The notes under the pieces are model-generated. The model was not told the origin of the DNA and searched no databases. It saw only the letters and a program-made list of their open reading frames with translations. A stretch of DNA of 64,000 nucleotides, taken from assembly GCA_963821375.1 (NCBI GenBank), contig CAWGDN010000001.1, forward strand, positions 136,580-200,579, read 5' to 3'. This DNA comes from Vicinamibacterales bacterium (lineage in GTDB: Bacteria; Acidobacteriota; Vicinamibacteria; Vicinamibacterales; JAMQPK01). Position numbers and translations under genes: made by a program. Positions within the stretch are counted from its first letter, which is position 1, and every line of letters begins with the position of its first letter. Positions 1 through 64,000 of the stretch are shown in pieces.

Positions 1-218
1 GGCGCACGTTCGGGCACCTTGAAGTAGCTGTGGCCGACGAGCTCGAATCCCTTGGCTGCCGAATACTTCCTGATTTCCTCGAAGGAGAGGCTGTAAGGGT
101 CGACGTTCGAGGGCAGCGCGGGCGCCTCGACTCTCGGTCCCAGCACTTGTGAGCCCACACCGCCCGCTGTCGCAAGGAGCACCGCCACGCCGACGAGCAG
201 GGGTCGCCCTCGCATCAT
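1..218 (-). CDS. Secreted protein, runs off the left edge (N-terminus only)
   Basis: Reverse strand has GGAGG then ATGATG and reads MMRGRPLLVGVAVLLATAGG...FELVGHSYFKVPER, open to the window edge; signal-peptide-like N-terminus. Not in the ORF track. Confidence 0.7.
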   Translation of the reverse strand, partial: MMRGRPLLVGVAVLLATAGGVGSQVLGPRVEAPALPSNVDPYSLSFEEIRKYSAAKGFELVGHSYFKVPERA

Positions 219-314
219 CAATCCTCCTGCAAGACGCGCACTATACTGACTGCCTGCCTCGCGTGCAAGAAATGGTGGCAGGACCGTCGACCCTCCGGCC
301 TGCAATCGCAATGG

Positions 315-1157
315 CTAAAGCCCCAGCACCCGCTCGGCGGTCCCGTGAAAGAAACCTTCCAGGAACTCGTCTTTGAAACCCAATTCGTGCCATTCCTTGA
401 GGAGCCGGGGATACGGAATGCTCGGATAGTCACTGCCAAACATCATCTTGTCGCGCAGTCGTCCACGCATATCCCGAACGATCTGCTCAGGAAGATACTT
501 GGGGCTCCACCCCGACATTTCCCAGAACACGTTGGCCTTGTGCAGGGCGACGACGGTTGTCTCGTCAATCCACGGATAGCCTGGATGGGCCATGATGATC
601 GTGAGCGACGGAAAATCCGCAGCGAGCGAGTCGACGGCGGCGGGATGGGCGTGCCGGGTCTTGGCTCCCATGCCACCGGGCATTCCCGCACCCATCCCCG
701 TCATCCCGACGTCGATCATCACCGGCACCTTCAGTGCCGAGATTTCCTCGAACAACGGGTAGTAACGGGTGTCGTCAACACTGAAGTGCTGCATGATCGG
801 ATGAAAGTGAAAGCCGATCATGCCGAGATCGCGTACGGCATGCCGGACATCATCGGCTGCCGCCTGACCCAGCGCAGGCTCAACGGCTCCCCAGGCAGCG
901 ATGACACAATCCCGATGCCGATCGCGCATGCCCGCAACATAGTCGTTTGAGCATGGCGGTGTGCCAATGGTCGTAGAGAGATCCAGGGCGACAAGACACG
1001 CCTGGATTCCGTTCTCCCGGAACTCGGCCGCCACGGCGTCTTCTTCCTTCCACGTCCACTCACGCTTCCAATATTTCGCCAGCGCGGCCACATAGGATCC
1101 CTGACAGTCGATCCACGGCTTGGTGTTGGGATAGCAATGGAGATCGATGATTCGCAT
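315..1157 (-). CDS. Amidohydrolase_2 family, CouO/PhdC-like aryl-beta-ketoacyl-CoA hydrolase
   Basis: Start at MRIIDLHC; motifs FHFHP, AHPGYPW, EMSGWSPKYLP, FGSDYP resemble the CouO-type signature (SGWSPKY...FGSDYP). Co-oriented with hydratase, ligase and SDR. Confidence 0.8.
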   Translation of the reverse strand: MRIIDLHCYPNTKPWIDCQGSYVAALAKYWKREWTWKEEDAVAAEFRENGIQACLVALDLSTTIGTPPCSNDYVAGMRDRHRDCVIAAWGAVEPALGQAAADDVRHAVRDLGMIGFHFHPIMQHFSVDDTRYYPLFEEISALKVPVMIDVGMTGMGAGMPGGMGAKTRHAHPAAVDSLAADFPSLTIIMAHPGYPWIDETTVVALHKANVFWEMSGWSPKYLPEQIVRDMRGRLRDKMMFGSDYPSIPYPRLLKEWHELGFKDEFLEGFFHGTAERVLGL

Positions 1158-1179
1158 GGGCCGAGATCCTCGCCGTGCG

Positions 1180-1926
1180 TCAGCGTTTCTGCAGACGCGC
1201 CAGTGCAGCGGCAAAACCCGGCTGCGAGAGCGACCACTGCTGCTCGGCCGTTTCGTGCGCAAACGCGACCTCGTGCCCCGAGCGCGCTGCCAAGCGCATC
1301 GTGGCCTTGGTTCGAACGATGAGTTCCCGCGGCGCTGCAACGATCGTATGCAGCATCTCGATGGCCCGATCCAGGAGTTCGCCGCCTGGCACAACGGCTT
1401 CCACCAGGCCGATCCCGAGCGCCTCACCTGCGTCGACCGGCTGGCCCGCGAGCAGCAGACGCGAGGCGTGCGCCCATCCCACGGCGCGCAGAAGCATCCA
1501 CGTATGCCCGCCGCCGGGATGCAACCCGAGTTTCAAGAAGCGAGTGTCAAACACCGCCTCATCGGCGGCGATGCGCATGTCGCAGGCCAAGGCAAGATTG
1601 AATCCGGCACCCACGGCCGGGCCGTTCACGGCGGCAACCGTAGGAAGCGGGCTCATCGCGACGTCCATGAAGGACTTGTAGACGGCTTCGAGCGCGCTCG
1701 GTTGTCCCTCTGCGGCAAGTCTCAGGTCCTTCAGATCCGCTCCCGCACAAAAGACGGGCGCCGTCCCTGTAATGACGATGACGTGCACATTGGGTGAGGC
1801 GCCAGCGCTCTCGACCGCCGCACTCAACGCCGCACACAGGGCACCAGACAGCACATTTCGCCGAGGCGCGTCGTTCAGCGTGATGATGGCAACGCCATCT
1901 CTGACTTCGGACAGAACGTCGCTCAT
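1180..1926 (-). CDS. Enoyl-CoA hydratase/isomerase (crotonase)
   Basis: FCAGADL, AVNGPAVGAGFNLALACDMRIA, GLHPGGG crotonase motifs; ATGA overlap with the upstream ligase. Confidence 0.9.
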   Translation of the reverse strand: MSDVLSEVRDGVAIITLNDAPRRNVLSGALCAALSAAVESAGASPNVHVIVITGTAPVFCAGADLKDLRLAAEGQPSALEAVYKSFMDVAMSPLPTVAAVNGPAVGAGFNLALACDMRIAADEAVFDTRFLKLGLHPGGGHTWMLLRAVGWAHASRLLLAGQPVDAGEALGIGLVEAVVPGGELLDRAIEMLHTIVAAPRELIVRTKATMRLAARSGHEVAFAHETAEQQWSLSQPGFAAALARLQKR

Positions 1927-3563
1927 CTCGCCACCTTGAGACGTTCGGCGACCATGGCGACCAGATCCTTCTTCGAGACCTTGCCGAAATTGCTGAGTGG
2001 AAAGCTGTCGAAGCGCTCGAGTCGTTCGGGCAGCTTGAATTTCGCGAGTTCGTAGCTGTTCAGAAATTCAACGAGCTCCGGCAACTCGAGGGAGTGGCCG
2101 GACCTCAGGATCACGCACGCGCAGTTCTTTTCGCCCAGCCGAGGGTCCGGCATCGCCACGCAGGCGACATTCTCGACTGCCGGATGACACAGGACCAATC
2201 CCTCGACTTCTTCGGCGCTGATCTTCTCGGCGCCGCGGTTGATCAGGTCCTTCTTGCGACCTTCAACGATGTAGTTCCCCGAAAGATGCTGGCGCATCAG
2301 GTCGCCACTGCGGTAAAAGCCGTCGTGCGTGAAGGCCCGCTGGTTGTACTCGGGTGCGCGGTAGTATCCCCGGAGCGTGTAGGGCCCGCGGCAGCACAAC
2401 TCGCCGACTTCACCGAAAGGCACCGGCTTGTCATCCTCCCCGAGAATCAACACTTCGTCGTCGTCACACATGGGACGCCCGACTGTCTCCATCCGCACGT
2501 CAACCGGATCGTCCAGGCGAACGAACATCAGGAGTCCTTCGGCCATTCCGAAGTTCTCCTGGACGCGGCAGTGGCGAAACACCCGCTCGGTTCGGCGCCT
2601 CACCTCGGCCTGAAGATTCTGACCGCCACTTTGAATAACCCGAACGGAGCCGAGGTCGTGTTTCGCAGCGGCGGGGCTTTCGATCCAGCGGATAAGCAGG
2701 GCCGGAACCACGTGGATGTGGGTGACGCCGAACCGGTCGATCAGAGGAAACACTTCCTCCGGCGCCGTGCTCGTGTGCAGGACCACCGAACAGCCTTGCG
2801 ACAGGAATCCCTGGAGCCCGGGACACGCCAGGGGCAGATTGTGACCAATGGGAAGGACGTCGAGCAGCACGCTGCCCGGACGAATGTCGCAGACGGAGAC
2901 CGCGAGGCGCGAATTCAAGGCATAGTCGTTGTGGGTGCGCGGGATGAGCTTCGGGATTCCGGTGGTACCGCCCGACAAGAGAAACAGGGCCGGCAACTCC
3001 GCATCGATCGCGATGTTGGACAGCTCTTCTATCGGGCGTGACGCGGGCCGTTCGATCAGCTCCTGCAGTGAGACGCATCCGCCGGGCGCCGAACCCAGCA
3101 CAATGCGATGCCTCAGATGCGGGGCCGACCGGCTGATCCGCTCGGTCATCTCGATATAGCTGAACTCCTTGTGGAAATCGGGTGTGACCGTGGCAACGGC
3201 GGCGGTCGTCTCGACGAAAAAGCTGATCTCGCGAAAGCGGTGCGGAGGCAAGGCCATGACCGGAATTGCGCCGATCTTCTGCAATGCTAAATGCAGGTAG
3301 ACAAACTCGATCACATTGGGCAGTTGGACGACCAGGCGGTCCTGCGGTCGCAGTCCCAGGTCGAGCAGGTTCAGCGCAAGGTTGGTCGATCGTCGATCGA
3401 GCTCCGCGAAGGTAACCTGCCGGCTGGCATCGCACACCGCAACGCGGTCTGCGAATCGATCACACCAGTCCTTGAACGCCGCCCGCAGCGGCCGATCGTC
3501 CCAGAGTCCTTTGGCGCGATAGGCCGCGGCGAACTCCGCTGGAAACGAAACGACGCCTTCCAC
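1923..3563 (-). CDS. Aryl-acid adenylating enzyme/CoA ligase (DhbE/EntE-like)
   Basis: LSGGTTGIPKLIPRTHNDY, HNLPLACPG, FGMAEG, YRSGD, GRKKDLINRGAEKI and FGKVSKK motifs of the DhbE subfamily; GTG start. Confidence 0.85.
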   Translation of the reverse strand: MEGVVSFPAEFAAAYRAKGLWDDRPLRAAFKDWCDRFADRVAVCDASRQVTFAELDRRSTNLALNLLDLGLRPQDRLVVQLPNVIEFVYLHLALQKIGAIPVMALPPHRFREISFFVETTAAVATVTPDFHKEFSYIEMTERISRSAPHLRHRIVLGSAPGGCVSLQELIERPASRPIEELSNIAIDAELPALFLLSGGTTGIPKLIPRTHNDYALNSRLAVSVCDIRPGSVLLDVLPIGHNLPLACPGLQGFLSQGCSVVLHTSTAPEEVFPLIDRFGVTHIHVVPALLIRWIESPAAAKHDLGSVRVIQSGGQNLQAEVRRRTERVFRHCRVQENFGMAEGLLMFVRLDDPVDVRMETVGRPMCDDDEVLILGEDDKPVPFGEVGELCCRGPYTLRGYYRAPEYNQRAFTHDGFYRSGDLMRQHLSGNYIVEGRKKDLINRGAEKISAEEVEGLVLCHPAVENVACVAMPDPRLGEKNCACVILRSGHSLELPELVEFLNSYELAKFKLPERLERFDSFPLSNFGKVSKKDLVAMVAERLKVAR

Positions 3564-3578
3564 TTCGTGTTCTCCGGC

Positions 3579-4358
3579 TCAAGTGACGGCGCTGTAGCCG
3601 CCGTCGATGATGAATGTGTGGCCGGTCGTGAACCGCATGGAGGTTGCGATGGCGACAGCAGTGGCCCCGACATCGTCGGCGGTCGCGCACCGATTGAGCG
3701 GCGTGGCTTTCGCGCGGCGTTCCATGAGTCTGTCGTAGTTGGAGCCCAGCGCCTTCTGCATCCAATCGCCTTCCATCCACCCTGGCGCCAATGCGTTCAC
3801 GCGAATCTTGGGTCCGAGCGCACCGGCCAGGGTTTGCGTCATCGAGATGATCGCCGCCTTGCTGGCTGAGTACGGCAGCGGCTGTGGGCCAGGGCGCAAT
3901 CCCACGATGCTGGCCGTGTTGATCACGTCGGCTTCGTCCATCGCCTTCAGCAGACGGGCGGCATGCTTGGTAACCAGGAAGGTTCCGCGCACGTTCACCG
4001 CGAATACCCGATCAAACTCCTCGACGCTGAGCTGGTCGAACTGCGCGGGCGGCACATCGGTCGTCGTCCCTGCATTGTTCACGAGCAGGTCCAAGCGCCC
4101 GCCGTACGTGCGCTCGACACTCTCGATCATCGCCACCACCTCGTCTTCGCGGCTCACATCGGCCTTGAGGACGACGGTGCGGGCGCCCGCCTCCTGCGCC
4201 AACCGCTCGGTCTCGCGGGCCGCCGCCTCGCTCCGGCTGTAGTTGATGGCCACGTCGAAGCCGGCGCCCGCCAGCGCGATGGCGATAGCTCTGCCGATTC
4301 CCGAGGCCGAGCCGGTGACCAGGGCGACTTTGCGAGGACCGGGGCTCTTTATGATCAT
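3579..4358 (-). CDS. SDR family oxidoreductase (3-oxoacyl/3-hydroxyacyl-CoA dehydrogenase-like)
   Basis: TGSASGIG, NNAG, YSASK, IDGG motifs. Confidence 0.9.
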   Translation of the reverse strand: MIIKSPGPRKVALVTGSASGIGRAIAIALAGAGFDVAINYSRSEAAARETERLAQEAGARTVVLKADVSREDEVVAMIESVERTYGGRLDLLVNNAGTTTDVPPAQFDQLSVEEFDRVFAVNVRGTFLVTKHAARLLKAMDEADVINTASIVGLRPGPQPLPYSASKAAIISMTQTLAGALGPKIRVNALAPGWMEGDWMQKALGSNYDRLMERRAKATPLNRCATADDVGATAVAIATSMRFTTGHTFIIDGGYSAVT

Positions 4359-4360
4359 GA

Positions 4361-4401
4361 TTGCTTATGATCATCATCCAGATATGATATCGATCCGTCA
4401 A
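4361..4401. promoter_or_regulatory. Overlapping divergent promoters with candidate TetR operator
   Basis: Plus strand TTGCTT-16-TATGAT (4361-4388); minus strand TTGACG-17-GATGAT (4401-4373); palindrome GATAT-G-ATATC at 4381-4391 overlaps both. Confidence 0.45.
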
Positions 4402-4422
4402 GAGTCCACGGCACAATCTTCC

Positions 4423-5037
4423 ATGATGACGGCGCCCACCCTGCGCGAACGGAACAAGGCCGACAAGCGGCTGCGCATCCGAGAGGCGGCGCGTCACCTG
4501 TTCAGCACACAAGGCTTCGATGCCACCTCGATCCGCGAAATAGCCGAGCGAGCGCGGGTCGGACTGGCCACGCTGTTTCTGTACGCGGCCGACAAGCGCG
4601 ACCTGCTCTTTCTGGCAGGCAACGACGATCTCGAGTCGCTCAGCAAAGTCGCCTTCGCCAAGGTGGATTACGCGAAGCCGCTCCTCGACCAGTTGATCGA
4701 GATCTTCTCGCACTTCTTCAAGTTCTACGCGAAGAACCGCCAGTTTTCCCGCGACCTCCTGAGAGAATTGACATTCTTCACGTCGGGGCAAGAGAGCGCT
4801 CGCTTCCAGGCGACGCGCCAGGCCACGATCAGGGGCATCGAACGGGTGGTGAGCGAGGCGCGGCGTCGCGGTACGATACGGTGCGAATCCTCCGATGCCG
4901 CTATTGCTCAGGTGATTTTCTATGTGTTTGCTGCGGATGTCCGGCGGTGGCTTGGGCAGAAGAACCGTTCGGTTGCCAGCGGCCTCGCTCATTTAAGGTC
5001 ACTGGTTACCGTCGTTCTAACTGGGCTGGAGCGCTGA
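4423..5037 (+). CDS. TetR/AcrR family transcriptional regulator
   Basis: LRERNKADKRLRIREAARHLFSTQGFDATSIREIAERARVGLATLFLY HTH; divergent from the SDR operon. Start could also be 4384. Confidence 0.9.
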   Translation: MMTAPTLRERNKADKRLRIREAARHLFSTQGFDATSIREIAERARVGLATLFLYAADKRDLLFLAGNDDLESLSKVAFAKVDYAKPLLDQLIEIFSHFFKFYAKNRQFSRDLLRELTFFTSGQESARFQATRQATIRGIERVVSEARRRGTIRCESSDAAIAQVIFYVFAADVRRWLGQKNRSVASGLAHLRSLVTVVLTGLER

Positions 5038-5038
5038 C

Positions 5039-6255
5039 GTGCTCGCAACGCGCAGTCGATGGTGGATCGTCTTCGCGTCGGGCCTGGGGTTGGTCGTGGG
5101 ACAAGGCCCAATCCTGGTGTTCGCCACCGGCGTATTTCTGAAGCCGGTTTCGGAGGATCTCGGGTTCGGCCGCGGGGAGATTTCCACGGCGATCGGCATC
5201 TCGAACGTCATGACGGCGATTTCGGCACCGTTCTTCGGACGCGCACTCGATCTGTGGGGCGTGCGGCGGCCCGTTGCTGGCCTCAATCGCGCTGTTCGCG
5301 CTGGCCACCGCGGCGATGGCGATGCTGGCACCGTCATTCATGGTGCTTGTCCTGCTCTATGGGGTTGCCGGCCTCGTCAGCGCCGGGCAGAGCCCGACAG
5401 CCTACTCGAAAGTCATCGCGAGCTACTTCGATCGCAACCGCGGGCTCGCGATGGGACTGGCGCTCGCCGGTGTCGGAGTGGGGACGACACTGATGCCGAC
5501 ACTGTCCAATACGCTGATCACCGCGTTCGGCTGGCGCATCGGCTATGTGGGCCTCGGGGCCGCCATCATGCTGGTCGCCTTCCTTCCGGTGCTCCTCCTC
5601 CTGCCGGAGCCGCAGGACACGAACATCGGCAGAAACGATGGCGCTGCCCGGTATGAGCTTTGCGGAGGCGATCCGCACCTGGAGGTATTGGTCGCTCGCG
5701 ATGGCATTCTTCCTGGCCACGACAACGATCAACGGTTCGCTGGTGCATGTCGTGCCGTTGCTCACCGATCGCGGCGTACCGATTGGCACCGCCGTTGCGA
5801 CCATGGCCGGCGCCGGGCTCGCGCTGATTGTCGGCCGCGTGGCTGCGGGCTACGTCATGGATCGGGTGTTTGCGCCTTACGTGGCGCTGGCGTTCCTGGT
5901 CGGACCGATGATCGGACTTGCGATTCTGGGCTGGGATCTGCAGTTCGTCAGCCCACTCGTCGGCACGGTGATGCTCGGCCTCGGCATCGGCGCCGAGGTC
6001 GACCTGCTGTCGTTTCTGATTACGCGCTATTTCGGGGTGCGCGCCTTCGGGGCGCTGCACGGCCTGATGTTCTCGGGGGTCGTGCTCGGGAATGCTGCCG
6101 GCGCCGCCGCGCTCGGCTGGTCGTTTCAGCTCCTGGGCTCCTACCGCCCGGCGTTCGCCGTATTCGAAGTCTTGCTGGTCGTCACCTGCGTGCTGTTCGT
6201 AACCCTCGGTCCATATCGCTATCCGGCGAGCCCTCGCGAAATTGCCAAGACATGA
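5039..6255 (+). CDS. MFS transporter (OFA/MCT-like), two apparent frameshifts near 5270 and 5635
   Basis: Three consecutive hydrophobic segments in different frames (ORFs 5039, 5274, 5545) join into a 12-TM MFS with GRALDLWGVR, YFDRNRGLAMG, AGYVMDR and YFGVRAFG motifs. Confidence 0.8.
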
Positions 6256-6278
6256 AGCGTCCGCGGAAGGAGAATGTG

Positions 6279-7343
6279 ATGGACTTGTATTCCCGTCGAT
6301 CGATCCTCACGCAACTCGGCGCACTCGGCGCCGGAACGGTGATGGCCGGCTTTGGGGTTCCCCGAATCTCTGCCGCCGCGATGCAGCGCACCGACGGACG
6401 CGCGGGCCGGATCGACGTCCACCACCACATGTTGCCTCCGGCATACGCGGCCCTCATCGCAGACCGCATCCGGCAGATCACGCCAAACCCGCTTGTCCTC
6501 GAGTGGACGCTCTCACGATCGATCGAAGCGATGGATCGGTACAACATAGCCACGTCGATCCTGTCGCTTCCGATTCCCGGCGCCTGGCACGGCGGCGCGG
6601 CGATGTCGAGCAAGCTGGCGCGAATCGGCAACGAATTCGGCGCGAAGGTGGCCGCCGATCATCGCGCTCGATTTGGCTTCTTTGCCTCCATCCCGCTGCC
6701 CGACGTCAAGAGCAGCCTGGCTGAGATCGCCTACGCGCTCGACACACTGCGCGCCGATGGCATCGCGCTTCAGACCAGCTATGACAACCGCTGGCCGGGC
6801 GACCCGGCCTTTGCTCCAGTCTTCGACGAGCTGAACCGACGCAAGGCCGTGGTGTTCGTGCACCCGACAGAGCCTGTATGCTGTGCGGGCCTGATTCCTG
6901 GGGTCACATCGAGCATGGCCGAATTCCTGTTCGATACGAGCCGCGCCGTTATCAGCCTGCTCGCCGGAGGCACCCTCACCCGATGCCCGGATATCCGGTT
7001 CATTTTCTGCCATTCCGGCGGCACGCTACCTGTGCTGGCCCACCGCATTGCCGCGGCCTTTCAAACGCAGCCTCACTTGAAGGCGGCGGCGCCCAACGGC
7101 GCCATCGCTGAGTTGCGGCGCCTGCATTACGAAGTGGCAAACGCGACGAACCCTTCGTCGCTCGCAGCATTGATGAACCTCGTGCCGTCATCACAAATAT
7201 TGTGGGGCACCGATTACCCGTACCGGGAGGTCACCGCGACCGTAGACGGATGGCAGCAGTACCGGCTGGACGATGCGGTGCGTCAGGACATCGAGCGTGG
7301 CAATGCGGGCAGGTTGCTGCCGCGTTTCGCTGGTAACGTGTGA
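6279..7343 (+). CDS. Tat-exported Amidohydrolase_2 (ACMSD/aromatic decarboxylase-like)
   Basis: AAGGAG RBS; SRRSIL twin-arginine signal; IDVHHH, FVHP..PVCC, CHSGG, GTDYP. Confidence 0.85.
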   Translation: MDLYSRRSILTQLGALGAGTVMAGFGVPRISAAAMQRTDGRAGRIDVHHHMLPPAYAALIADRIRQITPNPLVLEWTLSRSIEAMDRYNIATSILSLPIPGAWHGGAAMSSKLARIGNEFGAKVAADHRARFGFFASIPLPDVKSSLAEIAYALDTLRADGIALQTSYDNRWPGDPAFAPVFDELNRRKAVVFVHPTEPVCCAGLIPGVTSSMAEFLFDTSRAVISLLAGGTLTRCPDIRFIFCHSGGTLPVLAHRIAAAFQTQPHLKAAAPNGAIAELRRLHYEVANATNPSSLAALMNLVPSSQILWGTDYPYREVTATVDGWQQYRLDDAVRQDIERGNAGRLLPRFAGNV

Positions 7344-7357
7344 GCTCGAGAGGATCC

Positions 7358-9118
7358 ATGCGCAAGAACGTTGATTCTCGTCTGAGGAGGTCGCTGATCC
7401 ACTCAGCCGCCATCACATCGAGTCTGTGCGTGGCCGTTGCCGTCGTCGCTCTGGCTCAACGGCCGGCCGATACGCCGCCGCGACCCGATGCCGCCCTGGC
7501 ATATCAGATCGTCCCGATACCGGCCGGAATCCGAATCGAACGGGATGTCATCGTGACGATGCCGGATGGTGTTCGACTGGCGGGCAACGTCTTTCGTCCC
7601 GAAAAGCCCGGCAGGTATCCGGTCATTCTCTCGATGACCCCGTACGGCAAAGACCAGACGCCTCCGACATACGACGAGCAGGGTCGCCCCAATCCCGGTA
7701 CGTATTCGCCGTTTGTGGATCGGGTGTGGGCGCACGGAGCGGATTTGGGACACATGAAGGTGTCAATGCTGACGGCCTGGGAAGCGCCAGACCCCGCGTT
7801 CTGGGTACCCCACGACTACGCGGTGATGATCGTCGACCGGCGCGGTGGGTTCAAATCCGAGGGAACCGCGCCCACCGCCGTCCAGCAGGCCCAGGACATC
7901 CACCGCGTCATCGAGTGGGTCGCCGCGCAACCCTGGAGCAGCGGCAACGTCGGCATGCTCGGCGTATCCGCGCTCGCCACGAACCAGTTCTATGCCGCCT
8001 CCGTTCAACCGCCGTCGCCGCATCTGAAAGCGATCGTTCCGTGGGAAGGCCAAACCGACGTCTACAGGGACAGCATGTTCTGGGGTGGGATTCCGGAAAC
8101 GAACTTCACCCACCGCGACACCAGGGTCGCCCTCGCGAAGCTCCCGCCAGGCGAAGTCGCAAAGGCGTGGGCCGAAGCGACCGACCCTGTCGGTCGTCAG
8201 TCCATGCTTCAGGGCGTGCCCAAGATGGAGCTCAGCGCGGTGCCGGCACTGATCACCGCGAGCTGGTCGGATAAAGGACTCCACACTCGAGGCACTTTTG
8301 AGGCGTTTCGAAGAATCGGCTCCACTGACAAGTGGCTCTACACGCACGGCGGCAAGAAGTGGGAGCGGTTCTACAGCGAGGACGGTCTCGCCTACCAAAA
8401 GAAATTTTTCGATTACTTTCTCAAGGGAGAGGACAACGGTTGGCGGGCCACGCCGAAAGTGCGGCTGGAGGTTCGCAGCACGCGCGACGAGTACACGGTG
8501 CGCTTCGAAAACGAGTTCCCGCTCGCCCGCACCCGCTACACGAAGCTCTATCTCGACGCGCGGAACGGATCGCTGAGCTCTCAACCCGTACCGGCGGCCA
8601 CGGCAACCTACCATTCGACGACAGGCGGCGATGCTTCGTTTGGGATGACGTTCGACCGCGACACCGAGCTGACTGGGTACATGAAGGCCAAGCTCTGGGT
8701 GTCGGCCCCCGCCGCCAACGACATGGACCTGTTCGTCGCCGTGAAGAAGTTCGACGCGCAAGGCAACGAACTGCAGTTCCGGGGCATGAACGGATTCAGC
8801 GCCGACATGGTGGCCAAAGGCCAGATGCGGGTCTCCCTGAGAGAGCTGGACCCAGTACTCTCCACGCCTTGGCAGCCGGTGCAGAAGTTCAGCGGCGAGC
8901 GCAAACTGAAGCCCGGCGAGATCGTGCCGGTGGAGATTGCGCTGCTGCCGTCCAGTACGCTCTTTCGGAAGGGGGACAGTCTGCGCGTCTACATTCAAGG
9001 GCGACATCCGGTGATTCAACCGTTGCTGTTCTATACGGCGCTGATCAACACGGGCGAGCACACCGTTCACACTGGCGGGAGCTTCGACACGTATCTGGAA
9101 GTTCCCGTGATCCCGTGA
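7358..9118 (+). CDS. CocE/NonD family serine hydrolase, secreted
   Basis: MPDGVRLAGNVFRP, TPYGKD, WEAPDP, QPWSSGNVGMLGVS nucleophile motif, C-terminal PepX_C-like jelly roll; hydrophobic N-terminus. Start could be 7340. Confidence 0.88.
   Translation: MRKNVDSRLRRSLIHSAAITSSLCVAVAVVALAQRPADTPPRPDAALAYQIVPIPAGIRIERDVIVTMPDGVRLAGNVFRPEKPGRYPVILSMTPYGKDQTPPTYDEQGRPNPGTYSPFVDRVWAHGADLGHMKVSMLTAWEAPDPAFWVPHDYAVMIVDRRGGFKSEGTAPTAVQQAQDIHRVIEWVAAQPWSSGNVGMLGVSALATNQFYAASVQPPSPHLKAIVPWEGQTDVYRDSMFWGGIPETNFTHRDTRVALAKLPPGEVAKAWAEATDPVGRQSMLQGVPKMELSAVPALITASWSDKGLHTRGTFEAFRRIGSTDKWLYTHGGKKWERFYSEDGLAYQKKFFDYFLKGEDNGWRATPKVRLEVRSTRDEYTVRFENEFPLARTRYTKLYLDARNGSLSSQPVPAATATYHSTTGGDASFGMTFDRDTELTGYMKAKLWVSAPAANDMDLFVAVKKFDAQGNELQFRGMNGFSADMVAKGQMRVSLRELDPVLSTPWQPVQKFSGERKLKPGEIVPVEIALLPSSTLFRKGDSLRVYIQGRHPVIQPLLFYTALINTGEHTVHTGGSFDTYLEVPVIP
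8699..8782 (+). repeat. Direct repeat block A, copy 1 (copy 2 at 9940-10023)
   Basis: gtgtcggcc...gacatggacctgttcgtcgccgtgaagaagttcgacgcgcaaggcaacgaactgcaRttccgg recurs 1241 bp downstream with about 3 substitutions. Confidence 0.95.
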
Positions 9119-9183
9119 GCCGAACACGCGAGGCCAATCAAAAAGGGAGAGAGATGCCAATGAAACTGGCGGTCTTGATGTTC
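8994..9183 (+). repeat. Direct repeat block B, copy 1 (copy 2 at 10024-10213)
   Basis: 190 bp covering the CocE 3' end, RBS and first codons of the next gene recur 1030 bp downstream with about 3 substitutions. Confidence 0.95.
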
Positions 9184-9194
9184 ACATGCGCGCC

Positions 9195-9821
9195 ATGATC
9201 CACGGCCTGCTCTTGACTGTGGCTGCGTTGGGCGCCACGCTTCCCGCGGCGGCACAAACGCCGCGCATCGAGGTGTCGGGAGGCTATCAGTTTCTCAATA
9301 TCTCGGCAGATTTGGAGAGTATCGACATTGGCGACGTGCCGGTCCGGGATGTCGATCAGTCGTTGCCAGCTGGCTGGTACGTTGATCTTGCCGCGAATCT
9401 GAACCGCCACCTCGGTGTCGTGTTCGCCACGGGCGGCAATTACACGTCGATTGCTGAATCGGCGACCTTTGGCGGTCTTGCAGCAAGCGCCTCAGTCGAC
9501 CTGAGGGTTCATGAGTTCATGGGTGGCGTGCGCTACAGCAGCCGGGCGAACCCCACGGTGGTTCCGTTCGGGCAGTTCCTGGTTGGCGCGATCACTGCTT
9601 CGGCGAAGGTCACAGCATCAGGCAGTTTCGCCGGCTTCCCTGGGTTTTCCTTCAGCGACGAGGCGAAGGGCACGGACATAGCGCTGCAGGCAGGCGGCGG
9701 AATGCAGTTGCGCCTGGCGGACAAGTTCGTTGTCCGTGTCGGCGCGGACTACATTCGGATTCTCGCCGTCGAGGGTGTGAACGCGTTCCGGTTTGGCGCG
9801 GGGATCGTGCTCGCCCACTGA
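9195..9821 (+). CDS. Small outer-membrane beta-barrel protein (OmpA-N/PorT-like)
   Basis: Signal peptide ending AAA-Q; alternating beta-strand pattern (EVSGGYQF, GGVRY, VPFGQFLVG, AGGGMQL, FRFGAGIVL). Start 9186 or 9195. Confidence 0.8.
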   Translation: MIHGLLLTVAALGATLPAAAQTPRIEVSGGYQFLNISADLESIDIGDVPVRDVDQSLPAGWYVDLAANLNRHLGVVFATGGNYTSIAESATFGGLAASASVDLRVHEFMGGVRYSSRANPTVVPFGQFLVGAITASAKVTASGSFAGFPGFSFSDEAKGTDIALQAGGGMQLRLADKFVVRVGADYIRILAVEGVNAFRFGAGIVLAH

Positions 9822-9939
9822 TCCGGGACGCCAGTCGAGCAGCGAGGTCGCCAGGTGGCGCGGTCCGACCCGAATAGGTGCCAAGTGCCAGAACATGAGA
9901 GTCGTCTCTGTGATCTTGGGTCAGCCAAAACGTGTTGCC

Positions 9940-10148
9940 GTGTCGGCCGCCGCTGCCAACGACATGGACCTGTTCGTCGCCGTGAAGAAGTTCGACGCGC
10001 AAGGCAACGAACTGCAATTCCGGTTCAAGGGCGACACCCGGTGATTCAACCGTTGCTGTTCTATACGGCGCTGATCAACTCGGGCGAGCACACCGTTCAC
10101 ACCGGCGGGAGCTTCGACACGTATCTGGAAGTTCCCGTGATCCCGTGA
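9940..10148 (+). pseudogene. Internally deleted remnant of the CocE 3' end
   Basis: Blocks A and B are joined directly, missing 8783-8993 (211 bp) and changing frame. Confidence 0.9.
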
Positions 10149-10183
10149 GCCGAACACGCGAGGCCAATCAAAAAGGGAGAGAG

Positions 10184-10741
10184 ATGCCAATGAAACTGGC
10201 GGTCTTGATGTTCGCAATACTCGTCGCCGGTTCTCCTCCTCGTGCTGAAGCGCAAACGACGCAAGCCGAAACACCGACCGCTGTGGAGGAGATCTACTTG
10301 TTCCGGTCCGTTCCGGAACGGGCCATCGATGGCGAGACCGACTTCTGCAGGACCACGGCGCCGTTCACGGCGACTGGCGAGAACCTTTTTTCTCTGTGGT
10401 CCATCAGCGGAGACGATGCATCCGGACGCGTCACCGACGTCAGACGCAGTCGGATCGGTGAGATGCGTGCTTGTCTGGCGGTTTCCCCGAACGCGCCGCC
10501 GAGGATCTACACAATCGGAACGATCAACGGGATTCCATTCAGGGGCTCAGGGGATCAGTACGTCGCGCAACAGACGCCGGTGGTCCAGTCGCGCGTGAAC
10601 CGGTTCCTGCTCGAAGGACTCCCCGCCCCATATGTCGGCGGTCTGATTTCGTCGAACACCGTGCGTCTCACGCCGCCCGACACCGAAGGCTACGTGCTGT
10701 CCTCTATATCAATCGTGCGGCTCTGGAAAGTGCCGCGGTGA
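10184..10741 (+). CDS. Secreted hypothetical protein
   Basis: GGGAGAG RBS; MPMKLAVLMFAILVAGSPPRAEA signal peptide; two Cys; no family recognised. Confidence 0.7.
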   Translation: MPMKLAVLMFAILVAGSPPRAEAQTTQAETPTAVEEIYLFRSVPERAIDGETDFCRTTAPFTATGENLFSLWSISGDDASGRVTDVRRSRIGEMRACLAVSPNAPPRIYTIGTINGIPFRGSGDQYVAQQTPVVQSRVNRFLLEGLPAPYVGGLISSNTVRLTPPDTEGYVLSSISIVRLWKVPR

Positions 10742-10752
10742 AGCAACCTCTC

Positions 10753-12549
10753 TCAATTCAGTTCCCAAACCCACAGAACAGCGTTAGCCGGAGGTAGCGA
10801 TGCACCGATCTCCGGCACGATTCCCACGTAGTGGCCTCGCCCATTGATCCCCGAATACCCGGCAATCATCGCGATGTACTGTTTGCCATCGACGGTGTAG
10901 GTGATCGGGAACGCGTTCGGCACGTCGTTGAGGCGCGTTTCCCACAGAATCTTGCCGGTGCGGTCGTCGTGTGCGCGGAAATAGCGGTCCATGGTCCCGA
11001 CGAAGACGAGCCCGCCTGCGGTCGTCAGCACGGCCGACGACTGAGGCGAGCGTTCTCGGTGTTGCCAGGTCACCTCACGAGTCTCGAGATTGACCGCGAC
11101 AACCCTTCCAGGCTCGCCGTCCGGTGTATTGGGGTTGGGCTGGACCCCACCTCCCGGCCTCATACAAATTTCGTTCAGCGTGAAGTAGTAGTTCTTGGTC
11201 GCCGGGTCGTACGCCCCGGCTTGAAAGCTCTTCGCACCGGCATTGGTCGGACAGAAGAAATAGGTGTTCCAGGGCTCAGCCTCAATCAGCGTCTTCGCGC
11301 CAGTCACGGGATCGATCGACTTCACCATCGTCTGGGTACCCATGTCCTTCGCGTAGATGAACTCACCCGTCGCCGCATCCAACACCTCAACAATGCCCGG
11401 CTTCCCCACCGTCACGACGGCTTTCCGCATTCGTCCGTTGACCCGGATGTTGACGACGATCCGCTCGAACGCATAGTCCTGATCCCACGAGTCATTCGGC
11501 AAGTGCGCGAAGTGCCATGCCAGCTTGCCGGTGTCGGGATTCAACGCCAACGTTGAGTTGGTGTACAGCAGCTCATGTGTCTTCGAGACCGGCCCTTCCG
11601 GTTCGAACGTCCCTCTGTCCATGGAAACCCAGGGATAGGGTTGGCCGGTGCCCCAATACGTGAGGTTCAACTCGGGGTCGTAACTTCCCGACGTCCAGAG
11701 GGCCGCACCATTCCGCCGCTCAGGTGGCAGGTTGTTCCAGCTATCGCCGCCAGGCTCGCCAGGTTTGGGGATCGTGTTGAAGCGCCAGAGCTCCTTGCCC
11801 GTCTCGAGATCGTGCGCCGAGATGAAGCAGCCATCCGGCGGCGGCTTGGGCGCGGTGCGGCCAGGCGAGCAATTCGTCGTGGCCATGAGCACCTTGTCGC
11901 GAATGATGAGCGGACCAGAGTTGTAGGCGTACCTGAGCTTGTAGTCGGCAACCGTGGTGTCCCACAGTACCTTGCCGGACTTTGCATCGAGCGCAATGAG
12001 ATGGACATCGGTTGTCGGCAAGATAACTTTGTTGCCCGCGATCGCCAGGTGTTTCTTGGTCCTCAGAAAAGACGCGAGGGTCATGTCGCTCGGCAGGTCC
12101 CTGGTGTATTGCCAGAGGAGATTGCCAGTCTTGGCGTCCATCGCCTGCACACGATCACCGTAATTCCAGACGTACATGATCCCGTCGTGAACCAAGGGTG
12201 TGGATTCATTCACTCCGGGAGCCAGGGACCACGTCCAAGCCACCTTCAGGTTCTTGACGTTGTTGCGGTTTATCTGAGTGAGAGGGCTGATGCCCTGCCC
12301 GCTATAGGTTCGACGCCAGTGGAGCCAGTCGCCCGGCGGTGGGTTCAACAGTTGCTGCTCTGTCACAGGGGTGAGCCGCTTCAGCGGTGCGAGCCGAGCT
12401 TCCGTCCTGGCGGGGGTCGTTGGGTCGGCAAGGGCCCTGGTGGTTGCTCCGCCGCCACCGCCTCCCGGAGGAGGGGTCGCAGGGTTCTGCGCAAGCAACC
12501 ACGAAGAAAAAAGAAGTGACCATATGCCGACAAGGTGTCTTCTACGCAT
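10753..12549 (-). CDS. PQQ-binding 8-blade beta-propeller dehydrogenase (alcohol-DH-like, atypical active site)
   Basis: AAGGA RBS; DWLHWRRTY, ESTPLVHDGIMY, W-motifs, GSYDPELNLTYWGTG, PITYTVDGKQYIA. Confidence 0.88.
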   Translation of the reverse strand: MRRRHLVGIWSLLFSSWLLAQNPATPPPGGGGGGATTRALADPTTPARTEARLAPLKRLTPVTEQQLLNPPPGDWLHWRRTYSGQGISPLTQINRNNVKNLKVAWTWSLAPGVNESTPLVHDGIMYVWNYGDRVQAMDAKTGNLLWQYTRDLPSDMTLASFLRTKKHLAIAGNKVILPTTDVHLIALDAKSGKVLWDTTVADYKLRYAYNSGPLIIRDKVLMATTNCSPGRTAPKPPPDGCFISAHDLETGKELWRFNTIPKPGEPGGDSWNNLPPERRNGAALWTSGSYDPELNLTYWGTGQPYPWVSMDRGTFEPEGPVSKTHELLYTNSTLALNPDTGKLAWHFAHLPNDSWDQDYAFERIVVNIRVNGRMRKAVVTVGKPGIVEVLDAATGEFIYAKDMGTQTMVKSIDPVTGAKTLIEAEPWNTYFFCPTNAGAKSFQAGAYDPATKNYYFTLNEICMRPGGGVQPNPNTPDGEPGRVVAVNLETREVTWQHRERSPQSSAVLTTAGGLVFVGTMDRYFRAHDDRTGKILWETRLNDVPNAFPITYTVDGKQYIAMIAGYSGINGRGHYVGIVPEIGASLPPANAVLWVWELN

Positions 12550-12574
12550 GATTTCCTTGGGCCTCCACTCCTCA

Positions 12575-14896
12575 CTACGGCACGCCGGCGGCAGGCAATG
12601 CGAAGACGACGTAGCCCCTGGGTTCACCCGACGTCGGTCCCATGGCGGCCGTAGGCACGGCACTGGCATTGACGACCAGAAACTGACGTCCATTCACTTC
12701 GTACATCGAGGGAAGCGCTCGGCCGCCGCCGGTCGGAAGAGCGGTCGTCCAGAGAACTCTGCCGGTGTCCGTATCATGGACCCGCAGCCTCGCATCACCG
12801 CCCACCTGGAATAGCAGTCCTGTCGATGTGATGATCATCCCTGTGCGATGCTGGATGTAGCCGGTATCACGCCCGCCTTCGACCACCGCACGCGCGTCCT
12901 CGCCCCCGGACGGAACCTGCCAAGCGATCGTGCCCGTGTTCAAGTTGTACTTCGTGAGGGTCGCATACGGCGGCGCCGCAAGAGCCGCTTGTCCCCCACC
13001 CGTGGAGAAATACCGAAGCTCGGCGCCTGTCGTGCCGGGTGGATACGGCCAGTCTGGACCGATGTTGTTCCCCGTCGTCGGGGCCTGCCCATTCGGCTGC
13101 ACGCGACCGGCGGGCGCACCGCCGCTCGCAACAACCGGCCCACCGACCACGGTTGGCACGCGCGCTGGTCCGGCTCCCCGACCCCGTCCGCCGCCGAGCG
13201 GCGCCGCGAGAAACGCGACGAGCGCCTCCAGTTCGGTCGCGTTCAGATCGGTCGGCGGCATCGGCCCACGGCCGTCCACAATGACGGAACGGAGGCCGAC
13301 CGCTCCCAGGCGGCCGTTTGCTCCAATCAATGTCGGCGAGCCGCCGGTACCCTGACGATCGACGCCGTGGCACGATTCGCAGCGCTCCTTGTAAATAGCG
13401 GCCCCTTGTTGCACGGCCGCCGCCGGCGCGGGCGGTGCGCCTCCACGCCCACGCTCCAGCTGCAGCCTCTGAATGAACGGCATGTTGATGCCGAGCACAT
13501 ACACCGAGCCGTCGGTTGGATGCGCGGCCGTTGTCCCCACGTTCGCTCCACCTTGCGTTCCCGGCATGATGACGGTTTCTCGCGTTGCGGAGAGTGGAGT
13601 GAACATAGCCACACCGCCGCCTCCCCCCTGCGACTTGGCAAGACGGAGCTTCCACTCCTCGCGCTGGGCAGGAGTCAGAATGAACGGATTGAGATCGTCG
13701 GCTGAGAACGTCTGACGGGCAAACGGCGGGGGCGCTGTCGGAAACGGCTGCGTCGGCCAGGCCTTCTCTCCCGGCACATCGCTTGGCGGGACGGGTCTTT
13801 CTTCAATGGGCCAGATGGGTTCGCCGGTCACCCGATCGAAGACATACAGGAATCCGGTCTTGCCGGCTTGAGCCACCACATCCACCATCCGGCCCTTGTG
13901 ACGGATGGTCGTCAGCACTGGAGCGGCAGAATTGTCCCAGTCCCAGAGATCGTGGTGCACCATCTGGAAGTGCCACAGTCGTCTTCCAGTTCGCGCGTCG
14001 AGCGCGAGGAGCGCGGTGCCAAATAGATTGATCCCCTGGCGATCAGCTCCGTAGAAGTCGTAGGTGGGCGACCCTGTGGGAAAGTACGCGATGCCGCGTT
14101 CTGCATCGAGCGAGATCTCGCCCCAGGTATTCGCGCCGCCAGCGTAGCGCCAGGCGTCCTTCGGCCAGGTGTCGTACCCAAATTCCCCGGGCTGCGGCAC
14201 GGTATGAAACTGCCAGACGAGCTTCCCGGTGACCACGTCGTACGCGCGCAAGTCTCCAGGCGGCGACATGTAATTCTCGCCACTCGACGAGCCCATGATG
14301 AGGAGGTTCTCGAAAACCTTTCCGATCACTCGAGACTGCACCTGGATGACGGTCTGCGGGTCGCGGCCCAATCCATCGCGGAGATTCACGACGCCCTCCT
14401 CGCCAAAGGTCAGGATCGACTGACCGGTGCGTGCATCGATCGCCTGGAGATAGTTGTTGTGCTGAATGAACAACCGGCGATCCGAACGGTCCTTGCTCTC
14501 CCAGTAGACCGTGCCTCGCGGCGAGAGATTGTCGATCCCCTGCAGCCCTTCGTGGATCCAGATTTCCTTGCCCGTCGTGGCATCCACCGCGACCAACGAG
14601 TAGTTCCGCGCGAATACGTACATCACGTTGTCGATCACGACGGGGTTGAAGGCGTAGGTGATGTTGTCCTGCGTCGGATAAGTCCACGCGACCTGGAGCT
14701 GGTGGACGTTGGCCTTGGTGATCTGGTCCAGGGTCATGTACTTCGCGTTGTCGGGGCTGCCGCCGTACTCGCGCCACGTGCGTCGATCGAGCCCTCGCTG
14801 CTGCGCGGAACCGAAGTGAGAGACGGCGACAACGAAGAACACCAGCCAGACAGACACGACGCCCAAGCGCGCTTGCGGGCGGCCGAGATTGCGCAT
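12575..14896 (-). CDS. Quinoprotein glucose-dehydrogenase-like protein with internal c-type heme domain
   Basis: WREYGG, GANTWGE, PTGSPTYDFYGADR, HHDLWDWD, AQAGKTG, WPTQPFP; CESCH with a downstream GPMP lies before the final blades. Confidence 0.88.
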   Translation of the reverse strand: MRNLGRPQARLGVVSVWLVFFVVAVSHFGSAQQRGLDRRTWREYGGSPDNAKYMTLDQITKANVHQLQVAWTYPTQDNITYAFNPVVIDNVMYVFARNYSLVAVDATTGKEIWIHEGLQGIDNLSPRGTVYWESKDRSDRRLFIQHNNYLQAIDARTGQSILTFGEEGVVNLRDGLGRDPQTVIQVQSRVIGKVFENLLIMGSSSGENYMSPPGDLRAYDVVTGKLVWQFHTVPQPGEFGYDTWPKDAWRYAGGANTWGEISLDAERGIAYFPTGSPTYDFYGADRQGINLFGTALLALDARTGRRLWHFQMVHHDLWDWDNSAAPVLTTIRHKGRMVDVVAQAGKTGFLYVFDRVTGEPIWPIEERPVPPSDVPGEKAWPTQPFPTAPPPFARQTFSADDLNPFILTPAQREEWKLRLAKSQGGGGGVAMFTPLSATRETVIMPGTQGGANVGTTAAHPTDGSVYVLGINMPFIQRLQLERGRGGAPPAPAAAVQQGAAIYKERCESCHGVDRQGTGGSPTLIGANGRLGAVGLRSVIVDGRGPMPPTDLNATELEALVAFLAAPLGGGRGRGAGPARVPTVVGGPVVASGGAPAGRVQPNGQAPTTGNNIGPDWPYPPGTTGAELRYFSTGGGQAALAAPPYATLTKYNLNTGTIAWQVPSGGEDARAVVEGGRDTGYIQHRTGMIITSTGLLFQVGGDARLRVHDTDTGRVLWTTALPTGGGRALPSMYEVNGRQFLVVNASAVPTAAMGPTSGEPRGYVVFALPAAGVP

Positions 14897-14905
14897 GGCC
14901 CGCGC

Positions 14906-16054
14906 CTACCTGCCGCCCGACGTAATCTGCGACGTCCGGACGTTGAACCGGTGCACCCGTCCGTACAGATTGAACTCAGAGATCAGAAGGTCACCGCGCG
15001 AACTGAACGCAATGCCGTGAGGGGCAGTAAAAATACCAGGGCGCCATTTGGACGGGTCCGTCGCGTTGTTCTGCACTTCGTCCGCGACGGTGTTGACACC
15101 CAGATTCGAGACAACCTTGCCGGCCTTGTCCAACAGGTAAACCTGCCCTCGAAGTGAGGCAATCGCCGCGTAGTCCCCGTAGATGGCAATGGCTGCCGGC
15201 AACACGATGTCCGTTGCCACCACACCGATGAGATCGCCCTCGAGCGTCAGGTGGACGATCCGATTGTTGGCGCGATCGCACGCGATGAGCCTGGCGGGTG
15301 TAAACCTCGTATCGACGGCGAGCTTATGCAGGGTGCGGAAACCGTAAGGCTGCGCGTTGCTGCCAAACGACTTGATGTACTTCCCCGTGCGATCAAACCG
15401 ATGGATGAAGCTGGTCGCATATCCGTCCGCCGCGTAAATATCTCCATTCGGCGCCACGGTCGCATGTGTCAGCCTGGTAAAGGGCCGGCCATCTTCCGTC
15501 TTGTTCTTGAACTGATCCGGAATACTCGAGGCGGGGATGGCCAACACCACCTTGCCGTCCAGGCTCATCTTGACGATCACCTGATCTGCGATTCGGGCAA
15601 GATATTCGGCCGTCGTGCCGTTCCCCAAACGAGCACCGTAGATAAACTCGCCACCTGCCTCGCGCTGAATCACAAAACCGTGAAAGTCATACGGCGCATT
15701 TGGGACATTGCGGACGAAATGGCCGTTGGCGTCATAGACCTGAAGGCCTGGCCCTGGCCCGTTGGAAGCGAACCGCTGCCGGGCGGTGCCCTCAACGCTT
15801 ACGTAGACGTCTCCCGTCGAACTGACGGCCACATCACCATGCATGCTGCCGATCTCATTGCTCGAATCCCAGCCTCTGGTCTCCTTTCGCCATTCCGGCA
15901 CCTTGAGCCAGCCGGGCGCCACCTCGTAGACGGGCGCAGCCGCCTCGGTTCGCGGGCCCTGTGCTGCCTGCGCAAATGAGAGCGGCTGAATGGCCGCAAC
16001 AATCAATCCGATGGATGCCAGGGTCATGATCGCGACAGTGCGGCGTGATTTCAT
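14906..16054 (-). CDS. NHL-repeat 6-blade propeller (PAL-like), secreted
   Basis: AGGAAAGG RBS; signal peptide; APNGDIYAADGY, CDRANNRI, PHGIAF repeats. Confidence 0.8.
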   Translation of the reverse strand: MKSRRTVAIMTLASIGLIVAAIQPLSFAQAAQGPRTEAAAPVYEVAPGWLKVPEWRKETRGWDSSNEIGSMHGDVAVSSTGDVYVSVEGTARQRFASNGPGPGLQVYDANGHFVRNVPNAPYDFHGFVIQREAGGEFIYGARLGNGTTAEYLARIADQVIVKMSLDGKVVLAIPASSIPDQFKNKTEDGRPFTRLTHATVAPNGDIYAADGYATSFIHRFDRTGKYIKSFGSNAQPYGFRTLHKLAVDTRFTPARLIACDRANNRIVHLTLEGDLIGVVATDIVLPAAIAIYGDYAAIASLRGQVYLLDKAGKVVSNLGVNTVADEVQNNATDPSKWRPGIFTAPHGIAFSSRGDLLISEFNLYGRVHRFNVRTSQITSGGR

Positions 16055-16077
16055 AGAAGGTCCCTTTCCTCTATGCG

Positions 16078-16488
16078 TCATTCGACGCCCGGTACGCGCA
16101 GGGCTCCGGGAAGCGCATCACCGGTGCCGAGTTTGCGGCCGTCCGCAAGAACCACATGGTCGAAGCAGCCCCCGGGGCGTCCGTCCTTGTACGGATGACC
16201 CACAACGGTGATGACATCCCCGGCCTTGACAGAATCTCTGTTCCAGCCCACTCGTTTCAGCACGGCAATCGCCGCGCCCTCGAAGCTATACGTCACGGCC
16301 TTGTTGTTTTCCATCACTGTGAGATCGATCCACACGTGAGGGTTCGTCCATTCGAGCTCTTTAACAGTGCCCTTGAACGTGACGGTCTTTCCCATGTCGA
16401 ACAACGAGAACGAGTGATGCGCCTGGATCGGCGCGGTCAGCACAGCCAGCAGCGTTGCGAGTATTCCTGCCTTGATCCTGCGCCTCAT
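16078..16488 (-). CDS. DUF6152-like exported protein
   Basis: Signal peptide IQA then HHSFSLFD; GTVKELEWTNPH; OB-fold-like GDVITVVGHP. Confidence 0.75.
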   Translation of the reverse strand: MRRRIKAGILATLLAVLTAPIQAHHSFSLFDMGKTVTFKGTVKELEWTNPHVWIDLTVMENNKAVTYSFEGAAIAVLKRVGWNRDSVKAGDVITVVGHPYKDGRPGGCFDHVVLADGRKLGTGDALPGALRVPGVE

Positions 16489-17291
16489 CGCGTTGCCTCC
16501 CTATCTCTGAGGTGGCGGTTGTTCTCGCACACGTACTCCTCGAAACGGCTGCCCGGCGGCATCGGAACATACGCGCGGCGGATGGTGAACGGCACAGTGA
16601 ACGCCTCTGGATCCGTGAGCGTCGTCTCGATCTCCAAGCGCTTGGGATTGACGCGCCGGAAGCGCTCCACCACGGTCAGCTTGTCGGAATACGGGACGCC
16701 GTCGCGGTCGAGCGTCCCAGGACGGACGTTGTTGGTCTCGACAACGAGCGTGTCCCCTTCCCATCGGCCGATCGAGTCGCCATTGAAACTCGGATCGGCG
16801 CCTGTCGTGTGGCCGATGCCGTCCAGATAGATCCTGCGGATGTCGTGGAGCACGCCGAGGTTCAGCGTGATCTGTCCCGGTGTCTGGATGATCTCAACCG
16901 GCATCGTCCCGAAGCGCGCGATGCCAAAGGCCAGACATCTGGTGACCGTATCGGGCTCCTGCGCGCCCGTTTCGAACTGCTTGCGCCACTCCGCATATTT
17001 TTTTGCGTAGGCCGGGGTGAGCTGCGGCCGCAACGGTTGTGTGGCGGGCCGTCCGCCGGTCGTCGCCGTCGAGGAAGCCCTGGAGGGCTCCTGCTGCTCG
17101 CCGATCGGAGGACCGAAATAGCCAAACTCAGGGTTCCACATGCCCGAGATGTTCGGGTGAGCCGGATCGCCGTAGAGAGAATCCTTCATCGCCGTCCTGT
17201 CCTGCGCCACCGGCCGGGCACAGAGGAAGACACTAACCGCGGCGATTACCGATAAGCAGACGGCGCGCCTGCGTGTCGATCTGAGCTCCAT
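16485..17291 (-). CDS. Conserved exported protein (GxWEGDTLVV family), translationally coupled to DUF6152
   Basis: PNISGMW, DTVTRC, SIGRWEGDTLVVET, DPEAF, EYVCENN; paralogs at 29744 and 30619. Confidence 0.75.
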   Translation of the reverse strand: MELRSTRRRAVCLSVIAAVSVFLCARPVAQDRTAMKDSLYGDPAHPNISGMWNPEFGYFGPPIGEQQEPSRASSTATTGGRPATQPLRPQLTPAYAKKYAEWRKQFETGAQEPDTVTRCLAFGIARFGTMPVEIIQTPGQITLNLGVLHDIRRIYLDGIGHTTGADPSFNGDSIGRWEGDTLVVETNNVRPGTLDRDGVPYSDKLTVVERFRRVNPKRLEIETTLTDPEAFTVPFTIRRAYVPMPPGSRFEEYVCENNRHLRDREATR

Positions 17292-17351
17292 GGACGCCCC
17301 CCTTTTCTGGCAGAAGAAGATGGGAGGAGTGTAGCGCGATCGCGACGGAGG

Positions 17352-17380
17352 TTGACACACTTGCGTCAGTCACCCATAGT
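17352..17380 (+). promoter_or_regulatory. Sigma70-type promoter
   Basis: TTGACA-17 bp-CATAGT upstream of 17408. Confidence 0.55.
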
Positions 17381-17407
17381 CCTAATCTTACAAGCCCGAG
17401 AAAGACT

Positions 17408-18493
17408 ATGGAACCGCTTACACGTCGTGAGTTTCTGGGTGGCCTTGCAGGGGCAGGGGCTGGCGCGCTGCTGCCTCAGTCGACGGCGGGCCAGGTGAGG
17501 CCAGGAAGGATCAACGTTCACCATCACCTCACACCACCCGCGTATGTGAAGTTCTTAACGGAGAACAAGGTCCGGGAGTTTCCGAACAGGTCCGTCGCGG
17601 AAGGCCTGGAGGACCTGGACAAGGGCGGCATTGCCCTGGCCTACACGTCGATCATTGGGCCCGGCATATGGTTTGGCAACATCAACGACACGCGGCGGCT
17701 TGCGCGAGAGTGCAACGACTGGGCCGCGAAGTTGATCGCCGACTATCCCGGCCGGTTCGGAATGTTTGCCTCTCTGCCTCTTCCCGATATCGACGGAAGT
17801 CTCAAAGAGATCGAATACGCCTTCGACACGCTGAAGGCCGACGGCATCTTCCTCTTCACGAACTTTGGGCAGACTCCTCTGTACGGCGACAAGTACCTGG
17901 GCGATCCCCTGCTGGCGCCGCTATACGAGGAACTGAATCGGCGAAGAGCCGTCATCTACACGCACCCAAAGGACAACTTCTGCTGCCGCGAACTCGTTCC
18001 GGGCGTTGCCAATCCGACGATCGAGTACGGAACGGATACGACTCGCGCGATTGTCAGCGTTGTCACCAGCGGCACGGCTGCGAGATACCCGAATCTCCGT
18101 TTCATCTTCTCGCATGGCGGCGGGACTGCGCCTTACTTGATCTCACGGATTGCAGGAAGTCAGGCTCCGTATCTGCGCGAGGGGGGTGTCATCGCACCCG
18201 GGGCGCCAGCGCCCACGACAAGCGCGAATGTTCCAAAGGGACCAATCGCTGAGCTGCAGAAGTTCTACTACGACACGGCCAGCGTGGAAAATCCGGTGGC
18301 GCTGAGCGGTCTGCGAAGACTGGTTCCTTTGAGCCAGATCCTCTTTGGGACGGATTTCCCGTTTGGGTCGAGCGCCCAGGCACGCGTCAATGCCCTGGAG
18401 GCCTCCGGTGTGTTCAACGACAAGGAGCTCCAGGCCATCTACAGAGACAATCCCTCGAAGTTATTGCCTCGAGCGCGCCAGACCACGAGGTAG
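17408..18493 (+). CDS. Tat-exported Amidohydrolase_2
   Basis: TRREFL signal; INVHHH, YTHP..NFCC, SHGGG, YYDTA, FGTDFP. Confidence 0.88.
   Translation: MEPLTRREFLGGLAGAGAGALLPQSTAGQVRPGRINVHHHLTPPAYVKFLTENKVREFPNRSVAEGLEDLDKGGIALAYTSIIGPGIWFGNINDTRRLARECNDWAAKLIADYPGRFGMFASLPLPDIDGSLKEIEYAFDTLKADGIFLFTNFGQTPLYGDKYLGDPLLAPLYEELNRRRAVIYTHPKDNFCCRELVPGVANPTIEYGTDTTRAIVSVVTSGTAARYPNLRFIFSHGGGTAPYLISRIAGSQAPYLREGGVIAPGAPAPTTSANVPKGPIAELQKFYYDTASVENPVALSGLRRLVPLSQILFGTDFPFGSSAQARVNALEASGVFNDKELQAIYRDNPSKLLPRARQTTR
17409..17422. promoter_or_regulatory. LacI-type operator, site 1 (degenerate; overlaps start codon)
   Basis: TGGAACCGCTTACA, 12/14 match to TGGAACCGGTTCCA. Confidence 0.5.
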
Positions 18494-18499
18494 ACGCGG

Positions 18500-21400
18500 C
18501 TAGAACGTAAATCGGGCGCCGAATTGCATTTGCCGCGCGATGGAATTAGCGGTGTTCGAGATCACCCCGAAATTGGCGTTTCCGAGCGCCGCGGCCGGGT
18601 TACCGAAAGTCGGCGTATTCGTAATGTTGTAAATCGCCCACTGGAGTTGGAGCGCAAGGCCGCGGCCGAACTGTACGTCCTTGAAGAACGATAGGTCCAA
18701 CCGTTTCGATGTTGGGCCCCGCATGGAGTTCGGCAGAGGCATGTTGGTGCCCAGAGTCCCAAGGGGCGCCGCCTCGAAGGCCGCCGTGTTGAAGAACTTG
18801 GCAATCTGTTCTTCGGTCGATCGATCCCCCGGCAGATTCGGATCGCCGATCACGTTCGGTCGATCACCGGCGTTGATGACACGGCTGGTTGCGTTGGTCA
18901 CCGTGAACGGCAGGCCGCTGCGCCAGAATGCGGCGGCGTTGACTTGCCACCCGCCCAGGATGTGGCGCTTGAAGCCCGTCAGCTCATCGCCTGGCAGCTC
19001 GTAACCTCCCGTGAAGACGAAGCTGTGCCGAATATCACCCGGGGAGGTAAAGCGCTCGACTGCGGTGCGATTCGGGTATCCAGTGTTGTCCCACGGCACC
19101 CAACTCGTCCATTCTCCGTGGGCATACGTGTAATGAGTGGACATGCTCAACCCTGCGCGATACCGGCGCTGGAAGATGAGCTGCAGCGCGTCGTAGTACT
19201 GATTCCAGCGACTCTCTCGCAGTCCAATGTTCTGGAGGCCAGGTTGCACAGGGAAGTACGGCCGCGCGTTTTGCGCGTTGGTGCCGATGGGCTGAAGGTT
19301 GTAGTTCGCACCGCCGGCTCCGGGCGTGCCTCCGATGAACCGATCGGTTCGCGATCCCACGTAGCCGATGGACGCGACATTGCCTCCAAACTCCCGCTCC
19401 AGCACGACGTTGAACTGCTGCGTGCGCGTTGATTTGAAATCCGGATCCATCGCGGCGATGTTGCCGACCGGATTCGTGGCGCTGCTCGGGACAGGTTCCG
19501 GGAACCCTTGGGAAAGGAACACGTTGGGCGGCGCAGCGCCAGTCGCCTGAATAGAGGCGACGTAGCTGCTCGTAAAGGGCGGATTGCGGAATTGCGACGG
19601 CGAGTGCATGTTCGTCGGGAAGTAGGTCATTCCCCACCCTCCCCTCAAGACCGTTTGCGACGACAGCGTCGCGGCCAATCCCACTCTCGGCGACACGTTG
19701 GAAAAGTCCGTGCTGACACCGGCGGTGCTTCCCACGCCGTTCTGGCCCGGGATCAGCAGCGTCGCGGTGGTGAGGTCGAAGTTGCTGATCTGATTGTTCC
19801 GCTCGCTCAAGGGCGTGTAGACGTCGTAGCGGACGCCCAAGTTGAGAGTCAACCACGAGGTTGCCCGCCAGTCGTCCTGGACGAACATGCTCGGCTCGAC
19901 GGTGTGGTAATCGGGCACGGCCAGCGTCGCATTGCGTGACGCTGCAGAGGGATACCCGAGGAGGAACGTCGCGATCGAATCCCCGCCTCGGCCGCCGCTC
20001 GACGTCCACTGCTGATTGAAGCCGTAGGTACCCGAGGGCGAGCCGCCGACGCCGATGGCGATGAAGTCGCGGACGACGACCCCGGCTCCCGCCTTGACAT
20101 TGTGCGCGCCCATGGTCTTCGTCAGCGTCCCGCTGAACTGCTTGGTGCGATCGTGATACTCGATCGGCAGGAAGCCCTGATCGCCAAGGAATGCGTAGCC
20201 GGGCAGCTCGACACTGGTCAGGCCGGTCGCCGCCGCACTGTAGTTGGCCCCGGGAATGCCGAAGAGCTGGGAGGCGTTCGTTCCCTCGTTCGGGGGAAGC
20301 GAAGCCATGTCCATGTTGAGGTATCCGCCGCGCATCTCCGCAACGAGCGTTGGGGTGAAGACGCGCACGAAGTTGGCCTGAATGGCGTGGACCCACGTGT
20401 CGTTCGGTCCCGGAAACACGCCGCCGCCACCGACATTCCCGAGCACGCACCCTGGATCGATAGCCTTGCCGCTGACGTTGGCCGACGGACAATGGCCGGG
20501 CGTGAACGTGTCGACACCGTTGTACGAATAGCGCGCGAACAGTGAGTTGTTCGTATTGAAACGATGGTCGATGCGCACGTCGCTGGTATTGGACACTTGT
20601 GTGCGATCGGTGACGCCCGTGAAGTTGTTGATGGTCTGTCCCGTGGCCGTCTTGGTGCCTGGGAGGTTGGGCACGGGATAGAGCGCCATCATATTGCGCG
20701 CGATTGGGCTGATCCGGTTTTGAGGAATGATGTTGCCAGGGAACGGTGTGCGGTTGGCCGTCGGGTCGTGAATCAGGGTGCCGCCCGACAGCAGCTCCGA
20801 GAAGTCGCCGTTGCGCATAGCGAGCGACGGCACCGTAATCAGGTTCGGCTGCCCTTCCTCGAGGTTGTACCGTTCGAAGTCGGCGAAAAAGAACGTCTGA
20901 TTGCGGCGAACCGGGCCCCCGAGGCTGCCGCCGAACTGATTCTGGTTGCGAATCGGATCGCTCGTCGCGAAGTACGTCCGTTCGTCGAAGCGGCCATTGC
21001 GATAGAACTCGAACGCGCTGCCGTGGTAGTCGTTGGTGCCCGACTTCGTAATCAGGTTGATCACGCCGCCGGCGGTCCGCCCCGATTCCGCCGTGTAGGA
21101 GTTCGTTGTGATCCGGACTTCGGCAATCGCGTCCATGGACGGGCGCACACCTGCCGTGCCGATCAGGCGTTGATTGTTGTCAGCGCCGTCAATCATCTGA
21201 TTGTTCTCGGCCTCGCGCGCGCCGTTGATGCTCACGCCGACGGTCTGCCGCTTCTCGTCAGGGCGCGTGCCGTTGACGGCCGAGGACACGGCGCCGTCGT
21301 TCGCTCCAGGTATCAGTTGAATGAGGCGATAGATGTTGCGCTCGGCAAGGGGAATTTCCTGCGCGGCCTTCTCGGTGATCAGGCTCGCCACGCTTGAACT

Positions 21401-21790
21401 GTCCGTCTGCAAAAGCGGCGATTCACCCGTCACCAGCACGGTTTCGCTGATGGCGCCGACTTCGAGTCTTGCGTCAAGCCTCGCGCGGTCGCCGCTAGCA
21501 AGCACCATCTGCGCTGTATGTGTCTTGAAGCCCTGGAGTGAGATGCGAATCGAGTACGTCCCGATCGGCAGCAGCGTGAATGCATAGTCCCCGGTCTCGG
21601 ACGTGACCTGGATTCGCTCCGCGCCCGTCCCGGTGTGATTGGCCGTGACCGTGACGCCCGGCAGGACCGCTCCGCTGTCATCGGTAACGCGTCCAATGAG
21701 ATCGGCCGTGGTAACTTGCGCAAGAGCGGCGTCAGACTGCAGGATTAGACCGACGCTGACGAGGCACACAAGTCGAAGGACAATCCGCAT
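18500..21790 (-). CDS. TonB-dependent receptor with N-terminal CarboxypepD_reg domain (Oar-like)
   Basis: AAGGAGGAG RBS; GRVTDDSGAVLPGVTVT, GGVINLITKSGTN, NQFGGSLGGP, QDDWR, C-terminal QFGARFTF. Confidence 0.92.
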   Translation of the reverse strand: MRIVLRLVCLVSVGLILQSDAALAQVTTADLIGRVTDDSGAVLPGVTVTANHTGTGAERIQVTSETGDYAFTLLPIGTYSIRISLQGFKTHTAQMVLASGDRARLDARLEVGAISETVLVTGESPLLQTDSSSVASLITEKAAQEIPLAERNIYRLIQLIPGANDGAVSSAVNGTRPDEKRQTVGVSINGAREAENNQMIDGADNNQRLIGTAGVRPSMDAIAEVRITTNSYTAESGRTAGGVINLITKSGTNDYHGSAFEFYRNGRFDERTYFATSDPIRNQNQFGGSLGGPVRRNQTFFFADFERYNLEEGQPNLITVPSLAMRNGDFSELLSGGTLIHDPTANRTPFPGNIIPQNRISPIARNMMALYPVPNLPGTKTATGQTINNFTGVTDRTQVSNTSDVRIDHRFNTNNSLFARYSYNGVDTFTPGHCPSANVSGKAIDPGCVLGNVGGGGVFPGPNDTWVHAIQANFVRVFTPTLVAEMRGGYLNMDMASLPPNEGTNASQLFGIPGANYSAAATGLTSVELPGYAFLGDQGFLPIEYHDRTKQFSGTLTKTMGAHNVKAGAGVVVRDFIAIGVGGSPSGTYGFNQQWTSSGGRGGDSIATFLLGYPSAASRNATLAVPDYHTVEPSMFVQDDWRATSWLTLNLGVRYDVYTPLSERNNQISNFDLTTATLLIPGQNGVGSTAGVSTDFSNVSPRVGLAATLSSQTVLRGGWGMTYFPTNMHSPSQFRNPPFTSSYVASIQATGAAPPNVFLSQGFPEPVPSSATNPVGNIAAMDPDFKSTRTQQFNVVLEREFGGNVASIGYVGSRTDRFIGGTPGAGGANYNLQPIGTNAQNARPYFPVQPGLQNIGLRESRWNQYYDALQLIFQRRYRAGLSMSTHYTYAHGEWTSWVPWDNTGYPNRTAVERFTSPGDIRHSFVFTGGYELPGDELTGFKRHILGGWQVNAAAFWRSGLPFTVTNATSRVINAGDRPNVIGDPNLPGDRSTEEQIAKFFNTAAFEAAPLGTLGTNMPLPNSMRGPTSKRLDLSFFKDVQFGRGLALQLQWAIYNITNTPTFGNPAAALGNANFGVISNTANSIARQMQFGARFTF

Positions 21791-21842
21791 AGCCGACTCC
21801 TCCTTGATGTTTAGGAACGGGGACGGAATCAAAGCGTAAACG

Positions 21843-21856
21843 TGGAACCGGTTCCA
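21843..21856. promoter_or_regulatory. LacI-type operator, site 2 (perfect palindrome)
   Basis: TGGAACCGGTTCCA between the divergent TBDR and DUF6152; TATAAT at 21899-21904. Confidence 0.8.
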
Positions 21857-21947
21857 GCATTTCTAGCACCAGGGCAAATCTCCGTCAACTGAAAGGTGTA
21901 TAATGCGAATCCAGATAGTTGAATCCAGCTTTTAGAGGGGGATCGGA

Positions 21948-22352
21948 ATGGTCCGACGCACAATCGTGGTTATCTCGACGATCGTGAACCTCGCCGTGCT
22001 CGCGGCACCCGTTCACGCGCACCATTCGTTTGCGGCATTCGATCAGAATCAGCGGATGACGTGGGAAGGCGTCATCACCGACGTCCAGTGGAAGAATCCC
22101 CACAGCTGGATCTACGTCGACGTCACTGAGGCGAGCGGCAAGGTCGTGAACTGGGGCTTCGAATCGACCAGTCCTGTGCAACTCGTCCAGCGGATCAAGC
22201 CGAGCGTGCTCAAGCCCGGCGTACGGATCAGCGTCACGGGCGCGCCCGGACGCGATCCCTCACTGCACATCGGAACGTTCGAGCAGTTCACGATCGACGG
22301 CGTCACGTACTACCCGATGCGGCCGTCCGGACGTGAGCGCGGCACCCCGTAG
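21948..22352 (+). CDS. DUF6152-like exported protein
   Basis: Signal peptide VHA then HHSFAAFD; WKNPH; paralog of 16078. Confidence 0.75.
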   Translation: MVRRTIVVISTIVNLAVLAAPVHAHHSFAAFDQNQRMTWEGVITDVQWKNPHSWIYVDVTEASGKVVNWGFESTSPVQLVQRIKPSVLKPGVRISVTGAPGRDPSLHIGTFEQFTIDGVTYYPMRPSGRERGTP

Positions 22353-22394
22353 CTCACGGCGGCCCCTCTCCACCGGACACCGCACAGCGCGACG

Positions 22395-23582
22395 CTAGCG
22401 CGCGACTGGCCCCTTCAATCGAACCTTCACGACGCGCCAGTTGTTCATGTCTGCGATGATCAGATCGTTCTCGGTCGGGCACGCGATGCCGTGGATCCAG
22501 TTGAACTGTCCGAGCTGGCGCCCTGATTCGCCGAACATGCCGACGATCTTGCCGTCGAGCGTCATCTTGTAGATCCGGCCCGGTTCGGAATCCGACGTGT
22601 AGAGGTACTGAGTCGGCCCCTGCGAGATGCAGATCGTCCACGGCTGCGTCTCGTCAGGTCGATTGGCCGCCAGGTTGCCAAGGACCGGCTGCCGCTTCTT
22701 GTCGTAGGGCGCGTTCAGGAGAATGAACCGCAGGAAATTGCCGTCCCGATCGAACACCTGGATCCGCCGATTGTTGCGGTCGGCGACGTACACGTTGTTC
22801 TGACGATCAACGCCAATATTATGGGGCGTATTGAAGCTTCCCGGGTTCTCGTTCGCACGAGTGCCGCCCGTGCCTCGGGTACCCCACGACTTGATCCAGT
22901 TGCCGTTCTTATCGAACTTGGCCACACGTGAGTTGACGTATCCGTCGCTGATGTAGATGTTGTCGTCGCTGTCGAACGCGATGTCAGTCGGGGCCCGGAA
23001 CTGGCTGTCCACATGCGTCGCCGCGGGGCGCTCTCCAGCCCCACCGCCACGACCCAAACCGTTGCCGCGATAGTAGAGCTCCTCGGGATCGTCGGGACCT
23101 TCCGGACGGCGCCCCAAGTTCATCGTGACGTAGCCGGCCGGGTTGAACCGCATCACCGAATGCGTCCCCTTGTCGACCACCCACAGGTTGTCGTACCGGT
23201 CGTATCGCACGCCGTGGGCGTATCCGAGCCCGTAGACGCCTCGGCCAATCTCCCGCGCAAACTTGCCCGTCTCATCGAAGAGCAGCAGCTGCGTCGTCGC
23301 GTTTCCGTACAGTGGACCCGACGTCGCGGAGCCGGGGTGATTCAGCACGAGGATCTGGCCCTTCGAGTTCACGGCCACCCCGAGCACCTCGCCCAGGTTC
23401 ATGTCGGAGGAGTACTTCAGAAAATTCGGCACCGATTCAAACGGCATCATCGGCACGTTGGTGTTCTGGATCGGCGGCGGCTGCTGCGCGATGAGCGGCG
23501 CTTCGGCAATGATTCGTATCCCCACCGCGATCAGGAGCGCACCTGCGCCGGCTGCGATCAACAACAATGTGGCTCTCTTCAC
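22395..23582 (-). CDS. NHL-repeat propeller, peptidyl-alpha-hydroxyglycine lyase (PAL)-like
   Basis: GGAGG RBS, GTG start; PTDIAFDSDDNIYISDGYVNSRVAKFD, FNTPHNI, VADRNNRRIQVFD. Confidence 0.85.
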   Translation of the reverse strand: MKRATLLLIAAGAGALLIAVGIRIIAEAPLIAQQPPPIQNTNVPMMPFESVPNFLKYSSDMNLGEVLGVAVNSKGQILVLNHPGSATSGPLYGNATTQLLLFDETGKFAREIGRGVYGLGYAHGVRYDRYDNLWVVDKGTHSVMRFNPAGYVTMNLGRRPEGPDDPEELYYRGNGLGRGGGAGERPAATHVDSQFRAPTDIAFDSDDNIYISDGYVNSRVAKFDKNGNWIKSWGTRGTGGTRANENPGSFNTPHNIGVDRQNNVYVADRNNRRIQVFDRDGNFLRFILLNAPYDKKRQPVLGNLAANRPDETQPWTICISQGPTQYLYTSDSEPGRIYKMTLDGKIVGMFGESGRQLGQFNWIHGIACPTENDLIIADMNNWRVVKVRLKGPVAR

Positions 23583-23608
23583 GATTGTCCTCCCGGCATC
23601 TGCCGACC

Positions 23609-24718
23609 TTAGCGAGTCGTTGGTGCCTTTCTCGCGGCGTTGTACTCTTCGGTCGCCTGGCGGATGCCGGCGACGTCGACGGCGGGCGTCAGCTGATTGC
23701 GGAACTCCTGATAGAAGCGGGCTGTGTCCATCACGATCCGCTCAGGCCCAATCCAGTTGTCGTACTTCCCCAGACGAATGTCGGCGGCGGCCGCACCGGC
23801 TGTCACGCGCGCGTCGAAACGCTTCCGCGCTTCGGTTCGAAGCAGCTCGAGGTACCCGCGCATGTCGGCGAGCTCGGCTTTGCCTCCGAGCGGTCCGTGG
23901 CCCGGGACGATCGTCTCCACCTTCATCTTCTCGATGCGATTGCAGACGTTGATCCACTCGCTGGGATGCGCGTTCTGGCACCACGGCGCGACGTAGAAGA
24001 ACGCGATATCCCCGAGAAAGATCACGCCGTGTTGTGGCAGGTACACGACGACGTCGCCGTAGGTATGGGCCGGCACCATCGGCAGCAGTTCGACGACGTT
24101 CTTCCCGTAGTGGTAGGTCATCTTCCCCTCGAACGTCGTCGTCGGGGGCACGATCTTGCGCGGGTCGGTCCCATCCGACCACCCTTCGCGCTTCGGCCAG
24201 AAGGGCGGTCCTGGCGCCGCCGCGGCTCTGACGACCTCGTCTCGACAGTACGGGTGGCTGACGATCTCCGCTCCCTCGAAATACTGGTTGCCGTTGATGT
24301 GATCGCCGTGATGATGGGTGATCACGACGTGGCGGACGGGTCGATCCGTCACCTTGCGGATGGCGGCGATCAACGCACGCGCATGCATCGGGGCGGTAAG
24401 CGTATCGATGACCAGCACACCTTCGTCGCCGACGATAAAACCCGCGTCGGCGACACTGGCGTTGTCCCGGCCGGGACCGCCCGCCTGAATGAACGCATAC
24501 ACCCCTGGCGCGACTTCCTTGACCTGAGCCTCCCAGGTTGGCGGTTGAGGAAACCGGGGATCCTGTGGCACGCCGACCGGCGGTACGCCGCCGAACTGCG
24601 CGTATAGATCGACCGAGCCGAGACGGGTTCCTAGAGTGGCAAGAGTTCCCACACCAAGGGTCGCGAGCTGCCCAAGCGCCTGACGCCGACTCCATGAGAT
24701 CGACTGGTCGTTCGCCAT
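23609..24718 (-). CDS. Tat-exported MBL-fold metallo-hydrolase (cyclase-like)
   Basis: GGAGGT RBS; SRRQAL signal; THHHGDH, AHT, LGD, PGHG. Confidence 0.85.
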   Translation of the reverse strand: MANDQSISWSRRQALGQLATLGVGTLATLGTRLGSVDLYAQFGGVPPVGVPQDPRFPQPPTWEAQVKEVAPGVYAFIQAGGPGRDNASVADAGFIVGDEGVLVIDTLTAPMHARALIAAIRKVTDRPVRHVVITHHHGDHINGNQYFEGAEIVSHPYCRDEVVRAAAAPGPPFWPKREGWSDGTDPRKIVPPTTTFEGKMTYHYGKNVVELLPMVPAHTYGDVVVYLPQHGVIFLGDIAFFYVAPWCQNAHPSEWINVCNRIEKMKVETIVPGHGPLGGKAELADMRGYLELLRTEARKRFDARVTAGAAAADIRLGKYDNWIGPERIVMDTARFYQEFRNQLTPAVDVAGIRQATEEYNAARKAPTTR

Positions 24719-24801
24719 CGATGTACCTCCCAGAACAAGTCTCGAGCTGCGGTAAGGAGAGCAGGATAACCGGATTTCAGGGCGACCGTAACATGATTCC
24801 A

Positions 24802-24815
24802 TGGAACCGGTACCA
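24802..24815. promoter_or_regulatory. LacI-type operator, site 3
   Basis: TGGAACCGGTACCA between the divergent MBL gene and TBDR. Confidence 0.75.
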
Positions 24816-24894
24816 CACTATGCTATCCTCCCCCCCAATCCGTCCCCCCAAGTTATTAGGTGCAGATGTTGAATTTAGACAGGAGGCACCGACC

Positions 24895-27852
24895 ATGAGC
24901 GCACGGCATCTGACAGTCACTCTCGCTATCGCGTGCGGCTTCATACTGCCGGGCCGAGCGCTGGCCCAGGACACGACAAGCGGCAGCATCGTCGGGATTG
25001 TGAGGGATACGTCAGGCGGCGTGCTGCCGGGCGTGGCCGTGGAGGCCGCGAGCCCGGCACTCATCGAAAAGACGCGCGCAGCGGTCACTGACGATCAGGG
25101 GCGGTACCGGCTCGTCGATCTTCGGTCGGGCACCTACAGTGTCACGTTCGCGTTGTCGGGCTTCGTTACGCTGAGGCGCGAAGGCATTGAGGTAACGACC
25201 GGCTTTGCTGCAACTGTGGATGGCGAAATGAAGATCGGCGCGGTGGCGGAGACCGTCACCGTCAGCGGCGCGGCCCCAATCGTGGACGTTTCGAATATCA
25301 CTCAGCAAACAGTGTTGTCACGCGAGATTGTCGAAGCCCTGCCAATCGGCAAGAACACCGGCGCACTCGTGGCGGTGATTCCTGGCGCGACCACGGCGGC
25401 GGCGAACATCGACGTGGGCGGCACGAGGAATGAGCAATCGCAAAATTTCACCATCCACGGCGGCGGCACCTTGGTTCAGCTGCGAGACGGGCTGTTCCTG
25501 GGGCTTCCTCTGGGAGGCCAGAATCACAGCATGTCGGCGATGAGCCCGACGTCGACGCATGAAACATCGCTTCAGGTCACCGGCGGCCTCGGGGCCGAGG
25601 CCCAGGGCTCGGGCGTGCAGTTGAACTTCGTGCCTCGCGACGGCGGCAACCAGTTCCACGGATCGTTTGTGGCCGACTTCGGGAGCGATGCCCTGCAGGC
25701 CTCGAATCTGGACGGGGATCTCGAGAACCGGGGACTCACGACCTCGTCGGAGATTCGCGACCTGTACGACATCAACGGCGGATTCGGTGGGCCGATCAAG
25801 CGGGATCAGGCGTGGTTCTTCACGAGCGCCCGACGGCTCGAGAACTCCAGCTTCGTGCCCGGCAACTACTACAACCGCCCGGACCTGATCGGATCGCTGT
25901 TCTACGTGCAGGACCAGTCCAACCCCGCATATGTGTGGTCGTACAATCGCGAGACGGCAACCCGCGCCACGTTACGCGTCAGCGAGAAGGACCGGGTGAC
26001 TGGCACCTATCTGCTTCAGGAGTCCTGCAACTGCTTCGATCAGATCGCTCTGGGTGCGCGGGCTCCCGATGGGACGAGCAACCGGCGCGTCTGGCCGCTC
26101 AACATGCTGCAGCTCGGCTGGACGCGGGTCCAGAGCAGCCGCCTCCTCGTCGAAGGGCGATTCGGCCTCATCGATGGCCGTGTGACCCAGTCGCGCGACC
26201 ACATCGCCCCGAATGCGATACCGATACTCGACCAGAGCCGCAACTATCAGTACAGCGCACCTGCCAACGCGGTCAACATCGGCACGCAGGATTTTGGCTC
26301 GTATCAGGGCTACGCGTCTGCCTCCTACGTCACCGGCACGCACAACCTGAAGTTCGGGATGCAGCTTCGAAAGATGAGCGTCGTCAACGACGTATCCCTC
26401 GACGTCGGCGATGGTGTGGGGTATGTGTTCAGCGGGTCGGCGCCAGGCGCCAGAACGGTCTCGCTGAGTTATTTTGTCGTGCCGTATCGCGACGAGAGCT
26501 TCAACCAGCAACACGCCCTTTATGCACAGGATCAGTGGGTGATCCGGCGCGTGACACTGAACCTCGGGCTACGGTTCGAATATTTCAAGGCGTACTATCC
26601 CGCACAGGACCAGGCGGCAGGGCCGTATGTGCCTGCGCGCTCGTTTCCGGCCGTGGACAACGCCGCGCGACTGACGGACATGAATCCCCGGCTCGGTCTC
26701 GCGTGGAACGTGTTCGGCGACGGTCGCACTGCGATGAAGGTTGCAACGGGACGGTTTCAGCCAGTGCAAGCAATCAGCAATGCGATAACCGCGCAACTCA
26801 ATCCCTTGCAGACGCTCTCGACCAGCGCAACGCGCAACTGGACCGACGATGGCGACTACGTCCCGGAGGACAACGAGCTCGGGGCGCTGAGCAATTCCAA
26901 TTTTGGCAAGCCGGTCGTGACGCAAACCTGGGACCGCGACGTCACGCACGGTTTCGGCAACTTGCCATACAGCTGGCAGAGCAGCCTGACGTTGTCGCAC
27001 GAGTTGCGGGCGGGTCTGGCCGTGCACATCGGGTACTACCGGACGACCAGCGGCAACTTCACCATCACCGATAACACGCTGCGTGGCACGGCAGACTACG
27101 ACACGTTCTGTCTGACGGCTCCGACTCATGCGGATCTGCCAGGTGGGGGCGGCTATCAGATCTGCGGCATTCAGGACGTCAAGCCGGCCAAGGTATCGGC
27201 AGTACAGAACATGGTGCGGCAGGCGTCTGAGTTCGGCGATTGGTCGAGCGTCTACAACGGCGTCGACATCACCGCCAGCGCCCGCTTCAGCCATGGAGGC
27301 TTCCTCACCGGTGGCGTGAGCATAGGCAAGACGACGACCGACAACTGCGACGTCGTGGCGCAACTGCCAGAGTCTGGCGCGGCCCCGCAGCAGAATTGCC
27401 GGTCGAATCCGCCCTGGATGAGCGGCACCGACTTCAAGATTTCGTTCGGCCGTGAACTGTTTTGGAACTTCCGCGGCACCGTAAACTACCAGAACACGCC
27501 CGGCATCGCCACGACCGCCGCATGGAACGCGCCCAATTCGCTCATCGCGCCTGTGCTCGGCCGCAACCTGGCGGCCTGCCCGGCGACCGGGAATTGCACG
27601 GCAACGCTGAACGTGCCGCTCGTCCCGAATAACTCGCTGTATCTGGAGGATCGCATCACGCTGCTGAACTTTGCGGTCAGCCGCGACTTCAACCTCCGCG
27701 GTGTGACCCTGCGTCCCCGCTTCCAGCTCGACAACTCGCTCAATTCGAATCCGGTCATCACTGTTAACAACACGTTCGGGAATACGTGGCAGCAGGCGCG
27801 CGGCGTGCTGACGCCTCGCACTGCGAAAATCGCAGTGCAGATGGATTTCTAA
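24895..27852 (+). CDS. TonB-dependent receptor with CarboxypepD_reg domain
   Basis: AGGAGG RBS; GIVRDTSGGVLPGVAVEAASPALIEK, GGPIKRD, AQDQW, C-terminal VQMDF. Confidence 0.9.
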   Translation: MSARHLTVTLAIACGFILPGRALAQDTTSGSIVGIVRDTSGGVLPGVAVEAASPALIEKTRAAVTDDQGRYRLVDLRSGTYSVTFALSGFVTLRREGIEVTTGFAATVDGEMKIGAVAETVTVSGAAPIVDVSNITQQTVLSREIVEALPIGKNTGALVAVIPGATTAAANIDVGGTRNEQSQNFTIHGGGTLVQLRDGLFLGLPLGGQNHSMSAMSPTSTHETSLQVTGGLGAEAQGSGVQLNFVPRDGGNQFHGSFVADFGSDALQASNLDGDLENRGLTTSSEIRDLYDINGGFGGPIKRDQAWFFTSARRLENSSFVPGNYYNRPDLIGSLFYVQDQSNPAYVWSYNRETATRATLRVSEKDRVTGTYLLQESCNCFDQIALGARAPDGTSNRRVWPLNMLQLGWTRVQSSRLLVEGRFGLIDGRVTQSRDHIAPNAIPILDQSRNYQYSAPANAVNIGTQDFGSYQGYASASYVTGTHNLKFGMQLRKMSVVNDVSLDVGDGVGYVFSGSAPGARTVSLSYFVVPYRDESFNQQHALYAQDQWVIRRVTLNLGLRFEYFKAYYPAQDQAAGPYVPARSFPAVDNAARLTDMNPRLGLAWNVFGDGRTAMKVATGRFQPVQAISNAITAQLNPLQTLSTSATRNWTDDGDYVPEDNELGALSNSNFGKPVVTQTWDRDVTHGFGNLPYSWQSSLTLSHELRAGLAVHIGYYRTTSGNFTITDNTLRGTADYDTFCLTAPTHADLPGGGGYQICGIQDVKPAKVSAVQNMVRQASEFGDWSSVYNGVDITASARFSHGGFLTGGVSIGKTTTDNCDVVAQLPESGAAPQQNCRSNPPWMSGTDFKISFGRELFWNFRGTVNYQNTPGIATTAAWNAPNSLIAPVLGRNLAACPATGNCTATLNVPLVPNNSLYLEDRITLLNFAVSRDFNLRGVTLRPRFQLDNSLNSNPVITVNNTFGNTWQQARGVLTPRTAKIAVQMDF

Positions 27853-27877
27853 CGGGGGACGCACGAGGAGGCTGGCA

Positions 27878-29728
27878 ATGAAGAAGCTCGTTTATTCGCT
27901 CGTGGCATTGGGGGTATTCGCAACCATTCAGATGGTTGCAGCCCCACGCGGTGTGATGTTGATGAATCGCATCGGGCCATCGACCATCGATCTCTTCATG
28001 GCGAATGCCGATGGCACGGGAGAGCGAAAGCTGTTTTCCAACTCCGATTTCGACTACAACGGCTCGTTTTCCGCTGACGGCCAATGGCTGATCTTCACAT
28101 CCGAGCGTGCTGGATACGGCCAAGCCGACATTTATCGCAGCCGGGTCGATGGCTCCGGCGTGGAGCGACTGACGGATAGTCCGGCAATAGACGATCAGGC
28201 AGTGCTGTCGCCCGATGGAAGACGGGTGGCTTTCGTATCGACACGAGAGAGCCGTACCGCCAACATCTGGGTGCTCGATCTGGCCAGCAAACGGGTTCAC
28301 AACGTGACAGGTGGTCGCGACGTCCAAGCCAGCGAGCCGGGCAAGCCAAGCGGCTTCTTCCGGCCGTCGTGGTCACCCGACGGACAATGGATTACATTCT
28401 CGTCGGATCGGAACACGGAGTGGACCGGTCATGAGAATGGCGCCGGCGCCGGCCACCGCCAAACCCTCAGCGTCTACGTCATTCGTCCCGACGGAACAGG
28501 CTTGAAACGGCTGACCGATGGAACCCGGTCCTCAGGAACTCCGCAATGGTCTGCGGATAGCAAGCGAGTGGTGTTCTACGAGGTGCCGGCGGGCGGTGCG
28601 GGTCGCGGCGGTGGTTTTGGCGGTTCGGCTGTCTCACAGATCGTCTCCGTGGACATCGCATCGGGCGATCGCATCGAGCACACATCGAGTCCCGGCGGGA
28701 AGGTGAGACCGCAGTTCGTCGGTGGCGAACGGATCGGCTATCTCCTGAAAACCGTACCGCGCGACAGCAACCTGGCGCCTGGCATCGCCTACAGCGACGG
28801 CGCGAAAGGACCGGCAGGAAATGTTCGTGCTCCAGCCTGGTCGCCGGACGGCAAGCATGTCGTCTACGAAAAGCAGAATTTTGCCGCGCGACCGCAGGGA
28901 CAACTGCTCTACAGCTGGGACCCGGACTATGAGTATCGATACACCGACGTGTTTCCGATGTTTTCGAGAGATGGCGCCCTCGTCACGACCGATCTGAATT
29001 CGACGATGGGCAATCCGCAGACCTCGGTGTCGACCTGGAACAGCCAGGGTTATGTGGGCCGCAAGCGTGTCTTCTGGGATCCGAGCGGCTCAGCGATGAT
29101 GGCGAGCTGGTCGCCGGACGGCAAAAAGCTCGTGTTCGGTTTCGGCGCCTTCTTCGGTGGCAGGAGCCAGAGGCCTGCACAGATCAAGATGATGAACGCA
29201 GACGGATCGAATATCGAGACGTTGACCGACGGACCAGTGAACTCGGGTTTCCCGAACTGGTCGCCGGATGGAAAGTCAATCGTCTACCGCGTGTGGGGTC
29301 TTGACGCAAACAAAGTGGAACAGCGGGGCCTTCGACTCATGAGCCTGGCGGATCGTTCCGTGAAGGTGCTCAGCCAGGAGTGGGACAACTTCCCGTTCTT
29401 CTCACCGAGCGGCGATCGTATCCTGTTCACACGACAGAAGGCCGACGACAAAGACTTCGACGTCTTCACGATGAAGCCTGACGGCTCCGACGTGAAGCGG
29501 TTGACAACGTCGCGGGGGACCGACGGACATGCCACGTGGACCAGCGATGGAAAGCGCATCCTTTTCATGAGCACTCGCACCGGCTTCAAGGATGAGCGCG
29601 AGATGTATGACAATTCGCCGCAGCCGTACGCGCAGAACTTCATCATGGATGTCGATGGCGGCAATGTCCGTCAGCTCACGGACAGTCGATGGGAAGATTC
29701 GATGCCCATCTATGTGCCGGTAAAGTAG
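27878..29728 (+). CDS. TolB-like double PD40/WD40 propeller, secreted
   Basis: Many WSPDG/FSADG repeats; GAGGAGG RBS; directly follows the TBDR. Confidence 0.85.
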   Translation: MKKLVYSLVALGVFATIQMVAAPRGVMLMNRIGPSTIDLFMANADGTGERKLFSNSDFDYNGSFSADGQWLIFTSERAGYGQADIYRSRVDGSGVERLTDSPAIDDQAVLSPDGRRVAFVSTRESRTANIWVLDLASKRVHNVTGGRDVQASEPGKPSGFFRPSWSPDGQWITFSSDRNTEWTGHENGAGAGHRQTLSVYVIRPDGTGLKRLTDGTRSSGTPQWSADSKRVVFYEVPAGGAGRGGGFGGSAVSQIVSVDIASGDRIEHTSSPGGKVRPQFVGGERIGYLLKTVPRDSNLAPGIAYSDGAKGPAGNVRAPAWSPDGKHVVYEKQNFAARPQGQLLYSWDPDYEYRYTDVFPMFSRDGALVTTDLNSTMGNPQTSVSTWNSQGYVGRKRVFWDPSGSAMMASWSPDGKKLVFGFGAFFGGRSQRPAQIKMMNADGSNIETLTDGPVNSGFPNWSPDGKSIVYRVWGLDANKVEQRGLRLMSLADRSVKVLSQEWDNFPFFSPSGDRILFTRQKADDKDFDVFTMKPDGSDVKRLTTSRGTDGHATWTSDGKRILFMSTRTGFKDEREMYDNSPQPYAQNFIMDVDGGNVRQLTDSRWEDSMPIYVPVK

Positions 29729-29743
29729 AGGGAACCGAGGATC

Positions 29744-30622
29744 ATGAGATCGTCCATCGCAGCAACGCTTGCCGCAGTCGCGGCTGCGACCTTGACATTG
29801 CACGGAATTGCCGGGCTGTCTGCCCAGGGCCGCGAGGGCGCTGCACCAACCACGCAAAGTGGCCCGGCCGCCCAACCCTCGCCACCGTTCACGCGGACGG
29901 CATGGGATGGCAAACCGAATTTTGCCGGCGTTTGGCACCTGCCGACGCAAATGGATCGCGATCCCGAACGGGGGCAGTTCAATCTGGGAGTGCTCGAACG
30001 GCTATATCGACCAGAGGCGAAGGCCTTGCGGGGGCGCCTTCGAGCGATCGATAGCCCGGACTATCACTGTGCCCCTCAGTCGTATCCAATGGCGATGACC
30101 GTGCCCCACGCGATTCAGCTGGTCCAAGCGCCTGGAGTGTTCCTGGTGCTCACGGAATATATGAACGGCTTCCGCGTTATTCCTACTGACGGCCGGCCGC
30201 ACGATCCCAAGGCCAACCCTTCGCACGTCGGCGAGTCCGTCGGGCATTGGGAGGGCGACACGCTGGTCGTGGATGTCACCCGCTTCAACGGCAAGCAGTG
30301 GCTGGCACTGGCGCAGCAGGGAGCCGCGGGTCGTGGCGGCGGCCCGGCACGGGGAACGGGCTCCGCGAGCGAACTGGCGCCGCCGAGACCTTCGAATAGC
30401 TGGCCTTCGTCGGACGCGTTGCACGTGGTTGAGCGGTGGACGATGATCGACGCAAATGCTTTCGAGTACCAGGCAGTCGTGGAGGATCCCAAGATGCTCA
30501 CGGGGCCGTGGACCTCGCCAAGGATGCGCCGCACGAAGCTGAAGTTTGACGTCATTCAACAAGATGTCTGCGTGGCCGACATTCAGCGCGAGCTGGAACG
30601 TGACCTTGAGAGTGGGAAGTGA
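29744..30622 (+). CDS. Conserved exported protein (GxWEGDTLVV family)
   Basis: DGKPNFAGVW, SPDYHC, IPTDGRPH, SVGHWEGDTLVVD, EDPKMLTGPW, QDVC. Confidence 0.75.
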   Translation: MRSSIAATLAAVAAATLTLHGIAGLSAQGREGAAPTTQSGPAAQPSPPFTRTAWDGKPNFAGVWHLPTQMDRDPERGQFNLGVLERLYRPEAKALRGRLRAIDSPDYHCAPQSYPMAMTVPHAIQLVQAPGVFLVLTEYMNGFRVIPTDGRPHDPKANPSHVGESVGHWEGDTLVVDVTRFNGKQWLALAQQGAAGRGGGPARGTGSASELAPPRPSNSWPSSDALHVVERWTMIDANAFEYQAVVEDPKMLTGPWTSPRMRRTKLKFDVIQQDVCVADIQRELERDLESGK

Positions 30623-31428
30623 TGCGGCCCGCTGAAGGGATCCACCGTGCTGGCGTGGTCGCGTGTGCGCTCATCGCAAGCGTGACTATGGCCAGCCCGC
30701 GCGCTGTTCTTACCCAGGGCAGTGCACAGACCAGAGGCGCTGACGCGTCTGCGCTACGGACGGCGTGGGGAGAACCAAATCTGACGGGCGTCTGGGGGGG
30801 CATCGCACCCGGTGCGACGCCTGGGCGCGACACGTTCAACCTCCTACAGCTCGAGCGGCTCTACAAGCCGGAGGCACGCGCGCAGATCAAGAAGCTCACA
30901 GGCAAAGATGATCCCGGCCTAAAGTGCATCCCTCAAGCCTTCCCGCGCGCAGCACTGCTCGGCGAGCCGATGCAGATCGTGCAAGGTCCCGGGCTTGTGG
31001 TCGTGATGACGGAAGCCTTCCATACGTTCCGGACTATCCCGACAGATAACCGGCGTCGTGATCCAGACCTCTTGTTTCCGATGTATCTGGGAGACTCTAT
31101 CGGCCGGTGGGAAGGCGACACGCTCGTGGTGGATGTCACGTCGTTCAACGGCGAATCGTGGTTGGCCAACGCGACCGACAAACCGACAGCAACGAGCAGC
31201 GGCATCTGGCCGACATCGGACAGCTTGCGTGTAGTCGAACGCTGGCGGCGGGCGGACGCGAACACGCTCGAGTACGAAGCTACGATCGAGGATCCGACGC
31301 TGCTGACAGGACCATGGCGCACGCCGAAGATCCAGTTCAAGCGCCAGACGCGGGACCGTATCGAGGTCAACAAGTGCTTTGTTGACGATGCGACCACGCT
31401 TCCCGCCAAGCTACGCGCGGCGAAGTAG
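30619..31428 (+). CDS. Conserved exported protein (GxWEGDTLVV family)
   Basis: WGEPNLTGVW, DPGLKC, SIGRWEGDTLVVD, EDPTLLTGPW, NKC; tandem paralog of 29744. Confidence 0.75.
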   Translation: MMRPAEGIHRAGVVACALIASVTMASPRAVLTQGSAQTRGADASALRTAWGEPNLTGVWGGIAPGATPGRDTFNLLQLERLYKPEARAQIKKLTGKDDPGLKCIPQAFPRAALLGEPMQIVQGPGLVVVMTEAFHTFRTIPTDNRRRDPDLLFPMYLGDSIGRWEGDTLVVDVTSFNGESWLANATDKPTATSSGIWPTSDSLRVVERWRRADANTLEYEATIEDPTLLTGPWRTPKIQFKRQTRDRIEVNKCFVDDATTLPAKLRAAK

Positions 31429-31442
31429 CGCGTTGCCGCAAG

Positions 31443-32603
31443 TCAGTACGAGACCTGCGTCCAGACACCTCCCTTGCGGGCGCTTTCCAGGATCGAATCG
31501 ACGACGCAATTAGCCCGGTAGCCGTCTTCGAACGTCGCGACGGCAGGCGGCAAAGTACCGTACGGCGGGCCGCCGCGAATGACATCGTAGATGTCCCGCA
31601 TGAGATTGAAAAACGCATCGGGCCAGGCTTCCTGATGGCCCCCAGGCAAGTGCGCGTACGGTCTCACCTCGGTGTCGACGAGCGACGGATCCTTCTGCAG
31701 CGTTTCGTTAGCCCTGTCGCGATGGCCGAACCATAACTCGTTCTGGCGCTCTTGACGCCACGCGATGGACGCCTTGGAACCGCAGACTTCGAGAACGAGA
31801 TCGTTCTTGTGCCCGCTGCACACTTGGGCAACGGAGAAGCTTCCTTTTGCGCCATTGTCAAACCGGACGAGAACGGAGGCAAGGTCTTCCACCTCGATGT
31901 TGACGACCTCACCTTCGTCAGCGGACGCGGCTACCTGAAATGCTTCGCGTGATCGACGCGGCTTCTTGCGCCGGGGGACCACCGTGGTGATGTCGCCCAG
32001 CACCTGCGTGATCCTCAAACCCGTCACGTGCTGTGCCAGATCGAACCAATGAGAACCGATATCCCCGACTGCGGACGACGCGCCACCAACAGCGCGGTCG
32101 AGCCGCCAGGAATAGTCCGTCTCCTTTATCAGATAGTCCTGAAGGTAAGACCCGTGTATGAAGTGCGGAATCCCGATATCACCACGCGAGATGGCCACAC
32201 GAGCCTGCTGAACGAGCGGATTGCCACGGTAGTTGAATGTCACCGCGGCGACCACACCCGCCCGCTTCGCCCGATCCCGGAGTTCTCTTGCCTCAACCGC
32301 CGTCATGGCGAGAGGCTTGTCGGATACGACGTGCTTGCCGCTCGCGAGGATCGCTGCGGTGATCGGGTAGTGGAGATGATTAGGGGTCGCGACGTGTACG
32401 ACCTGGACTTCGGGGTCGTCAATCAGAGCTTGATAGGAGCCGTAACCTTTGCGAACACCAAGAGTCGTCGCCTTCTGTCGACCCGACTCCTCAGAGCTGC
32501 CAGCGACGGCAACGACGTCCACATATCCGAGCCGTCTCACCGCGTCGATGTGATGAGGGCCCACGAAGCCGGCGCCGACAAGCCCCATTCCGATGCGTGT
32601 CAC
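31443..32603 (-). CDS. Gfo/Idh/MocA family oxidoreductase (cytoplasmic)
   Basis: GAGFVG Rossmann, ATPNHLH, SDKPL, DIGSHW, PGGHQEAW. Confidence 0.9.
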   Translation of the reverse strand: MTRIGMGLVGAGFVGPHHIDAVRRLGYVDVVAVAGSSEESGRQKATTLGVRKGYGSYQALIDDPEVQVVHVATPNHLHYPITAAILASGKHVVSDKPLAMTAVEARELRDRAKRAGVVAAVTFNYRGNPLVQQARVAISRGDIGIPHFIHGSYLQDYLIKETDYSWRLDRAVGGASSAVGDIGSHWFDLAQHVTGLRITQVLGDITTVVPRRKKPRRSREAFQVAASADEGEVVNIEVEDLASVLVRFDNGAKGSFSVAQVCSGHKNDLVLEVCGSKASIAWRQERQNELWFGHRDRANETLQKDPSLVDTEVRPYAHLPGGHQEAWPDAFFNLMRDIYDVIRGGPPYGTLPPAVATFEDGYRANCVVDSILESARKGGVWTQVSY

Positions 32604-33763
32604 TACCGCGCCCCCAAGATCACTTCGGTTGTCAGCTGATCCAACCGTTCATAGGCGAGGCCGGTCGACGTCAATGCCGCGCGATCGAACGGCAAAGCCA
32701 ACAAGCTGTCTCGACTCTGGACTGAGTAACCGGACAGATCTGGCAGACCTTTGCTTTCTTTCCTTCGAACCAGCGCCTGGATTTCCGGATCCGCATTCCA
32801 TCGTGCAGCTCGTTCTTTCAAGATCAGGTAGGTGCGCATGCAGCCACGCGCGAACTCGCGCACGCCGTCGTAGTCTTCGGTTCGGTAGGCATGGGCGTCG
32901 AAGTGCCGCGAACCGTCGTAGCCGACGTCCTCGAGAAACTTCACCAGCCAGAACGCGGCTTTCGGATTGGCGGAACCGAATCGGTAGTCCTGATCGTAAC
33001 GTCCGGACATTTGATCATTGAGATCGATGTGGAACAGCTTGCCCGCCTCCCATGCCTGCGCCACCGCATGCGTGAAATTCAGGCCGGCCATGTGCTCGTG
33101 CGCCATTTCTGGGTTGACGCCCACCATGTCCGGATGATCGAGCGTCGCGATGAAACCGAGGTAGGCCCCCGTCGTCGCCATGTAGATGTCGCCGCGCGGC
33201 TCGTTCGGCTTCGCCTCGAGCGCAAACCGATAGGCATATCGGCGATCGATCGAGTACTCGCACAGGTAGTTGACCGCTTCGCGCAAGCGCTTCACCGCTT
33301 CGTCCGGGCGGCGGCAGGCATCGGTCTCGGTGCCCTCGCGTCCGCCCCACAGCACGAAAATTTTCGCGCCGAGTTCGGCTCCCAGGTCCATGGCCTTCAT
33401 GGTCTTCTGAATCGCGAAGGCGCGAACGGCGGGATCGTTGGACGTGAACCCGCCGTCACGGAACACCGCGTCCGTGAACAGGTTGACGGTCGCCATCGGG
33501 ACGACGATGCCATGGCGTTCGCATGCTGCTCGAAAGTCCCGGACAATCCGATCCCGCTCTGACCCAGACGCGTCGATGGGGACTAGATCGTTGTCGTGCA
33601 GATTCACACCCCAGGCACCCACCTCGGCCAACAGCGCGACGGCGTCGACAGGCGGCAGCGGATCACGCACGACATCGCCGAAGGGATCGCGCCCTCGGTT
33701 GCCGACAGTCCAAAGACCGAACGAAAATTTGTGCTCGGGGCGGGGCGTGTATTGGTCGGTCAT
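32603..33763 (-). CDS. xylA: Xylose isomerase (short, class I type)
   Basis: [59 protein letters not shown]. Confidence 0.93.
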
Positions 33764-33769
33764 GAATTC

Positions 33770-35281
33770 TCAGACTCCTACCGGACTCGGCATCGTTTGA
33801 AAGATTGTCTTCAGGGCGGAGTACACGCGACGATACTCGTCATACCTCTGATTCAATACAGCCGCGTCTTCCGGTCGAGGAGTCGTGACGCCGGCGGCTC
33901 GTACTACTTCGTCGCAGGCAGCGTCCACTGTGGACCACAGCCCGGCGCCGACACCTGCCAGAAGCGCAGCACCAAACGCGGCGCCCTCGGATGTGGCAGG
34001 GGTTTCCACCGAGTGTCCGTACACATCCGCTTGAATCTGGCGCCAGAGTGCGGAGCGGGATCCCCCACCTCCAAGACGTAGCTGTCGAATCGGAACTCCC
34101 AGGGCCGCAAAAATCGACAGCGAGTCTCGCAGGCTGAACGCAACCCCTTCGAGCACGGCGCGAGCGACATGCGCCCGCGTGTGATTCGCGGAAAGCCCGA
34201 GGAGAGCGGCCCGTACATTGGGATCGAGATGGGGTGTGCGTTCGCCCATTAAATACGGCACCCACAGCACGCCATCCGATCCTGATGGAACCGTCGACGC
34301 GTCGGCCGCGAGGGTTTCGTAACCTCGATCGTCGGCCATCTCGCGCAGCAAATCTCGCCACCAGCGGAGGGAAAGCCCGGCGGCCTGCGTGACGCCCATC
34401 AGATGCCACCGTGCCGGGACGGCGTGACAGAACGTGTGAAGACGCCCCTTGGGGTCGAGCGAGGGTTGATCGGTGGCCGCGAACACCACACCCGACGTTC
34501 CAATGGTGACGCTGACGGAACCGGGGCGCGTGATGCCCATCCCAATCGCTCCCGCGGCCTGGTCGCCCGCCCCTGCCACAATGGGCGTGCCCTTCCGGAG
34601 ACCCGTTGCGACTGCCGCCTCGGCCGAGACGGTCGCACAAATTTCCGGCGACTCGAAAACCAGCGGCAAGAGCGCCGGATCAATGTCTGTCGCGTGAACC
34701 ATCTCCATCGACCACTCTCGGCGGGCGACATCGAACATCAGCGTGCCCGAGGCGTCAGCCACGTCGGTTGCCCGCTCGCCGCTCAACCGGAAGCGCACGT
34801 AGTCTTTGGGAAGGAGAACATGCCGCACCCGTTGCCATGTGGCAGGCTCGTGCTGACGAACCCAAAGGAGTTTGGTCAGCGTGAAGTTCGTCAGAGGGGG
34901 ATTTGATGTCAACTGCAGGACGCGATCCAGTCCCATGGTGTTGCGGAGCCAGTCGCACTGAGCTTCCGTGCGTTGATCGCACCAAATGATGGCCGGCCGC
35001 ACCGGGTCCCCCGCCGCATCGAGAAGGACGGCTCCGTGCATCTGGCCGGAAAGACCTATCGCCGCGATCGCATCGGCCGGAACCCCACTGACCAGCAGCA
35101 CTTCGTGGATGGCTTGCCGCGTCGCTCGCCACCAGTCCTCCGGTTGCTGCTCCGCCCATCCGGTCTGAGGCGACGCAAATTGCGCATGCTCAGCGGTTGC
35201 GGCAGCCAGCATGCGCCCGTCGTCTGCGACAACGATCGCACGCGATCCCGTAGTGCCGACGTCTATGCCAAGAAGAGGAAT
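33770..35281 (-). CDS. xylB: Xylulokinase (FGGY family); apparent ATT start
   Basis: In-frame LLGIDVGTTGSRA upstream of the ORF-track start; LSGQMHG, WCDQR, LLPKDY, GDQAA, PYLMGERTPH, GGGSRS; adjacent to xylA. Confidence 0.9.
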   Translation of the reverse strand: MPLLGIDVGTTGSRAIVVADDGRMLAAATAEHAQFASPQTGWAEQQPEDWWRATRQAIHEVLLVSGVPADAIAAIGLSGQMHGAVLLDAAGDPVRPAIIWCDQRTEAQCDWLRNTMGLDRVLQLTSNPPLTNFTLTKLLWVRQHEPATWQRVRHVLLPKDYVRFRLSGERATDVADASGTLMFDVARREWSMEMVHATDIDPALLPLVFESPEICATVSAEAAVATGLRKGTPIVAGAGDQAAGAIGMGITRPGSVSVTIGTSGVVFAATDQPSLDPKGRLHTFCHAVPARWHLMGVTQAAGLSLRWWRDLLREMADDRGYETLAADASTVPSGSDGVLWVPYLMGERTPHLDPNVRAALLGLSANHTRAHVARAVLEGVAFSLRDSLSIFAALGVPIRQLRLGGGGSRSALWRQIQADVYGHSVETPATSEGAAFGAALLAGVGAGLWSTVDAACDEVVRAAGVTTPRPEDAAVLNQRYDEYRRVYSALKTIFQTMPSPVGV

Positions 35282-35350
35282 AGTCCCTCCAGAGGTGAGC
35301 TTCCCGACAAGAGTTCAGAAGACTGGTTGGTAACTCAGACCGTAACCATA

Positions 35351-35364
35351 TGGAACCGGTCCCA
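35351..35364. promoter_or_regulatory. LacI-type operator, site 4 (upstream of xylB-xylA-gfo)
   Basis: TGGAACCGGTCCCA. Confidence 0.8.
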
Positions 35365-35462
35365 GAGGCTAGTGCAAGCAACGGTTGCTGTCAACTTGCG
35401 ACGGCTCAGTGCATCACGCCGATGCGCGCTTGCTCCGACCAGGCGCCGCTCGACCAGAACGT

Positions 35463-36497
35463 TTAGTGGATCTGGAGGCCTCGCACGGGTGCGGGCCCTG
35501 TGCTGTCCCGGATGAGCAGCTTCATCCGAAACTCGATTGTTTGCACCTGACCAGGCGTGTCGACGACTTCAAAAAGTCGGCGGCACGCAGCGCTGCCCAT
35601 CTGACGCATCGGTTGCGCAGCGCTCGTCAGCGCAGGCCACAGCCTCTCTCCTTCGGGCAAACCGTCGAATCCCACGACAGAGAGCTGCTGCGGCATTCGG
35701 ATACCCATCTCGTGCGCGACACGCATGAAGCCAGACGCCAGAGCGTCGTTGGCAAATACGATCGCAGTGATATTGCGCGGCTTTTCCAAGAACGTGCGCC
35801 CAAACTTCAAGCCGGCATCCGCTTCGTAGCTGCCGCACGAGAAGATGTGCGAAAGACTGAGGCTCAGGCCATGCGCCCGCAGGCCGTCACGTAAGCCAAG
35901 CATGCGGTGCTTCGAGTCAATGGAATGTGCAGGCCCTCCAACGAACGCCACATGCTTGTGACCGAGGTCGAAGAGGTGCGTCGCGACGGAAATGCCAGCT
36001 GCGCGATTGTCGCAACGCACGACTTGGACGTGGCTGAACCCTTCATCCGGGGCAATCATCACAGTGGGAAGCTGTGCCTCAACCGCCGCGCGAATGATCG
36101 GACGATCGCGTCGTTGAGACTTCGCGATGACCAGGCCGTCGACGCGGCGCTCGCGGATCCACTCGAGAACGATGTCGGGCTCATACTTTCCCGTTAGCTC
36201 CGTGCTCGCCAGCATCAGGCTCTCGTCGCGCGGAGACAACTCCTCCTCGATGCCGACGAGCAGCTGCGTGAACCAGGGATCCTGTATCGAGTCCACAACC
36301 ACGCCGATGCACCCGCGACGGCCCAAGCTGAGATTGCGGGCTGTGGCCGATGGCTTGTAGTCGAGTTCCTCGATGACGCGCGCAATCCGTGCGCGCGCAC
36401 CCGCGCTCACATAGTGCCCGTTCAGGTAACGGGAAATCGTACTTACCGCGACCCCCGAGCGCCGAGCTACCGCCGCAATGTTTGACCTGCTCTTCAC
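35463..36497 (-). CDS. LacI family transcriptional regulator (candidate xylose-regulon repressor)
   Basis: NIAAVARRSGVAVSTISRYLNG HTH, YKPSATARNL hinge, ANDALA, SVVGFDG. Confidence 0.92.
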   Translation of the reverse strand: MKSRSNIAAVARRSGVAVSTISRYLNGHYVSAGARARIARVIEELDYKPSATARNLSLGRRGCIGVVVDSIQDPWFTQLLVGIEEELSPRDESLMLASTELTGKYEPDIVLEWIRERRVDGLVIAKSQRRDRPIIRAAVEAQLPTVMIAPDEGFSHVQVVRCDNRAAGISVATHLFDLGHKHVAFVGGPAHSIDSKHRMLGLRDGLRAHGLSLSLSHIFSCGSYEADAGLKFGRTFLEKPRNITAIVFANDALASGFMRVAHEMGIRMPQQLSVVGFDGLPEGERLWPALTSAAQPMRQMGSAACRRLFEVVDTPGQVQTIEFRMKLLIRDSTGPAPVRGLQIH

Positions 36498-36548
36498 GTC
36501 CGGGCGAATCTTACCAGCGAAGCAGACGCGCAGGGAACGGCCGTCCGC

Positions 36549-38312
36549 CTAGTCAGGCAACCCGAACGTCAGAAGGGCGTTTCCAGCGGCCACGGTCACG
36601 TATTGCTTGCCATCGACGGCATAGGTGATCGAATTCGTAATCCAACTTCCCACTTGCACCTTAAAGAGGAGTTGACCGCTGCGTGCGTCGAGGGCCAAAA
36701 AGTACCCCTCTCTTCCGCCTCCGAAAACCACGTCACCTCCGGTCGACAGCACGCTCGCATCCGTCCCATCGGTCATTTTGTATTCCCACTCCATCTGACC
36801 CGTCTTCGGATCCAGAGCCCTGATGGTGCCGTAGTTTTCCTCCTCCGGAATTCGAAGATTCGGGCCCTGCGCAGGCCGCATCGTCATGGTTCGCAGATTT
36901 CCGGTCTGGGGGATCGCTGCTCCCTCGCCTCGCCCACCGCCAGCCGCCGGAGCGGGGCCCGCTCCCCGACCACCGCCCGCCGGCGCCGCGCCGCCCGCCG
37001 GTGCCGCGCCCCGGCCTCGTACAGGTCCTCCGCCAAAGTGCGTGATGGTATAGGTCCCAATCTCGGGAACCGGAATCGGTGTCTCCGACATCGTCAGGAC
37101 TCGCGCCGTATTCTCCCAGGCTGGCACGTAGAAAAGGCCGGTCCGCGGGCTGTACGACGGTGAATACCAGTTCGTGGCACCTTGCTGGTTGGGATACACA
37201 ATGGCATTCGGATCGAGGGCTCCGGGCGCAATGATCGGGCGACCCTTCGGATCGAAACCCGCGTTCCAAGTCTGCTTGACGAACGCTTTCGCCAGGAGAA
37301 ACTGGCCTGTGGCTCGATCGAGGACGTAGTAGAACCCGTTCCGGTTGGCCTGCACGACAACCTTCCGAAGACGCCCTTCGATCTGCATGTCGAGGAGTAC
37401 GGGCATCTCATTCGCGTCCCAATCGTTGACATCATGCGGTACGAACTGATAGTGCCACTTCAATTGGCCGGTATCGGCATCTAACGCAATGAGCGAACAC
37501 GTGTAGAGGTTGTCTCCCTTGCGCTGTTCGCTGCCCGACCGCGGCCAGGGATTTCCCGTCCCCCAGAACGTGAGGTTGGTCTCCGGGTCGTAACTGCCCG
37601 TCAACCACATGCCGCCCCCGCCATTCTTCCAGGAATCACCGCTCCACGTCTCGTGACCCGCTTCACCGGGACCCGGAATGGTGTTGAACCGCCAGACTTC
37701 CTTGCCGGTATTGACGTCGAGGGCCACCAGAAAACCGCGAATCGCTCCTTCAGAAGTAGCGGGACCGACCAACACTTTGTCTTTCACGACCAGTGGCGCC
37801 GCGGTAAAGGCGTAGGCGTCCAACGGATTGGCAACCTGAACGTTCCAGAGCCGGCGTCCAGTTCTGGAGTCCAGGGCGATCACGCGGGCGTCCAGGGTCG
37901 CCAGAAAGAGCTTATCGTCGGCGATTGCCAGCCCCCGAGTCGGGCCGCCACAACAGGGCCGTGCATCGGCTGTCGGCGTATAGCGTGAAATCCAGAATAT
38001 CTTGCCGGACATGGCGTCCAGGGCCACGACGTCATTCCCTTGCACCGTGTACATCACGCCGTCCACAACCAGCGGCGTCACTTCATACGGGTTCAGCGAC
38101 CGAGCCTGCCACACCCATTTCAGCTGAAGATTCTTCGCGTTGCTGGCATTGATCTGATTGAGCGTGCTGTAACGCCAGGCCTTGTAACCGCCGCTGTAGT
38201 GAAGCCAATTCTGCGGTTCCTTCTCGGCGTTCACGAGCCGGCTGAAGGGAACCTGCGCCGACACTGAGACGGCCGCAAGGACACCAAATAGCACAGCAAC
38301 GCGCAATTTCAC
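36549..38312 (-). CDS. PQQ-dependent dehydrogenase, methanol/ethanol family
   Basis: GTG start after the cytochrome gene; EVTPLVVDG, vicinal CC (RPCCGG), SEGAIRG, GTGNP, HDVNDWD, ANRNG. Confidence 0.9.
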   Translation of the reverse strand: MKLRVAVLFGVLAAVSVSAQVPFSRLVNAEKEPQNWLHYSGGYKAWRYSTLNQINASNAKNLQLKWVWQARSLNPYEVTPLVVDGVMYTVQGNDVVALDAMSGKIFWISRYTPTADARPCCGGPTRGLAIADDKLFLATLDARVIALDSRTGRRLWNVQVANPLDAYAFTAAPLVVKDKVLVGPATSEGAIRGFLVALDVNTGKEVWRFNTIPGPGEAGHETWSGDSWKNGGGGMWLTGSYDPETNLTFWGTGNPWPRSGSEQRKGDNLYTCSLIALDADTGQLKWHYQFVPHDVNDWDANEMPVLLDMQIEGRLRKVVVQANRNGFYYVLDRATGQFLLAKAFVKQTWNAGFDPKGRPIIAPGALDPNAIVYPNQQGATNWYSPSYSPRTGLFYVPAWENTARVLTMSETPIPVPEIGTYTITHFGGGPVRGRGAAPAGGAAPAGGGRGAGPAPAAGGGRGEGAAIPQTGNLRTMTMRPAQGPNLRIPEEENYGTIRALDPKTGQMEWEYKMTDGTDASVLSTGGDVVFGGGREGYFLALDARSGQLLFKVQVGSWITNSITYAVDGKQYVTVAAGNALLTFGLPD

Positions 38313-38313
38313 G

Positions 38314-39144
38314 CTACTCTCCCTTTCTTGTCGACAGATACGATACGAGATCGGCCAATTCCTCTTCCGATAACTTCGTCTGAAACGACGGCATGCCGGA
38401 TCTTGGGGACGACGCCGGCAGCGCGCAGATTCGCCTTTACGAAGCTCCGAAGCCGATCGTTTGAATCGATCATCTGCACGGTGTAGCTGTCGTGGTTCAG
38501 AAGGCGGCCGACAATCGTCGTCCCGTCCTGTGTCACGACTCGATAGAAGCGGTTGGATGGCAGCACTTCGGCATCCGGCTCGGCAATCGATCTCGCAATC
38601 TGAGCTGCGGAGCGTTGAGCGCCGATCTCTGTCAGGTCGGGCGCGACCCGCGAGCCCTGGTCGCCGATACGGTGACACGTCAGGCATCCAGCTTTCTCAA
38701 ACACCGATCGTCCGCTGATGGCGCGTTCCGACGTGGCCGCGCTATCGGGTGCCGTCAGCGCAGGGGCACCCGCGGTGGTCGCGGACTTCATATCCGTCGC
38801 CGAGGCGCGTGTTCGCATGAACGCGACGACTTGCATGGCCTGGTCTCGACCCACTCCCGTCGGCGGCATCAATTCGCTGGGCGTGCCGTTCGTGATGACA
38901 GCCGCCAAGTCGACATCCGACAAGTTCGGGCGGCTGAACACGCCCTGCAGCACCTTCACGCTCGGGAGCTGATCGCCCGCCGCGCCGTGGCACGACGCGC
39001 AGTGCAGTTGATACAGGCTGGCGCCCGCCTCGACGTCGCTGGCGGCGTAGGTGGCGGCCACGCCGGCCTGGCTCGAAAGGGGGGCCGTGGCCACGGACAG
39101 TAACGCCGGCCCGAAAAGCCCGAACGTGAGGGGGATGAAGACAT
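38314..39144 (-). CDS. Di-heme cytochrome c, apparent frameshifts near 39110 and 38400
   Basis: CASCH and CLTCH; the shifted frame gives SGMPSFQTKLSEEELADLVSYLSTRKGE*, matching the paralog at 53452; GGAGG precedes ATG 39144. Confidence 0.8.
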
Positions 39145-39212
39145 CCGTCCCTCCACGAGATCTTCGCTGCACCCCTTCCTCCCTGGTTGGATCCCGACGC
39201 TGGGTCGCACAC

Positions 39213-39308
39213 TAGCATCTGTGGAACCGGTCCCGCAATCACGTATTTTCCCTATTGTTCGGCGTGTTGTGCTCGGCTAAACTCCGCCGCATGAATCGAC
39301 GACAATTC
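39213..39308 (+). repeat. Promoter cassette, copy 1 (copy 2 at 58563-58655)
   Basis: tagca..tgtggaa.cggt.cc.caatc.cgt...ctattgttcggc.tgttgtgctcggctaa...cgcat.aatcg.cgacaa is shared. Confidence 0.85.
39222..39235. promoter_or_regulatory. LacI-type operator, site 5
   Basis: TGGAACCGGTCCCG between the divergent cytochrome/PQQ and amidohydrolase operons. Confidence 0.7.
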
Positions 39309-40401
39309 CTGTCCGATCTCGCGGTCCTCGGCGCCGGGGCTCTCGCTGTCGGAGGCCGTGTACACGCCCAGCGCGGGAACAGCGCGAATCCACGCCGCAT
39401 CGATTTCCACCATCACTTCGAGCTATCTGAAGTGCTCGCGATGCAGGGACGTGGCGGCGGGCGCGGCGCGCCCCCCACAGGCCGGGGTCCGGCCGCGCTC
39501 AACTGGACGTTGGCCCAGGACCTCGACGACATGGATCGCAACGGAACGGCAACCGCGATCATGTCTGGTTTTCTCCCGACGAACGCCGACGTGGAAACTC
39601 AACGCAGAGCCGCGCGGTTGTGCAATGACTTCGCGGCCAAACTTCGAAGCGATCACCCGCAGCGGTTTGGCATCTTCGCGGCCTTGCCTCTTCGGGGGTT
39701 CGACACCGACGGTTGCCTGCGTGAGATCGAGACGCACGGTCGACACCCTGAAGGTCGACGGTTTTCATCTCTTGACGTCATATGGCGACGTGTGGACTGG
39801 CGACGAACGGTTTTTCCCGGTGTACGAGGAGCTGAACCGTCGGCGCGCGATCGTTCACGTCCATCCACAGGCCGCCAGCTGTTGTACGGGACTTTCCGTG
39901 GCGCAGAAAGTTCCCAATCAAGGCCCCATGATCGAGTACGGCACGGACACGACGCGCGTGATTGCCAACCTGACGTTCGCCGGTACCGCCGCGCGGTTTT
40001 CGGGAATTACCTGGATCTTCTCCCACGCCGGAGGCGTCATGCCGTATTTGATCGAGCGCTTCCTTCAGTCGGGTGCATCGACGGAGATCGTCCCTGGTAT
40101 CGTGACCAGAGGACAAGCTGCTCGAGGCGGTGGCGCGGCCAATGCAATGACTGGAGACCAAGTGCTGCAGCAACTGCGAAGGTTCTATTACGACACGGCT
40201 CAGGCGTCGAACCCTGTGGCTATGGAAGCGCTCAAGAAAGTCGCCACTGTCTCCCAGATTGTCTTCGGGACGGATTACTGGTACCGGACCGCCGAGGAAA
40301 CGGGACGAGGCTTGATCACCAGTCGTGTCTTTACCGATACCGAACTGCACGCGATCAATCGCGGCAACGCCGAGCGCCTCCTGCCCCGCTACCGGGCTTA
40401 G
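39291..40401 (+). CDS. Tat-exported Amidohydrolase_2, apparent frameshift near 39735; probably leaderless
   Basis: MNRRQFL; IDFHHH; second frame HVHPQAASCC, IEYGTDTTR, SHAGG, FGTDY; TAAACT ends 7 nt before the ATG and no SD. Confidence 0.82.
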
Positions 40402-40426
40402 GCGAGCGGCTGAACGTCTGAGACAC

Positions 40427-41542
40427 GTGATCAACCGCAGAGAATTTGTTGGCGCCGCCTTGACGGCCGCAACGGCTGAGCTGCTGTTCAATGCCGGCGC
40501 TGCCACTCGGGCTGAAGGCGGTGGCCTGCAGGCCACGCAGGCTCAGCGACGACGGCAAGTGCTCATCGGCAACCGCCGCATCAGGACGATTGACGTACAC
40601 GCCCACATCGTCGTGCCGGAGGCCGCCGAACTCCTCAAAGACACGCCACTGGCAAGACCCGTTGGTGGCGGAGGCGCCGTCGCCAGACAGGCGATGGCAC
40701 CAGAGCGGCTACAGGTGATGGATGCACAGGGAATTGACGTGCAAGTGCTCAGCATCAATCCGTATTGGTACTCAGCAGACCGTGACCTGGCTGCACGCCT
40801 CATTGCCCTCCAGAACGAAAGACTAGTCGAGATTTGTGCCGCCCACCCGGATCGGTTCGTGCCCGTCGCTTCGGTTGCACTGCAGCATCCGGATTTGGCG
40901 GCGCAGCAGCTGGACGAGGCGCGCGCGAGACACAACATGCGGGGCGTGGCGATCGGCTGCAGCGTTGAAGGCGCCGAGCTATCGGATCCCCGGTTCGATC
41001 CCTTCTGGAAGAAAGCGCAGGACCTCGATCTATTGATCTTCATTCATCCTCAGCCCGGTCCGCCGAACGCGCGGTTCCGCGGAAACGGTGTACTGAGCAA
41101 TGTGATCGGCAACCCGCTCGAGACGACCATCGCCCTCTCGCATCTCATTTTCGAAGGCACACTGGACAAGTTTCCCACGCTCAAGATCTGCGCCGCACAC
41201 GGCGGAGGGTATCTCCCCTCCTATGCGCATCGGTCCGACCACGGATGCCTGGTATTCCCCGAGCAGTGCAAAGGGATGACGCTCAAGAAGCGTCCGACCG
41301 AATACGTCAAGCAGTTGTATGTCGACTCGCTGGTCTTCACTCCCGAGGCACTACGCCACCTCGTCGCCGAGGTCGGCGTCGATCAGATCGTCGTTGGGAC
41401 TGACTATCCCTTTCCCTGGACGAGCACGCCTGTGGACCACGTCCTCCAGACACCTAGCTTGACCGACGCCGATCGGATCGCGATCCTCAGCACCAATGCC
41501 GCCAGACTGCTTGGTATCTCGACAACCGTACCGACGGCCTAG
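40427..41542 (+). CDS. Tat-exported ACMSD-like amidohydrolase
   Basis: INRREFV signal; IDVHAH, FIHP, GNPLETT, AHGGG, GTDYP. Confidence 0.88.
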   Translation: MINRREFVGAALTAATAELLFNAGAATRAEGGGLQATQAQRRRQVLIGNRRIRTIDVHAHIVVPEAAELLKDTPLARPVGGGGAVARQAMAPERLQVMDAQGIDVQVLSINPYWYSADRDLAARLIALQNERLVEICAAHPDRFVPVASVALQHPDLAAQQLDEARARHNMRGVAIGCSVEGAELSDPRFDPFWKKAQDLDLLIFIHPQPGPPNARFRGNGVLSNVIGNPLETTIALSHLIFEGTLDKFPTLKICAAHGGGYLPSYAHRSDHGCLVFPEQCKGMTLKKRPTEYVKQLYVDSLVFTPEALRHLVAEVGVDQIVVGTDYPFPWTSTPVDHVLQTPSLTDADRIAILSTNAARLLGISTTVPTA

Positions 41543-41573
41543 CTCGATGTGACCACCAAGGAGGATTGGTCCG

Positions 41574-42682
41574 ATGACTCACCAGTACAGTCGGCGAGAG
41601 TTCGCGAGACTCGCGCTCGCGGCGGCTCCGTTGGCGTCGATTCGCCTGGAAGCACAGCGGATTGCCGCTGGTGCTCCAAACTCGGTGATTCACGGGGTCC
41701 ATGTCGGCGTGATGACTGGAAGTTTCCAAGGCGTTCCTGCCGATCAGATCATCCCTTCGATCGTCTCGATCGGCCTGAGCGAAGTCGAACTGCAATCGAC
41801 TCACGCCGAGGCATTGGCGGGCGCGCCAGCGGCGGCAGCTGGCGGAGGACGAGGCGGCAGTAACACCGCCGTGCCTGCAGCGCTGAACGCTGACGGCCTT
41901 TTACCTCGGTGCGCGAACCTGCCCATCGTCGTCAACCCGGTGTTGTCCGCTGTGACGTCGAGTCGCGGACGGGGCCCCGGCTCCCCCGAGCAGGAGGCCG
42001 CGCTGGAGCGGCTCCGCGCCTGGCGGGCGGCGACGACGCCAGCGACATGGCAGGCGGTGCGGAAACAGTTCACGGCCGCGGGGATCGATCTCAGGATCTT
42101 GTGGTACAGCCTCGGCTTTCAGGGCGCACCCACGTCGGATGAGGACATCGACTACGCCTTCCGCATGGCACAAGGACTTGGCGTGCGGGTGATGTCGGGA
42201 AGCTCCACGATCCCGATCGCGAAGCGCATTGCCGATCGCCGCCGCCAAGTACAAGATGCCCTGGGGCGGGCATACGCAGGACAATGTCAACGATCCCGAT
42301 CAGTTCGTCACGCCGGAATCCTATGAGCGACTGCTTGCGCTTCAGTCCGTACTTCCGCATCAACCTCGACATCGGTTATTTCACGGCGGCCGGTTTCGAT
42401 GCCGTCCCGTTCATCCAGAAGCACCACGCCATGATCACCGACATTCACTTGAAGGATAAGAAGCGCAGTGTGTCGCTCGGCGGGCCGGTTACCAACAATG
42501 CGGTCAACAACTACCCGTGGGGACAGGGCGACACGCCGATCCGCGAAGTGCTGCAGCTCCTGAAAAAGGAGAAGTACGACATTCCCGTGCAAATCGAGTT
42601 CGAATATGGATGCCGAACGACCGCGGACACCACGACGGAAATCGCGCGATGTTACGAGTACATCAAGAAGTGCCTCGCCTAG
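41574..42682 (+). CDS. Tat-exported sugar phosphate isomerase/epimerase-like TIM barrel, two apparent frameshifts (about 42230, 42340)
   Basis: AAGGAGG RBS; SRREF; EVEL, GGH, NLDIGYF, IHLKD, WGQGDTPIREVL, IEFEY; paralog at 60198. Confidence 0.8.
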
Positions 42683-42723
42683 CTCTTCAATTTGAGCAAG
42701 GAACGGCCTAGAGGAAGAAGGCT

Positions 42724-43956
42724 ATGCAGCGACGCAGGCTCGGTCTTTGGATGGTTGCGCTGACTATTGCGCTCGGTGGGCTCGTGGCCATGCAGAACGG
42801 CAGCATGTCCGCGGCTGCGCCCCAGTGGGAACAGGGCAAAGGCCAGGTCACCTGGGTGGTCGACACGGGTGACTACGAGATCGTGCCCAACTGGCCACAA
42901 CCGCTACCCGACGGGGCCGATGGAATCAAGCACGCGGGCTTCACCTGGGGATCCGGAGGGGGCGTCTATGCGGAATCGCCCGACGTCGTCTGGATAGCGC
43001 AACGCGGGGAACGTCCGCTTCCTCCGGGAGCGAAACCCTGGACGATTGGCACGCTCCTCATTCCACCCAGGGCCGACTCTGGACGCGATGACTACACGGG
43101 GAACCAAGGATTTCAGCGCCGGTGGCACCACAACATCTTTGCGGTCGATCGCAACGGAAAGACGGTAATCGAGTGGCCGCAGATGGACACCTTCCTCGCG
43201 CCGCCTCGTTCGCTCGCGCGAGGCCCCCATCGCATCATGATGAGCCCGTATGACAAAGAGCGGCACGTGTGGATCGTGGATGACGACCTGCACGAGATCC
43301 ACAAGTTCACGCATGACGGCAAACTGGTCATGACGCTCGGTCAGCGCGGTTCGGCAGGCCGAGGGCCCAATCTTTTCAACCGCCCAACGGACATCGCGTG
43401 GCTGCCCGACGGCACGTTTTTCGTCGCCGACGGCTATGCAGGCACGCGCGTCGCGAAATTCGACGCCAACGGCAAATTCCTTCTGGATTGGGGCAAAGTC
43501 CCGGCCGATCCCGCTCGCCCGGGGCCAAATGAGTTTTGGTCCGTGCACAGCCTCGGGGTCAGCCGTGATCGTCGCGTGTTCGTCGGCGATCGCGAGCATC
43601 ACCGCATGCAGGTGTTCGACGAGAACGGCAAATTCCTCACCATGTGGCCGACGGGTTACAACTCGACTGTGTACGCGCTCATCGTGACGCAGGACGACCA
43701 CGTCTGGGTCGCGGACACGACCACCCAACGCCTGGTCAAATATGACCTCGAGGGGCATTACCTGTACGACATCGGCAGCCCGGGGCCGTTGCCTGGACAG
43801 TTCGACGGCGTACACGCGATCAGCGTCGATTCCGAGCGCAACCTGTACGTGTCGGAAGTGTGGAACGGTCGAGTCCAGAAGTTCCGGCCCAAGGCCAACG
43901 CGGATCCCAACAAGATCGTGGGACCGCCTGTGGGTGGCTGGCCTCCCCGGCCGTAA
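42724..43956 (+). CDS. NHL-repeat propeller (PAL-like), secreted
   Basis: FNRPTDIAWLPDGTFFVADGY..TRVAKFD, VHSL, GDREHHRMQVFD. Confidence 0.85.
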   Translation: MQRRRLGLWMVALTIALGGLVAMQNGSMSAAAPQWEQGKGQVTWVVDTGDYEIVPNWPQPLPDGADGIKHAGFTWGSGGGVYAESPDVVWIAQRGERPLPPGAKPWTIGTLLIPPRADSGRDDYTGNQGFQRRWHHNIFAVDRNGKTVIEWPQMDTFLAPPRSLARGPHRIMMSPYDKERHVWIVDDDLHEIHKFTHDGKLVMTLGQRGSAGRGPNLFNRPTDIAWLPDGTFFVADGYAGTRVAKFDANGKFLLDWGKVPADPARPGPNEFWSVHSLGVSRDRRVFVGDREHHRMQVFDENGKFLTMWPTGYNSTVYALIVTQDDHVWVADTTTQRLVKYDLEGHYLYDIGSPGPLPGQFDGVHAISVDSERNLYVSEVWNGRVQKFRPKANADPNKIVGPPVGGWPPRP

Positions 43957-43988
43957 GCGACCTCGCGAGTCAGGAGGGCGACTTGGTT

Positions 43989-44366
43989 ATGAGATGGTCA
44001 CTGTATGCGCTGATAGTGACGCTGCTGGTTCCGGCGTTCGTGTTCGGACAAGGAAGAGGGCGCGGTGGCGGTCAGCCCGGGTCGCCTCCGGGAGCCACCG
44101 CGCCGAGGAACGTAATTGGTCAGGTCCGTGTCACCGCCGTCGCCGCCAACGTGCATGCCACACCCACATCGGCAGCGATCGTCATCGTCAACGTGCCCCA
44201 AGCCACGATCCTGAACATCTTCGAACAGAGGGGGCCATGGTTCGCCGTGCAACTCACGCCGGAACTTCGTAAAGCCTCAACGCCGTTGCGTTGGTATCGT
44301 GATGAAACGCTCGGGTACATGCACTCGTCGACGGTGGAATTGGTCGATTCAGGCCGATCCAAATGA
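43989..44366 (+). CDS. Small secreted protein with SH3b-like domain
   Basis: AGGAGG RBS; signal peptide; ANVHATP...GPWFAVQ...GYMH pattern. Confidence 0.65.
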   Translation: MRWSLYALIVTLLVPAFVFGQGRGRGGGQPGSPPGATAPRNVIGQVRVTAVAANVHATPTSAAIVIVNVPQATILNIFEQRGPWFAVQLTPELRKASTPLRWYRDETLGYMHSSTVELVDSGRSK

Positions 44367-44372
44367 CATCCG

Positions 44373-45272
44373 TCACTCGCCGCCGTTCAGCGGGCGAAGC
44401 TCGATATTGCGGAACCAGGTCTCCGCGTATTCAATCTCGAGCGCGATCTTCCCGCGATTGAGCGGGACGAGCTTCGTATTGTCCGGGATTGGCGGTGCGG
44501 GCACCCCACCCTGCGGCGCCTGCATTGGCGGCTCAGGCCGCTGCATGGCAAAGACCGAATTGACGATTCGTCCGTTGACGAGAAAGGCGGCTCGATCGTC
44601 CCGGACGATGACTTCCACCGAATTCCAACCGATCCGATCCTCGAAATCGCCGCGCTTCGGCGTGACCCTTCGCTGCCCGGCACCGCCCATCGCCATCGCA
44701 GGGGCCTGTCCTGGCCCGGTAGGGTTTTCCTTCGGCGGATTCGGCCATGGCGACAGACCGTTCACGACGTCGGCCGTGATGTACCGCACGCCACCGAGAG
44801 GAATCGCATCTCCAACGTCTGTTTCTTGAATCTGCATTTCCATGCAGGTCGGCCAGACGCGATCCGGTCCCACGACATGAATCAGCAACCCGTTGTCACG
44901 CTTCCAATCCAGCCGCGGCGCAAACCGCGTCAGTCCCCACTTGAACTCGAGGCGCAGGCGATAGTTGCTGTATTCGTTCGTGGTCGCGAGATAACCGGCT
45001 TCCACATTCTCCTTCGGTACGGCATTGCCGAGGATATGGAGCATGCCGTTGTCGACTCGAACACAACCACTCGGATCGGTGTTCTTGCCAGACCTCTGAA
45101 GGAACGTGTACCACCCATCTAGATTCTCCCCATTGAACAGGGGGGTCCAGCCGTCAGAGGCACCGGCGCGGGGCGGCGACCCTGCCTGGGCGTATGCTCG
45201 ACCTTCCCGTATACCTGAGGAGCCAACCCCCACGAGTGTTCCAGCGCCTGTCAAGAATTGTCGGCGATTCAT
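44373..45272 (-). CDS. Tat-exported DUF1080 (3-keto-disaccharide hydrolase/hydratase family)
   Basis: AAGGAG RBS; MNRRQFL; WTPLFNGENLDGW, YSNYRLRLEFKW, DNG, EMQI, GWN, FRNIELRPL. Confidence 0.85.
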   Translation of the reverse strand: MNRRQFLTGAGTLVGVGSSGIREGRAYAQAGSPPRAGASDGWTPLFNGENLDGWYTFLQRSGKNTDPSGCVRVDNGMLHILGNAVPKENVEAGYLATTNEYSNYRLRLEFKWGLTRFAPRLDWKRDNGLLIHVVGPDRVWPTCMEMQIQETDVGDAIPLGGVRYITADVVNGLSPWPNPPKENPTGPGQAPAMAMGGAGQRRVTPKRGDFEDRIGWNSVEVIVRDDRAAFLVNGRIVNSVFAMQRPEPPMQAPQGGVPAPPIPDNTKLVPLNRGKIALEIEYAETWFRNIELRPLNGGE

Positions 45273-45573
45273 GGCACTCCTTTCGATGGATGCGTGGCAT
45301 TTCAAGCCTGAGACAACCGCTCCCGCTCCGGGATGCTGAGCCATAGGAGCAGAATGTTCAGCAAATACGCTGGGCAGCGCAAGCCAGCGCGACGAGAGCG
45401 GCTATCCCAGGCCATCAGCCGTTTGCACGATACATGCCTGTTCAACCATGGAGTTTCAAGTGACAAGAATATCTGATTCCTGCGAAGCTCCTTGATGGAA
45501 ACGTGGCAATCCGCGGCACTTGGCGCAAATTGCGACAGAACCAGCTGGGTCGGCCTATCGAATCGTTTGGCTC

Positions 45574-45587
45574 CGGAACCGGTTCCA
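45574..45587. promoter_or_regulatory. LacI-type operator, site 6
   Basis: CGGAACCGGTTCCA, about 45 bp upstream of 45633. Confidence 0.75.
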
Positions 45588-45632
45588 TATCATTATATCG
45601 GGCGCGGCCCTCACAACGAAAGGCAGCTACTG

Positions 45633-46883
45633 ATGGTCATCGACGGAGTACGAGCCTTCGAACCGAAGTTCATGAAGGTGGGCGTGTTGACTGCGGCTCT
45701 TCAGGAGCTAACCCCCCGCGAAATACGCGATCCCGACCCAGACCGGTCGATCGAAGACTGGCTCGAGTTCGCGCGGACTCTGGGCGCAGGCCACGTGCAG
45801 CTCTCCGCCGCGCTGCATCCCACTGAATCGGACGTTCCGGCCGAGGCCATGTTGGACCCGGTGGCCAACACGCTCGACCTGCGTCAACCACTGGACCGCA
45901 CGCGCGCCCAGAGAGTGGAGGCGGCCGTGCATGCCACCGGCGTCGGCTTTTCGGATTTTGCTTACTTTGACAACATGCTGCATCACGATCCCAGCATTCG
46001 AAAAAAGAAGCACGACTTCATGCGGCGCGTGTTCGATGCCGCTGCGATGATCGGCGTCGAGGCCGTCTGCGGGTTTGTGGGACGCAACCAGCAGTTGAGC
46101 ATGGATCAGAATCTGATCGCCTTCGAAGAGCACTTCGTCCCACTGCTCAAGGACGCGAAAGTGCGGGGGCTTACCTATCGCGTCGAGCAATGCCCGATGC
46201 CCGGCTGGACGACAGGGGACAATTTCCACAACAACATCGCCTACGCCCCTGGGGCCTGGATCGCGCTACACCGGATCTGCGAGAAGCACGATGTGGCCGA
46301 CCAGTTCCGCATTCACTACGATCCCTCGCATGCCATCCTGATGGGACAGGACACGCGGTCGATTTTTCAATATCTCAAAGATCGAGGTTACGGATTCCTG
46401 ATCGGCGGCTTCCACGTGAAGGGGCAGGTTATAGATGCTCAAGGGGTCGCAGCGTGGGGTTTTGGTGGCCAGACAATGGAGCGCGGAGATTGGATTGAAG
46501 GCAAGCCGTCAACGAAACCCGCCGATCAGCTGAATGCGTGGAAGAAACAGACGGTGCTCTGCGAGCACGAGTTGCCGGGAACGGCCAAGCACGATCCGCT
46601 GGCTTACCTGCAGAACCGAACCGTCGACTGGCTTGACCACCAACTTGCCGCGCGTGAACTGCTTCCGCTCGATGTGTCCAAGACGTTCTTGATTGTCGAG
46701 CACGAGTATCCGAAGGCCCGTATCCAGGACAGGCAACGATTGGCACCAATTCTTCAGGCGTCGATCGCGTTCATGCAACACATCGATCGAGCCGCGGCAA
46801 GCATGTACGCGATGCAGCACGAAGTGCTCGCAGCACAGGAAATACCGGCGCAAGGCGTCGGACGTGAGCCGTATCGCAGCTGA
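45633..46883 (+). CDS. Sugar phosphate isomerase/epimerase (AP_endonuc_2/IolE-like), cytoplasmic
   Basis: [22 protein letters not shown] metal-ligand pattern; no signal peptide. Confidence 0.8.
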
Positions 46884-46909
46884 TCGATCGCCACAGGCAA
46901 CCCGACGTA

Positions 46910-47681
46910 TTACTTGATGAGCACTCTCACGGTTCGGCGCTTCTGGTCGCTCACCGTATTGAGGAACTTCGGCATGATCCCGTCCATCAAATCGAAGTAG
47001 GACGACAGCGCGCTGGGTGCGTAGTTCTTGTCGTAGAGCAGCTCTTCGCGCCATTCCATAGAGTAAATCTGCGCGCCGGATCGGCCATCGATCAGGATGA
47101 TCTGCTGCTGCAGGATGAATCCCCGATGCTCGATGTATTCGCGCTCGACCAATACCTGGCGTCGGCCTCTGCGGCGGCTGAGGACGACGCGGTCGCGGTC
47201 TACGAGCTCCTCTGAGGACTGCGGTCTCAACAACACGGTGCCGGTGACAATGAGCGGGTCCTGATACTCCTCGCCGACGCGCTTCCAGTAGTCGGCGTCC
47301 GCGAAAATGTGGGTGTACTTTCTGAAAATCCGCCTCACTTTCGAGCTTTGCGTGCGACTCCGGTCGAGCCGCTGAGTCGTCGGGAAAGCGTCTCTTCGCA
47401 GCCAAGGCCATCAGGGGCTGGACGTCGGCATCAATCACCTGGAAGTTCGATCGGGTTCGAAGCGCGTTTTGCATCAGCTGCACGGTCTCGAGATTGCCGT
47501 CGACCTCCGGGCTGCCACCGGCAATAAAACCGGCGAGATACACACGTCGAAACGCCGAAAGATCGAGCTTGGCTGTATTGATCATTTCCAGCCGCACCAC
47601 ATAGGCATTGGCGCAACCAGCCAGGCCAGCCGCGAGCGCCACGCTGAGGAGAATCAGACTGGCTCGACCGGTCAACTTCAT
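46910..47681 (-). CDS. Lipoprotein of unknown function, apparent frameshift near 47320
   Basis: Lipobox LAGC; ORFs 47681 and 46910-47338 join. Confidence 0.65.
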
Positions 47682-47693
47682 TTCTTTCCGTTT

Positions 47694-49944
47694 CTACGGA
47701 CTCACCGTGATGATCGTCTCGCGCGCGACCAGGTTGGCTTTGTCATTTGCACGGGGTAGTCGCGCTTCGAGCCGAAGCACATATTGACCAGCGGGCACTT
47801 CGCTCAGGGGCATCTGCTTGAGATAGCCAAAAGACGTCCACGGCGAAGATCCCGGGCTGGCGCCGTTGGTCAGGGTGTCGCGGGCAGAGTGCACGACTCG
47901 CCCGTTCTCCGCTATCAATTGCAGATCCACTTCGATGTTGCGCATCTGCCGGGACGACTGATTGTCATAGATCTCGGCATAGGCAGTCAGCACATCGCTC
48001 GACTTGAAGGTGCGGGTGCTAGTCGCTGGCCCCGGCAGAAGCTTCGAGGTCACTGGATCGGCTTGCGCCGTCACAATGGCATCGGTTGAAGCCGCCGACA
48101 GCAGCAAACCGCTGAGCATGAGGGGTGACTTGCGGAAGTCAGGAACCTCGAGATCGTAGAAGACCGAGCCCATCTGCCCGGTCGCAATCTCTCGCGCGCC
48201 GATCCGCAGTTGGTACCGGCCCGGCTTGAGGTCGAGCCTGGGGTTGATCCGGAGGCCGCGAGCAGTTGCGGCTTCGTAGCTGGCCGGACGGAGGTTGAGG
48301 ACGAGCTCCGAGCGAATCCCGGGTTGCGGTCTTCCCTGCTCGTTGATCCCGAACATCGAGAGCTCTATGCGCGACGAGTACACGGCCAGATTCTCTTGGG
48401 GCGTGAAGTTCAGCTTGCCCGGATCGAATTCAATCGCGAGAGCAATCGAGGTTTGCTGCTCGGCGCGGAAGGGCGCGGCCTGGACCGTGAAGGTCAGTCC
48501 GCTCTGCTGGAGGGGACGAAGCAGCGTCTCCCGGAGTTCTCTCGAGGTCGCATTCTGTATGCTCGATTCCTTCTCGCGCCTGCTTTCCTGCGCCCGTCGG
48601 CGTTCCTCGGCCGTTTGACCTCGCGGCGAAGCATAACCACGACGCGCCTGAACCCGAAGCCCGGGTTTCTTGACCCTCACATCGATTCGATGGAAGCGTC
48701 CGTCGCGGGCGTGGGTTGGCGCGTAGTAACCGAGCACATAATACCGGCTGTTGCTGTCGGCAATGCGCTGAAACGCGGCGGAGGGATCATTGAGCGTGAG
48801 CGCGGCAAACCCGCCGGTTTCGTCGGCAAATGATCGAAGCGTGTCCTGCGACGCCTGCAGCTCGTTGATCAGCACGCCGGGCGCCGTCATCGGGCCAGAA
48901 GCCCTCAAGTCGGGTCCATTGCTGCCGATCGGGGAGCCCTGCCCTACTGGAGCGATGACGCCCGCCCCCTGCAGTTCGATGTACTCCGCAGTCAGTCCAC
49001 TCAAGCCCCGCGGATCGATCGGAAAGAAGATCACGTTCGCTCGCGACGCCGTACCGATGGCATCTCTGGCGGCTTGAAACACCGTCGATCCGCTATTGGG
49101 CCCAAACAGATCGCGGAGTGGCTGGTCGATGCCCTCGCTGAAGAGCAGCACCGCCTTGCGGCGGCCGCGAATGCCGCCCAGAAACTCGGACAGACTTTCG
49201 AGCGTCCGGAGCACGTTGAGCGCTCGCTGGTTGCGCTCCTGGTCGTACTGCCTGATGGTTCCCGAGCGGGCCAGCTCTGTGGATCGAGCGACTGTGGCCT
49301 GGCCGTCTGTCTGTGTGTCGGCGTGCGACCGATCGAGGAGGCCCTGATAGTAGGCATCGAGCTCGTCGATGGCCGCCGAGCGAAGCTTCTGTCCGACGAA
49401 TCGGTCGACCGACGCCAGGAGGAGCCGGCGGTCTGCCGTGAAATCCTGAGATATTTCGGTGCGACCGCTGGTATAGACGACCGCAGCCAGGTCGTTCGTG
49501 CCGAGGTGACGCTCGATGAACTGGCGGGCCCAACGCCGCACGACGCTGGTTCGCATCGGGCTGACGTTGTAATCGTCGAGCACGATCACGTAGACCCGTC
49601 CACTGAAGCTCTGACTGTTCGAGCGCGTGTCCGCGCCTACGGGCCGCCCCAGCGACAGGAACCGGACATCTCGCTCAACGGGAATTTCCACATGGGAGAA
49701 AACATCGATCTTCTGGGGCTTACCGTCCTCAAAGACTTCGAAGTCGTCTCGAGTCAGGTTGGACACAAAGTTTCCACTCTCATCTGTCACGAGAGTGTCG
49801 ATGTCGACGTAGTTGACTTCGACCTGGAAAGTCGTTGAACGGGGCCTGAGGCGCCTGCGCGCGGTGCCTGATGGGAGCCACAGAAACGGCTCCCATCAGG
49901 AACAGCGCCACACCAAGTTTCGTGCAGGTGTGCAGGTTCCTCAT
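47694..49944 (-). CDS. Acidobacterial-type VWA domain protein, apparent frameshift near 49840
   Basis: Signal peptide from ATG 49944; TFQVEVNYVDID, LTRDDFEVFEDGKPQKI, GRRKAVLLFSEG, DETGG, YYVLGYY, DGRFHRI, ARRGY. Confidence 0.82.
49867..49900. other. Perfect 13-bp inverted repeat (hairpin)
   Basis: CCTGATGGGAGCC-acagaaac-GGCTCCCATCAGG; no U-tract on either side. Confidence 0.7.
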
Positions 49945-49958
49945 GAACGGCGATGCGC

Positions 49959-51686
49959 CTAGTCCGGCAGCGCGAAGGTGAACATCGTCAAGCCGGCAAT
50001 CGCCGTCACGTACTGCTTGCCGTTCACCGCGTAGGTGATCGGATTGTTGAGCATCTGCGCACCGAGGTTCTTCCGCCAGAGCAGCGCACCCGTTCGCGCA
50101 TCCAGAATCTGAAAGTATCCCTCACGCCCGCCAGTGATCAACAAATCGGTCGCCGTCGTCGTGATTCCGACGTCGGTGACGTCGAACATGCCGAACCGCC
50201 ACCGCGGCTTCCCGGTGGACGGATCGATCGCGACCACCGCGCCGTTACCGGCGGCATCGGTCCAGGTGTTGATCGGTCCTCGACGGAGTGAAGGAACGCT
50301 CGGCGCGCCCGGGATTCCCCTGGAGGGGCCGTCCGGAGATGGGACAAACGGCTGAATATTCCCGCCGCCAAACATGCGGCCCGTCGGCTTGTACTCGACC
50401 GGCACGCCGGCGTAGATCTCTGCGTTCTCCTCCCAAATCGACACGTACATCAAACCGGTGCGAGGGCTGAAGGACGGCGAATACCAGTTTGTAATGCCCT
50501 GATGACCCGGATAGGTCGGCACACCAGGCGGCTGCCGCGTCTGGATGGGCCGGCCATTCGCATCGAACCCGCTCATCCAGTTCACCTTCCCCATCGGCGT
50601 TCCCGACAGGAACTTCCCGTTCGTCCGGTCGAGCACGTAATAGATGCCGTTTCGGTTGGCCCAGAGCAACGCCTTCATCGGCGCGCCTCGGAACGTGATG
50701 TCGGCGAGCACCGGTATCTGGACCGCGTCGAAGTCGTAGACATCGTGAGGCGTGAACTGGTAGTGCCACTTCAACTGTCCCGTGTCGACATCCAGCGCGA
50801 CGACGGTGTTGGTGTAGAGGTTGTCGCCCGGCCGCTGATCGCCGCTGTAGTCGGGAGACGGGTTGCCGACTCCCCAGTACGTGAGGTTCAGCTCTGGATC
50901 ATAGGACCCCGTCACCCAGATCGACCCGCCTCCGTGCGTCCACGCCTGCGGATCGCAGTACGTCGTCGGATTCGGTGGACACTGCTCCCAGGTCTCGTGT
51001 CCCGGCTCGCCAGGTCCCGGGACTGTGTTGAACCGCCACCGTTCCTTTCCGGTCTTCGCATCGTAGGCGACGAGCAGGCCGCGGATCCCATACTCCCCTC
51101 CGCCCGCGCCGACGATCACGAGGTCCTTGATGGCGAGCGGGGCGACCGTGCCCGAATAGCCGAGCTTGCTCTCGCCGAACTTGGACCTCCAGAGTTCGGT
51201 GCCATCCCTCGCATCGATCGCCACAAGGTGCGCATCGAGCGTCGCCATGAACAGCGTTTCGCCGAGGATCGCCAGTCCGCGATTCGGGCCGCCGCAGCAG
51301 ACACCCAGTTCGGCGGAGTTGTTGTAGCGATAGATCCAGAACACGCGTCCAGTCGCCGCGTCGAGCGCAACCACGTCGTTGGGGCGCTGAGTCAGGTACA
51401 TGATCCCGTCGACAACCAGCGGCGTGGCCTGCCAGCCTCCGGTAACCGTCGGCCACTGATACGTCCAGGCCAGATTCAAGCTCTTCACGTTGGCCGGGGT
51501 GATCTGGGTGAGGCGGCTGTAATGCTGACTCAGATAGTCGCCGCCGTACGTCAGCCAGTTGTGCGGCTCCTTGGCAGCCGCAACGATCCGTTCGTAGGAC
51601 ACCGGAGTCTGCGCCCACACGCGCAGGGACAGCATCAGGCCGACGGTCAATGCCAAAATGGAGGCGCGGCGCCAGTGCGAGATCAT
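49959..51686 (-). CDS. PQQ-dependent dehydrogenase, methanol/ethanol family (tandem copy B)
   Basis: QATPLVVDG, VCCGG, GGEYGIRG, GVGNP, HDVYDFD, ANRNG. Confidence 0.92.
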   Translation of the reverse strand: MISHWRRASILALTVGLMLSLRVWAQTPVSYERIVAAAKEPHNWLTYGGDYLSQHYSRLTQITPANVKSLNLAWTYQWPTVTGGWQATPLVVDGIMYLTQRPNDVVALDAATGRVFWIYRYNNSAELGVCCGGPNRGLAILGETLFMATLDAHLVAIDARDGTELWRSKFGESKLGYSGTVAPLAIKDLVIVGAGGGEYGIRGLLVAYDAKTGKERWRFNTVPGPGEPGHETWEQCPPNPTTYCDPQAWTHGGGSIWVTGSYDPELNLTYWGVGNPSPDYSGDQRPGDNLYTNTVVALDVDTGQLKWHYQFTPHDVYDFDAVQIPVLADITFRGAPMKALLWANRNGIYYVLDRTNGKFLSGTPMGKVNWMSGFDANGRPIQTRQPPGVPTYPGHQGITNWYSPSFSPRTGLMYVSIWEENAEIYAGVPVEYKPTGRMFGGGNIQPFVPSPDGPSRGIPGAPSVPSLRRGPINTWTDAAGNGAVVAIDPSTGKPRWRFGMFDVTDVGITTTATDLLITGGREGYFQILDARTGALLWRKNLGAQMLNNPITYAVNGKQYVTAIAGLTMFTFALPD

Positions 51687-51726
51687 TGCGTTCCTTTCAG
51701 CGTCAGGAGGTCCGTCGCACGACCGT

Positions 51727-53455
51727 CTAGTCCGGCAGCGAGAACGTGAACATCGTCAGCCCGGCGATGGCCGTCACGTACTGCTTTCCGCTCACGGCAT
51801 AGGTGATCGGATTGCTCAGCATCTGCGCGCCGAGGTTTCTTCGCCACAGCAACGCGCCGGTTCGCGCATCCAGAAGCTGAAGGTAACCCTCGCGCCCACC
51901 GGTGATGAGGAGATCGGTCGCTGTTGTCGTGATTCCGACGTCGGTCACATCGAACATCCCGAAGCGCCAGCGCGGTTTCCCGGTGGCCGGATCGATCGCG
52001 ATTACGGCGCCGTTGCCGGCAGCATCGGTCCAGGTGTTGATCGGACCCCGCCGCAGCGACGGCACGCTGGGGGCGCCTGGAATCCCCCTGCCGGTGTCCT
52101 CGGGCGACGGCACGAACGGTCGCAGCTGCCCCCCACCAAACGACCGCCCGGTTGCTTTGTACTCGACCGGGACTCCCGCGTAGATCTCTGCATTCTCTTC
52201 CCAGATGGAGACGTACATCAGACCGGTGCGCGGACTGAACGATGGCGAATACCAGTTCGTAATGCCCTGATGCCCCGGATAGGTCGGCACACCAGGCGGC
52301 TGCCGCGTCTGCACTTGGCCGGCCATTCGCATCGAACCCGCTCATCCAGTTCACCTTCCCCATCGGCGTTCCCGACAGGAACTTCCCGTTCGTCCGGTCG
52401 AGCACGTAATAGATGCCGTTTCGGTTGGCCCAGAGCAACGCCTTCATCGGCGCGCCTCGGAACGTGATGTCGGCGAGCACCGGTATCTGGACCGCGTCGA
52501 AGTCGTAGACATCGTGAGGCGTGAACTGGTAGTGCCACTTCAACTGTCCCGTGTCGACATCCAGCGCGACGACGGTGTTGGTGTAGAGGTTGTCGCCCGG
52601 CCGCTGATCGCCGCTGTAGTCGGGCGACGGGTTGCCGACTCCCCAGTACGTGAGGTTCAGCTCTGGATCGTAGGACCCCGTCACCCAGATCGACCCGCCT
52701 CCGTGCGTCCACGCCTGCGGATCGCAGTACGTCGTCGGATTCGGTGGACACTGCTCCCAGGTCTCGTGTCCCGGCTCGCCAGGTCCCGGGACTGTGTTGA
52801 ACCGCCACCGTTCCTTTCCGGTCTTGGCATCGTAGGCGACGAGCAGGCCGCGGATCCCATACTCCCCTCCGCCCGCGCCGACGATCACGAGGTCCTTGAT
52901 GGCGAGCGGGGCGACCGTGCCCGAATAGCCGAGCTTGCTCTCGCCGAACTTGGACCTCCAGAGTTCGGTGCCATCCCTCGCATCGATCGCCACAAGGTGC
53001 GCATCGAGCGTCGCCATGAACAGCGTTTCGCCGAGGATCGCCAGTCCGCGATTCGGGCCGCCGCAGCAGACACCCAGTTCGGCGGAGTTGTTGTAGCGAT
53101 AGATCCAGAACACGCGTCCAGTCGCCGCGTCGAGCGCAACCACGTCGTTGGGGCGCTGAGTCAGGTACATGATCCCGTCGACAACCAGCGGCGTGGCCTG
53201 CCAGCCTCCGGTAACCGTCGGCCACTGATACGTCCAGGCCAGATTCAAGCTCTTCACGTTGGCCGGGGTGATCTGGGTGAGGCGGCTGTAATGCTGACTC
53301 AGATAGTCGCCGCCGTACGTCAGCCAGTTGTGCGGCTCCTTGGCAGCCGCAACGATCCGTTCGTAGGACACCGGAGTCTGCGCCCACACGCGCAGGGACA
53401 GCATCAGGCCGACGGTCCATGCCAAAATGAAGGCGCGGCGCCAATGCGAGATCAC
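51727..53455 (-). CDS. PQQ-dependent dehydrogenase (tandem copy A), apparent frameshift near 52315
   Basis: Near-identical to 49959-51686; C-terminus continues in ORF 51727-52332. Confidence 0.88.
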
Positions 53456-54268
53456 TGCGTTCCCTTCAACGTCAGGAGGTAGCTGACCACGTTAGACAGT
53501 TCCTCGCTGGTCAGCTCTTTCTGATATGACGGCATCCCGGCCTTCGTCAGCACTCGAAACTCCTTGAGCTCAGGCTTGCTGAATGAGGCCAGTCGTCCCT
53601 CTTCCGTGACGATCTGCACCGTATACGTATCTTCGTTCAATCGTCGTCCGTTGATGACGGTGCCGTTTCTGGTGACGATGCGAACGGGGCGGTTGATCGG
53701 CCAGAGCTGGCCGTCGGGATCGACGAGTGAGCGCTCGATGATGCCGGCGCTCTTCGTTGCACCGACTGCGGACAAGTTCGGTCCCTTGTAACTTCCACGC
53801 CCGTCGATGCGATGGCAGGTCAGGCACCCCCCTTTGCCCTCGACGATCGCCCGGCCGAGCTTCGGGGTTCCCGGGCTTGAGCGAGCCGGCATCGATCGCA
53901 TTCATGTTGCGCAGATAGGCGACGAGGCCGCCGAGATCCACCGGATCGAGCTTGGTGGGAGGCATGCCGGCCGTCGGAAATCCGTTCGTGATCACCATTC
54001 GAAGCTGCTGATCCGTCGTGGCGCTGCGAAACTTTCCGCTCGCGAGATTGAAGCCGCTGACGCCCTGCCCATCTGGGCCGTGACAACGATCGCAGTTCTC
54101 GGCATATACCCTCAAGCCATGCTCGATGTCTGCGCGCGGGTAGAGCTCCCCGTGTCCCGCCGCGACCCCCTGCGGTGCGGCCGGTGCCTGCGCCGCGCGA
54201 ACCAACGTCATTGTGCCGAACATCGCAAGACACGCGAGAACTATCGTAGGGATTCGTGTCATAGGCAT
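53452..54268 (-). CDS. Di-heme cytochrome c, apparent frameshift near 53870
   Basis: CDRCH..AGMP and CLTCH..AGMPSY; GTGA coupling to the dehydrogenase; paralog of 38314. Confidence 0.85.
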
Positions 54269-54274
54269 TTACGC

Positions 54275-54307
54275 AAAAGGCACGGCGCCGTTACGGCGCC
54301 GTGCCTT
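54275..54307 (-). terminator. Intrinsic terminator/attenuator hairpin between TBDR and cytochrome
   Basis: AAGGCACGGCGCCG-taa-CGGCGCCGTGCCTT, a 14-bp stem ending in TTTT on the minus strand. Confidence 0.7.
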
Positions 54308-54344
54308 GAACATTAGCTCGAACAGCCGCCGAGTGGAAGCGATG

Positions 54345-57300
54345 TTAGAAGGTGAAGTGCAACCCCAGCTGCATGAGCCGCGCATCGCCGGCGCTCTGGA
54401 TCTGACCCATTTGGGCCGAGTTGAGAGCGCTGTTCGGGTTGTTCAGATTCACCCTGTTCAGCAGGTTGAATACCTCGATCCGCAGTTCCAGCGCCCGGCG
54501 CGCGGCACTGCCCATCGCGAACCGCTTGACCAGCGACATGTCAAAGGTGACGGTCCCTGGCCCGATGATGGAATTGCGAGGGGTATTGCCAAACGACCCT
54601 TCCGCCGGCAGCACGAACGCCGTCTTGTCGAAATAGGCCGCGATCAGCTCGTCCTGCGGGCGATCAGTGGGGAGCTCCGGGTCCTTGATTTGATTCGGCC
54701 GCTGCGGGCCCAGACCACGCGAGGACGCCCCGAGCAGCGCCCGGTCCACCCCGCTCGTCACATTCACGGGCTGACCCGAGAGGAACGAGGCGATGCCCGC
54801 CACCCGCCAGCCGCCGAGCACGAAGCCCACGGCCGACGGTTCGTTGAAGAACGGGAGCTCCCACACGCCGTTCACGCGCAGGATATTACGACGGTCGAAG
54901 TCGGAGTATGCCCACTCACCATCGTGTGGGTCATACGGGCTCTGTGCCGAAGCCGAAGTGCTTGTCTGGGACCGATCGTCCTTCGAGTAGGCGAGCGCGT
55001 AGGTGCCCTGCAGCGTGTACCCTCGTGAGTATCTCTTCGTCAGCGTGAGCTGCAGCGAGTTGAACTCGGACGTGGAATCCGAGAAGTAGCTCGGAAGGCT
55101 GGTGAACGACGTCGGATCGATCGGCCGGCGCGCCTGCGCGTTCGCCGCCGTCGCACCCGGGCCATAGACGGCCGCGTTGATCTCGCGCCCATACAGCATG
55201 TTCCGGCCCTGGCTCCCGACATAACCGATCATCGCGATCAGGTCCCGTCCGAACTGCTGCTGAAGGTTCACGTTGTACTGGCGCATGTACGCCGTCTCGA
55301 ATCCCGGGTTGTAATTGAACGCCTGAGTGGGAAGCGTGAATCGCTGGGCTGCGCTCTCATCGTAGAGGAACGGGAACGGCTGGACTATGCCGGCGTAGGC
55401 GTTGTACGACTGCACGTTGTTGGGCAGCGAGCGGACCACATTCTGCGTGAACGGCACGTTTTCGTTCTGCTGCTCGATCGCCTGCGCCGGCATCGGCAGG
55501 TAATAGATGCCCCAGCCCGCACGCAGGGACGTGCGGCCGTTGCCTCGCACATCCCAAGCGGCGCCGAGTCTCGGCGCGAAGTTGTTCTTGTCGGCCTCAA
55601 TGATCGTATCGGGAATCCCCGCATCGCCCGGCGCGACAAGCCCCCTGGGCGCGGTCGGGAACCGCGTCGACTGCTGATCCTGCCGGAACGTGGAGGCGTA
55701 CAGATTCTTCTCGACCCAGGTTTCCCCTGCTTCATACCGGAGTCCGAGGTTCAACGTGAACCGCCCGAACTTCACGTCGTCCTGGACGTAGAGACGGACG
55801 GGTGTCTGATCCTCTTGACTGCAGAAACAGGAGTACTGCGAGAAATTGGTGGTATTGCCCAACAGGAAGTCCGCCATCGCATTGCCTGTGAAGCTTCCGT
55901 TATAGGGGATGACACCGCCGACCTGGAATGGGAAGTACGAGCGGTTCTGCTGCCAGTGGTACGAGCCGCCGAAGGTGACCGCATGCCGTGTCGGGGACCA
56001 TGACATCTTGTAGTCGACCTGGGCGAGACGGCCGCGCTCGTTCCAGTTCTGATTGCCAGACGACAAGCTGAACCCGCCACCGGTCACCGACACCTGCGGC
56101 ACGATGGCAGCCGGCTCGGGGAGGTTGCTGGAGCGCCACAATGCTCCCAGTTGCTCCGGGCTCTTGTTGTTCGGCGACCATCCCTGGTCGGTGGTGATCG
56201 TGGTATAGGTGAACCGGCCCTCGCCGATCAGATTATTCCGATAGATCTTCGTGGTCGAGGCGGCCGTCCCTTGCACCACGTTCGAGATGTCATAGTTCAA
56301 CGCATTGATGGTGCCGTTGGCAGTGGTGCCGTTGGTCTTGTTCCAGTAGTACCGCACGTTGACGGTGTCGGAATCCGTGAACCGGTGGTCGATCTTGAAG
56401 GTCACCTGATTCCCGTCGGTCGGGCGATCGACCAGTTCGACCCGCTCCACGCCGCTCGTCGGCAACTGGAGATACGTATTCATAATGTTGACCGACATGG
56501 GATCGAACCGGCTGACAGGAATCTGTCTGTTCGGAAACGGTTGGCCCGTCAGCGGATCATTGAGATTTCCCGTAGTGCCGCTGAAATCGCCATTCCGCTG
56601 GGCCGCCGTAGGCACGTTGTAACGGTTGATGGCTTGAGTCTCGATGCGCAACGCTTCGTAGTTGCCGAAGAAGAACGTCCGGTTCTGGAAAATCGGTCCC
56701 CCGAACGTGGCGCCGAACTGGTTCTGGTTCAGCTTCGCTTTGGAGGGCGCGAAGAAGTTCTTCTGGCTCATCGCGTCGTTGCGGAAGTATTCCCAGGCGG
56801 TGCCTGAAAAATTGTTCGTGCCCGACTTGGTGATCGCCATCAGCGTGGCGCCGCCGGCCTCGCCGTACTCAGCCGGGTAGGTACTCGTCAATACCTGAAA
56901 TTCCTGGAGCGAGTCTGGCGACGGCAGGCTCTGCGCCGTGTTGAACGCAGCGGTGCGCATCGACGCGCCGTCGAGCATCACGTTGCTCTGATTGGGGCGC
57001 GCCCCGCTCGCCGAAATGGTCGGACCCTGCCGCTGGTTCACGTTGGTCTGGGGCAAGGTCGCCGACCCCACACCCGGTGTCAGCAGCGCGAGGTTGAGCA
57101 CGCCGCGCCCGACCATCGGCAGCTTCTCCAGGCGCTCTCGATCGATGACGGTTCCCACTGATGACGAATTCGTATCGACGAAGACCGTTTCGCCGGTGAC
57201 CGTGATCTGCTCGCTGATCGACCCGAGTTCCAGGCGGCCATCCACGCGCTGGTTCTGCCCGACTTCGATTCGAATCGCGTCGTAGCGTGATTGCTTGAAC

Positions 57301-57584
57301 CCGTCGAGCGAGATATCCACGCGATACTGCCCCGGCGGCAGCAGCGGGATCGCGTAGCTGCCGGTGGCCTCGCTCGTGGTCGAGCGCACCTGACCGGTGT
57401 CGACATTGGTCACGGTCACGGTTGCGCCGGGCAACACGCCACCGGACGTGTCCGCTACCGTGCCGAGAATCTGTCCGGTGGTCGCCTGGCCGTAACCGGG
57501 CGCAGCCACCAGCGTAAGTACAAAAAGCATCACCACACTGACGGTCACAAGCTGACGACTTTGCCAACATTTCAGGTCGGTCAT
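54345..57584 (-). CDS. TonB-dependent receptor with CarboxypepD_reg domain
   Basis: GAGGAG RBS; GTVADTSGGVLPGATVT, ITKSGTN, NQFGATFGGP, NNFAPRLG, QLGLHFTF. Confidence 0.92.
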   Translation of the reverse strand: MTDLKCWQSRQLVTVSVVMLFVLTLVAAPGYGQATTGQILGTVADTSGGVLPGATVTVTNVDTGQVRSTTSEATGSYAIPLLPPGQYRVDISLDGFKQSRYDAIRIEVGQNQRVDGRLELGSISEQITVTGETVFVDTNSSSVGTVIDRERLEKLPMVGRGVLNLALLTPGVGSATLPQTNVNQRQGPTISASGARPNQSNVMLDGASMRTAAFNTAQSLPSPDSLQEFQVLTSTYPAEYGEAGGATLMAITKSGTNNFSGTAWEYFRNDAMSQKNFFAPSKAKLNQNQFGATFGGPIFQNRTFFFGNYEALRIETQAINRYNVPTAAQRNGDFSGTTGNLNDPLTGQPFPNRQIPVSRFDPMSVNIMNTYLQLPTSGVERVELVDRPTDGNQVTFKIDHRFTDSDTVNVRYYWNKTNGTTANGTINALNYDISNVVQGTAASTTKIYRNNLIGEGRFTYTTITTDQGWSPNNKSPEQLGALWRSSNLPEPAAIVPQVSVTGGGFSLSSGNQNWNERGRLAQVDYKMSWSPTRHAVTFGGSYHWQQNRSYFPFQVGGVIPYNGSFTGNAMADFLLGNTTNFSQYSCFCSQEDQTPVRLYVQDDVKFGRFTLNLGLRYEAGETWVEKNLYASTFRQDQQSTRFPTAPRGLVAPGDAGIPDTIIEADKNNFAPRLGAAWDVRGNGRTSLRAGWGIYYLPMPAQAIEQQNENVPFTQNVVRSLPNNVQSYNAYAGIVQPFPFLYDESAAQRFTLPTQAFNYNPGFETAYMRQYNVNLQQQFGRDLIAMIGYVGSQGRNMLYGREINAAVYGPGATAANAQARRPIDPTSFTSLPSYFSDSTSEFNSLQLTLTKRYSRGYTLQGTYALAYSKDDRSQTSTSASAQSPYDPHDGEWAYSDFDRRNILRVNGVWELPFFNEPSAVGFVLGGWRVAGIASFLSGQPVNVTSGVDRALLGASSRGLGPQRPNQIKDPELPTDRPQDELIAAYFDKTAFVLPAEGSFGNTPRNSIIGPGTVTFDMSLVKRFAMGSAARRALELRIEVFNLLNRVNLNNPNSALNSAQMGQIQSAGDARLMQLGLHFTF

Positions 57585-57611
57585 CGGAGGCTCCTCTCGT
57601 ATTTCATCTGA

Positions 57612-58523
57612 CTATTTCATTTTCATTTCATGCTCGCCCGGACTCAGCGGGCGAATCTCGATGTTTCGAAACCAAATCTCCGCGAACTCAATCTCTATCG
57701 CGATCTTTCCGCGATCCAGTCTCTTGAAGGTGTCCCCAGTCGGGACCTGCTGCGACGCATTAGCCGTGGGACCTAAGTTGGCAGGCGAAGGCGGATCGGG
57801 CGCCTGCATGTTGAAGAGGGTATTGACCAGGCGACCATTGACCAGATAAGCCGCGCGATCATCCCTCGCGATGATCTCGAGCTGATTCCAATCCTCGAGC
57901 TTTTCAAAATCAGCATTCTTCCGCCATCCCCGAGGCTGCCCCGGCCCTCCCACCGTCACGATGTTCGGGTTGTTCGGCATCGGTGGGTTGGGCCACGTCG
58001 GATTTCCTCCGGCGGCATTCGGTACTGGCGCAGCGGTCACGAATCGAGTGCCATTGACCGCAAGGACGTCTCCGGTATCGGATTCCTGAATCTGAAAGTG
58101 CATGCCCGTCGGCCAGACGCGATCCGGAGCGATCATGTGGAAATAGATACCGCTGTCGCGTTTGTACATGAGGCGCGGCGCGTATCGGGCACTGCCCCAC
58201 TTGTATTCCACACGGAAGTGATAGTTGCTGTACTCCTGGTTGGTGGCCAGGTAGCCTCCCTCCACGTAGCCTTGGGGACCATTGCCAAGGATGTGGAGCA
58301 TGCCGTCTTCAATCCGCACATACCCGGTCGGGTCGTTGTTCTTGCCTGATCTCACCAGGAACGTGTACCACCCGTCCAAGTTCTTGCCGTTGAAGAGAGG
58401 GCTCCAGCCATCGGCGCCCGCCGTCGGGAAGACCGAGCTCGCCGTCTGCGCTCGCGCGGATCTCACGCCAATGGGACTTGCCAGTGCCGCCAGACCGGTT
58501 GCCAGGAAATCGCGCCGATTCAT
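57612..58523 (-). CDS. Tat-exported DUF1080 family protein
   Basis: GGAGGT RBS; MNRRDFL; WSPLFNGKNLDGW, RDSG, FRNIEIRPL; paralog of 44373. Confidence 0.85.
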   Translation of the reverse strand: MNRRDFLATGLAALASPIGVRSARAQTASSVFPTAGADGWSPLFNGKNLDGWYTFLVRSGKNNDPTGYVRIEDGMLHILGNGPQGYVEGGYLATNQEYSNYHFRVEYKWGSARYAPRLMYKRDSGIYFHMIAPDRVWPTGMHFQIQESDTGDVLAVNGTRFVTAAPVPNAAGGNPTWPNPPMPNNPNIVTVGGPGQPRGWRKNADFEKLEDWNQLEIIARDDRAAYLVNGRLVNTLFNMQAPDPPSPANLGPTANASQQVPTGDTFKRLDRGKIAIEIEFAEIWFRNIEIRPLSPGEHEMKMK

Positions 58524-58562
58524 CGCACCTCCGCAGTCGTGGAGCTTCTGTGGGTTGAACAG

Positions 58563-58655
58563 TAGCACGTGTGGAAGCGGTTCCTCAATCGCGTGTTCTC
58601 TATTGTTCGGCTGTTGTGCTCGGCTAAGACCCGTCGCATAAATCGGCGACAAATC
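58563..58655 (+). repeat. Promoter cassette copy 2, containing LacI-type site 7 (58572-58585) and a dead gene start
   Basis: TGGAAGCGGTTCCT; ATA AAT CGG CGA CAA ATC aligns with ATG AAT CGA CGA CAA TTC at 39291. Confidence 0.8.
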
Positions 58656-58838
58656 GTCGAATTTGGGCTTTACGCAGGATTCTTGCCAAACAGAAGGCTC
58701 CCAGAGACGAGAAATCCCCTTACAGCCCTCCGCTATGTTTCAGATCATGTCGCACTGGCTGCGACAGTTGCCGCACTCTGCAACGGCTTGATTTTCTAAA
58801 CGTTCCAAATATATGGATCACCCGCGAGTCAGAAGTCC

Positions 58839-60137
58839 CTACTCAAGCAGTTCTCGACCTTTGGTCTCCGGTGCCCAAATCAGGGCCACCATCCCAACCA
58901 GGTACACAGAACTCATGACAAGTGCTGCGCTGCGAAACGACAGGAGCGTCGAGAGGTAACCGAGAAGTAACGGCGTAGGCGCAGCGAGATACCGGACGGT
59001 GTTATAGCAGAGCCCGACACCTGTCCCCCTCAGTCTGGTCGGAAACAACTCTGGAAAATAGATCGCATATCCGGCGAACACCGACAGTTGAGCAAAACCC
59101 ATGAGCGGCAGCATCCAGTAAGCGTGTGCGGCCGTCTGAAGTGAGGCAAACACAAAAATCGTCGCACACATGCTCAAAAGCAAACTACCCAGAAAAGCCA
59201 CTCGACGGCTGACGAACGCAGCCGCCATCGTGAAGGCCCACATGCCGGCGAAAGCGCCGACATCCTGCAGCGCCGTTCCCCAGGCTCGGACACGATCGAT
59301 GACGGCTTGCGATTCTCCGCTCAGCGCTGTTGAGATGAGTTCGGGAGAGAAGAAACCGATGCCCCACAACCCGGTCATTCCCGCAAAACCCAAAGCAAGA
59401 CCGACCAAGGCGTGCCGCCGCCAGCGTACGTCGCGACCGATTTCCATCAGAGATCCAGTACTTTGGGCCCCTGGACTAAGAAGCGCTCTTGCCCGAGCAT
59501 CAATCCACGCTTGCGGCTCCCTCAGCAGCATCACCATGGGCGCAATCAGCACAGCAGGCAATATTCCAACAAAAAACAACAGTCGCCATCCTGGATATCC
59601 CCACGCTTCAGCACCCGGCTGAATCCACAGACTGATCAGCGATCCGAGTATGTTCCCAAGTGCCGACAATGCTTGCAAGGCGCCCAACGCAATCACTCGA
59701 ATACTGCTCGGCACGCTCTCGGCCACCAGCGTCGTGGCGGCACCGAACATCCCCCCAATTCCGATTCCCGCGATGAATCTCATGAGCACGAACGTGCGCC
59801 AGGATTCTGCCAGGCCGCTGAGACCGGTAAATCCCGAGTAGACGATCAGCGTGAGTGCCATTGTCTTTACGCGCCCGATGCGGTCGCTCAAGATGCCAAA
59901 GATAATTCCTCCAGTAGCCCATCCGAGAATCATCGAGGTTGTGGCATAACCTCCAAATCTCGTCAGCTCCGCCGACAAGCCACCCTCGAGGCCGAGCAGG
60001 TCGCGCGTGGCCGCCTCGCGCGCAAGCACAAACAGCCGCTGATCCATGCAGTCAAACATCCAGCCGGCAGAGGCGATGAGCACGACCATCCAGTGGTACG
60101 CGGTCACGTGCTCGGCACGCACCGCCATTCGGTCCAT
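58839..60137 (-). CDS. MFS transporter (sialate/aromatic acid:H+ symporter-like)
   Basis: GWMFDCMD, GILSDRIGR, LVAES, YFPELFPTRLRGTG, PETKG. Confidence 0.88.
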   Translation of the reverse strand: MDRMAVRAEHVTAYHWMVVLIASAGWMFDCMDQRLFVLAREAATRDLLGLEGGLSAELTRFGGYATTSMILGWATGGIIFGILSDRIGRVKTMALTLIVYSGFTGLSGLAESWRTFVLMRFIAGIGIGGMFGAATTLVAESVPSSIRVIALGALQALSALGNILGSLISLWIQPGAEAWGYPGWRLLFFVGILPAVLIAPMVMLLREPQAWIDARARALLSPGAQSTGSLMEIGRDVRWRRHALVGLALGFAGMTGLWGIGFFSPELISTALSGESQAVIDRVRAWGTALQDVGAFAGMWAFTMAAAFVSRRVAFLGSLLLSMCATIFVFASLQTAAHAYWMLPLMGFAQLSVFAGYAIYFPELFPTRLRGTGVGLCYNTVRYLAAPTPLLLGYLSTLLSFRSAALVMSSVYLVGMVALIWAPETKGRELLE

Positions 60138-60197
60138 CGTTGTCGACGAACTGCTGAGTTGTCTCGTAGTGACGCGTAATGAAGCGGAGTATTCCAC

Positions 60198-61211
60198 TTA
60201 GCCGAGCAGGCAATCCTTGCAGTACTGAATCGACCGTGTGAGCTCCGCCAGTACGGTTGAGCCCTCCGGCACGGGGTACTCGTACTCAATGGTCGCGGTG
60301 ATGTTCCACCGACTGTCACGAATGAGCTGTAGGACCTCCCTGATAGGCGTGTCTCCCTGACCGAAAGGCACGTTGGGCCCGTTGTTCATCCGTCGATCCT
60401 TGACGTGCACGTGTGTGATGCGATCATGGATCGTCTTGATGAACTCGACAGGTGAGACATTGTTCGCCGCCACGAAGTGCCCGAGATCGATGTTCGCGGC
60501 GTTGTGCTTCGAGTACGACAGCGCTCTTTGAAAGACGCTGGGCGGCTGCCCGTGCCCGTGGTACGCCACCGGCAGTCGATGCGCCTCCGCGAACGCGCCG
60601 AGCAGCTTGGTGCCGATCACCGAGTAATCGAGCAGCTCGCAGGAGATGGCCCGCGCGCCGAGGTTTTTTGCCAGCTCGAAGAAGTAGTTCACTTCTTCAT
60701 CTGTCATCTCGAAGATCGCAGCGAACGGATCGACCCTGACGATGTCGATGGCCACGCCGGCGCCCTCGTACTTCTTCCGGAACTCCCGGACACGCGCCAT
60801 CGGCAGTGCGAGGCGCCAGTTGCGAAGTTCGCCGGCGGCGGCTGTCTGCGCGGCTCGCTGTTCTGCGGTTGGTGGCGGCGGCGCTGGACCAGCGCCGCGG
60901 GCTCCGGCCCCGCCGGCGCGTGGCACCGCGGCGGGATACGGCGCGGGCGAGCCCAGGAAATGCTCGACCGGTTGCGTACGCAGTTCGAGCGCGCTCAGCC
61001 CGAGCTGCTCGCACACGTTCAGGATAGCGTCGGCCGTGCCGGGCAGCTGTCCGCGAAAGCTATAGGGAACGTTCAACCCGATCTGGACTCCGGCGACTCT
61101 GGAGTTTGGTTTGGCCGCCTGACGCGCGAGGGCAGGCGACGGTTCGGCTAGCAGCGCGCCCGGGAGGCCCGCCAGCGCGATTCGTCCGAGGTCACGTCTC
61201 GTCCACAGCAT
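60198..61211 (-). CDS. Tat-exported sugar phosphate isomerase/epimerase-like TIM barrel
   Basis: AGGAGG RBS; TRRDL; YHGH, DLGHF, HVHVKD, FGQGDTPIREVL, IEYEY. Confidence 0.85.
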   Translation of the reverse strand: MLWTRRDLGRIALAGLPGALLAEPSPALARQAAKPNSRVAGVQIGLNVPYSFRGQLPGTADAILNVCEQLGLSALELRTQPVEHFLGSPAPYPAAVPRAGGAGARGAGPAPPPPTAEQRAAQTAAAGELRNWRLALPMARVREFRKKYEGAGVAIDIVRVDPFAAIFEMTDEEVNYFFELAKNLGARAISCELLDYSVIGTKLLGAFAEAHRLPVAYHGHGQPPSVFQRALSYSKHNAANIDLGHFVAANNVSPVEFIKTIHDRITHVHVKDRRMNNGPNVPFGQGDTPIREVLQLIRDSRWNITATIEYEYPVPEGSTVLAELTRSIQYCKDCLLG

Positions 61212-61300
61212 GGCGAACCTCCTGAGCGGAAGGGGAAGACACTTATTAGCACATCTTTGTCGAATGCGTGATGCCAATCTGCCTGGCTTCCGGGAAAGAA

Positions 61301-61672
61301 TCAACCACGATGAAGGGAACGACGGGTCACGTCAGCCATGACGAGCAGCCAGGCGGCGACGATCAGCAGTCCTGTCGCCTCGCGAGCTTCTTCAACGGCC
61401 ACCGATTTCATCTCCCACTCATCGAACATGTGCAGGTACAGCGCGTCGGCGCGCACGTCGATCATGATCGAAGCGCCCCAGATCAGCGCGATGACGGCAA
61501 CGGTCAGGACAGCCGCCGCGTGCGGCGGCTGCGAACGCGCGGTCATCGCCGTCAGCACGCACGCGACCGCGTAAATGGCCATCCAGCGAAGCGGGTCCGG
61601 ATCGTTCCACTGGACCACGGCTCCGAGTCCGAACAGGATCGCCATCACCGCGCTCAGTGCCCGGAACATCAC
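61301..61672 (-). CDS. Transmembrane 220 family protein
   Basis: VQWNDPD..W..IY and EEAREATGL motifs; four TM segments. Confidence 0.75.
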   Translation of the reverse strand: MMFRALSAVMAILFGLGAVVQWNDPDPLRWMAIYAVACVLTAMTARSQPPHAAAVLTVAVIALIWGASIMIDVRADALYLHMFDEWEMKSVAVEEAREATGLLIVAAWLLVMADVTRRSLHRG

Positions 61673-61682
61673 GGGGAGGGCG

Positions 61683-63729
61683 TCAGAAGGAGAACGTGAG
61701 TCCCGCTCTCAGGTTTCGCGGTGCTCCCGGATAGACGAATGGCACGACTCGGCCCCTGAAGTCCTCGAGCGTGAAGCCGAACTCCTCGTAGCGATCGTTC
61801 AGCAGGTTGAACGCATCCACGAACACCAGGGCGCGGCCGATGGATCGCCGGACGTGCGCGTCGAGCGTCACCGGGCCATTCGGTCGAGAACACGTTCTCA
61901 TCGTCCAGGAACGCGCCGGCCCAGTGTGAAAGGCGCGCGTGCGCGCCGAGCGCCCACAGCAGATCGAGATCAACAGCAAGGCTGACGCGATGCTGCGGCA
62001 CGTTTTTGAGCTGGAGCTCGCCGTCAGCGCGCGTCACGCGCGAGAGCGCGTATGACACCGATGGGCGCACCCGCCGCCATCCGGCCGCCGCCACGTCGAT
62101 CTCCGCGCCGACGTGGCGGCTGGGACCGATGTTCGCGTACGAAAACGTCCGTACGTCGAAATCGATTTCGTCCTCGACGGCCATGCGGTACGCGAGGGCA
62201 GTCCAGCGGACGGCCCCTCCTCCTGAGACTCCGACTTCGAGGTTCGCCGCCCGCATGGGCACGAGCGTCCGATTCGACAGGACAAAGGTCCCGCCGCGAA
62301 AGTCCGGAAAGGGTCGAGGGTCGAACAACTGGTCCAGCGTCGGCGCCTTGAATGCCTTGGACGCCTGGCCGAAGAGCGTCACGGTTCCGCTCTCGTTCAG
62401 CTGCACGGTGATGCCCGCACGCGGCGACCAGGCGCCGTTACTCGCCGAAGAATCGTTGGATGTGAAGCCCTCGTCTTCGACCGTGTCGCGGCGAACGGCG
62501 GCGGAGAGGCGCACGCGACGCGCGGGCTGCCACGCGCCCGAGACGAAGCCGCCCAACCGGATGCGATATCCATCCACGGCGGCGTCCGGCAGCTGCGACG
62601 CGCCGTTCTCCGCCACTCGGCTATACGACGTCTCCAGCCGTTCTCGCGTAATCTCGGCCCCGAACCGCACAGTCGTTGGCCGTGCGCCGTCGAACACGTG
62701 CTCGCCGTCGACGCTTCCGCCCAGCGTCAGCGCCGACACCGCACGCGCCTGACGGTCGCCGAGTTCCGGCACGAGCAGGATCGTCCGGATGGTGTCCTCT
62801 ACGCGATAGTTCACGTGGACACGAGCCACTGGACGACCGGGCAACGTCGAATGCCGCAGCGTGAAGGCCGTCGACAGAGCGCGCTGATCGAGAGAATCGA
62901 AACGGAACAGCGGATCCGAGCCTTGCGGCGCACGCGCAAACGCCTCGCGGCTGAGCGCGCCGGGCTCCTCGCGCTCCTGGTCGTGGCCGGATGCGCTGAA
63001 GCGCCATGTGAAGTCGCGGACCGCGCCTTCCGCGCTGCCCGCGCCGACGAGTTGATTCGCGGCGGAATGCGCGAACGCGCCATCGGTCCGCCGCGCCGCG
63101 CCGGAGAGTACGAATGTTGCGCCGGAAGCGCGATGTCCCCACGACCCGTCCCCGGCAACGGTGCCGAACGACCCTGCCGATACGCGCGCCTCTCCTCCGG
63201 GGCGAGCGGTGAATACTTGGATCATGCCGCCGATCGCGGAGTCGCCGTACTCTGATGCGCCGGGCCCACGGAGCGCTTCCAGCCGCCGCATCGATGAGGC
63301 CGGTACCAGGGACCACTCGACCAGTCCCGACTCGACGTGCCCGACGCGGACGCCGTCGACGAGCAGCCCGACGTATTCGGCTTCGCCACCGCCGAAGAAT
63401 CCTCGCGCCGAGACGATCGGTCGTCCTGCGGCAAACTGGGCTCGCGCGACGGCCACACCGGGAAGCGTCGAGATCACCTCGGAGAGGTCCTGTGCCGGGA
63501 TGCGCGTGAGGGCCGGCGCATCGATCGCCACGATTGCGGCAGGCACCAGCGTGCGCGGCGTTTCTCCGCGTTCTGGTGTCACCACGATTTCCATCGCAAA
63601 CCTGGCCGCAGGCTGGGGCGTCGGTTCGGCCGACTGCTCCTGGGCGTGTAAGGTCATCGTGCACGCCAGTGCCACGGCGATCGCGACGGCGACGACGCGT
63701 GGATAGGGAACCTTCAGATCGATGAGCAT
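61683..63729 (-). CDS. TonB-dependent receptor (compact BtuB/iron-receptor type), apparent frameshift near 61875
   Basis: IVVT TonB box, plug ARGF..LLVDG, EALRGPGASEYG, FKAPT; C-terminal NLLND..GAPRNLRAGLTFSF in the shifted frame. Confidence 0.85.
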
Positions 63730-63760
63730 GATGCAATTGCTATTATCACAACCCGCTTGG

Positions 63761-63777
63761 ATGTGGTATTACCACAT
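63761..63777. promoter_or_regulatory. Perfect 8-1-8 palindrome, candidate GntR/FadR operator
   Basis: ATGTGGTA-T-TACCACAT, containing TGGT-N3-ACCA, in a divergent intergenic region. Confidence 0.65.
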
Positions 63778-63816
63778 GCCATTCAGACCTGCGCTGTCCT
63801 GCTCGGGGAGGTGACC

Positions 63817-64000
63817 ATGTCTGCGCTCGCGCATCGTGCCGCCATTCTCGTCGTCTGTGCCGCAACCTTCACTATGATCGCGGCGCAGGTCAATAACAGT
63901 CCATGGCCTCCAGGCGTGCAGAAGGTCTCCGAATCGTCGCCGCCGCTGCCACCCGACCAGGCCATGAAGACGTTCTACATGCCACCGGGATATCGCCTGG
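63817..64000 (+). CDS. Partial secreted protein, PVC-type membrane-bound dehydrogenase/heme protein N-terminus
   Basis: GGAGGT RBS; MSALAHRAAILVVC...SPPLPPDQAMKTFYMPPGYRL, open to the window edge. Confidence 0.65.
   Translation, partial: MSALAHRAAILVVCAATFTMIAAQVNNSPWPPGVQKVSESSPPLPPDQAMKTFYMPPGYRL

Follow-up and report, generated by a model that had tools for sequence, protein, structure and literature searches.

The window analysed here is a stretch of 64,000 nucleotides on contig C1 of a 2.95-Mb assembly (63.8% complete) of a Vicinamibacterales bacterium, an uncultured soil acidobacterium. It contains a gene for a LacI-family repressor, with xylB, xylA and a gene for a Gfo/Idh/MocA oxidoreductase (gfo) directly downstream of it, and seven copies of a 14-bp palindrome, here numbered O1 to O7, of which O4 precedes the xylB-xylA-gfo genes (Table 1). 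Judged by their model scores, xylA and xylB are true equivalogs. Paralogous gene families abound in the stretch (PQQ dehydrogenases, DUF1080, TIM barrels and Amidohydro_2). The metallo-beta-lactamase-fold protein gave a partial match to the model 'quinoprotein relay system zinc metallohydrolase' (149.7 bits versus a cut-off of 280), while the TIM-barrel protein encoded at 45633 has no NCBIfam match. The gene order of the receptor 2 unit (24895-31428) is also found in a relative, L039, whose LacI is 93% identical. Behind the sites no glycoside hydrolase was recognised, nor was any xylanase or xylosidase family; apart from xylA and xylB no gene there would name an inducer, and NCBIfam scans of 20 proteins gave no kgu or gad equivalog.

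Table 1 Genes and predicted operator sites of the lacI locus, numbered from the first letter of the window unless a contig is given
Feature	Position	Strand	Remarks
Operator site	C1:108332 (window -28247)		upstream of window
Operator site	C1:130427 (window -6152)		upstream of window
Operator site	C1:133116 (window -3463)		upstream of window
Amidohydro_2 protein	17408-18493	+	TAT signal
O1	17409-17422		TGGAACCGCTTACA, 2 mismatches; overlaps ATG 17408 of Amidohydro_2 gene
TonB-dependent receptor 1	18500-21790	-	CarboxypepD_reg + OMP_b-brl_4
O2	21843-21856		exact palindrome (0 mismatches); 52 nt upstream of receptor 1 (ATG 21790, -), 91 nt upstream of DUF6152 gene (21948, +)
NHL-repeat protein	22395-23561	-	
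Metallo-beta-lactamase-fold protein	23609-24718	-	TAT signal
O3	24802-24815		1 mismatch; divergent region, 83 nt from metallo-beta-lactamase-fold gene (ATG 24718, -), 79 nt from receptor 2 (ATG 24895, +)
TonB-dependent receptor 2	24895-27852	+	
PD40 beta-propeller protein	27878-29728	+	
Two proteins without family	29798-30622, 30619-31428	+	
gfo	31443-32603	-	levoglucosan dehydrogenase model, 194.8 bits, below cut-off 650
xylA	32603-33763	-	TIGR02631 xylose isomerase, 534.8 bits (cut-off 447)
xylB	33770-35281	-	TIGR01312, 545 bits (cut-off 380); probable ATT start
O4	35351-35364		1 mismatch; separates lacI stop from xylB
lacI	35463-36497	-	344 aa; PF00356 + PF13377/PF00532; proposed regulator
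PQQ-type dehydrogenase	36549-38312	-	TIGR03075, 480.4 bits (cut-off 480.05)
Cytochrome c	38309-39172	-	then PQQ gene, then lacI, same strand
O5	39222-39235		2 mismatches; divergent region, 49 nt from cytochrome c gene (GTG 39172, -), 55 nt from TAT gene (ATG 39291, +)
TAT protein, probably Amidohydro_2-like	39291-40421	+	ESM Atlas 0.95 to Amidohydro_2 clusters, a lead only
Amidohydro_2 protein	40427-41542	+	
TIM-barrel gene, split across two frames	41574-42326, 42335-42682	+	
NHL-repeat protein	42724-43956	+	
DUF1080 (PF06439) protein	44373-45272	-	TAT signal
O6	45574-45587		1 mismatch; 45 nt upstream of TIM-barrel gene (ATG 45633, +), 301 nt from DUF1080 gene (ATG 45272, -)
Xylose-isomerase-like TIM-barrel protein	45633-46883	+	416 aa
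Protein without assigned function	46509-47681	-	
VWA-domain protein	47694-49790	-	
Two PQQ-type dehydrogenases, second group	51683-53455, 49959-51686	-	
Cytochrome c, second group	53452-53901	-	
TonB-dependent receptor 3	54345-57584	-	27 nt from DUF1080 gene
DUF1080 protein	57612-58523	-	TAT signal
O7	58572-58585		2 mismatches; 48 nt upstream of DUF1080 gene (ATG 58523, -)

The LacI-family protein carries the helix-turn-helix domain PF00356 at residues 7-50 (43.1 bits versus a cut-off of 27; 47.8 bits in the whole-genome search) and a C-terminal effector domain resembling periplasmic binding proteins (PF13377, 98.8 bits; PF00532, 90.2 bits). Over its full length it matches RbsR, CcpA and PurR chains with E-values of 1e-35 to 1e-38. 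It stays below the cut-off of every NCBIfam equivalog, RbsR coming nearest with 187 of 382 bits. The helix-turn-helix and hinge regions align to CcpA/PurR chains, residues 48-60 (KPSATARNLSLGR) aligning ungapped to the hinge of CcpA and other LacI-family chains; by analogy, the hinge leucine would insert into the CG step of the operator. This gene is the single PF00356 gene in the assembly and lies in the middle of the cluster, so the 'global paralog' that the earlier note allowed as an alternative regulator is not needed, with the proviso that the 36% of the genome missing from the 64%-complete assembly could encode a further LacI paralogue.

The seven sites, which the earlier note had described as a regulon of about 41 kb, were all recovered at the positions given there as matches to the consensus TGGAACCGGTTCCA, an even palindrome with a central CG, with 0-2 mismatches each. 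Allowing up to 3 mismatches, the window holds 13 matches versus 3.0 expected (sd 1.6, maximum 7), a count that none of 100 dinucleotide-preserving shuffles reached. Scanning the whole assembly at up to 2 mismatches gave 16 matches, ten of them in one 87-kb stretch of C1 (108332 to 195151) composed of the seven window sites and three more just upstream of the window, and the extent given originally was thus too small. All ten are located at gene 5' ends and the other six, including C2:73475, are all within coding sequence. In number the 16 matches do not exceed chance, the mean for 120 composition-matched palindromes being 16.7 (sd 24.4); the palindrome stands out by clustering and match quality rather than by total number. 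Ten matches fall within 90 kb versus a mean of 2.5 for the same 120 controls, whose maximum of 11 came solely from palindromes with 132-173 genome matches, and seven matches have at most 1 mismatch versus a control mean of 0.95. Ranking the sites with a PWM is circular because the matrix was trained on the same ten sites.

Distances to genes were measured from start codons read directly from the sequence. Nine of the ten cluster sites precede a start codon by 45-104 nt; the tenth, O1, overlaps one, in agreement with the earlier description of sites near operon heads and a single start-codon overlap. Several lie within the longest possible ORF, yet 5' of a start that is preceded by a Shine-Dalgarno sequence and opens a signal or TAT peptide. 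Among the genes proposed to be co-regulated, xylBA-gfo, the three receptors, the first cytochrome c/PQQ pair and the TIM-barrel gene at 45633 lie behind sites, but the second cytochrome c/PQQ group has none of its own; of the DUF1080 genes, one lies behind O7, and the membership of the other (44373-45272) is uncertain because of its distance from O6. The minus-strand genes at 46509-53901 possibly continue the DUF1080/receptor 3 unit by read-through over a 440-nt gap (53902-54344), in which we found no site of 11 bits or more and no terminator-like site. No operator site was identified for two further PQQ genes (10753-14896) or in the 51-nt gap before lacI, which follows the cytochrome c and PQQ genes behind O5 on the same strand.

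Promoter-like sequences accompany several of the sites. O1 is preceded by TTGACA-17-CATAGT at 17352-17380, with 28 nt from the -10 hexamer to the site, and on the minus strand we read TTGACG-17-TAGAAA-tgc-operator by eye at O2, TTGACA-17-TAGCCT-c-operator at O4, an arrangement also present in L039, and a perfect TATAAT 4 nt ahead of O6 (TATAAT-gata-site). Five promoters of this genome have a -10-like hexamer that abuts the site; TTGACA-17/18-TAGCCT-c-site occurs at both xylB and an MFS gene, and TAGCAT-site was seen twice. Operators that abut or follow sigma-70-like promoters fit repression. A promoter scan gave no overall excess of promoter-like sites (4 versus 3.8 and 3 versus 4.5 expected), and most of the readings made by eye fall short of the criteria of that scan. 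No RNA run contains this stretch. The O5 and O7 regions are paralogous: about 190 nt align with 80% column identity, a dead gene 5' end (ATG changed to ATA) among them, and the two sites are not independent in origin because this promoter region was duplicated.

To follow the motif across genomes we used 56 orthologous lacI loci from other Vicinamibacterales genomes and soil metagenomes (LacI identity 54-93%) and, as a control, 38 loci with LacI paralogues (426 kb). Of the orthologous loci, 39 have the motif (83 sites in 337 kb; 74 sites are exact copies) and 17 have none within the locus sequence covered, while the control loci gave six 2-mismatch matches. At 90% nucleotide identity the orthologous loci form 19 clusters, 15 of which contain a site-bearing locus. 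A site is found within 400 nt upstream of lacI in 20 of 49 orthologous loci, and the usual layout is operator, lacI, two operators and a TonB-dependent receptor, which points to the local LacI as the regulator, the role that had been assigned to the gene at 35463. In 22 loci the operator pair precedes the receptor gene behind a conserved TTGACA-N17-TA(C/A)AA promoter (-35 hexamer TTGACA in 21, TTGACG in one), the first operator beginning about 14 nt past the -10 hexamer. Genomes G032 and G033 have three exact copies each, all adjoining lacI; G023, the closest complete genome with an orthologue (61% identity), has next to lacI a single weak site (CGGAACCGGTTCCC), and it lacks an operator cluster. 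Same-genus genomes without an orthologue carry 0-3 near-matches, not above the reversed control pattern, and same-genus genomes encode one to five LacI-family paralogues of about 30% identity. Homologues of xylA (64-94% identity) are near lacI in 13 orthologous loci, and the linkage of xylA/xylB to lacI is also seen in G023 and L039.

We consider it likely that the LacI encoded at 35463-36497 has TGGAACCGGTTCCA as its operator and represses the ten-site gene set on C1. A LacI dimer would bind the ten copies, at or just downstream of the sigma-70-like promoters, and would block transcription initiation or early elongation until a sugar ligand releases it from the operators; the sites, where they lie and the tie of this LacI orthologue group to the motif are computed results, and binding, repression, the extents of the operons and the identity of the inducer are all matters that we infer from sequence. 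The predicted targets amount to some 13-15 transcription units with about 28-40 genes, and would include xylB-xylA-gfo, an MFS transporter, the three TonB-dependent receptors, TAT-exported TIM-barrel, DUF1080, Amidohydro_2 and metallo-beta-lactamase-fold proteins, and PQQ-type dehydrogenases with cytochromes c, and lacI, which closes the cytochrome c/PQQ unit, would probably be under its own control. D-xylose would be the likeliest ligand because true xylA and xylB genes adjoin lacI, a choice to which we give an even chance; otherwise the ligand could be a xyloside or an oxidised derivative (keto or lactone). One sugar-responsive set would then unite xylose catabolism, three outer-membrane receptors and periplasmic oxidising enzymes, and such a regulon would be unusually large and notable also for its content of PQQ dehydrogenases, cytochromes c, DUF1080 and TIM-barrel proteins. 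TonB-dependent receptors are members of the Xanthomonas and Caulobacter xylose regulons.

The palindrome might instead be bound by another regulator, either a LacI paralogue in the unassembled part of the genome or a protein of another family, with the local LacI controlling xylBA-gfo only, or nothing here. The incomplete assembly, the paralogues of the same-genus genomes and the 17 orthologous loci without a site leave some room for this; however, the exact 14-mer tracks LacI orthologues over 15 clusters and is all but missing from the paralogue loci, all the exact copies in G032 and G033 are beside the orthologous lacI, and same-genus genomes that lack the orthologue stay at the level of the control pattern. 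We regard this as improbable, and as less probable still that the sites derive from a short mobile or repeated element, or from duplicated promoter segments, and owe their clustering to segmental duplication and not to regulation. The O5/O7 duplication and the abundance of paralogous families would suit such an origin, but apart from that pair the flanks have just promoter-like hexamers in common, the palindrome is exact in distant orthologous loci with differing flanks, and copying a promoter together with its operator enlarges a regulon rather than replacing the need for one.

Another proposal keeps the local LacI as regulator and changes the signal, which would be an oxidised sugar (keto-sugar, aldonate or lactone) produced by the periplasmic PQQ dehydrogenases; we hold it as a tentative possibility. 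Its model is PtxS, the LacI-family 2-ketogluconate repressor of Pseudomonas, with the operator 5'-TGAAACCGGTTTCA-3' (PMC5902321) and sites that span -9 to +5, +5 to +18 and +10 to +23 (Table 2 of that paper). Both operators are 14-bp even palindromes with an ACCGGT centre that differ by one symmetrical substitution, at positions 3 and 12 (G/C here, A/T in PtxS), and both lie near -10 and +1, of predicted promoters in our case and, for PtxS, of dehydrogenase-cytochrome c, transporter, kinase, TIM-barrel epimerase and reductase promoters (PMC5902321). Periplasmic dehydrogenase with cytochrome c, transporter, kinase, TIM-barrel protein and reductase are common to the two sets, a likeness of operator and target genes. 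PtxS is probably autoregulated, as the LacI here may be. The sites here precede genes for at least four PQQ-type dehydrogenases and two cytochromes c, together with several folds that could be lactonases (Amidohydro_2, metallo-beta-lactamase, NHL). Alike operators, however, need not mean the same ligand. PtxS controls kgu (2-ketogluconate kinase, transporter and reductase) and gad, whereas here the kinase is XylB (TIGR01312), the NCBIfam scans of 20 proteins gave no kguK, kguD or gad equivalog, no NCBIfam regulator model reaches its cut-off, and the core genes are xylA and xylB, which adjoin lacI in G023 and L039 as well. Further differences are the ten operators and three TonB-dependent receptors here versus three or four PtxS promoters, the host (an acidobacterium versus a gammaproteobacterium) and the PtxR partner of the PtxS system, of which none was seen here.

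The other of the two nearest known systems, closer to D-xylose as the ligand, is the LacI-type XylR of Xanthomonas and Caulobacter, which controls xylan degradation and xylose use through the xyl-box TGGTAGCGCTAACA and is released by xylose (PMC10380989). Like the LacI described here, XylR is a LacI-family protein that adjoins or controls xylose isomerase and xylulokinase genes and has a 14-bp CG-centred palindrome starting with TGG, a likeness that concerns the operator and the xylA/xylB linkage. The xyl-box and TGGAACCGGTTCCA have TGG...CG...CA alone in common, the inner half-site being AACCGGTT here versus TAGCGCTA, and the operator here falls outside the xyl-box; PQQ dehydrogenases, cytochromes c, DUF1080 and TIM-barrel proteins are present instead of xylanase and xylosidase.

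The repressor and its predicted operators would make up a LacI/GalR-family repressor-operator system. A survey of this family, whose main text does not contain the word 'Acidobacteria', reports a central CG in 1173 of 1303 motifs (PMC4052901), which the form of the palindrome here fits, and places more than 75% of sites at -140 to -30 from the start codon. The even CG palindrome, the sites mostly 30-140 nt upstream and the sugar catabolic targets all agree with local LacI/GalR regulons, as autoregulation of lacI would. The main difference is size: 93% of 1288 reconstructed regulons have at most 20 genes, three quarters of those having 2-7 (PMC4052901), versus ten operators and the gene number predicted above. 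The start-codon overlap of O1 falls in a class that makes up less than 1% of the sites in the same survey.

The 14-bp palindrome TGGAACCGGTTCCA, which an earlier note had proposed as a LacI operator, is present at all seven window positions claimed for it, each copy having 0 to 2 mismatches; we refer to any copy with two mismatches or fewer as a site. Allowing three mismatches, 13 matches were found in the window against 3.0 expected (sd 1.6, largest 7), a number reached in 0 of 100 shuffles. Scanning the whole assembly GCA_963821375.1 (G000; 2.95 Mb in nine contigs, 64% G+C, 63.8% complete) identified 16 sites, of which two are exact, five have one mismatch and nine have two. The seven sites stood, but the extent of about 41 kb given for the set did not: ten sites lie between C1:108332 and C1:195151 (C1 is contig CAWGDN010000001.1, whose positions 136580-200579 are the window), a stretch of 87 kb that includes three sites upstream of the window. 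The genome total of 16 is not above chance, given that 120 palindromes of the same composition average 16.7 matches (sd 24.4, maximum 173). What is exceptional about the motif is its clustering and the quality of its matches, not their total number: 10 matches fall inside 90 kb, where the control palindromes average 2.5 (only controls with 132-173 matches got as far as their maximum of 11), and 7 genome matches have at most one mismatch, compared with 0.95 on average among the controls. All six sites outside the stretch lie within coding sequence, five as placed by gene calls and the sixth (C2:73475, on another contig of the assembly) in a frame that stays open for 427 codons or more, was missed by the gene caller and has a C-terminus resembling an outer-membrane barrel. 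The check whether the motif is equally common inside coding sequences genome-wide therefore speaks for the regulon. A position weight matrix built from the ten sites ranks them within the genome's top 11 (at least 18.2 bits, next 16.1), a result given little weight because the same ten sites served as training. Three-mismatch matches were dropped as weak sites, with 7 in the stretch, all coding, against 110 elsewhere in the genome.

The earlier note had assigned the motif either to the LacI encoded at 35463 or to a global paralog. The only PF00356 gene in the assembly, at 63.8% completeness, encodes this 344-aa protein (window 35463-36497, minus strand), which is complete in the HTH, hinge region and effector domain. 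An orthologue was identified in one of 30 relatives (G023, same order, another family; 61% identity); the 18 genomes of the same genus contain only paralogues with at most 33% identity, and their motif near-matches (0-3 each, not above a reversed control pattern) compare with 7 in G000. We then used a set of 56 orthologue loci (54-93% identity), made up of 3 Vicinamibacterales MAG contigs and 53 soil metagenome contigs, which form 19 clusters at 90% nucleotide identity. At least one site was found in 39 of the 56 loci and in a member of 15 of the 19 clusters. Over 337,227 bases the sites add up to 83, of which 74 are exact, 7 have a single mismatch and 2 have two; the available sequence of the other 17 loci contains none. 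Of the 43 loci whose sequence extends far enough, 28 have a site within 300 nt downstream of lacI; a site within 400 nt upstream is present in 20 of 49. In contrast, 38 control loci of paralogues (25-33% identity; 426,261 bases) gave 6 matches, all with two mismatches, that look like other operators, e.g. TGTAACCGGTTACA. Two other genomes, G032 and G033, have three exact copies each, all beside lacI; G023 has a weaker site, CGGAACCGGTTCCC, between lacI and a gfo gene. These orthologue loci are the strongest evidence that the motif is read by the local LacI and not by an unseen paralogue.

The gene content behind the sites was assigned by Pfam and NCBIfam. Start codons were read by eye, taking those with a Shine-Dalgarno sequence ahead of them and a signal or twin-arginine (TAT) peptide behind, because the longest open reading frames often begin too early and the starts of the codon-usage caller are unreliable; the gaps were measured by script. 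With these starts, the description of six intergenic window sites and one over a start codon is correct. The divergent intergenic sites 21843, 24802 and 39222 could serve both flanking sides.

Sites of the 87-kb stretch, genes behind them, site-to-start gaps and promoter readings (plain numbers, window positions; C1, contig positions)
Site	Copy and location	Genes behind the site	Start and gap to site	Promoter reading
C1:108332	TGGAATCGGTTCCA; 28.2 kb upstream of window	Three TIM-barrel proteins (first with TAT signal), small protein, PQQ-type dehydrogenase	TAT TIM-barrel gene at C1:108450, 104 nt	
C1:130427	Exact palindrome; 6.2 kb upstream of window	MFS transporter; other side, small cupin protein	MFS transporter gene, 53 nt	MFS gene, TTGACA-18-TAGCCT-c-site
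C1:133116	TGGAACCAGTTCCA; 3.5 kb upstream of window	TIM-barrel protein and DUF1080 protein	TIM-barrel gene at C1:133065, 50 nt	
17409		TAT Amidohydro_2 protein	Overlaps ATG 17408	TTGACA-17-CATAGT, 17352-17380
21843		Receptor 1 (CarboxypepD_reg-type TonB-dependent receptor)	Receptor 1, ATG 21790, 52 nt	Receptor 1, TTGACG-17-TAGAAA-tgc-site
24802		One side, receptor 2, PD40 propeller protein, two unknown proteins; other side, TAT metallo-beta-lactamase-fold protein, NHL-repeat protein	Receptor 2 (24895), 79 nt; metallo-beta-lactamase-fold gene (24718), 83 nt	Metallo-beta-lactamase-fold gene, TAGCAT-agtg-site
35351		xylB-xylA-gfo (XylB 545 bits, cut-off 380; xylose isomerase TIGR02631 534.8 bits, cut-off 447)	xylB, probable ATT start 35281 (minus strand), 69 nt	xylB, TTGACA-17-TAGCCT-c-site
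39222		One side, cytochrome c, PQQ-type dehydrogenase, then lacI; other side, two or three Amidohydro_2-like proteins, split TIM-barrel gene, NHL-repeat protein	Cytochrome c gene (39172), 49 nt; TAT gene at 39291, 55 nt	Gene at 39291, TAGCAT-ctg-site
45574		416-aa TIM-barrel protein	TIM-barrel gene at 45633, 45 nt	Towards DUF1080 gene at 45272, TATAAT-gata-site
58572		DUF1080 gene, then receptor 3	DUF1080 gene at 58523, 48 nt	

The start of xylB is apparently non-canonical, an ATT 4 nt after GGAGG (region 35212-35320); the first ATG (35212) comes only after the conserved FGGY N-terminus (LGIDVGTTGS), and L039, the orthologous locus of a close relative, has ACG in place of this ATG and retains GGAGG-N4-ATT.

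The promoter scan supports the reading before site 17409, where 28 nt separate the -10 hexamer from the site. This is the only one to pass the scan's strict -10 rule, which rejected the remaining readings, and promoter-like sites are not in excess by the scan (4 against 3.8 expected, 3 against 4.5). The other readings were made by eye from the oriented sequence and the conserved promoter in the orthologous loci. The arrangement of the xylB promoter and site is identical letter for letter in L039 (LacI 93% identical), where the spacer and leader differ. In 22 orthologous loci with paired operators we found TTGACA (21 of 22; TTGACG in one), about 17 nt and TA(C/A)AA(C/G), with the first operator about 14 nt after this hexamer and the second 17-71 nt after the first (mostly 57-71) and before the receptor gene start, a pattern that independently supports the use of such promoters by the orthologue group. 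Operators that cover or closely follow the transcription start are consistent with repression by steric block; those of PtxS are likewise placed, at -9 to +5, +5 to +18 and +10 to +23 (Table 2 of PMC5902321). The paired exact operators (L015, L016, L041-L082) also occur at start-to-start distances of 17, 27, 28, 45 and 50 nt and could reflect cooperative binding or looping; the local LacI has no obvious C-terminal tetramerisation extension.

Counting same-strand followers by hand, the regulon would comprise some 28 genes with certainty and possibly as many as about 40, in 13-15 units. Because 93% of the 1288 regulons in a survey of the LacI family have 20 genes or fewer (PMC4052901), this is at the large end; the main text of that survey is silent on Acidobacteriota. 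Of the gene set proposed earlier, xylBA-gfo, the three receptors, DUF1080 and the TIM barrels lie behind sites, as do some of the PQQ/cytochrome pairs. The cytochrome c/PQQ/PQQ/VWA group at 53901-47694, a possible member, begins 440 nt after receptor 3 and has no site of its own; the terminator scan gave no terminator-like site in the 53902-54344 gap. No site was found for the PQQ genes at 10753-14896. Site 17409 was considered as a possible operator of the minus-strand unit (16485-17291, NHL, two PQQ genes); it would sit upstream of any promoter in the 116-nt gap to that unit. No NCBIfam family was assigned to the three DUF1080 proteins, two Amidohydro_2 proteins, the 416-aa TIM barrel or the 39291 protein, the TIM barrels fall well below the NCBIfam cut-offs of the ketose 3-epimerase, IolE and hydroxypyruvate isomerase models, and Pfam recognised no glycoside hydrolase family behind any site. 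A search of sequencing runs gave no RNA run containing the stretch, only soil DNA runs at a small share.

The LacI-type HTH, hinge region and effector domain, the CG-centred even palindrome conserved next to orthologues and the placement of sites in promoter or leader regions are all as in the LacI/GalR family, and judged by sequence the system is a repressor-operator regulon of this type, solid as an in-silico regulon. In the best-supported mechanism a LacI dimer would occupy each palindrome and repress from the promoter or early leader until released by a sugar. D-xylose would be the likeliest inducer, because xylA and xylB are the conserved genes adjoining lacI and because the LacI-type XylR proteins of Xanthomonas and Caulobacter work in this way, as repressors likewise released by sugar (PMC10380989). 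The alternative is that the inducer is an oxidised sugar made in the periplasm, as the analogy with PtxS and 2-ketogluconate would suggest (PMC5902321). Both PtxS and XylR differ from the local LacI in operator sequence, and the local protein stays below the cut-off of every NCBIfam equivalog model of a named regulator. The accessory genes suggest periplasmic oxidative sugar chemistry. Lactonases occur among Amidohydro_2, metallo-beta-lactamase and NHL folds. In gut Bacteroidota, TIM-barrel "sugar phosphate isomerase" and DUF1080 proteins have been shown to follow a 3-dehydrogenase in the role of 3-keto-glycoside lyases and hydratases (bioRxiv 10.1101/2024.03.25.586180).

Keeping D-xylose as the inducer, a fuller reading, which we consider rather unlikely, would be that the regulon is a xylose-gated system for the non-hydrolytic uptake and cleavage of plant-derived xylosides or xylo-oligosaccharides that has grown by duplicated promoter-operator cassettes. 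The three TonB-dependent receptors would import the substrate, and periplasmic PQQ-type dehydrogenases would carry out oxidation of the sugar ring, with dedicated cytochromes c taking up the electrons, whereas the gut Bacteroides pathway has NAD-bound Gfo enzymes in this role. The TAT-exported TIM-barrel and DUF1080 proteins would act as 3-keto-glycoside lyases and hydratases, candidate lactonases with the three folds would handle side products, and the MFS transporter, XylA, XylB and Gfo reductase would complete the cytoplasmic steps. An ancestral three-operator lacI-receptor unit would have reached ten operators by duplication of such cassettes within the 87-kb stretch, which begins at a tRNA-Leu gene.

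About 30 of the orthologous loci have a TonB-dependent receptor as a neighbour and 13 have a xylA homologue (64-94% identity); gfo, xylB and a PQQ dehydrogenase with cytochrome c also recur. The core is therefore conserved, and the enlargement to ten operators is particular to the G000 lineage. With three operators in relatives and ten here, it makes a clean case of regulon growth. By DNA alignment, the 58572 region duplicates the divergent 39222 region (80% column identity over about 190 nt); its copy of the 5' end of the plus-strand 39291 TAT gene is now dead, the ATG changed to ATA (58586-58650 compared with 39236-39310). This duplication is one visible route of enlargement. The roughly 29 nt between operator and plus-strand start codon are nearly identical in the two copies, which suggests service to the minus-strand promoters. 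A tRNA-Leu(GAG) gene lies at C1:107872-107958 (7873-7959 of L037, a piece of G000), 28.6 kb upstream of the window, and the cluster's first operator follows it by about 370 nt. As no LacI orthologue was found in the 18 same-genus genomes searched, the stretch may be an acquired island.

Vicinamibacterales, of the Acidobacteriota, are abundant in soil, and to our knowledge their gene regulation is almost unstudied. Judged by titles and abstracts, the papers found on Vicinamibacter and LacI are all community surveys. The exact motif was not found in the 8.4 million papers and preprints searched; the supplementary motif tables of PMC4052901 were outside the search and may hold a similar motif. 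The interest of the system lies in a little-studied phylum, in a large regulon that has clearly grown and in periplasmic enzyme families, poorly understood so far, that are joined to xylose catabolism. Soil and aquatic bacteria have hugely expanded, mostly unassigned families of PQQ "empty quinoprotein"-like dehydrogenases, DUF1080 proteins, TAT-exported xylose-isomerase-like TIM barrels and CarboxypepD_reg-type TonB receptors. Here all of these are tied to an ordinary xylose catabolic core, and their co-regulation gives a strong clue to the substrate. The regulator-operator pair, common to many soil metagenome lineages, offers experiments one protein, a 14-bp site and a defined target list.

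Several further features were observed. At least six PQQ-type dehydrogenase paralogues occur in about 90 kb (10753-16027, 36549-38312, 49959-53455 and C1:112274-113968); the one at 12575-14896 carries a fused cytochrome c domain, and in three the NCBIfam score for "acido-empty-quinoprotein group A" almost equals that for PQQ alcohol dehydrogenase. A xylose-isomerase-like TIM-barrel gene at 41574-42682 appears to be broken into two frames (41574-42326 and 42284/42335-42682), which points to a frameshift or else to an error in the assembly. The 689-aa open reading frame at 5274-7343 combines a partial MFS_1 match (residues 1-117) with an Amidohydro_2 domain (380-683) and may be a fusion or a frameshifted gene pair. 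Directly upstream of the operator-controlled TIM-barrel/DUF1080 unit, C1:133169-135262 (13170-15263 of L038, another piece of G000) encodes a 697-aa multicopper oxidase with a C-terminal CusF-like domain.

Follow-up and report, generated by a model that had tools for sequence, protein, structure and literature searches.

Quinoprotein and keto-sugar genes in neighbouring operons of a soil acidobacterium: a tentative respiratory variant of the 3-keto-sugar routes

Gene content of positions 31443..61211

The window is the whole 64,000-nucleotide stretch of Vicinamibacterales DNA analysed here, whose open reading frames (ORFs) we annotated with Pfam (28 ORFs) and NCBIfam (23 ORFs). A sequence-only reading had listed the genes of the span 31443..61211 and taken them for a single utilisation locus. 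All listed genes are present at or near the coordinates given for them; the span itself is four or five adjacent transcription units. The reading's statement that there is no recognisable glycoside hydrolase, SusD or GMC gene was borne out, none of these Pfam families being matched in 48 window ORFs (E ≤ 1e-3).

On the minus strand, an operon encodes xylulokinase XylB (33770..35212; TIGR01312, 545 bits, cutoff 380), an actinobacterial-type xylose isomerase XylA (32603..33763; TIGR02631, 534.8 bits, cutoff 447) and, as its last gene, a cytoplasmic, LgdA-like Gfo/Idh/MocA oxidoreductase (31443..32603; PF01408, PF22725, PF02894). The latter has no signal peptide, its Rossmann motif begins at residue 5, and in NCBIfam it scores best with levoglucosan dehydrogenase (194.8 bits; cutoff 650). 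Next to the operon lie a LacI-family regulator (35463..36497, minus strand; Pfam LacI, Peripla_BP_1/3) and a cytochrome/PQQ dehydrogenase pair (36549-39172, minus strand), the second such pair of the span. Its eight-bladed, ADH-type PQQ dehydrogenase with Sec signal (36549..38315; PF01011) just exceeds the TIGR03075 cutoff (481.5 versus 480.05 bits) and carries vicinal Cys-Cys and D-W-D motifs; a longer ORF of 712 aa is probably an over-call. The secreted cytochrome c (38309..39172; PF00034, PF13442; TIGR02603, 69.1 versus 68.15 bits) overlaps the dehydrogenase start and has two CxxCH motifs, CASCHG and CLTCHR.

The plus-strand genes that follow are a Tat-exported Amidohydro_2 protein (39255..40401; NRRQFL), a second Amidohydro_2 protein with the Tat-like motif NRREFV (40325..41542; PF04909, 136.4 bits), a Tat-exported AP_endonuc_2 TIM barrel (41574..42682; SRREFA, with PF01261 on the C-terminal piece) and a secreted NHL-repeat beta-propeller (42724..43956; PF01436), possibly a lactonase-like protein given a weak SGL match. 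A Tat-exported DUF1080 (3keto-disac_hyd) protein is encoded at 44373..45272 on the minus strand (PF06439, 96.4 versus 26.8 bits; NRRQFL), and a cytoplasmic AP_endonuc_2 TIM barrel without signal at 45633..46883 on the plus strand (PF01261, 57.4 bits). This barrel gave no NCBIfam match and no meaningful PDB sequence match, and its subfamily is unplaced. A lipoprotein gene lies at 46509-47681, and an acidobacterial VWA-domain gene (47694..49790, minus strand; TIGR03436, 193.8 versus 81.25 bits) is interposed and probably unrelated to its neighbours.

The run of DUF1080, barrel, cytochrome and two PQQ dehydrogenases described in the sequence-only reading stands in its order and single (minus) strand, with gaps of 27, 76, −4 and −4 nt; the doubled dehydrogenase is a tandem duplicate with one copy broken. 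The run comprises a Tat-exported DUF1080 protein (57612..58523; PF06439, 106.6 bits; NRRxFL), a TonB-type outer-membrane barrel (54345..57584; CarboxypepD_reg, Plug and OMP_b-brl_4; PF25183, 670 bits), a secreted cytochrome c that carries CxxCH twice (53452..54268; TIGR02603, 71 bits), the broken copy A (51683..53455; 1-nt indel near 52314) and the intact, ADH-type copy B with Sec signal (49959..51686; PF01011). Copy B matches TIGR03075 (493.3 versus 480.05 bits), has Cys-Cys and D-F-D motifs and finds type II quinohemoprotein ADHs as top PDB matches (E = 1e-94). The 1768-bp duplicate (49956-51711 versus 51724-53480, 93.8% identical) diverges unevenly, the first ~1160 nt being ~99% and the last 600 nt ~84% identical. 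Frameshifts split at least five genes: 39255-40401, whose N- and C-terminal halves lie in two overlapping frames; 41574-42682, near 42284-42326; 46509-47681; 51683-53455; and 53452-54268, where CDRCHG and CLTCHR lie in different frames and the base at 53858 is missing from one related public contig.

At the right end, an MFS transporter (58839..60197, minus strand; PF07690, PF00083), with the aromatic acid/H+ symporter family as top NCBIfam match (143 versus 418 bits), adjoins a third AP_endonuc_2 TIM barrel (60198..61211, minus strand; PF01261), Tat-exported with the motif TRRDLG. Beyond it lie a small TMEM220-family membrane protein (61301..61672, minus strand; PF15071, 72.8 bits), a classic TonB-dependent receptor (61669..63729, minus strand; Plug, TonB_dep_Rec_b-barrel), for which the PqqU equivalog was ruled out (39 bits; cutoff 1200), and the frameshifted start of a DUF7133-HEAT-cytochrome c gene of TIGR02604 type (63904..64000, plus strand) that continues past the window. 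The two periplasmic Amidohydro_2 genes and the NHL propeller, VWA and TMEM220 genes are further members of the span.

Quinoprotein clusters in the source genome and its relatives

Another PQQ dehydrogenase operon lies 25 kb upstream in the source genome (G000:C1:108-114 kb). It encodes three AP_endonuc_2 proteins, two of them with Tat motifs, a cytochrome c and a PQQ dehydrogenase on one strand (spaced by 3, 88 and 3 nt, with a single overlap); the dehydrogenase belongs to TIGR04528 (688.8 bits, cutoff 650) and is 37% identical to that at 49959. For 20 loci carrying its closest relatives (45-55% identity; 12 genomes, 5 genera, 3 families), we recorded neighbours up to 3 kb away from the cytochrome/PQQ pair. 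AP_endonuc_2 genes accompany the pair in 15/20 loci, Gfo in 9/20 and DUF1080 in 3/20; two of the five loci lacking AP_endonuc_2 sit on contigs <11 kb. In conserved clusters the first AP gene bears an M[YF][TS]RREF Tat motif, and since Gfo (LgdA-like) and the second AP protein lack a signal, the quinoprotein is the sole periplasmic oxidoreductase encoded. Cytochrome c/PQQ dehydrogenase pairs thus genuinely and repeatedly cluster with Tat-exported AP_endonuc_2, cytoplasmic LgdA-like Gfo and sometimes DUF1080 genes in this lineage, although the counts overstate independence because related loci share ancestry. In one further arrangement (L147), ThuA, Tat-Gfo and DUF1080 genes adjoin a cytochrome-PQQ-TatAP cluster.

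The 49959 clade served as internal control for this linkage in the same genomes. Among the 20 loci of its closest relatives, AP_endonuc_2 and Gfo genes occur nearby in 0/20 each and DUF1080 directly adjoins the dehydrogenase in only 2/20; in relatives it is a stand-alone cytochrome/PQQ pair among housekeeping genes. The proposed coupling of quinoprotein oxidation to keto-sugar enzymes has partial support: gene linkage speaks for it in the TIGR04528 clusters and against it in the clade of the tandem pair. Colinear arrangements do exist: DUF1080-cytochrome-PQQ (L042), PQQ-DUF1080-PQQ by Pfam (L037), and AP_endonuc_2, mGDH-like PQQ dehydrogenase and DUF1080 in an Acidobacteriaceae MAG (L054). Among 61 genomes, only G000 and G059 contain the 57612 subfamily of DUF1080 at E ≤ 1e-40. 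Of 80 DUF1080 loci from many phyla, 10 have Gfo within 5 kb, 5 have GMC and 2 have PQQ, and the majority have none of these. The source genome (2.95 Mb) holds ~19 PQQ dehydrogenase loci and nine matches to DUF1080, and DUF1080 lies within 5 kb of a PQQ dehydrogenase in 2/9 cases against ~0.7 expected, an adjacency that within this genome alone is not beyond chance.

A search of 60 relatives at E ≤ 1e-180 gave no hit to the dehydrogenase at 36549, which has no close orthologue for synteny comparison. Among its neighbours, the Gfo at 31443 is 62-64% identical to those of cytochrome-PQQ-AP-Gfo-AP clusters (L141, L156), the Tat-exported barrel at 41574 is 33-50% identical to its counterparts in L141 and L144, and LacI genes also adjoin related clusters (L141, L151, L155). 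The left part of the span (cytochrome, PQQ dehydrogenase, LacI, xylB, xylA, Gfo and the divergent Tat-exported AP_endonuc_2) looks, by these similarities, like a rearranged copy of a TIGR04528-type cluster.

Tat-AP genes that flank a PQQ dehydrogenase in relatives share 31-51% identity with those of the window (50% for L160). For the Tat barrel at 60198, a DUF7133-HEAT-cytochrome gene together with Gfo is the usual partner of its orthologues (17/40 loci), a PQQ dehydrogenase lying within ~4 kb in only 3/40; among metagenome loci of the family, a cytochrome or quinoprotein gene lies within 4 kb in only ~11/34 evaluable cases. The same heme gene is found just beyond 61211 in the source genome, where a 901-aa protein (L169) matches G000:C1:200483-203051 by tblastn in four frames (42-66% identity), the family assignment resting on Pfam and NCBIfam matches of the L169 and L161 orthologues. 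The structural comparison proposed for 60198 (predicted structure, pLDDT 88.7) returned fold matches throughout the superfamily at 11-17% identity, and its profile is nearest to uncharacterised Parabacteroides proteins (4kw2, 3p6l, 3lmz); fold and profile give no separation of lyase from hydratase, dehydratase or epimerase.

A candidate periplasmic oxidation route

We read these neighbouring operons as a patchwork that shares one logic. TonB-type barrels would import a sugar-like substrate, and a periplasmic eight-bladed PQQ dehydrogenase with the lanthanide-type D-x-D site, a motif present in every PQQ dehydrogenase examined, would convert a hydroxyl to a carbonyl, passing electrons through the co-encoded c-type cytochrome to the respiratory chain. 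The carbonyl would enable enolate chemistry by Tat-exported xylose-isomerase-fold enzymes and DUF1080, either elimination of an aglycone or adjoining sugar with subsequent hydration, or else an epimerisation. The MFS transporter may then bring the keto-sugar into the cell, where the LgdA-like Gfo would reduce it back to a sugar that XylA and XylB feed into central metabolism. Observed directly are the genes present, their export signals, their spacing as in operons and the cytochrome/PQQ dehydrogenase/Tat-AP_endonuc_2/Gfo/AP_endonuc_2 synteny conserved in relatives; from these we infer each chemical step, the oxidised position and the substrate, and we assume that the tandem PQQ pair, not another oxidase, serves the adjoining DUF1080 and Tat-AP genes.

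Against the proposal, Tat-sized Gfo genes and a GMC gene lie elsewhere in the same genome. pqqC and pqqE are absent from the genus, and the source genome is PQQ-auxotrophic. It is also poor in the glycoside hydrolase families GH43 (0 matches), GH10 (0) and GH3 (1); GH43 occurs in 1/25 genomes of the genus.

Oxidation of aldose C1 to lactones by the PQQ dehydrogenases, with subsequent lactone hydrolysis, fits the genes equally well, and periplasmic Amidohydro_2 and NHL genes adjoin the dehydrogenases. The span plausibly encodes a new, quinoprotein-driven form of the 3-keto-sugar routes, a reading to which we give somewhat less than even confidence. Predicted from the genes of a soil acidobacterium and a similar cluster in its relatives, it hints at respiratory sugar processing without ordinary glycosidases. 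The gene composition matches that of the Caulobacter LacABC cluster (PMC9007349), in which DUF1080 and a transporter stand together with a reductase and two epimerase-like genes.

Layout and gene content of the span

We listed the open reading frames (ORFs) of the window and compared 48 of them (28 in the right half, 20 in the left) with Pfam and 23 with NCBIfam; Tat and other signal motifs were identified visually or with regular expressions. The sequence-only reading had described 31443..61211 as one hydrolase-free utilisation locus, in which PQQ enzymes would drive a periplasmic oxidation, elimination and hydration of glycosides. Its observation is confirmed, with corrections. All genes that it named are present, and the 48 ORFs scanned contain no glycoside hydrolase (GH), SusD or GMC family. 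ORF strands, Pfam and NCBIfam, however, split the span into separate units (a)–(e), and the two neighbouring PQQ dehydrogenase (PQQ-DH) genes that it listed are a tandem repeat, of which copy A is broken by a 1-nt indel. TonB-type barrels occur without the SusD and GH families of a Bacteroidota-type PUL, and no GMC flavoprotein with a small Tat subunit lies beside DUF1080 in these 48 ORFs.

Unit (a) (31443-39172, minus strand) comprises genes for a cytochrome c (38309-39172), a PQQ-DH (36549-38315), LacI, XylB, XylA and a Gfo/Idh/MocA oxidoreductase (Gfo). XylA and XylB score above their equivalog cutoffs (TIGR02631, 534.8 against 447 bits; TIGR01312, 545 against 380.25); the Gfo carries no signal peptide, and no periplasmic Gfo is encoded in the span. 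Unit (b) (39255-43956, plus strand) is divergent from (a) and encodes two Tat Amidohydro_2 proteins, a Tat AP_endonuc_2 protein (a xylose-isomerase-type TIM barrel, at 41574) and an NHL propeller. In unit (c), a Tat DUF1080 gene (44373-45272, minus) faces a gene for a cytoplasmic AP_endonuc_2 protein (45633-46883, plus). Unit (d), consisting of a VWA gene (TIGR03436, acidobacterial VWA domain, 193.8 bits) and a lipoprotein gene, is probably unrelated. Unit (e) runs on the minus strand from 63729 down to 49959 and encodes a TBDR, a TMEM220 protein, a Tat AP_endonuc_2 protein (60198) and an MFS transporter, followed after a 315-nt gap by a Tat DUF1080 protein (57612), an OMP_b-brl_4 barrel, a cytochrome c (53452-54268), PQQ-DH A (51683) and PQQ-DH B (49959). 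Gaps in the run from DUF1080 to PQQ-DH B are 27, 76, -4 and -4 nt. Pfam assigns barrels of the window to OMP_b-brl_4/CarboxypepD_reg. A scan of 49700-61800 returned 3 promoter-like and 9 terminator-like elements compared to 2.2 and 8.0 in shuffled sequence and is therefore uninformative on operon boundaries. The ORF at 61301-61672, considered as a lanthanide cargo protein beside the TBDR by analogy with the accessible text of bioRxiv 10.64898/2026.07.10.737718, is instead a small four-helix membrane protein of the TMEM220 family, translationally coupled to the TBDR.

Further left in the window, 10753-21832 repeats a module made up of an NHL propeller, a 773-aa quinohemoprotein PQQ-DH that includes its own cytochrome domain, a 646-aa PQQ-DH, a Tat Amidohydro_2 protein and an OMP_b-brl_4 barrel; the 64-kb window contains five PQQ-DH and five Amidohydro_2 genes. 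This repeated pattern keeps alive a reading as aldose C1 oxidation followed by lactone hydrolysis. The source genome (2.95 Mb in 9 contigs, estimated 64% complete, GC ~62%) encodes XylAB although GH43 and GH10 gave no match in it and GH3 a single one; GH43 occurs in 1 of the 25 genomes of the genus.

Quinoproteins and exported TIM barrels in related genomes

Both intact PQQ-DHs of the span exceed the TIGR03075 cutoff of 480.05 bits (49959, 493.3; 36549, 481.5), and the broken copy A reaches 396. The best PDB matches of 49959 and 36549 are type II quinohemoprotein alcohol dehydrogenases (ADHs; 1kb0, 1kv9), PedE/H-type enzymes and XoxF, and the cytochrome c genes at 38309-39172 and 53452-54268 adjoin the window PQQ-DHs. 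Among eight PQQ-DHs aligned, a vicinal Cys-Cys (VCCGGP/PCCGGP) is confined to these two, and the D-x-D motif, diagnostic of lanthanide binding according to the accessible text of PMC11996626, is found in all eight (DFD/DWD in the window). Each genome of the genus (G000–G024) yields dozens to more than 100 first-look PQQ-DH candidates. Neither pqqC nor pqqE was found in the 25 genus genomes; among 61 relatives pqqC scored above cutoff in two, with a third, weak match below it, and the best match to the PqqU equivalog in the source genome reached 42.9 bits against a cutoff of 1200. PQQ would therefore probably have to be acquired, which fits the scavenging described in the accessible part of PMC12124388.

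The source genome contains ~19 PQQ-DH loci and matches to 9 DUF1080, 23 AP_endonuc_2, 9 Gfo and 1 GMC gene. Of the nine DUF1080 genes, two have a PQQ-DH less than 5 kb away, where ~0.7 would be expected; adjacency inside this genome alone is not beyond chance, and the case consequently rests on other genomes.

For the PQQ-DH at 49959, we collected ~20 kb around each of 20 of its best matches in relatives (59-75% identity) and annotated these loci by BLAST and small HMMs, with Pfam on seven of them. A cytochrome c gene is adjacent in 13 of the 20 loci, a TonB-type barrel lies within 8, and DUF1080 occurs anywhere in 5 and directly adjacent in 2 (L042 and L037), in the former with DUF1080, cytochrome and PQQ-DH colinear and a 4-nt gap. 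AP_endonuc_2 and Gfo were found in none of the 20, as judged with home-made HMMs that caught AP_endonuc_2 and DUF1080 genes missed by BLAST-only annotation and that, being built from few seeds, may still miss subfamilies. Other neighbours are housekeeping genes, including those for a methyltransferase, a HAD protein, QueC and deoxyhypusine synthase, and NHL or OMP_b-brl_4 genes frequently neighbour a PQQ-DH. The PQQ-DH at 36549 retrieved only itself at E<=1e-180 across 60 relatives, with 22 candidates scored per genome and a threshold that is perhaps too strict. The run of DUF1080, barrel, cytochrome and two PQQ-DHs in the window may be a lineage-specific juxtaposition.

A different picture emerges for a second quinoprotein clade. 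Some 25 kb before the window begins, at positions 108354-113965 of the same contig (L140:8355-13966), a tight one-strand operon combines three AP_endonuc_2 genes, two of them with Tat motifs, with a cytochrome c and a PQQ-DH gene. This PQQ-DH (contig 112088-113965) belongs to TIGR04528, 'acido-empty-quinoprotein group A' (688.8 bits against a cutoff of 650), and is 37% identical to the window PQQ-DHs; the three PQQ-DHs of the span stay below that cutoff at 474.8, 485.5 and 386 bits. To our knowledge, TIGR04528 has no assigned function or partner genes.

Among the 20 loci of its nearest relatives (45-55% identity), cytochrome c is adjacent in 19, AP_endonuc_2 lies within 3 kb in 15, Gfo is present in 9 and DUF1080 in 3; these loci share ancestry and cannot be counted as independent events. 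Those with AP_endonuc_2 (15) are spread over 12 genomes, 5 genera and 3 families, and two of the five without it (L143, L145, L146, L148 and L149) are contigs shorter than 11 kb. The 49959 clade serves as an internal control, with AP_endonuc_2 in 0 of 20 loci from the same genomes. Gene order varies (cytochrome-PQQ-AP-Gfo-AP, AP-Gfo-AP-cytochrome-PQQ or AP-cytochrome-PQQ, where AP denotes AP_endonuc_2), and Pfam and NCBIfam confirmed the families in L141. In these clusters, the first AP_endonuc_2 gene carries a Tat motif (for example MYTRREF or MFSRREF), the Gfo begins at its Rossmann motif and the second AP_endonuc_2 gene has no signal, so that the quinoprotein is the sole periplasmic oxidoreductase that they encode. 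Flanking genes include CUT2-type sugar ABC transporters (L155, L157), ThuA (L147), pentose-phosphate genes (L141) and GH95 (L157).

Sequence identity links the span to these clusters. Its Gfo is 62-64% identical to the cluster Gfo over the full length, and levoglucosan dehydrogenase LgdA (NF052479) is the best NCBIfam match of both (194.8 bits for the window, 184 for the cluster), each far under the equivalog cutoff of 650. The Tat AP_endonuc_2 protein at 41574 is 33-50% identical to its cluster counterparts, and the 60198 protein shares 50% identity with the one directly following cytochrome and PQQ-DH in L160. Given the Gfo identity, units (a) and (b) together look like the conserved cluster in rearranged form, with XylA and XylB in the place of the relatives' cytoplasmic AP_endonuc_2. 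A functional tie of PQQ-DH and cytochrome to exported AP_endonuc_2, DUF1080 and Gfo enzymes is thus well supported for the TIGR04528 clade and plausibly reaches the left part of the span too. The interpretation offered by the sequence-only reading, which joined PQQ-DH and cytochrome to keto-sugar enzymes, is in this way partly supported: it draws support from the 15 of 20 TIGR04528-clade loci with AP_endonuc_2 and not by the 49959 pair beside DUF1080, whose clade lacks AP_endonuc_2 and Gfo in all 20 loci.

We further inspected 40 loci of 60198 homologues in relatives. In 17 of these, all but one of them from the same genus and the remaining one from another family, the 60198-type gene adjoins a cytochrome-bearing ORF of ~900 aa and a Gfo gene, divergent or colinear. 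The two of these ORFs that were checked, in L169 and L161, each show a DUF7133-HEAT-cytochrome c architecture (TIGR02604, 'PVC-type heme-binding'), making this protein a candidate for an alternative periplasmic oxidase. The source genome retains such a gene just outside the span, divergent from the TBDR (from window 63904 on; contig 200483-203051), frameshifted and split into four frames. Only L170, L171 and L194, 3 of the 40 loci, have a PQQ-DH within ~4 kb of the 60198 homologue, and L180 and L186 hold trios of DUF1080, barrel and Tat AP_endonuc_2 without PQQ-DH. At L169:3581-15788, in the same-genus genome G024, the neighbours are a Tat-Gfo, a glucuronate isomerase, the DUF7133-heme protein, a Gfo, a weakly GH88-like protein and an SDR, together with an aldo/keto reductase and an Eda-like aldolase, both recognised by eye in the N-terminal sequence; the set hints at a form of the module that is linked to uronates. 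Among 80 metagenome loci of the 60198 family, 34 were evaluable: Gfo lies within 4 kb in 7, and a cytochrome or quinoprotein gene is nearby in ~11 of the 34. Partners checked by Pfam include a cytochrome-GSDH fusion (L201), PSCyt proteins (L206, L264, L269) and a protein with two cytochrome domains (L245). The combination of Tat AP_endonuc_2, a periplasmic redox protein linked to heme and a cytoplasmic Gfo is a recurring theme, in which the partner varies and is often absent.

In a survey of 80 DUF1080 loci from many phyla, neighbours within 5 kb were Gfo in 10, GMC in 5, AP_endonuc_2 in 4, cytochrome c in 4 and PQQ in 2. The nearest loci are titled Acidobacteriaceae or Terriglobia, and these titles, the acidobacterial VWA domain and the OMP_b-brl_4/CarboxypepD_reg barrels all indicate Acidobacteriota for the window. 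The best survey match, in an Acidobacteriaceae MAG (L054:5316-10861), has AP_endonuc_2, an 844-aa mGDH-like membrane-type PQQ-DH and DUF1080 on one strand, that is, a second, unrelated PQQ-DH type beside AP_endonuc_2 and DUF1080; in a Terriglobia locus (L057) the arrangement is the classical one, with GMC, Gluconate_2-dh3, DUF1080, Gfo and MFS. At E<=1e-40, the DUF1080 subfamily of the window occurs only in the source genome and one other of 61 genomes. The third DUF1080 paralogue of the source genome and two copies in the relative G059 have no shared or redox neighbours. Two further DUF1080 arrangements lie close to the window on the same contig. Just upstream (contig 131331-135601, minus; L135:14332-18602), a multicopper oxidase with a CusF domain is colinear with AP_endonuc_2 and DUF1080, placing another oxidase family beside this pair. 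At contig 204200-210048 (L137:3621-9469), a 709-aa DUF1080-FG-GAP fusion lies beside an OMP_b-brl_4 barrel split over three frames; DUF1080 beside a TonB-type barrel recurs in L137, the window, L180 and L186.

Taken together, we tentatively favour a coupling in which the PQQ-DH oxidises first and the AP_endonuc_2 and DUF1080 enzymes then act by enolate chemistry. It is quite possible, however, that these genes are neighbours and not partners. The cytochrome/PQQ-DH pairs would then be self-contained lanthanide-type alcohol or aldose dehydrogenases, whose lactone or aldehyde products go to the periplasmic Amidohydro_2 and NHL proteins, and Tat AP_endonuc_2, DUF1080, MFS and barrel would form a separate keto-sugar module. 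The unrelated contexts of the 49959 clade, with cytochrome c as the usual neighbour, are consistent with this, as are the common NHL and OMP_b-brl_4 neighbours of PQQ-DH, the trios in L180 and L186 and the chance-level adjacency in the source genome. The keto-sugar oxidase would have to be encoded elsewhere. Candidates are (i) the DUF7133-HEAT-cytochrome protein, which is kept in the source genome and whose probable counterparts accompany 60198 orthologues together with Gfo in the 17 of 40 loci, (ii) Tat-type Gfo genes, given that Gfo ORFs of 461-495 aa are encoded elsewhere in this genome, or (iii) its single GMC gene, the only PF05199 match, on another contig (C5:96403). The TIGR04528 clade, where 15 of 20 loci keep a tight, conserved operon of cytochrome, PQQ-DH and Tat AP_endonuc_2 with no other periplasmic oxidoreductase, argues against a separate keto-sugar module. 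The direct junction of DUF1080 to cytochrome and PQQ-DH in L042, L037, L147 and L152 and the short gaps of the window run likewise argue against it.

Fold placement, substrate class and gene integrity

The predicted model of 60198 (pLDDT 88.7) was compared with known structures by Foldseek, as the sequence-only reading had proposed for its lyase candidates. It matches across the xylose-isomerase-like superfamily at 11-17% identity, including uncharacterised Parabacteroides proteins, UlaE, AsbF, DgpB-C, C-glucosyl deglycosidase, AtHYD (8ro4), AL1/BT1, IolE, IolI and ketose epimerases. DgpB-C (7drd) and the Microbacterium C-glucosyl deglycosidase (8un2, 8qrz) rank 14-23 at 13% identity, and the AL1/BT1 chains 8tcr, 8tcd and 8tct rank 30-43 at 12-14%. 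For a profile of 23 members of the 60198 family, the nearest structures are 4kw2, 3p6l and 3lmz (E=6e-24 to 8e-15), followed by IolE (3cny, 9e-8), AL1/BT1 (6e-4 to 1e-3) and AtHYD (7e-3). The DUF1080 proteins score 96-107 bits against 26.8 for PF06439, and 57612 aligns with the BT2/AL2-type chains 8tda, 9fbe and 8rr2 over residues 22-109 only (E=2e-4 to 6e-4). The predicted membership of the Tat AP_endonuc_2 and DUF1080 proteins in known families thus holds at superfamily level only. We discarded the fold search as a means of assigning function to the Tat AP_endonuc_2 proteins, since its matches spread over the entire superfamily and do not tell lyases from enzymes with other functions.

The same logic of oxidation followed by enolate chemistry could act on cyclitols, hydroaromatics or polyols in place of glycosidic bonds, along the lines of inositol, quinate or sorbitol oxidation, a reading that we regard as distinctly unlikely. 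The TIM barrels would then act as ketose epimerases or as dehydratases of the inosose or dehydroshikimate type, and the MFS transporter would import the acid or ketose product. Precedents exist: the PQQ quinate dehydrogenase QuiA is paired with the TIM-barrel dehydroshikimate dehydratase QuiC, and acetic acid bacteria (Gluconobacter) possess PQQ polyol and inositol dehydrogenases. Two of the three L140 AP_endonuc_2 genes best match IolE myo-inosose-2 dehydratase (70-74 bits) and the third resembles keto-acid or ketose isomerases/epimerases, the family profile is likewise closer to IolE than to AL1/BT1, and the 3-dehydroshikimate dehydratase AsbF takes 7th place among the fold matches. The nearest NCBIfam relatives of the MFS transporter are aromatic-acid symporters, and the CUT2-type genes flanking L155 and L157 are of the monosaccharide type. 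All of these family matches, however, are far below curated cutoffs (290 bits for IolE), no protocatechuate or inositol catabolic genes occur in the ORFs scanned, and DUF1080, the LgdA-like Gfo, ThuA and XylAB point to sugars. For the quinate/shikimate route, the window PQQ-DHs reach 173-206 bits against 832 for TIGR03074 (mGDH-type), and the QuiC equivalog matches none of the window AP_endonuc_2 genes, its only match being the L054 gene at 34 bits.

Six genes in ~35 kb carry single frameshifts (39255-40401, 41574-42682, 46509-47681, 51683-53455, 53452-54268 and contig 200483-203051). Between 49956 and 53480, a tandem duplication with a 1768-bp period takes in the PQQ-DH gene and the final ~25 nt of the cytochrome gene. 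Identity between the copies is ~99% across the first 1160 nt and ~84% across the last 600 nt, and the 1-nt indel that breaks copy A (~52314) lies exactly at this switch, a pattern that might stem from gene conversion, a recombination boundary or a chimeric assembly. Contigs from four public DNA runs aligned to the region only as short pieces of 150-1259 bp, most aligned records being 90-95% alike. A single 565-bp piece covers the junction of cytochrome and PQQ-DH A, none bridges the DUF1080/barrel or barrel/cytochrome junctions, and one related contig lacks the base at 53858, in the frameshift zone of the cytochrome. That the region is decayed or mis-assembled, an arrangement of pseudogenes and artefacts without function, is highly improbable: at least five split genes in 30 kb, the four-frame DUF7133-heme gene and the identity switch at the indel would suit it, but the split genes are otherwise full length with single-base shifts, the base at 53858 is absent from the related contig, and the gene families and orders recur intact in relatives, so that indel error is the simpler explanation. 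The frameshifts look like indel error rather than decay; single-base indel errors of this kind are probably typical of long-read assemblies.

Implications and relation to known systems

If the coupling of PQQ-DH to AP_endonuc_2 and DUF1080 enzymes is real, quinoprotein and cytochrome would constitute a third oxidase class in non-hydrolytic glycan breakdown via keto intermediates and provide a first physiological role for many orphan acidobacterial PQQ dehydrogenases, 'empty quinoproteins' included. Soil carbohydrate turnover would then be tied to the availability of PQQ and lanthanides. The coupling is directly testable, as the clusters are small, the periplasmic enzymes soluble and intact copies available in relatives; should it prove wrong, what remains is an unremarkable neighbourhood of abundant paralogous families. 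That GH-poor soil Acidobacteria truly cleave glycosides by a route that a quinoprotein initiates we consider unlikely. It would require a lanthanide/PQQ-dependent, cytochrome-c-coupled glycoside dehydrogenase to replace the Gfo or GMC oxidase of the 3-keto-glycoside lyase/hydratase pathway; breakage of the glycosidic bond would then pass electrons straight into respiration and would rely on PQQ and a rare-earth metal, both of them scavenged cofactors.

The window quinoproteins share the eight-bladed fold, Cys-Cys, D-x-D and an adjacent secreted cytochrome c with lanthanide-type PQQ ADHs (XoxF/XoxG, PedH, type II quinohemoprotein ADH). Known enzymes of this type oxidise small alcohols and aldehydes, and we know of none described with AP_endonuc_2, DUF1080 or Gfo partners. 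In the levoglucosan pathway, LgdA acts with LgdB-type TIM barrels; a cytoplasmic Gfo beside cytoplasmic AP_endonuc_2 genes is a shared feature, whereas part of the pathway proposed here is predicted to be exported. C-glycoside deglycosylation combines a DgpA/CarA oxidase with a DgpBC/CarBC lyase; here, in contrast, we found no two-subunit B/C pair and nothing specific to C-glycosides. The Agrobacterium 3-ketoglycoside route uses G3DH and a 3-ketoglucose reductase, with AtHYD as hydratase.

Our literature search found no paper joining PQQ or a quinoprotein with a glycoside 3-dehydrogenase or a periplasmic 3-keto-glycoside. PQQ enzyme diversity in soil Acidobacteria is the subject of bioRxiv 10.64898/2026.07.10.737718, whose accessible text connects six-bladed PQQ enzymes with CAZyme clusters and puts forward oxidation at the reducing end rather than cleavage of keto-glycosides. 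A 2024 preprint (bioRxiv 10.1101/2024.03.25.586180) identifies AL/BT1 as 3-keto-beta-glucoside 1,2-lyase and the DUF1080 protein AL/BT2 as lyase/hydratase; in the portion available, its authors propose cytochromes as possible re-oxidants, and the term 'PQQ' occurs 0 times. As far as the available description of the Bacteroides/Alistipes pathway BT2156-2160 (AL1-AL3) goes, the systems have in common an exported AP_endonuc_2-fold enzyme and DUF1080, both periplasmic (by predicted export in the window), and neither would need a Koshland glycosidase. They differ in the oxidant, which is a periplasmic NAD-bound Gfo in a redox-neutral cycle there and a candidate PQQ quinoprotein with its own cytochrome here; the window Gfo reaches 36.9 bits against BT_2158_fam (cutoff 750) and 34.8 against BT_2159_fam (cutoff 650).

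A close parallel in gene content is the Caulobacter LacABC lactose/salicin 3-dehydrogenase cluster (Price et al. 2022, PMC9007349), which, in the accessible text, includes DUF1080, a transporter, two epimerases and a reductase. This list is almost that of the window and the relatives' clusters, and a respiratory-chain-linked or membrane periplasmic oxidation combined with a periplasmic DUF1080 protein would be common to both systems. The LacABC dehydrogenase, unlike the candidate of the window, is described there as an FAD/GMC enzyme. With GMC in LacABC and L057 and none in the window, a PQQ version of this pathway would amount to an oxidase swap.
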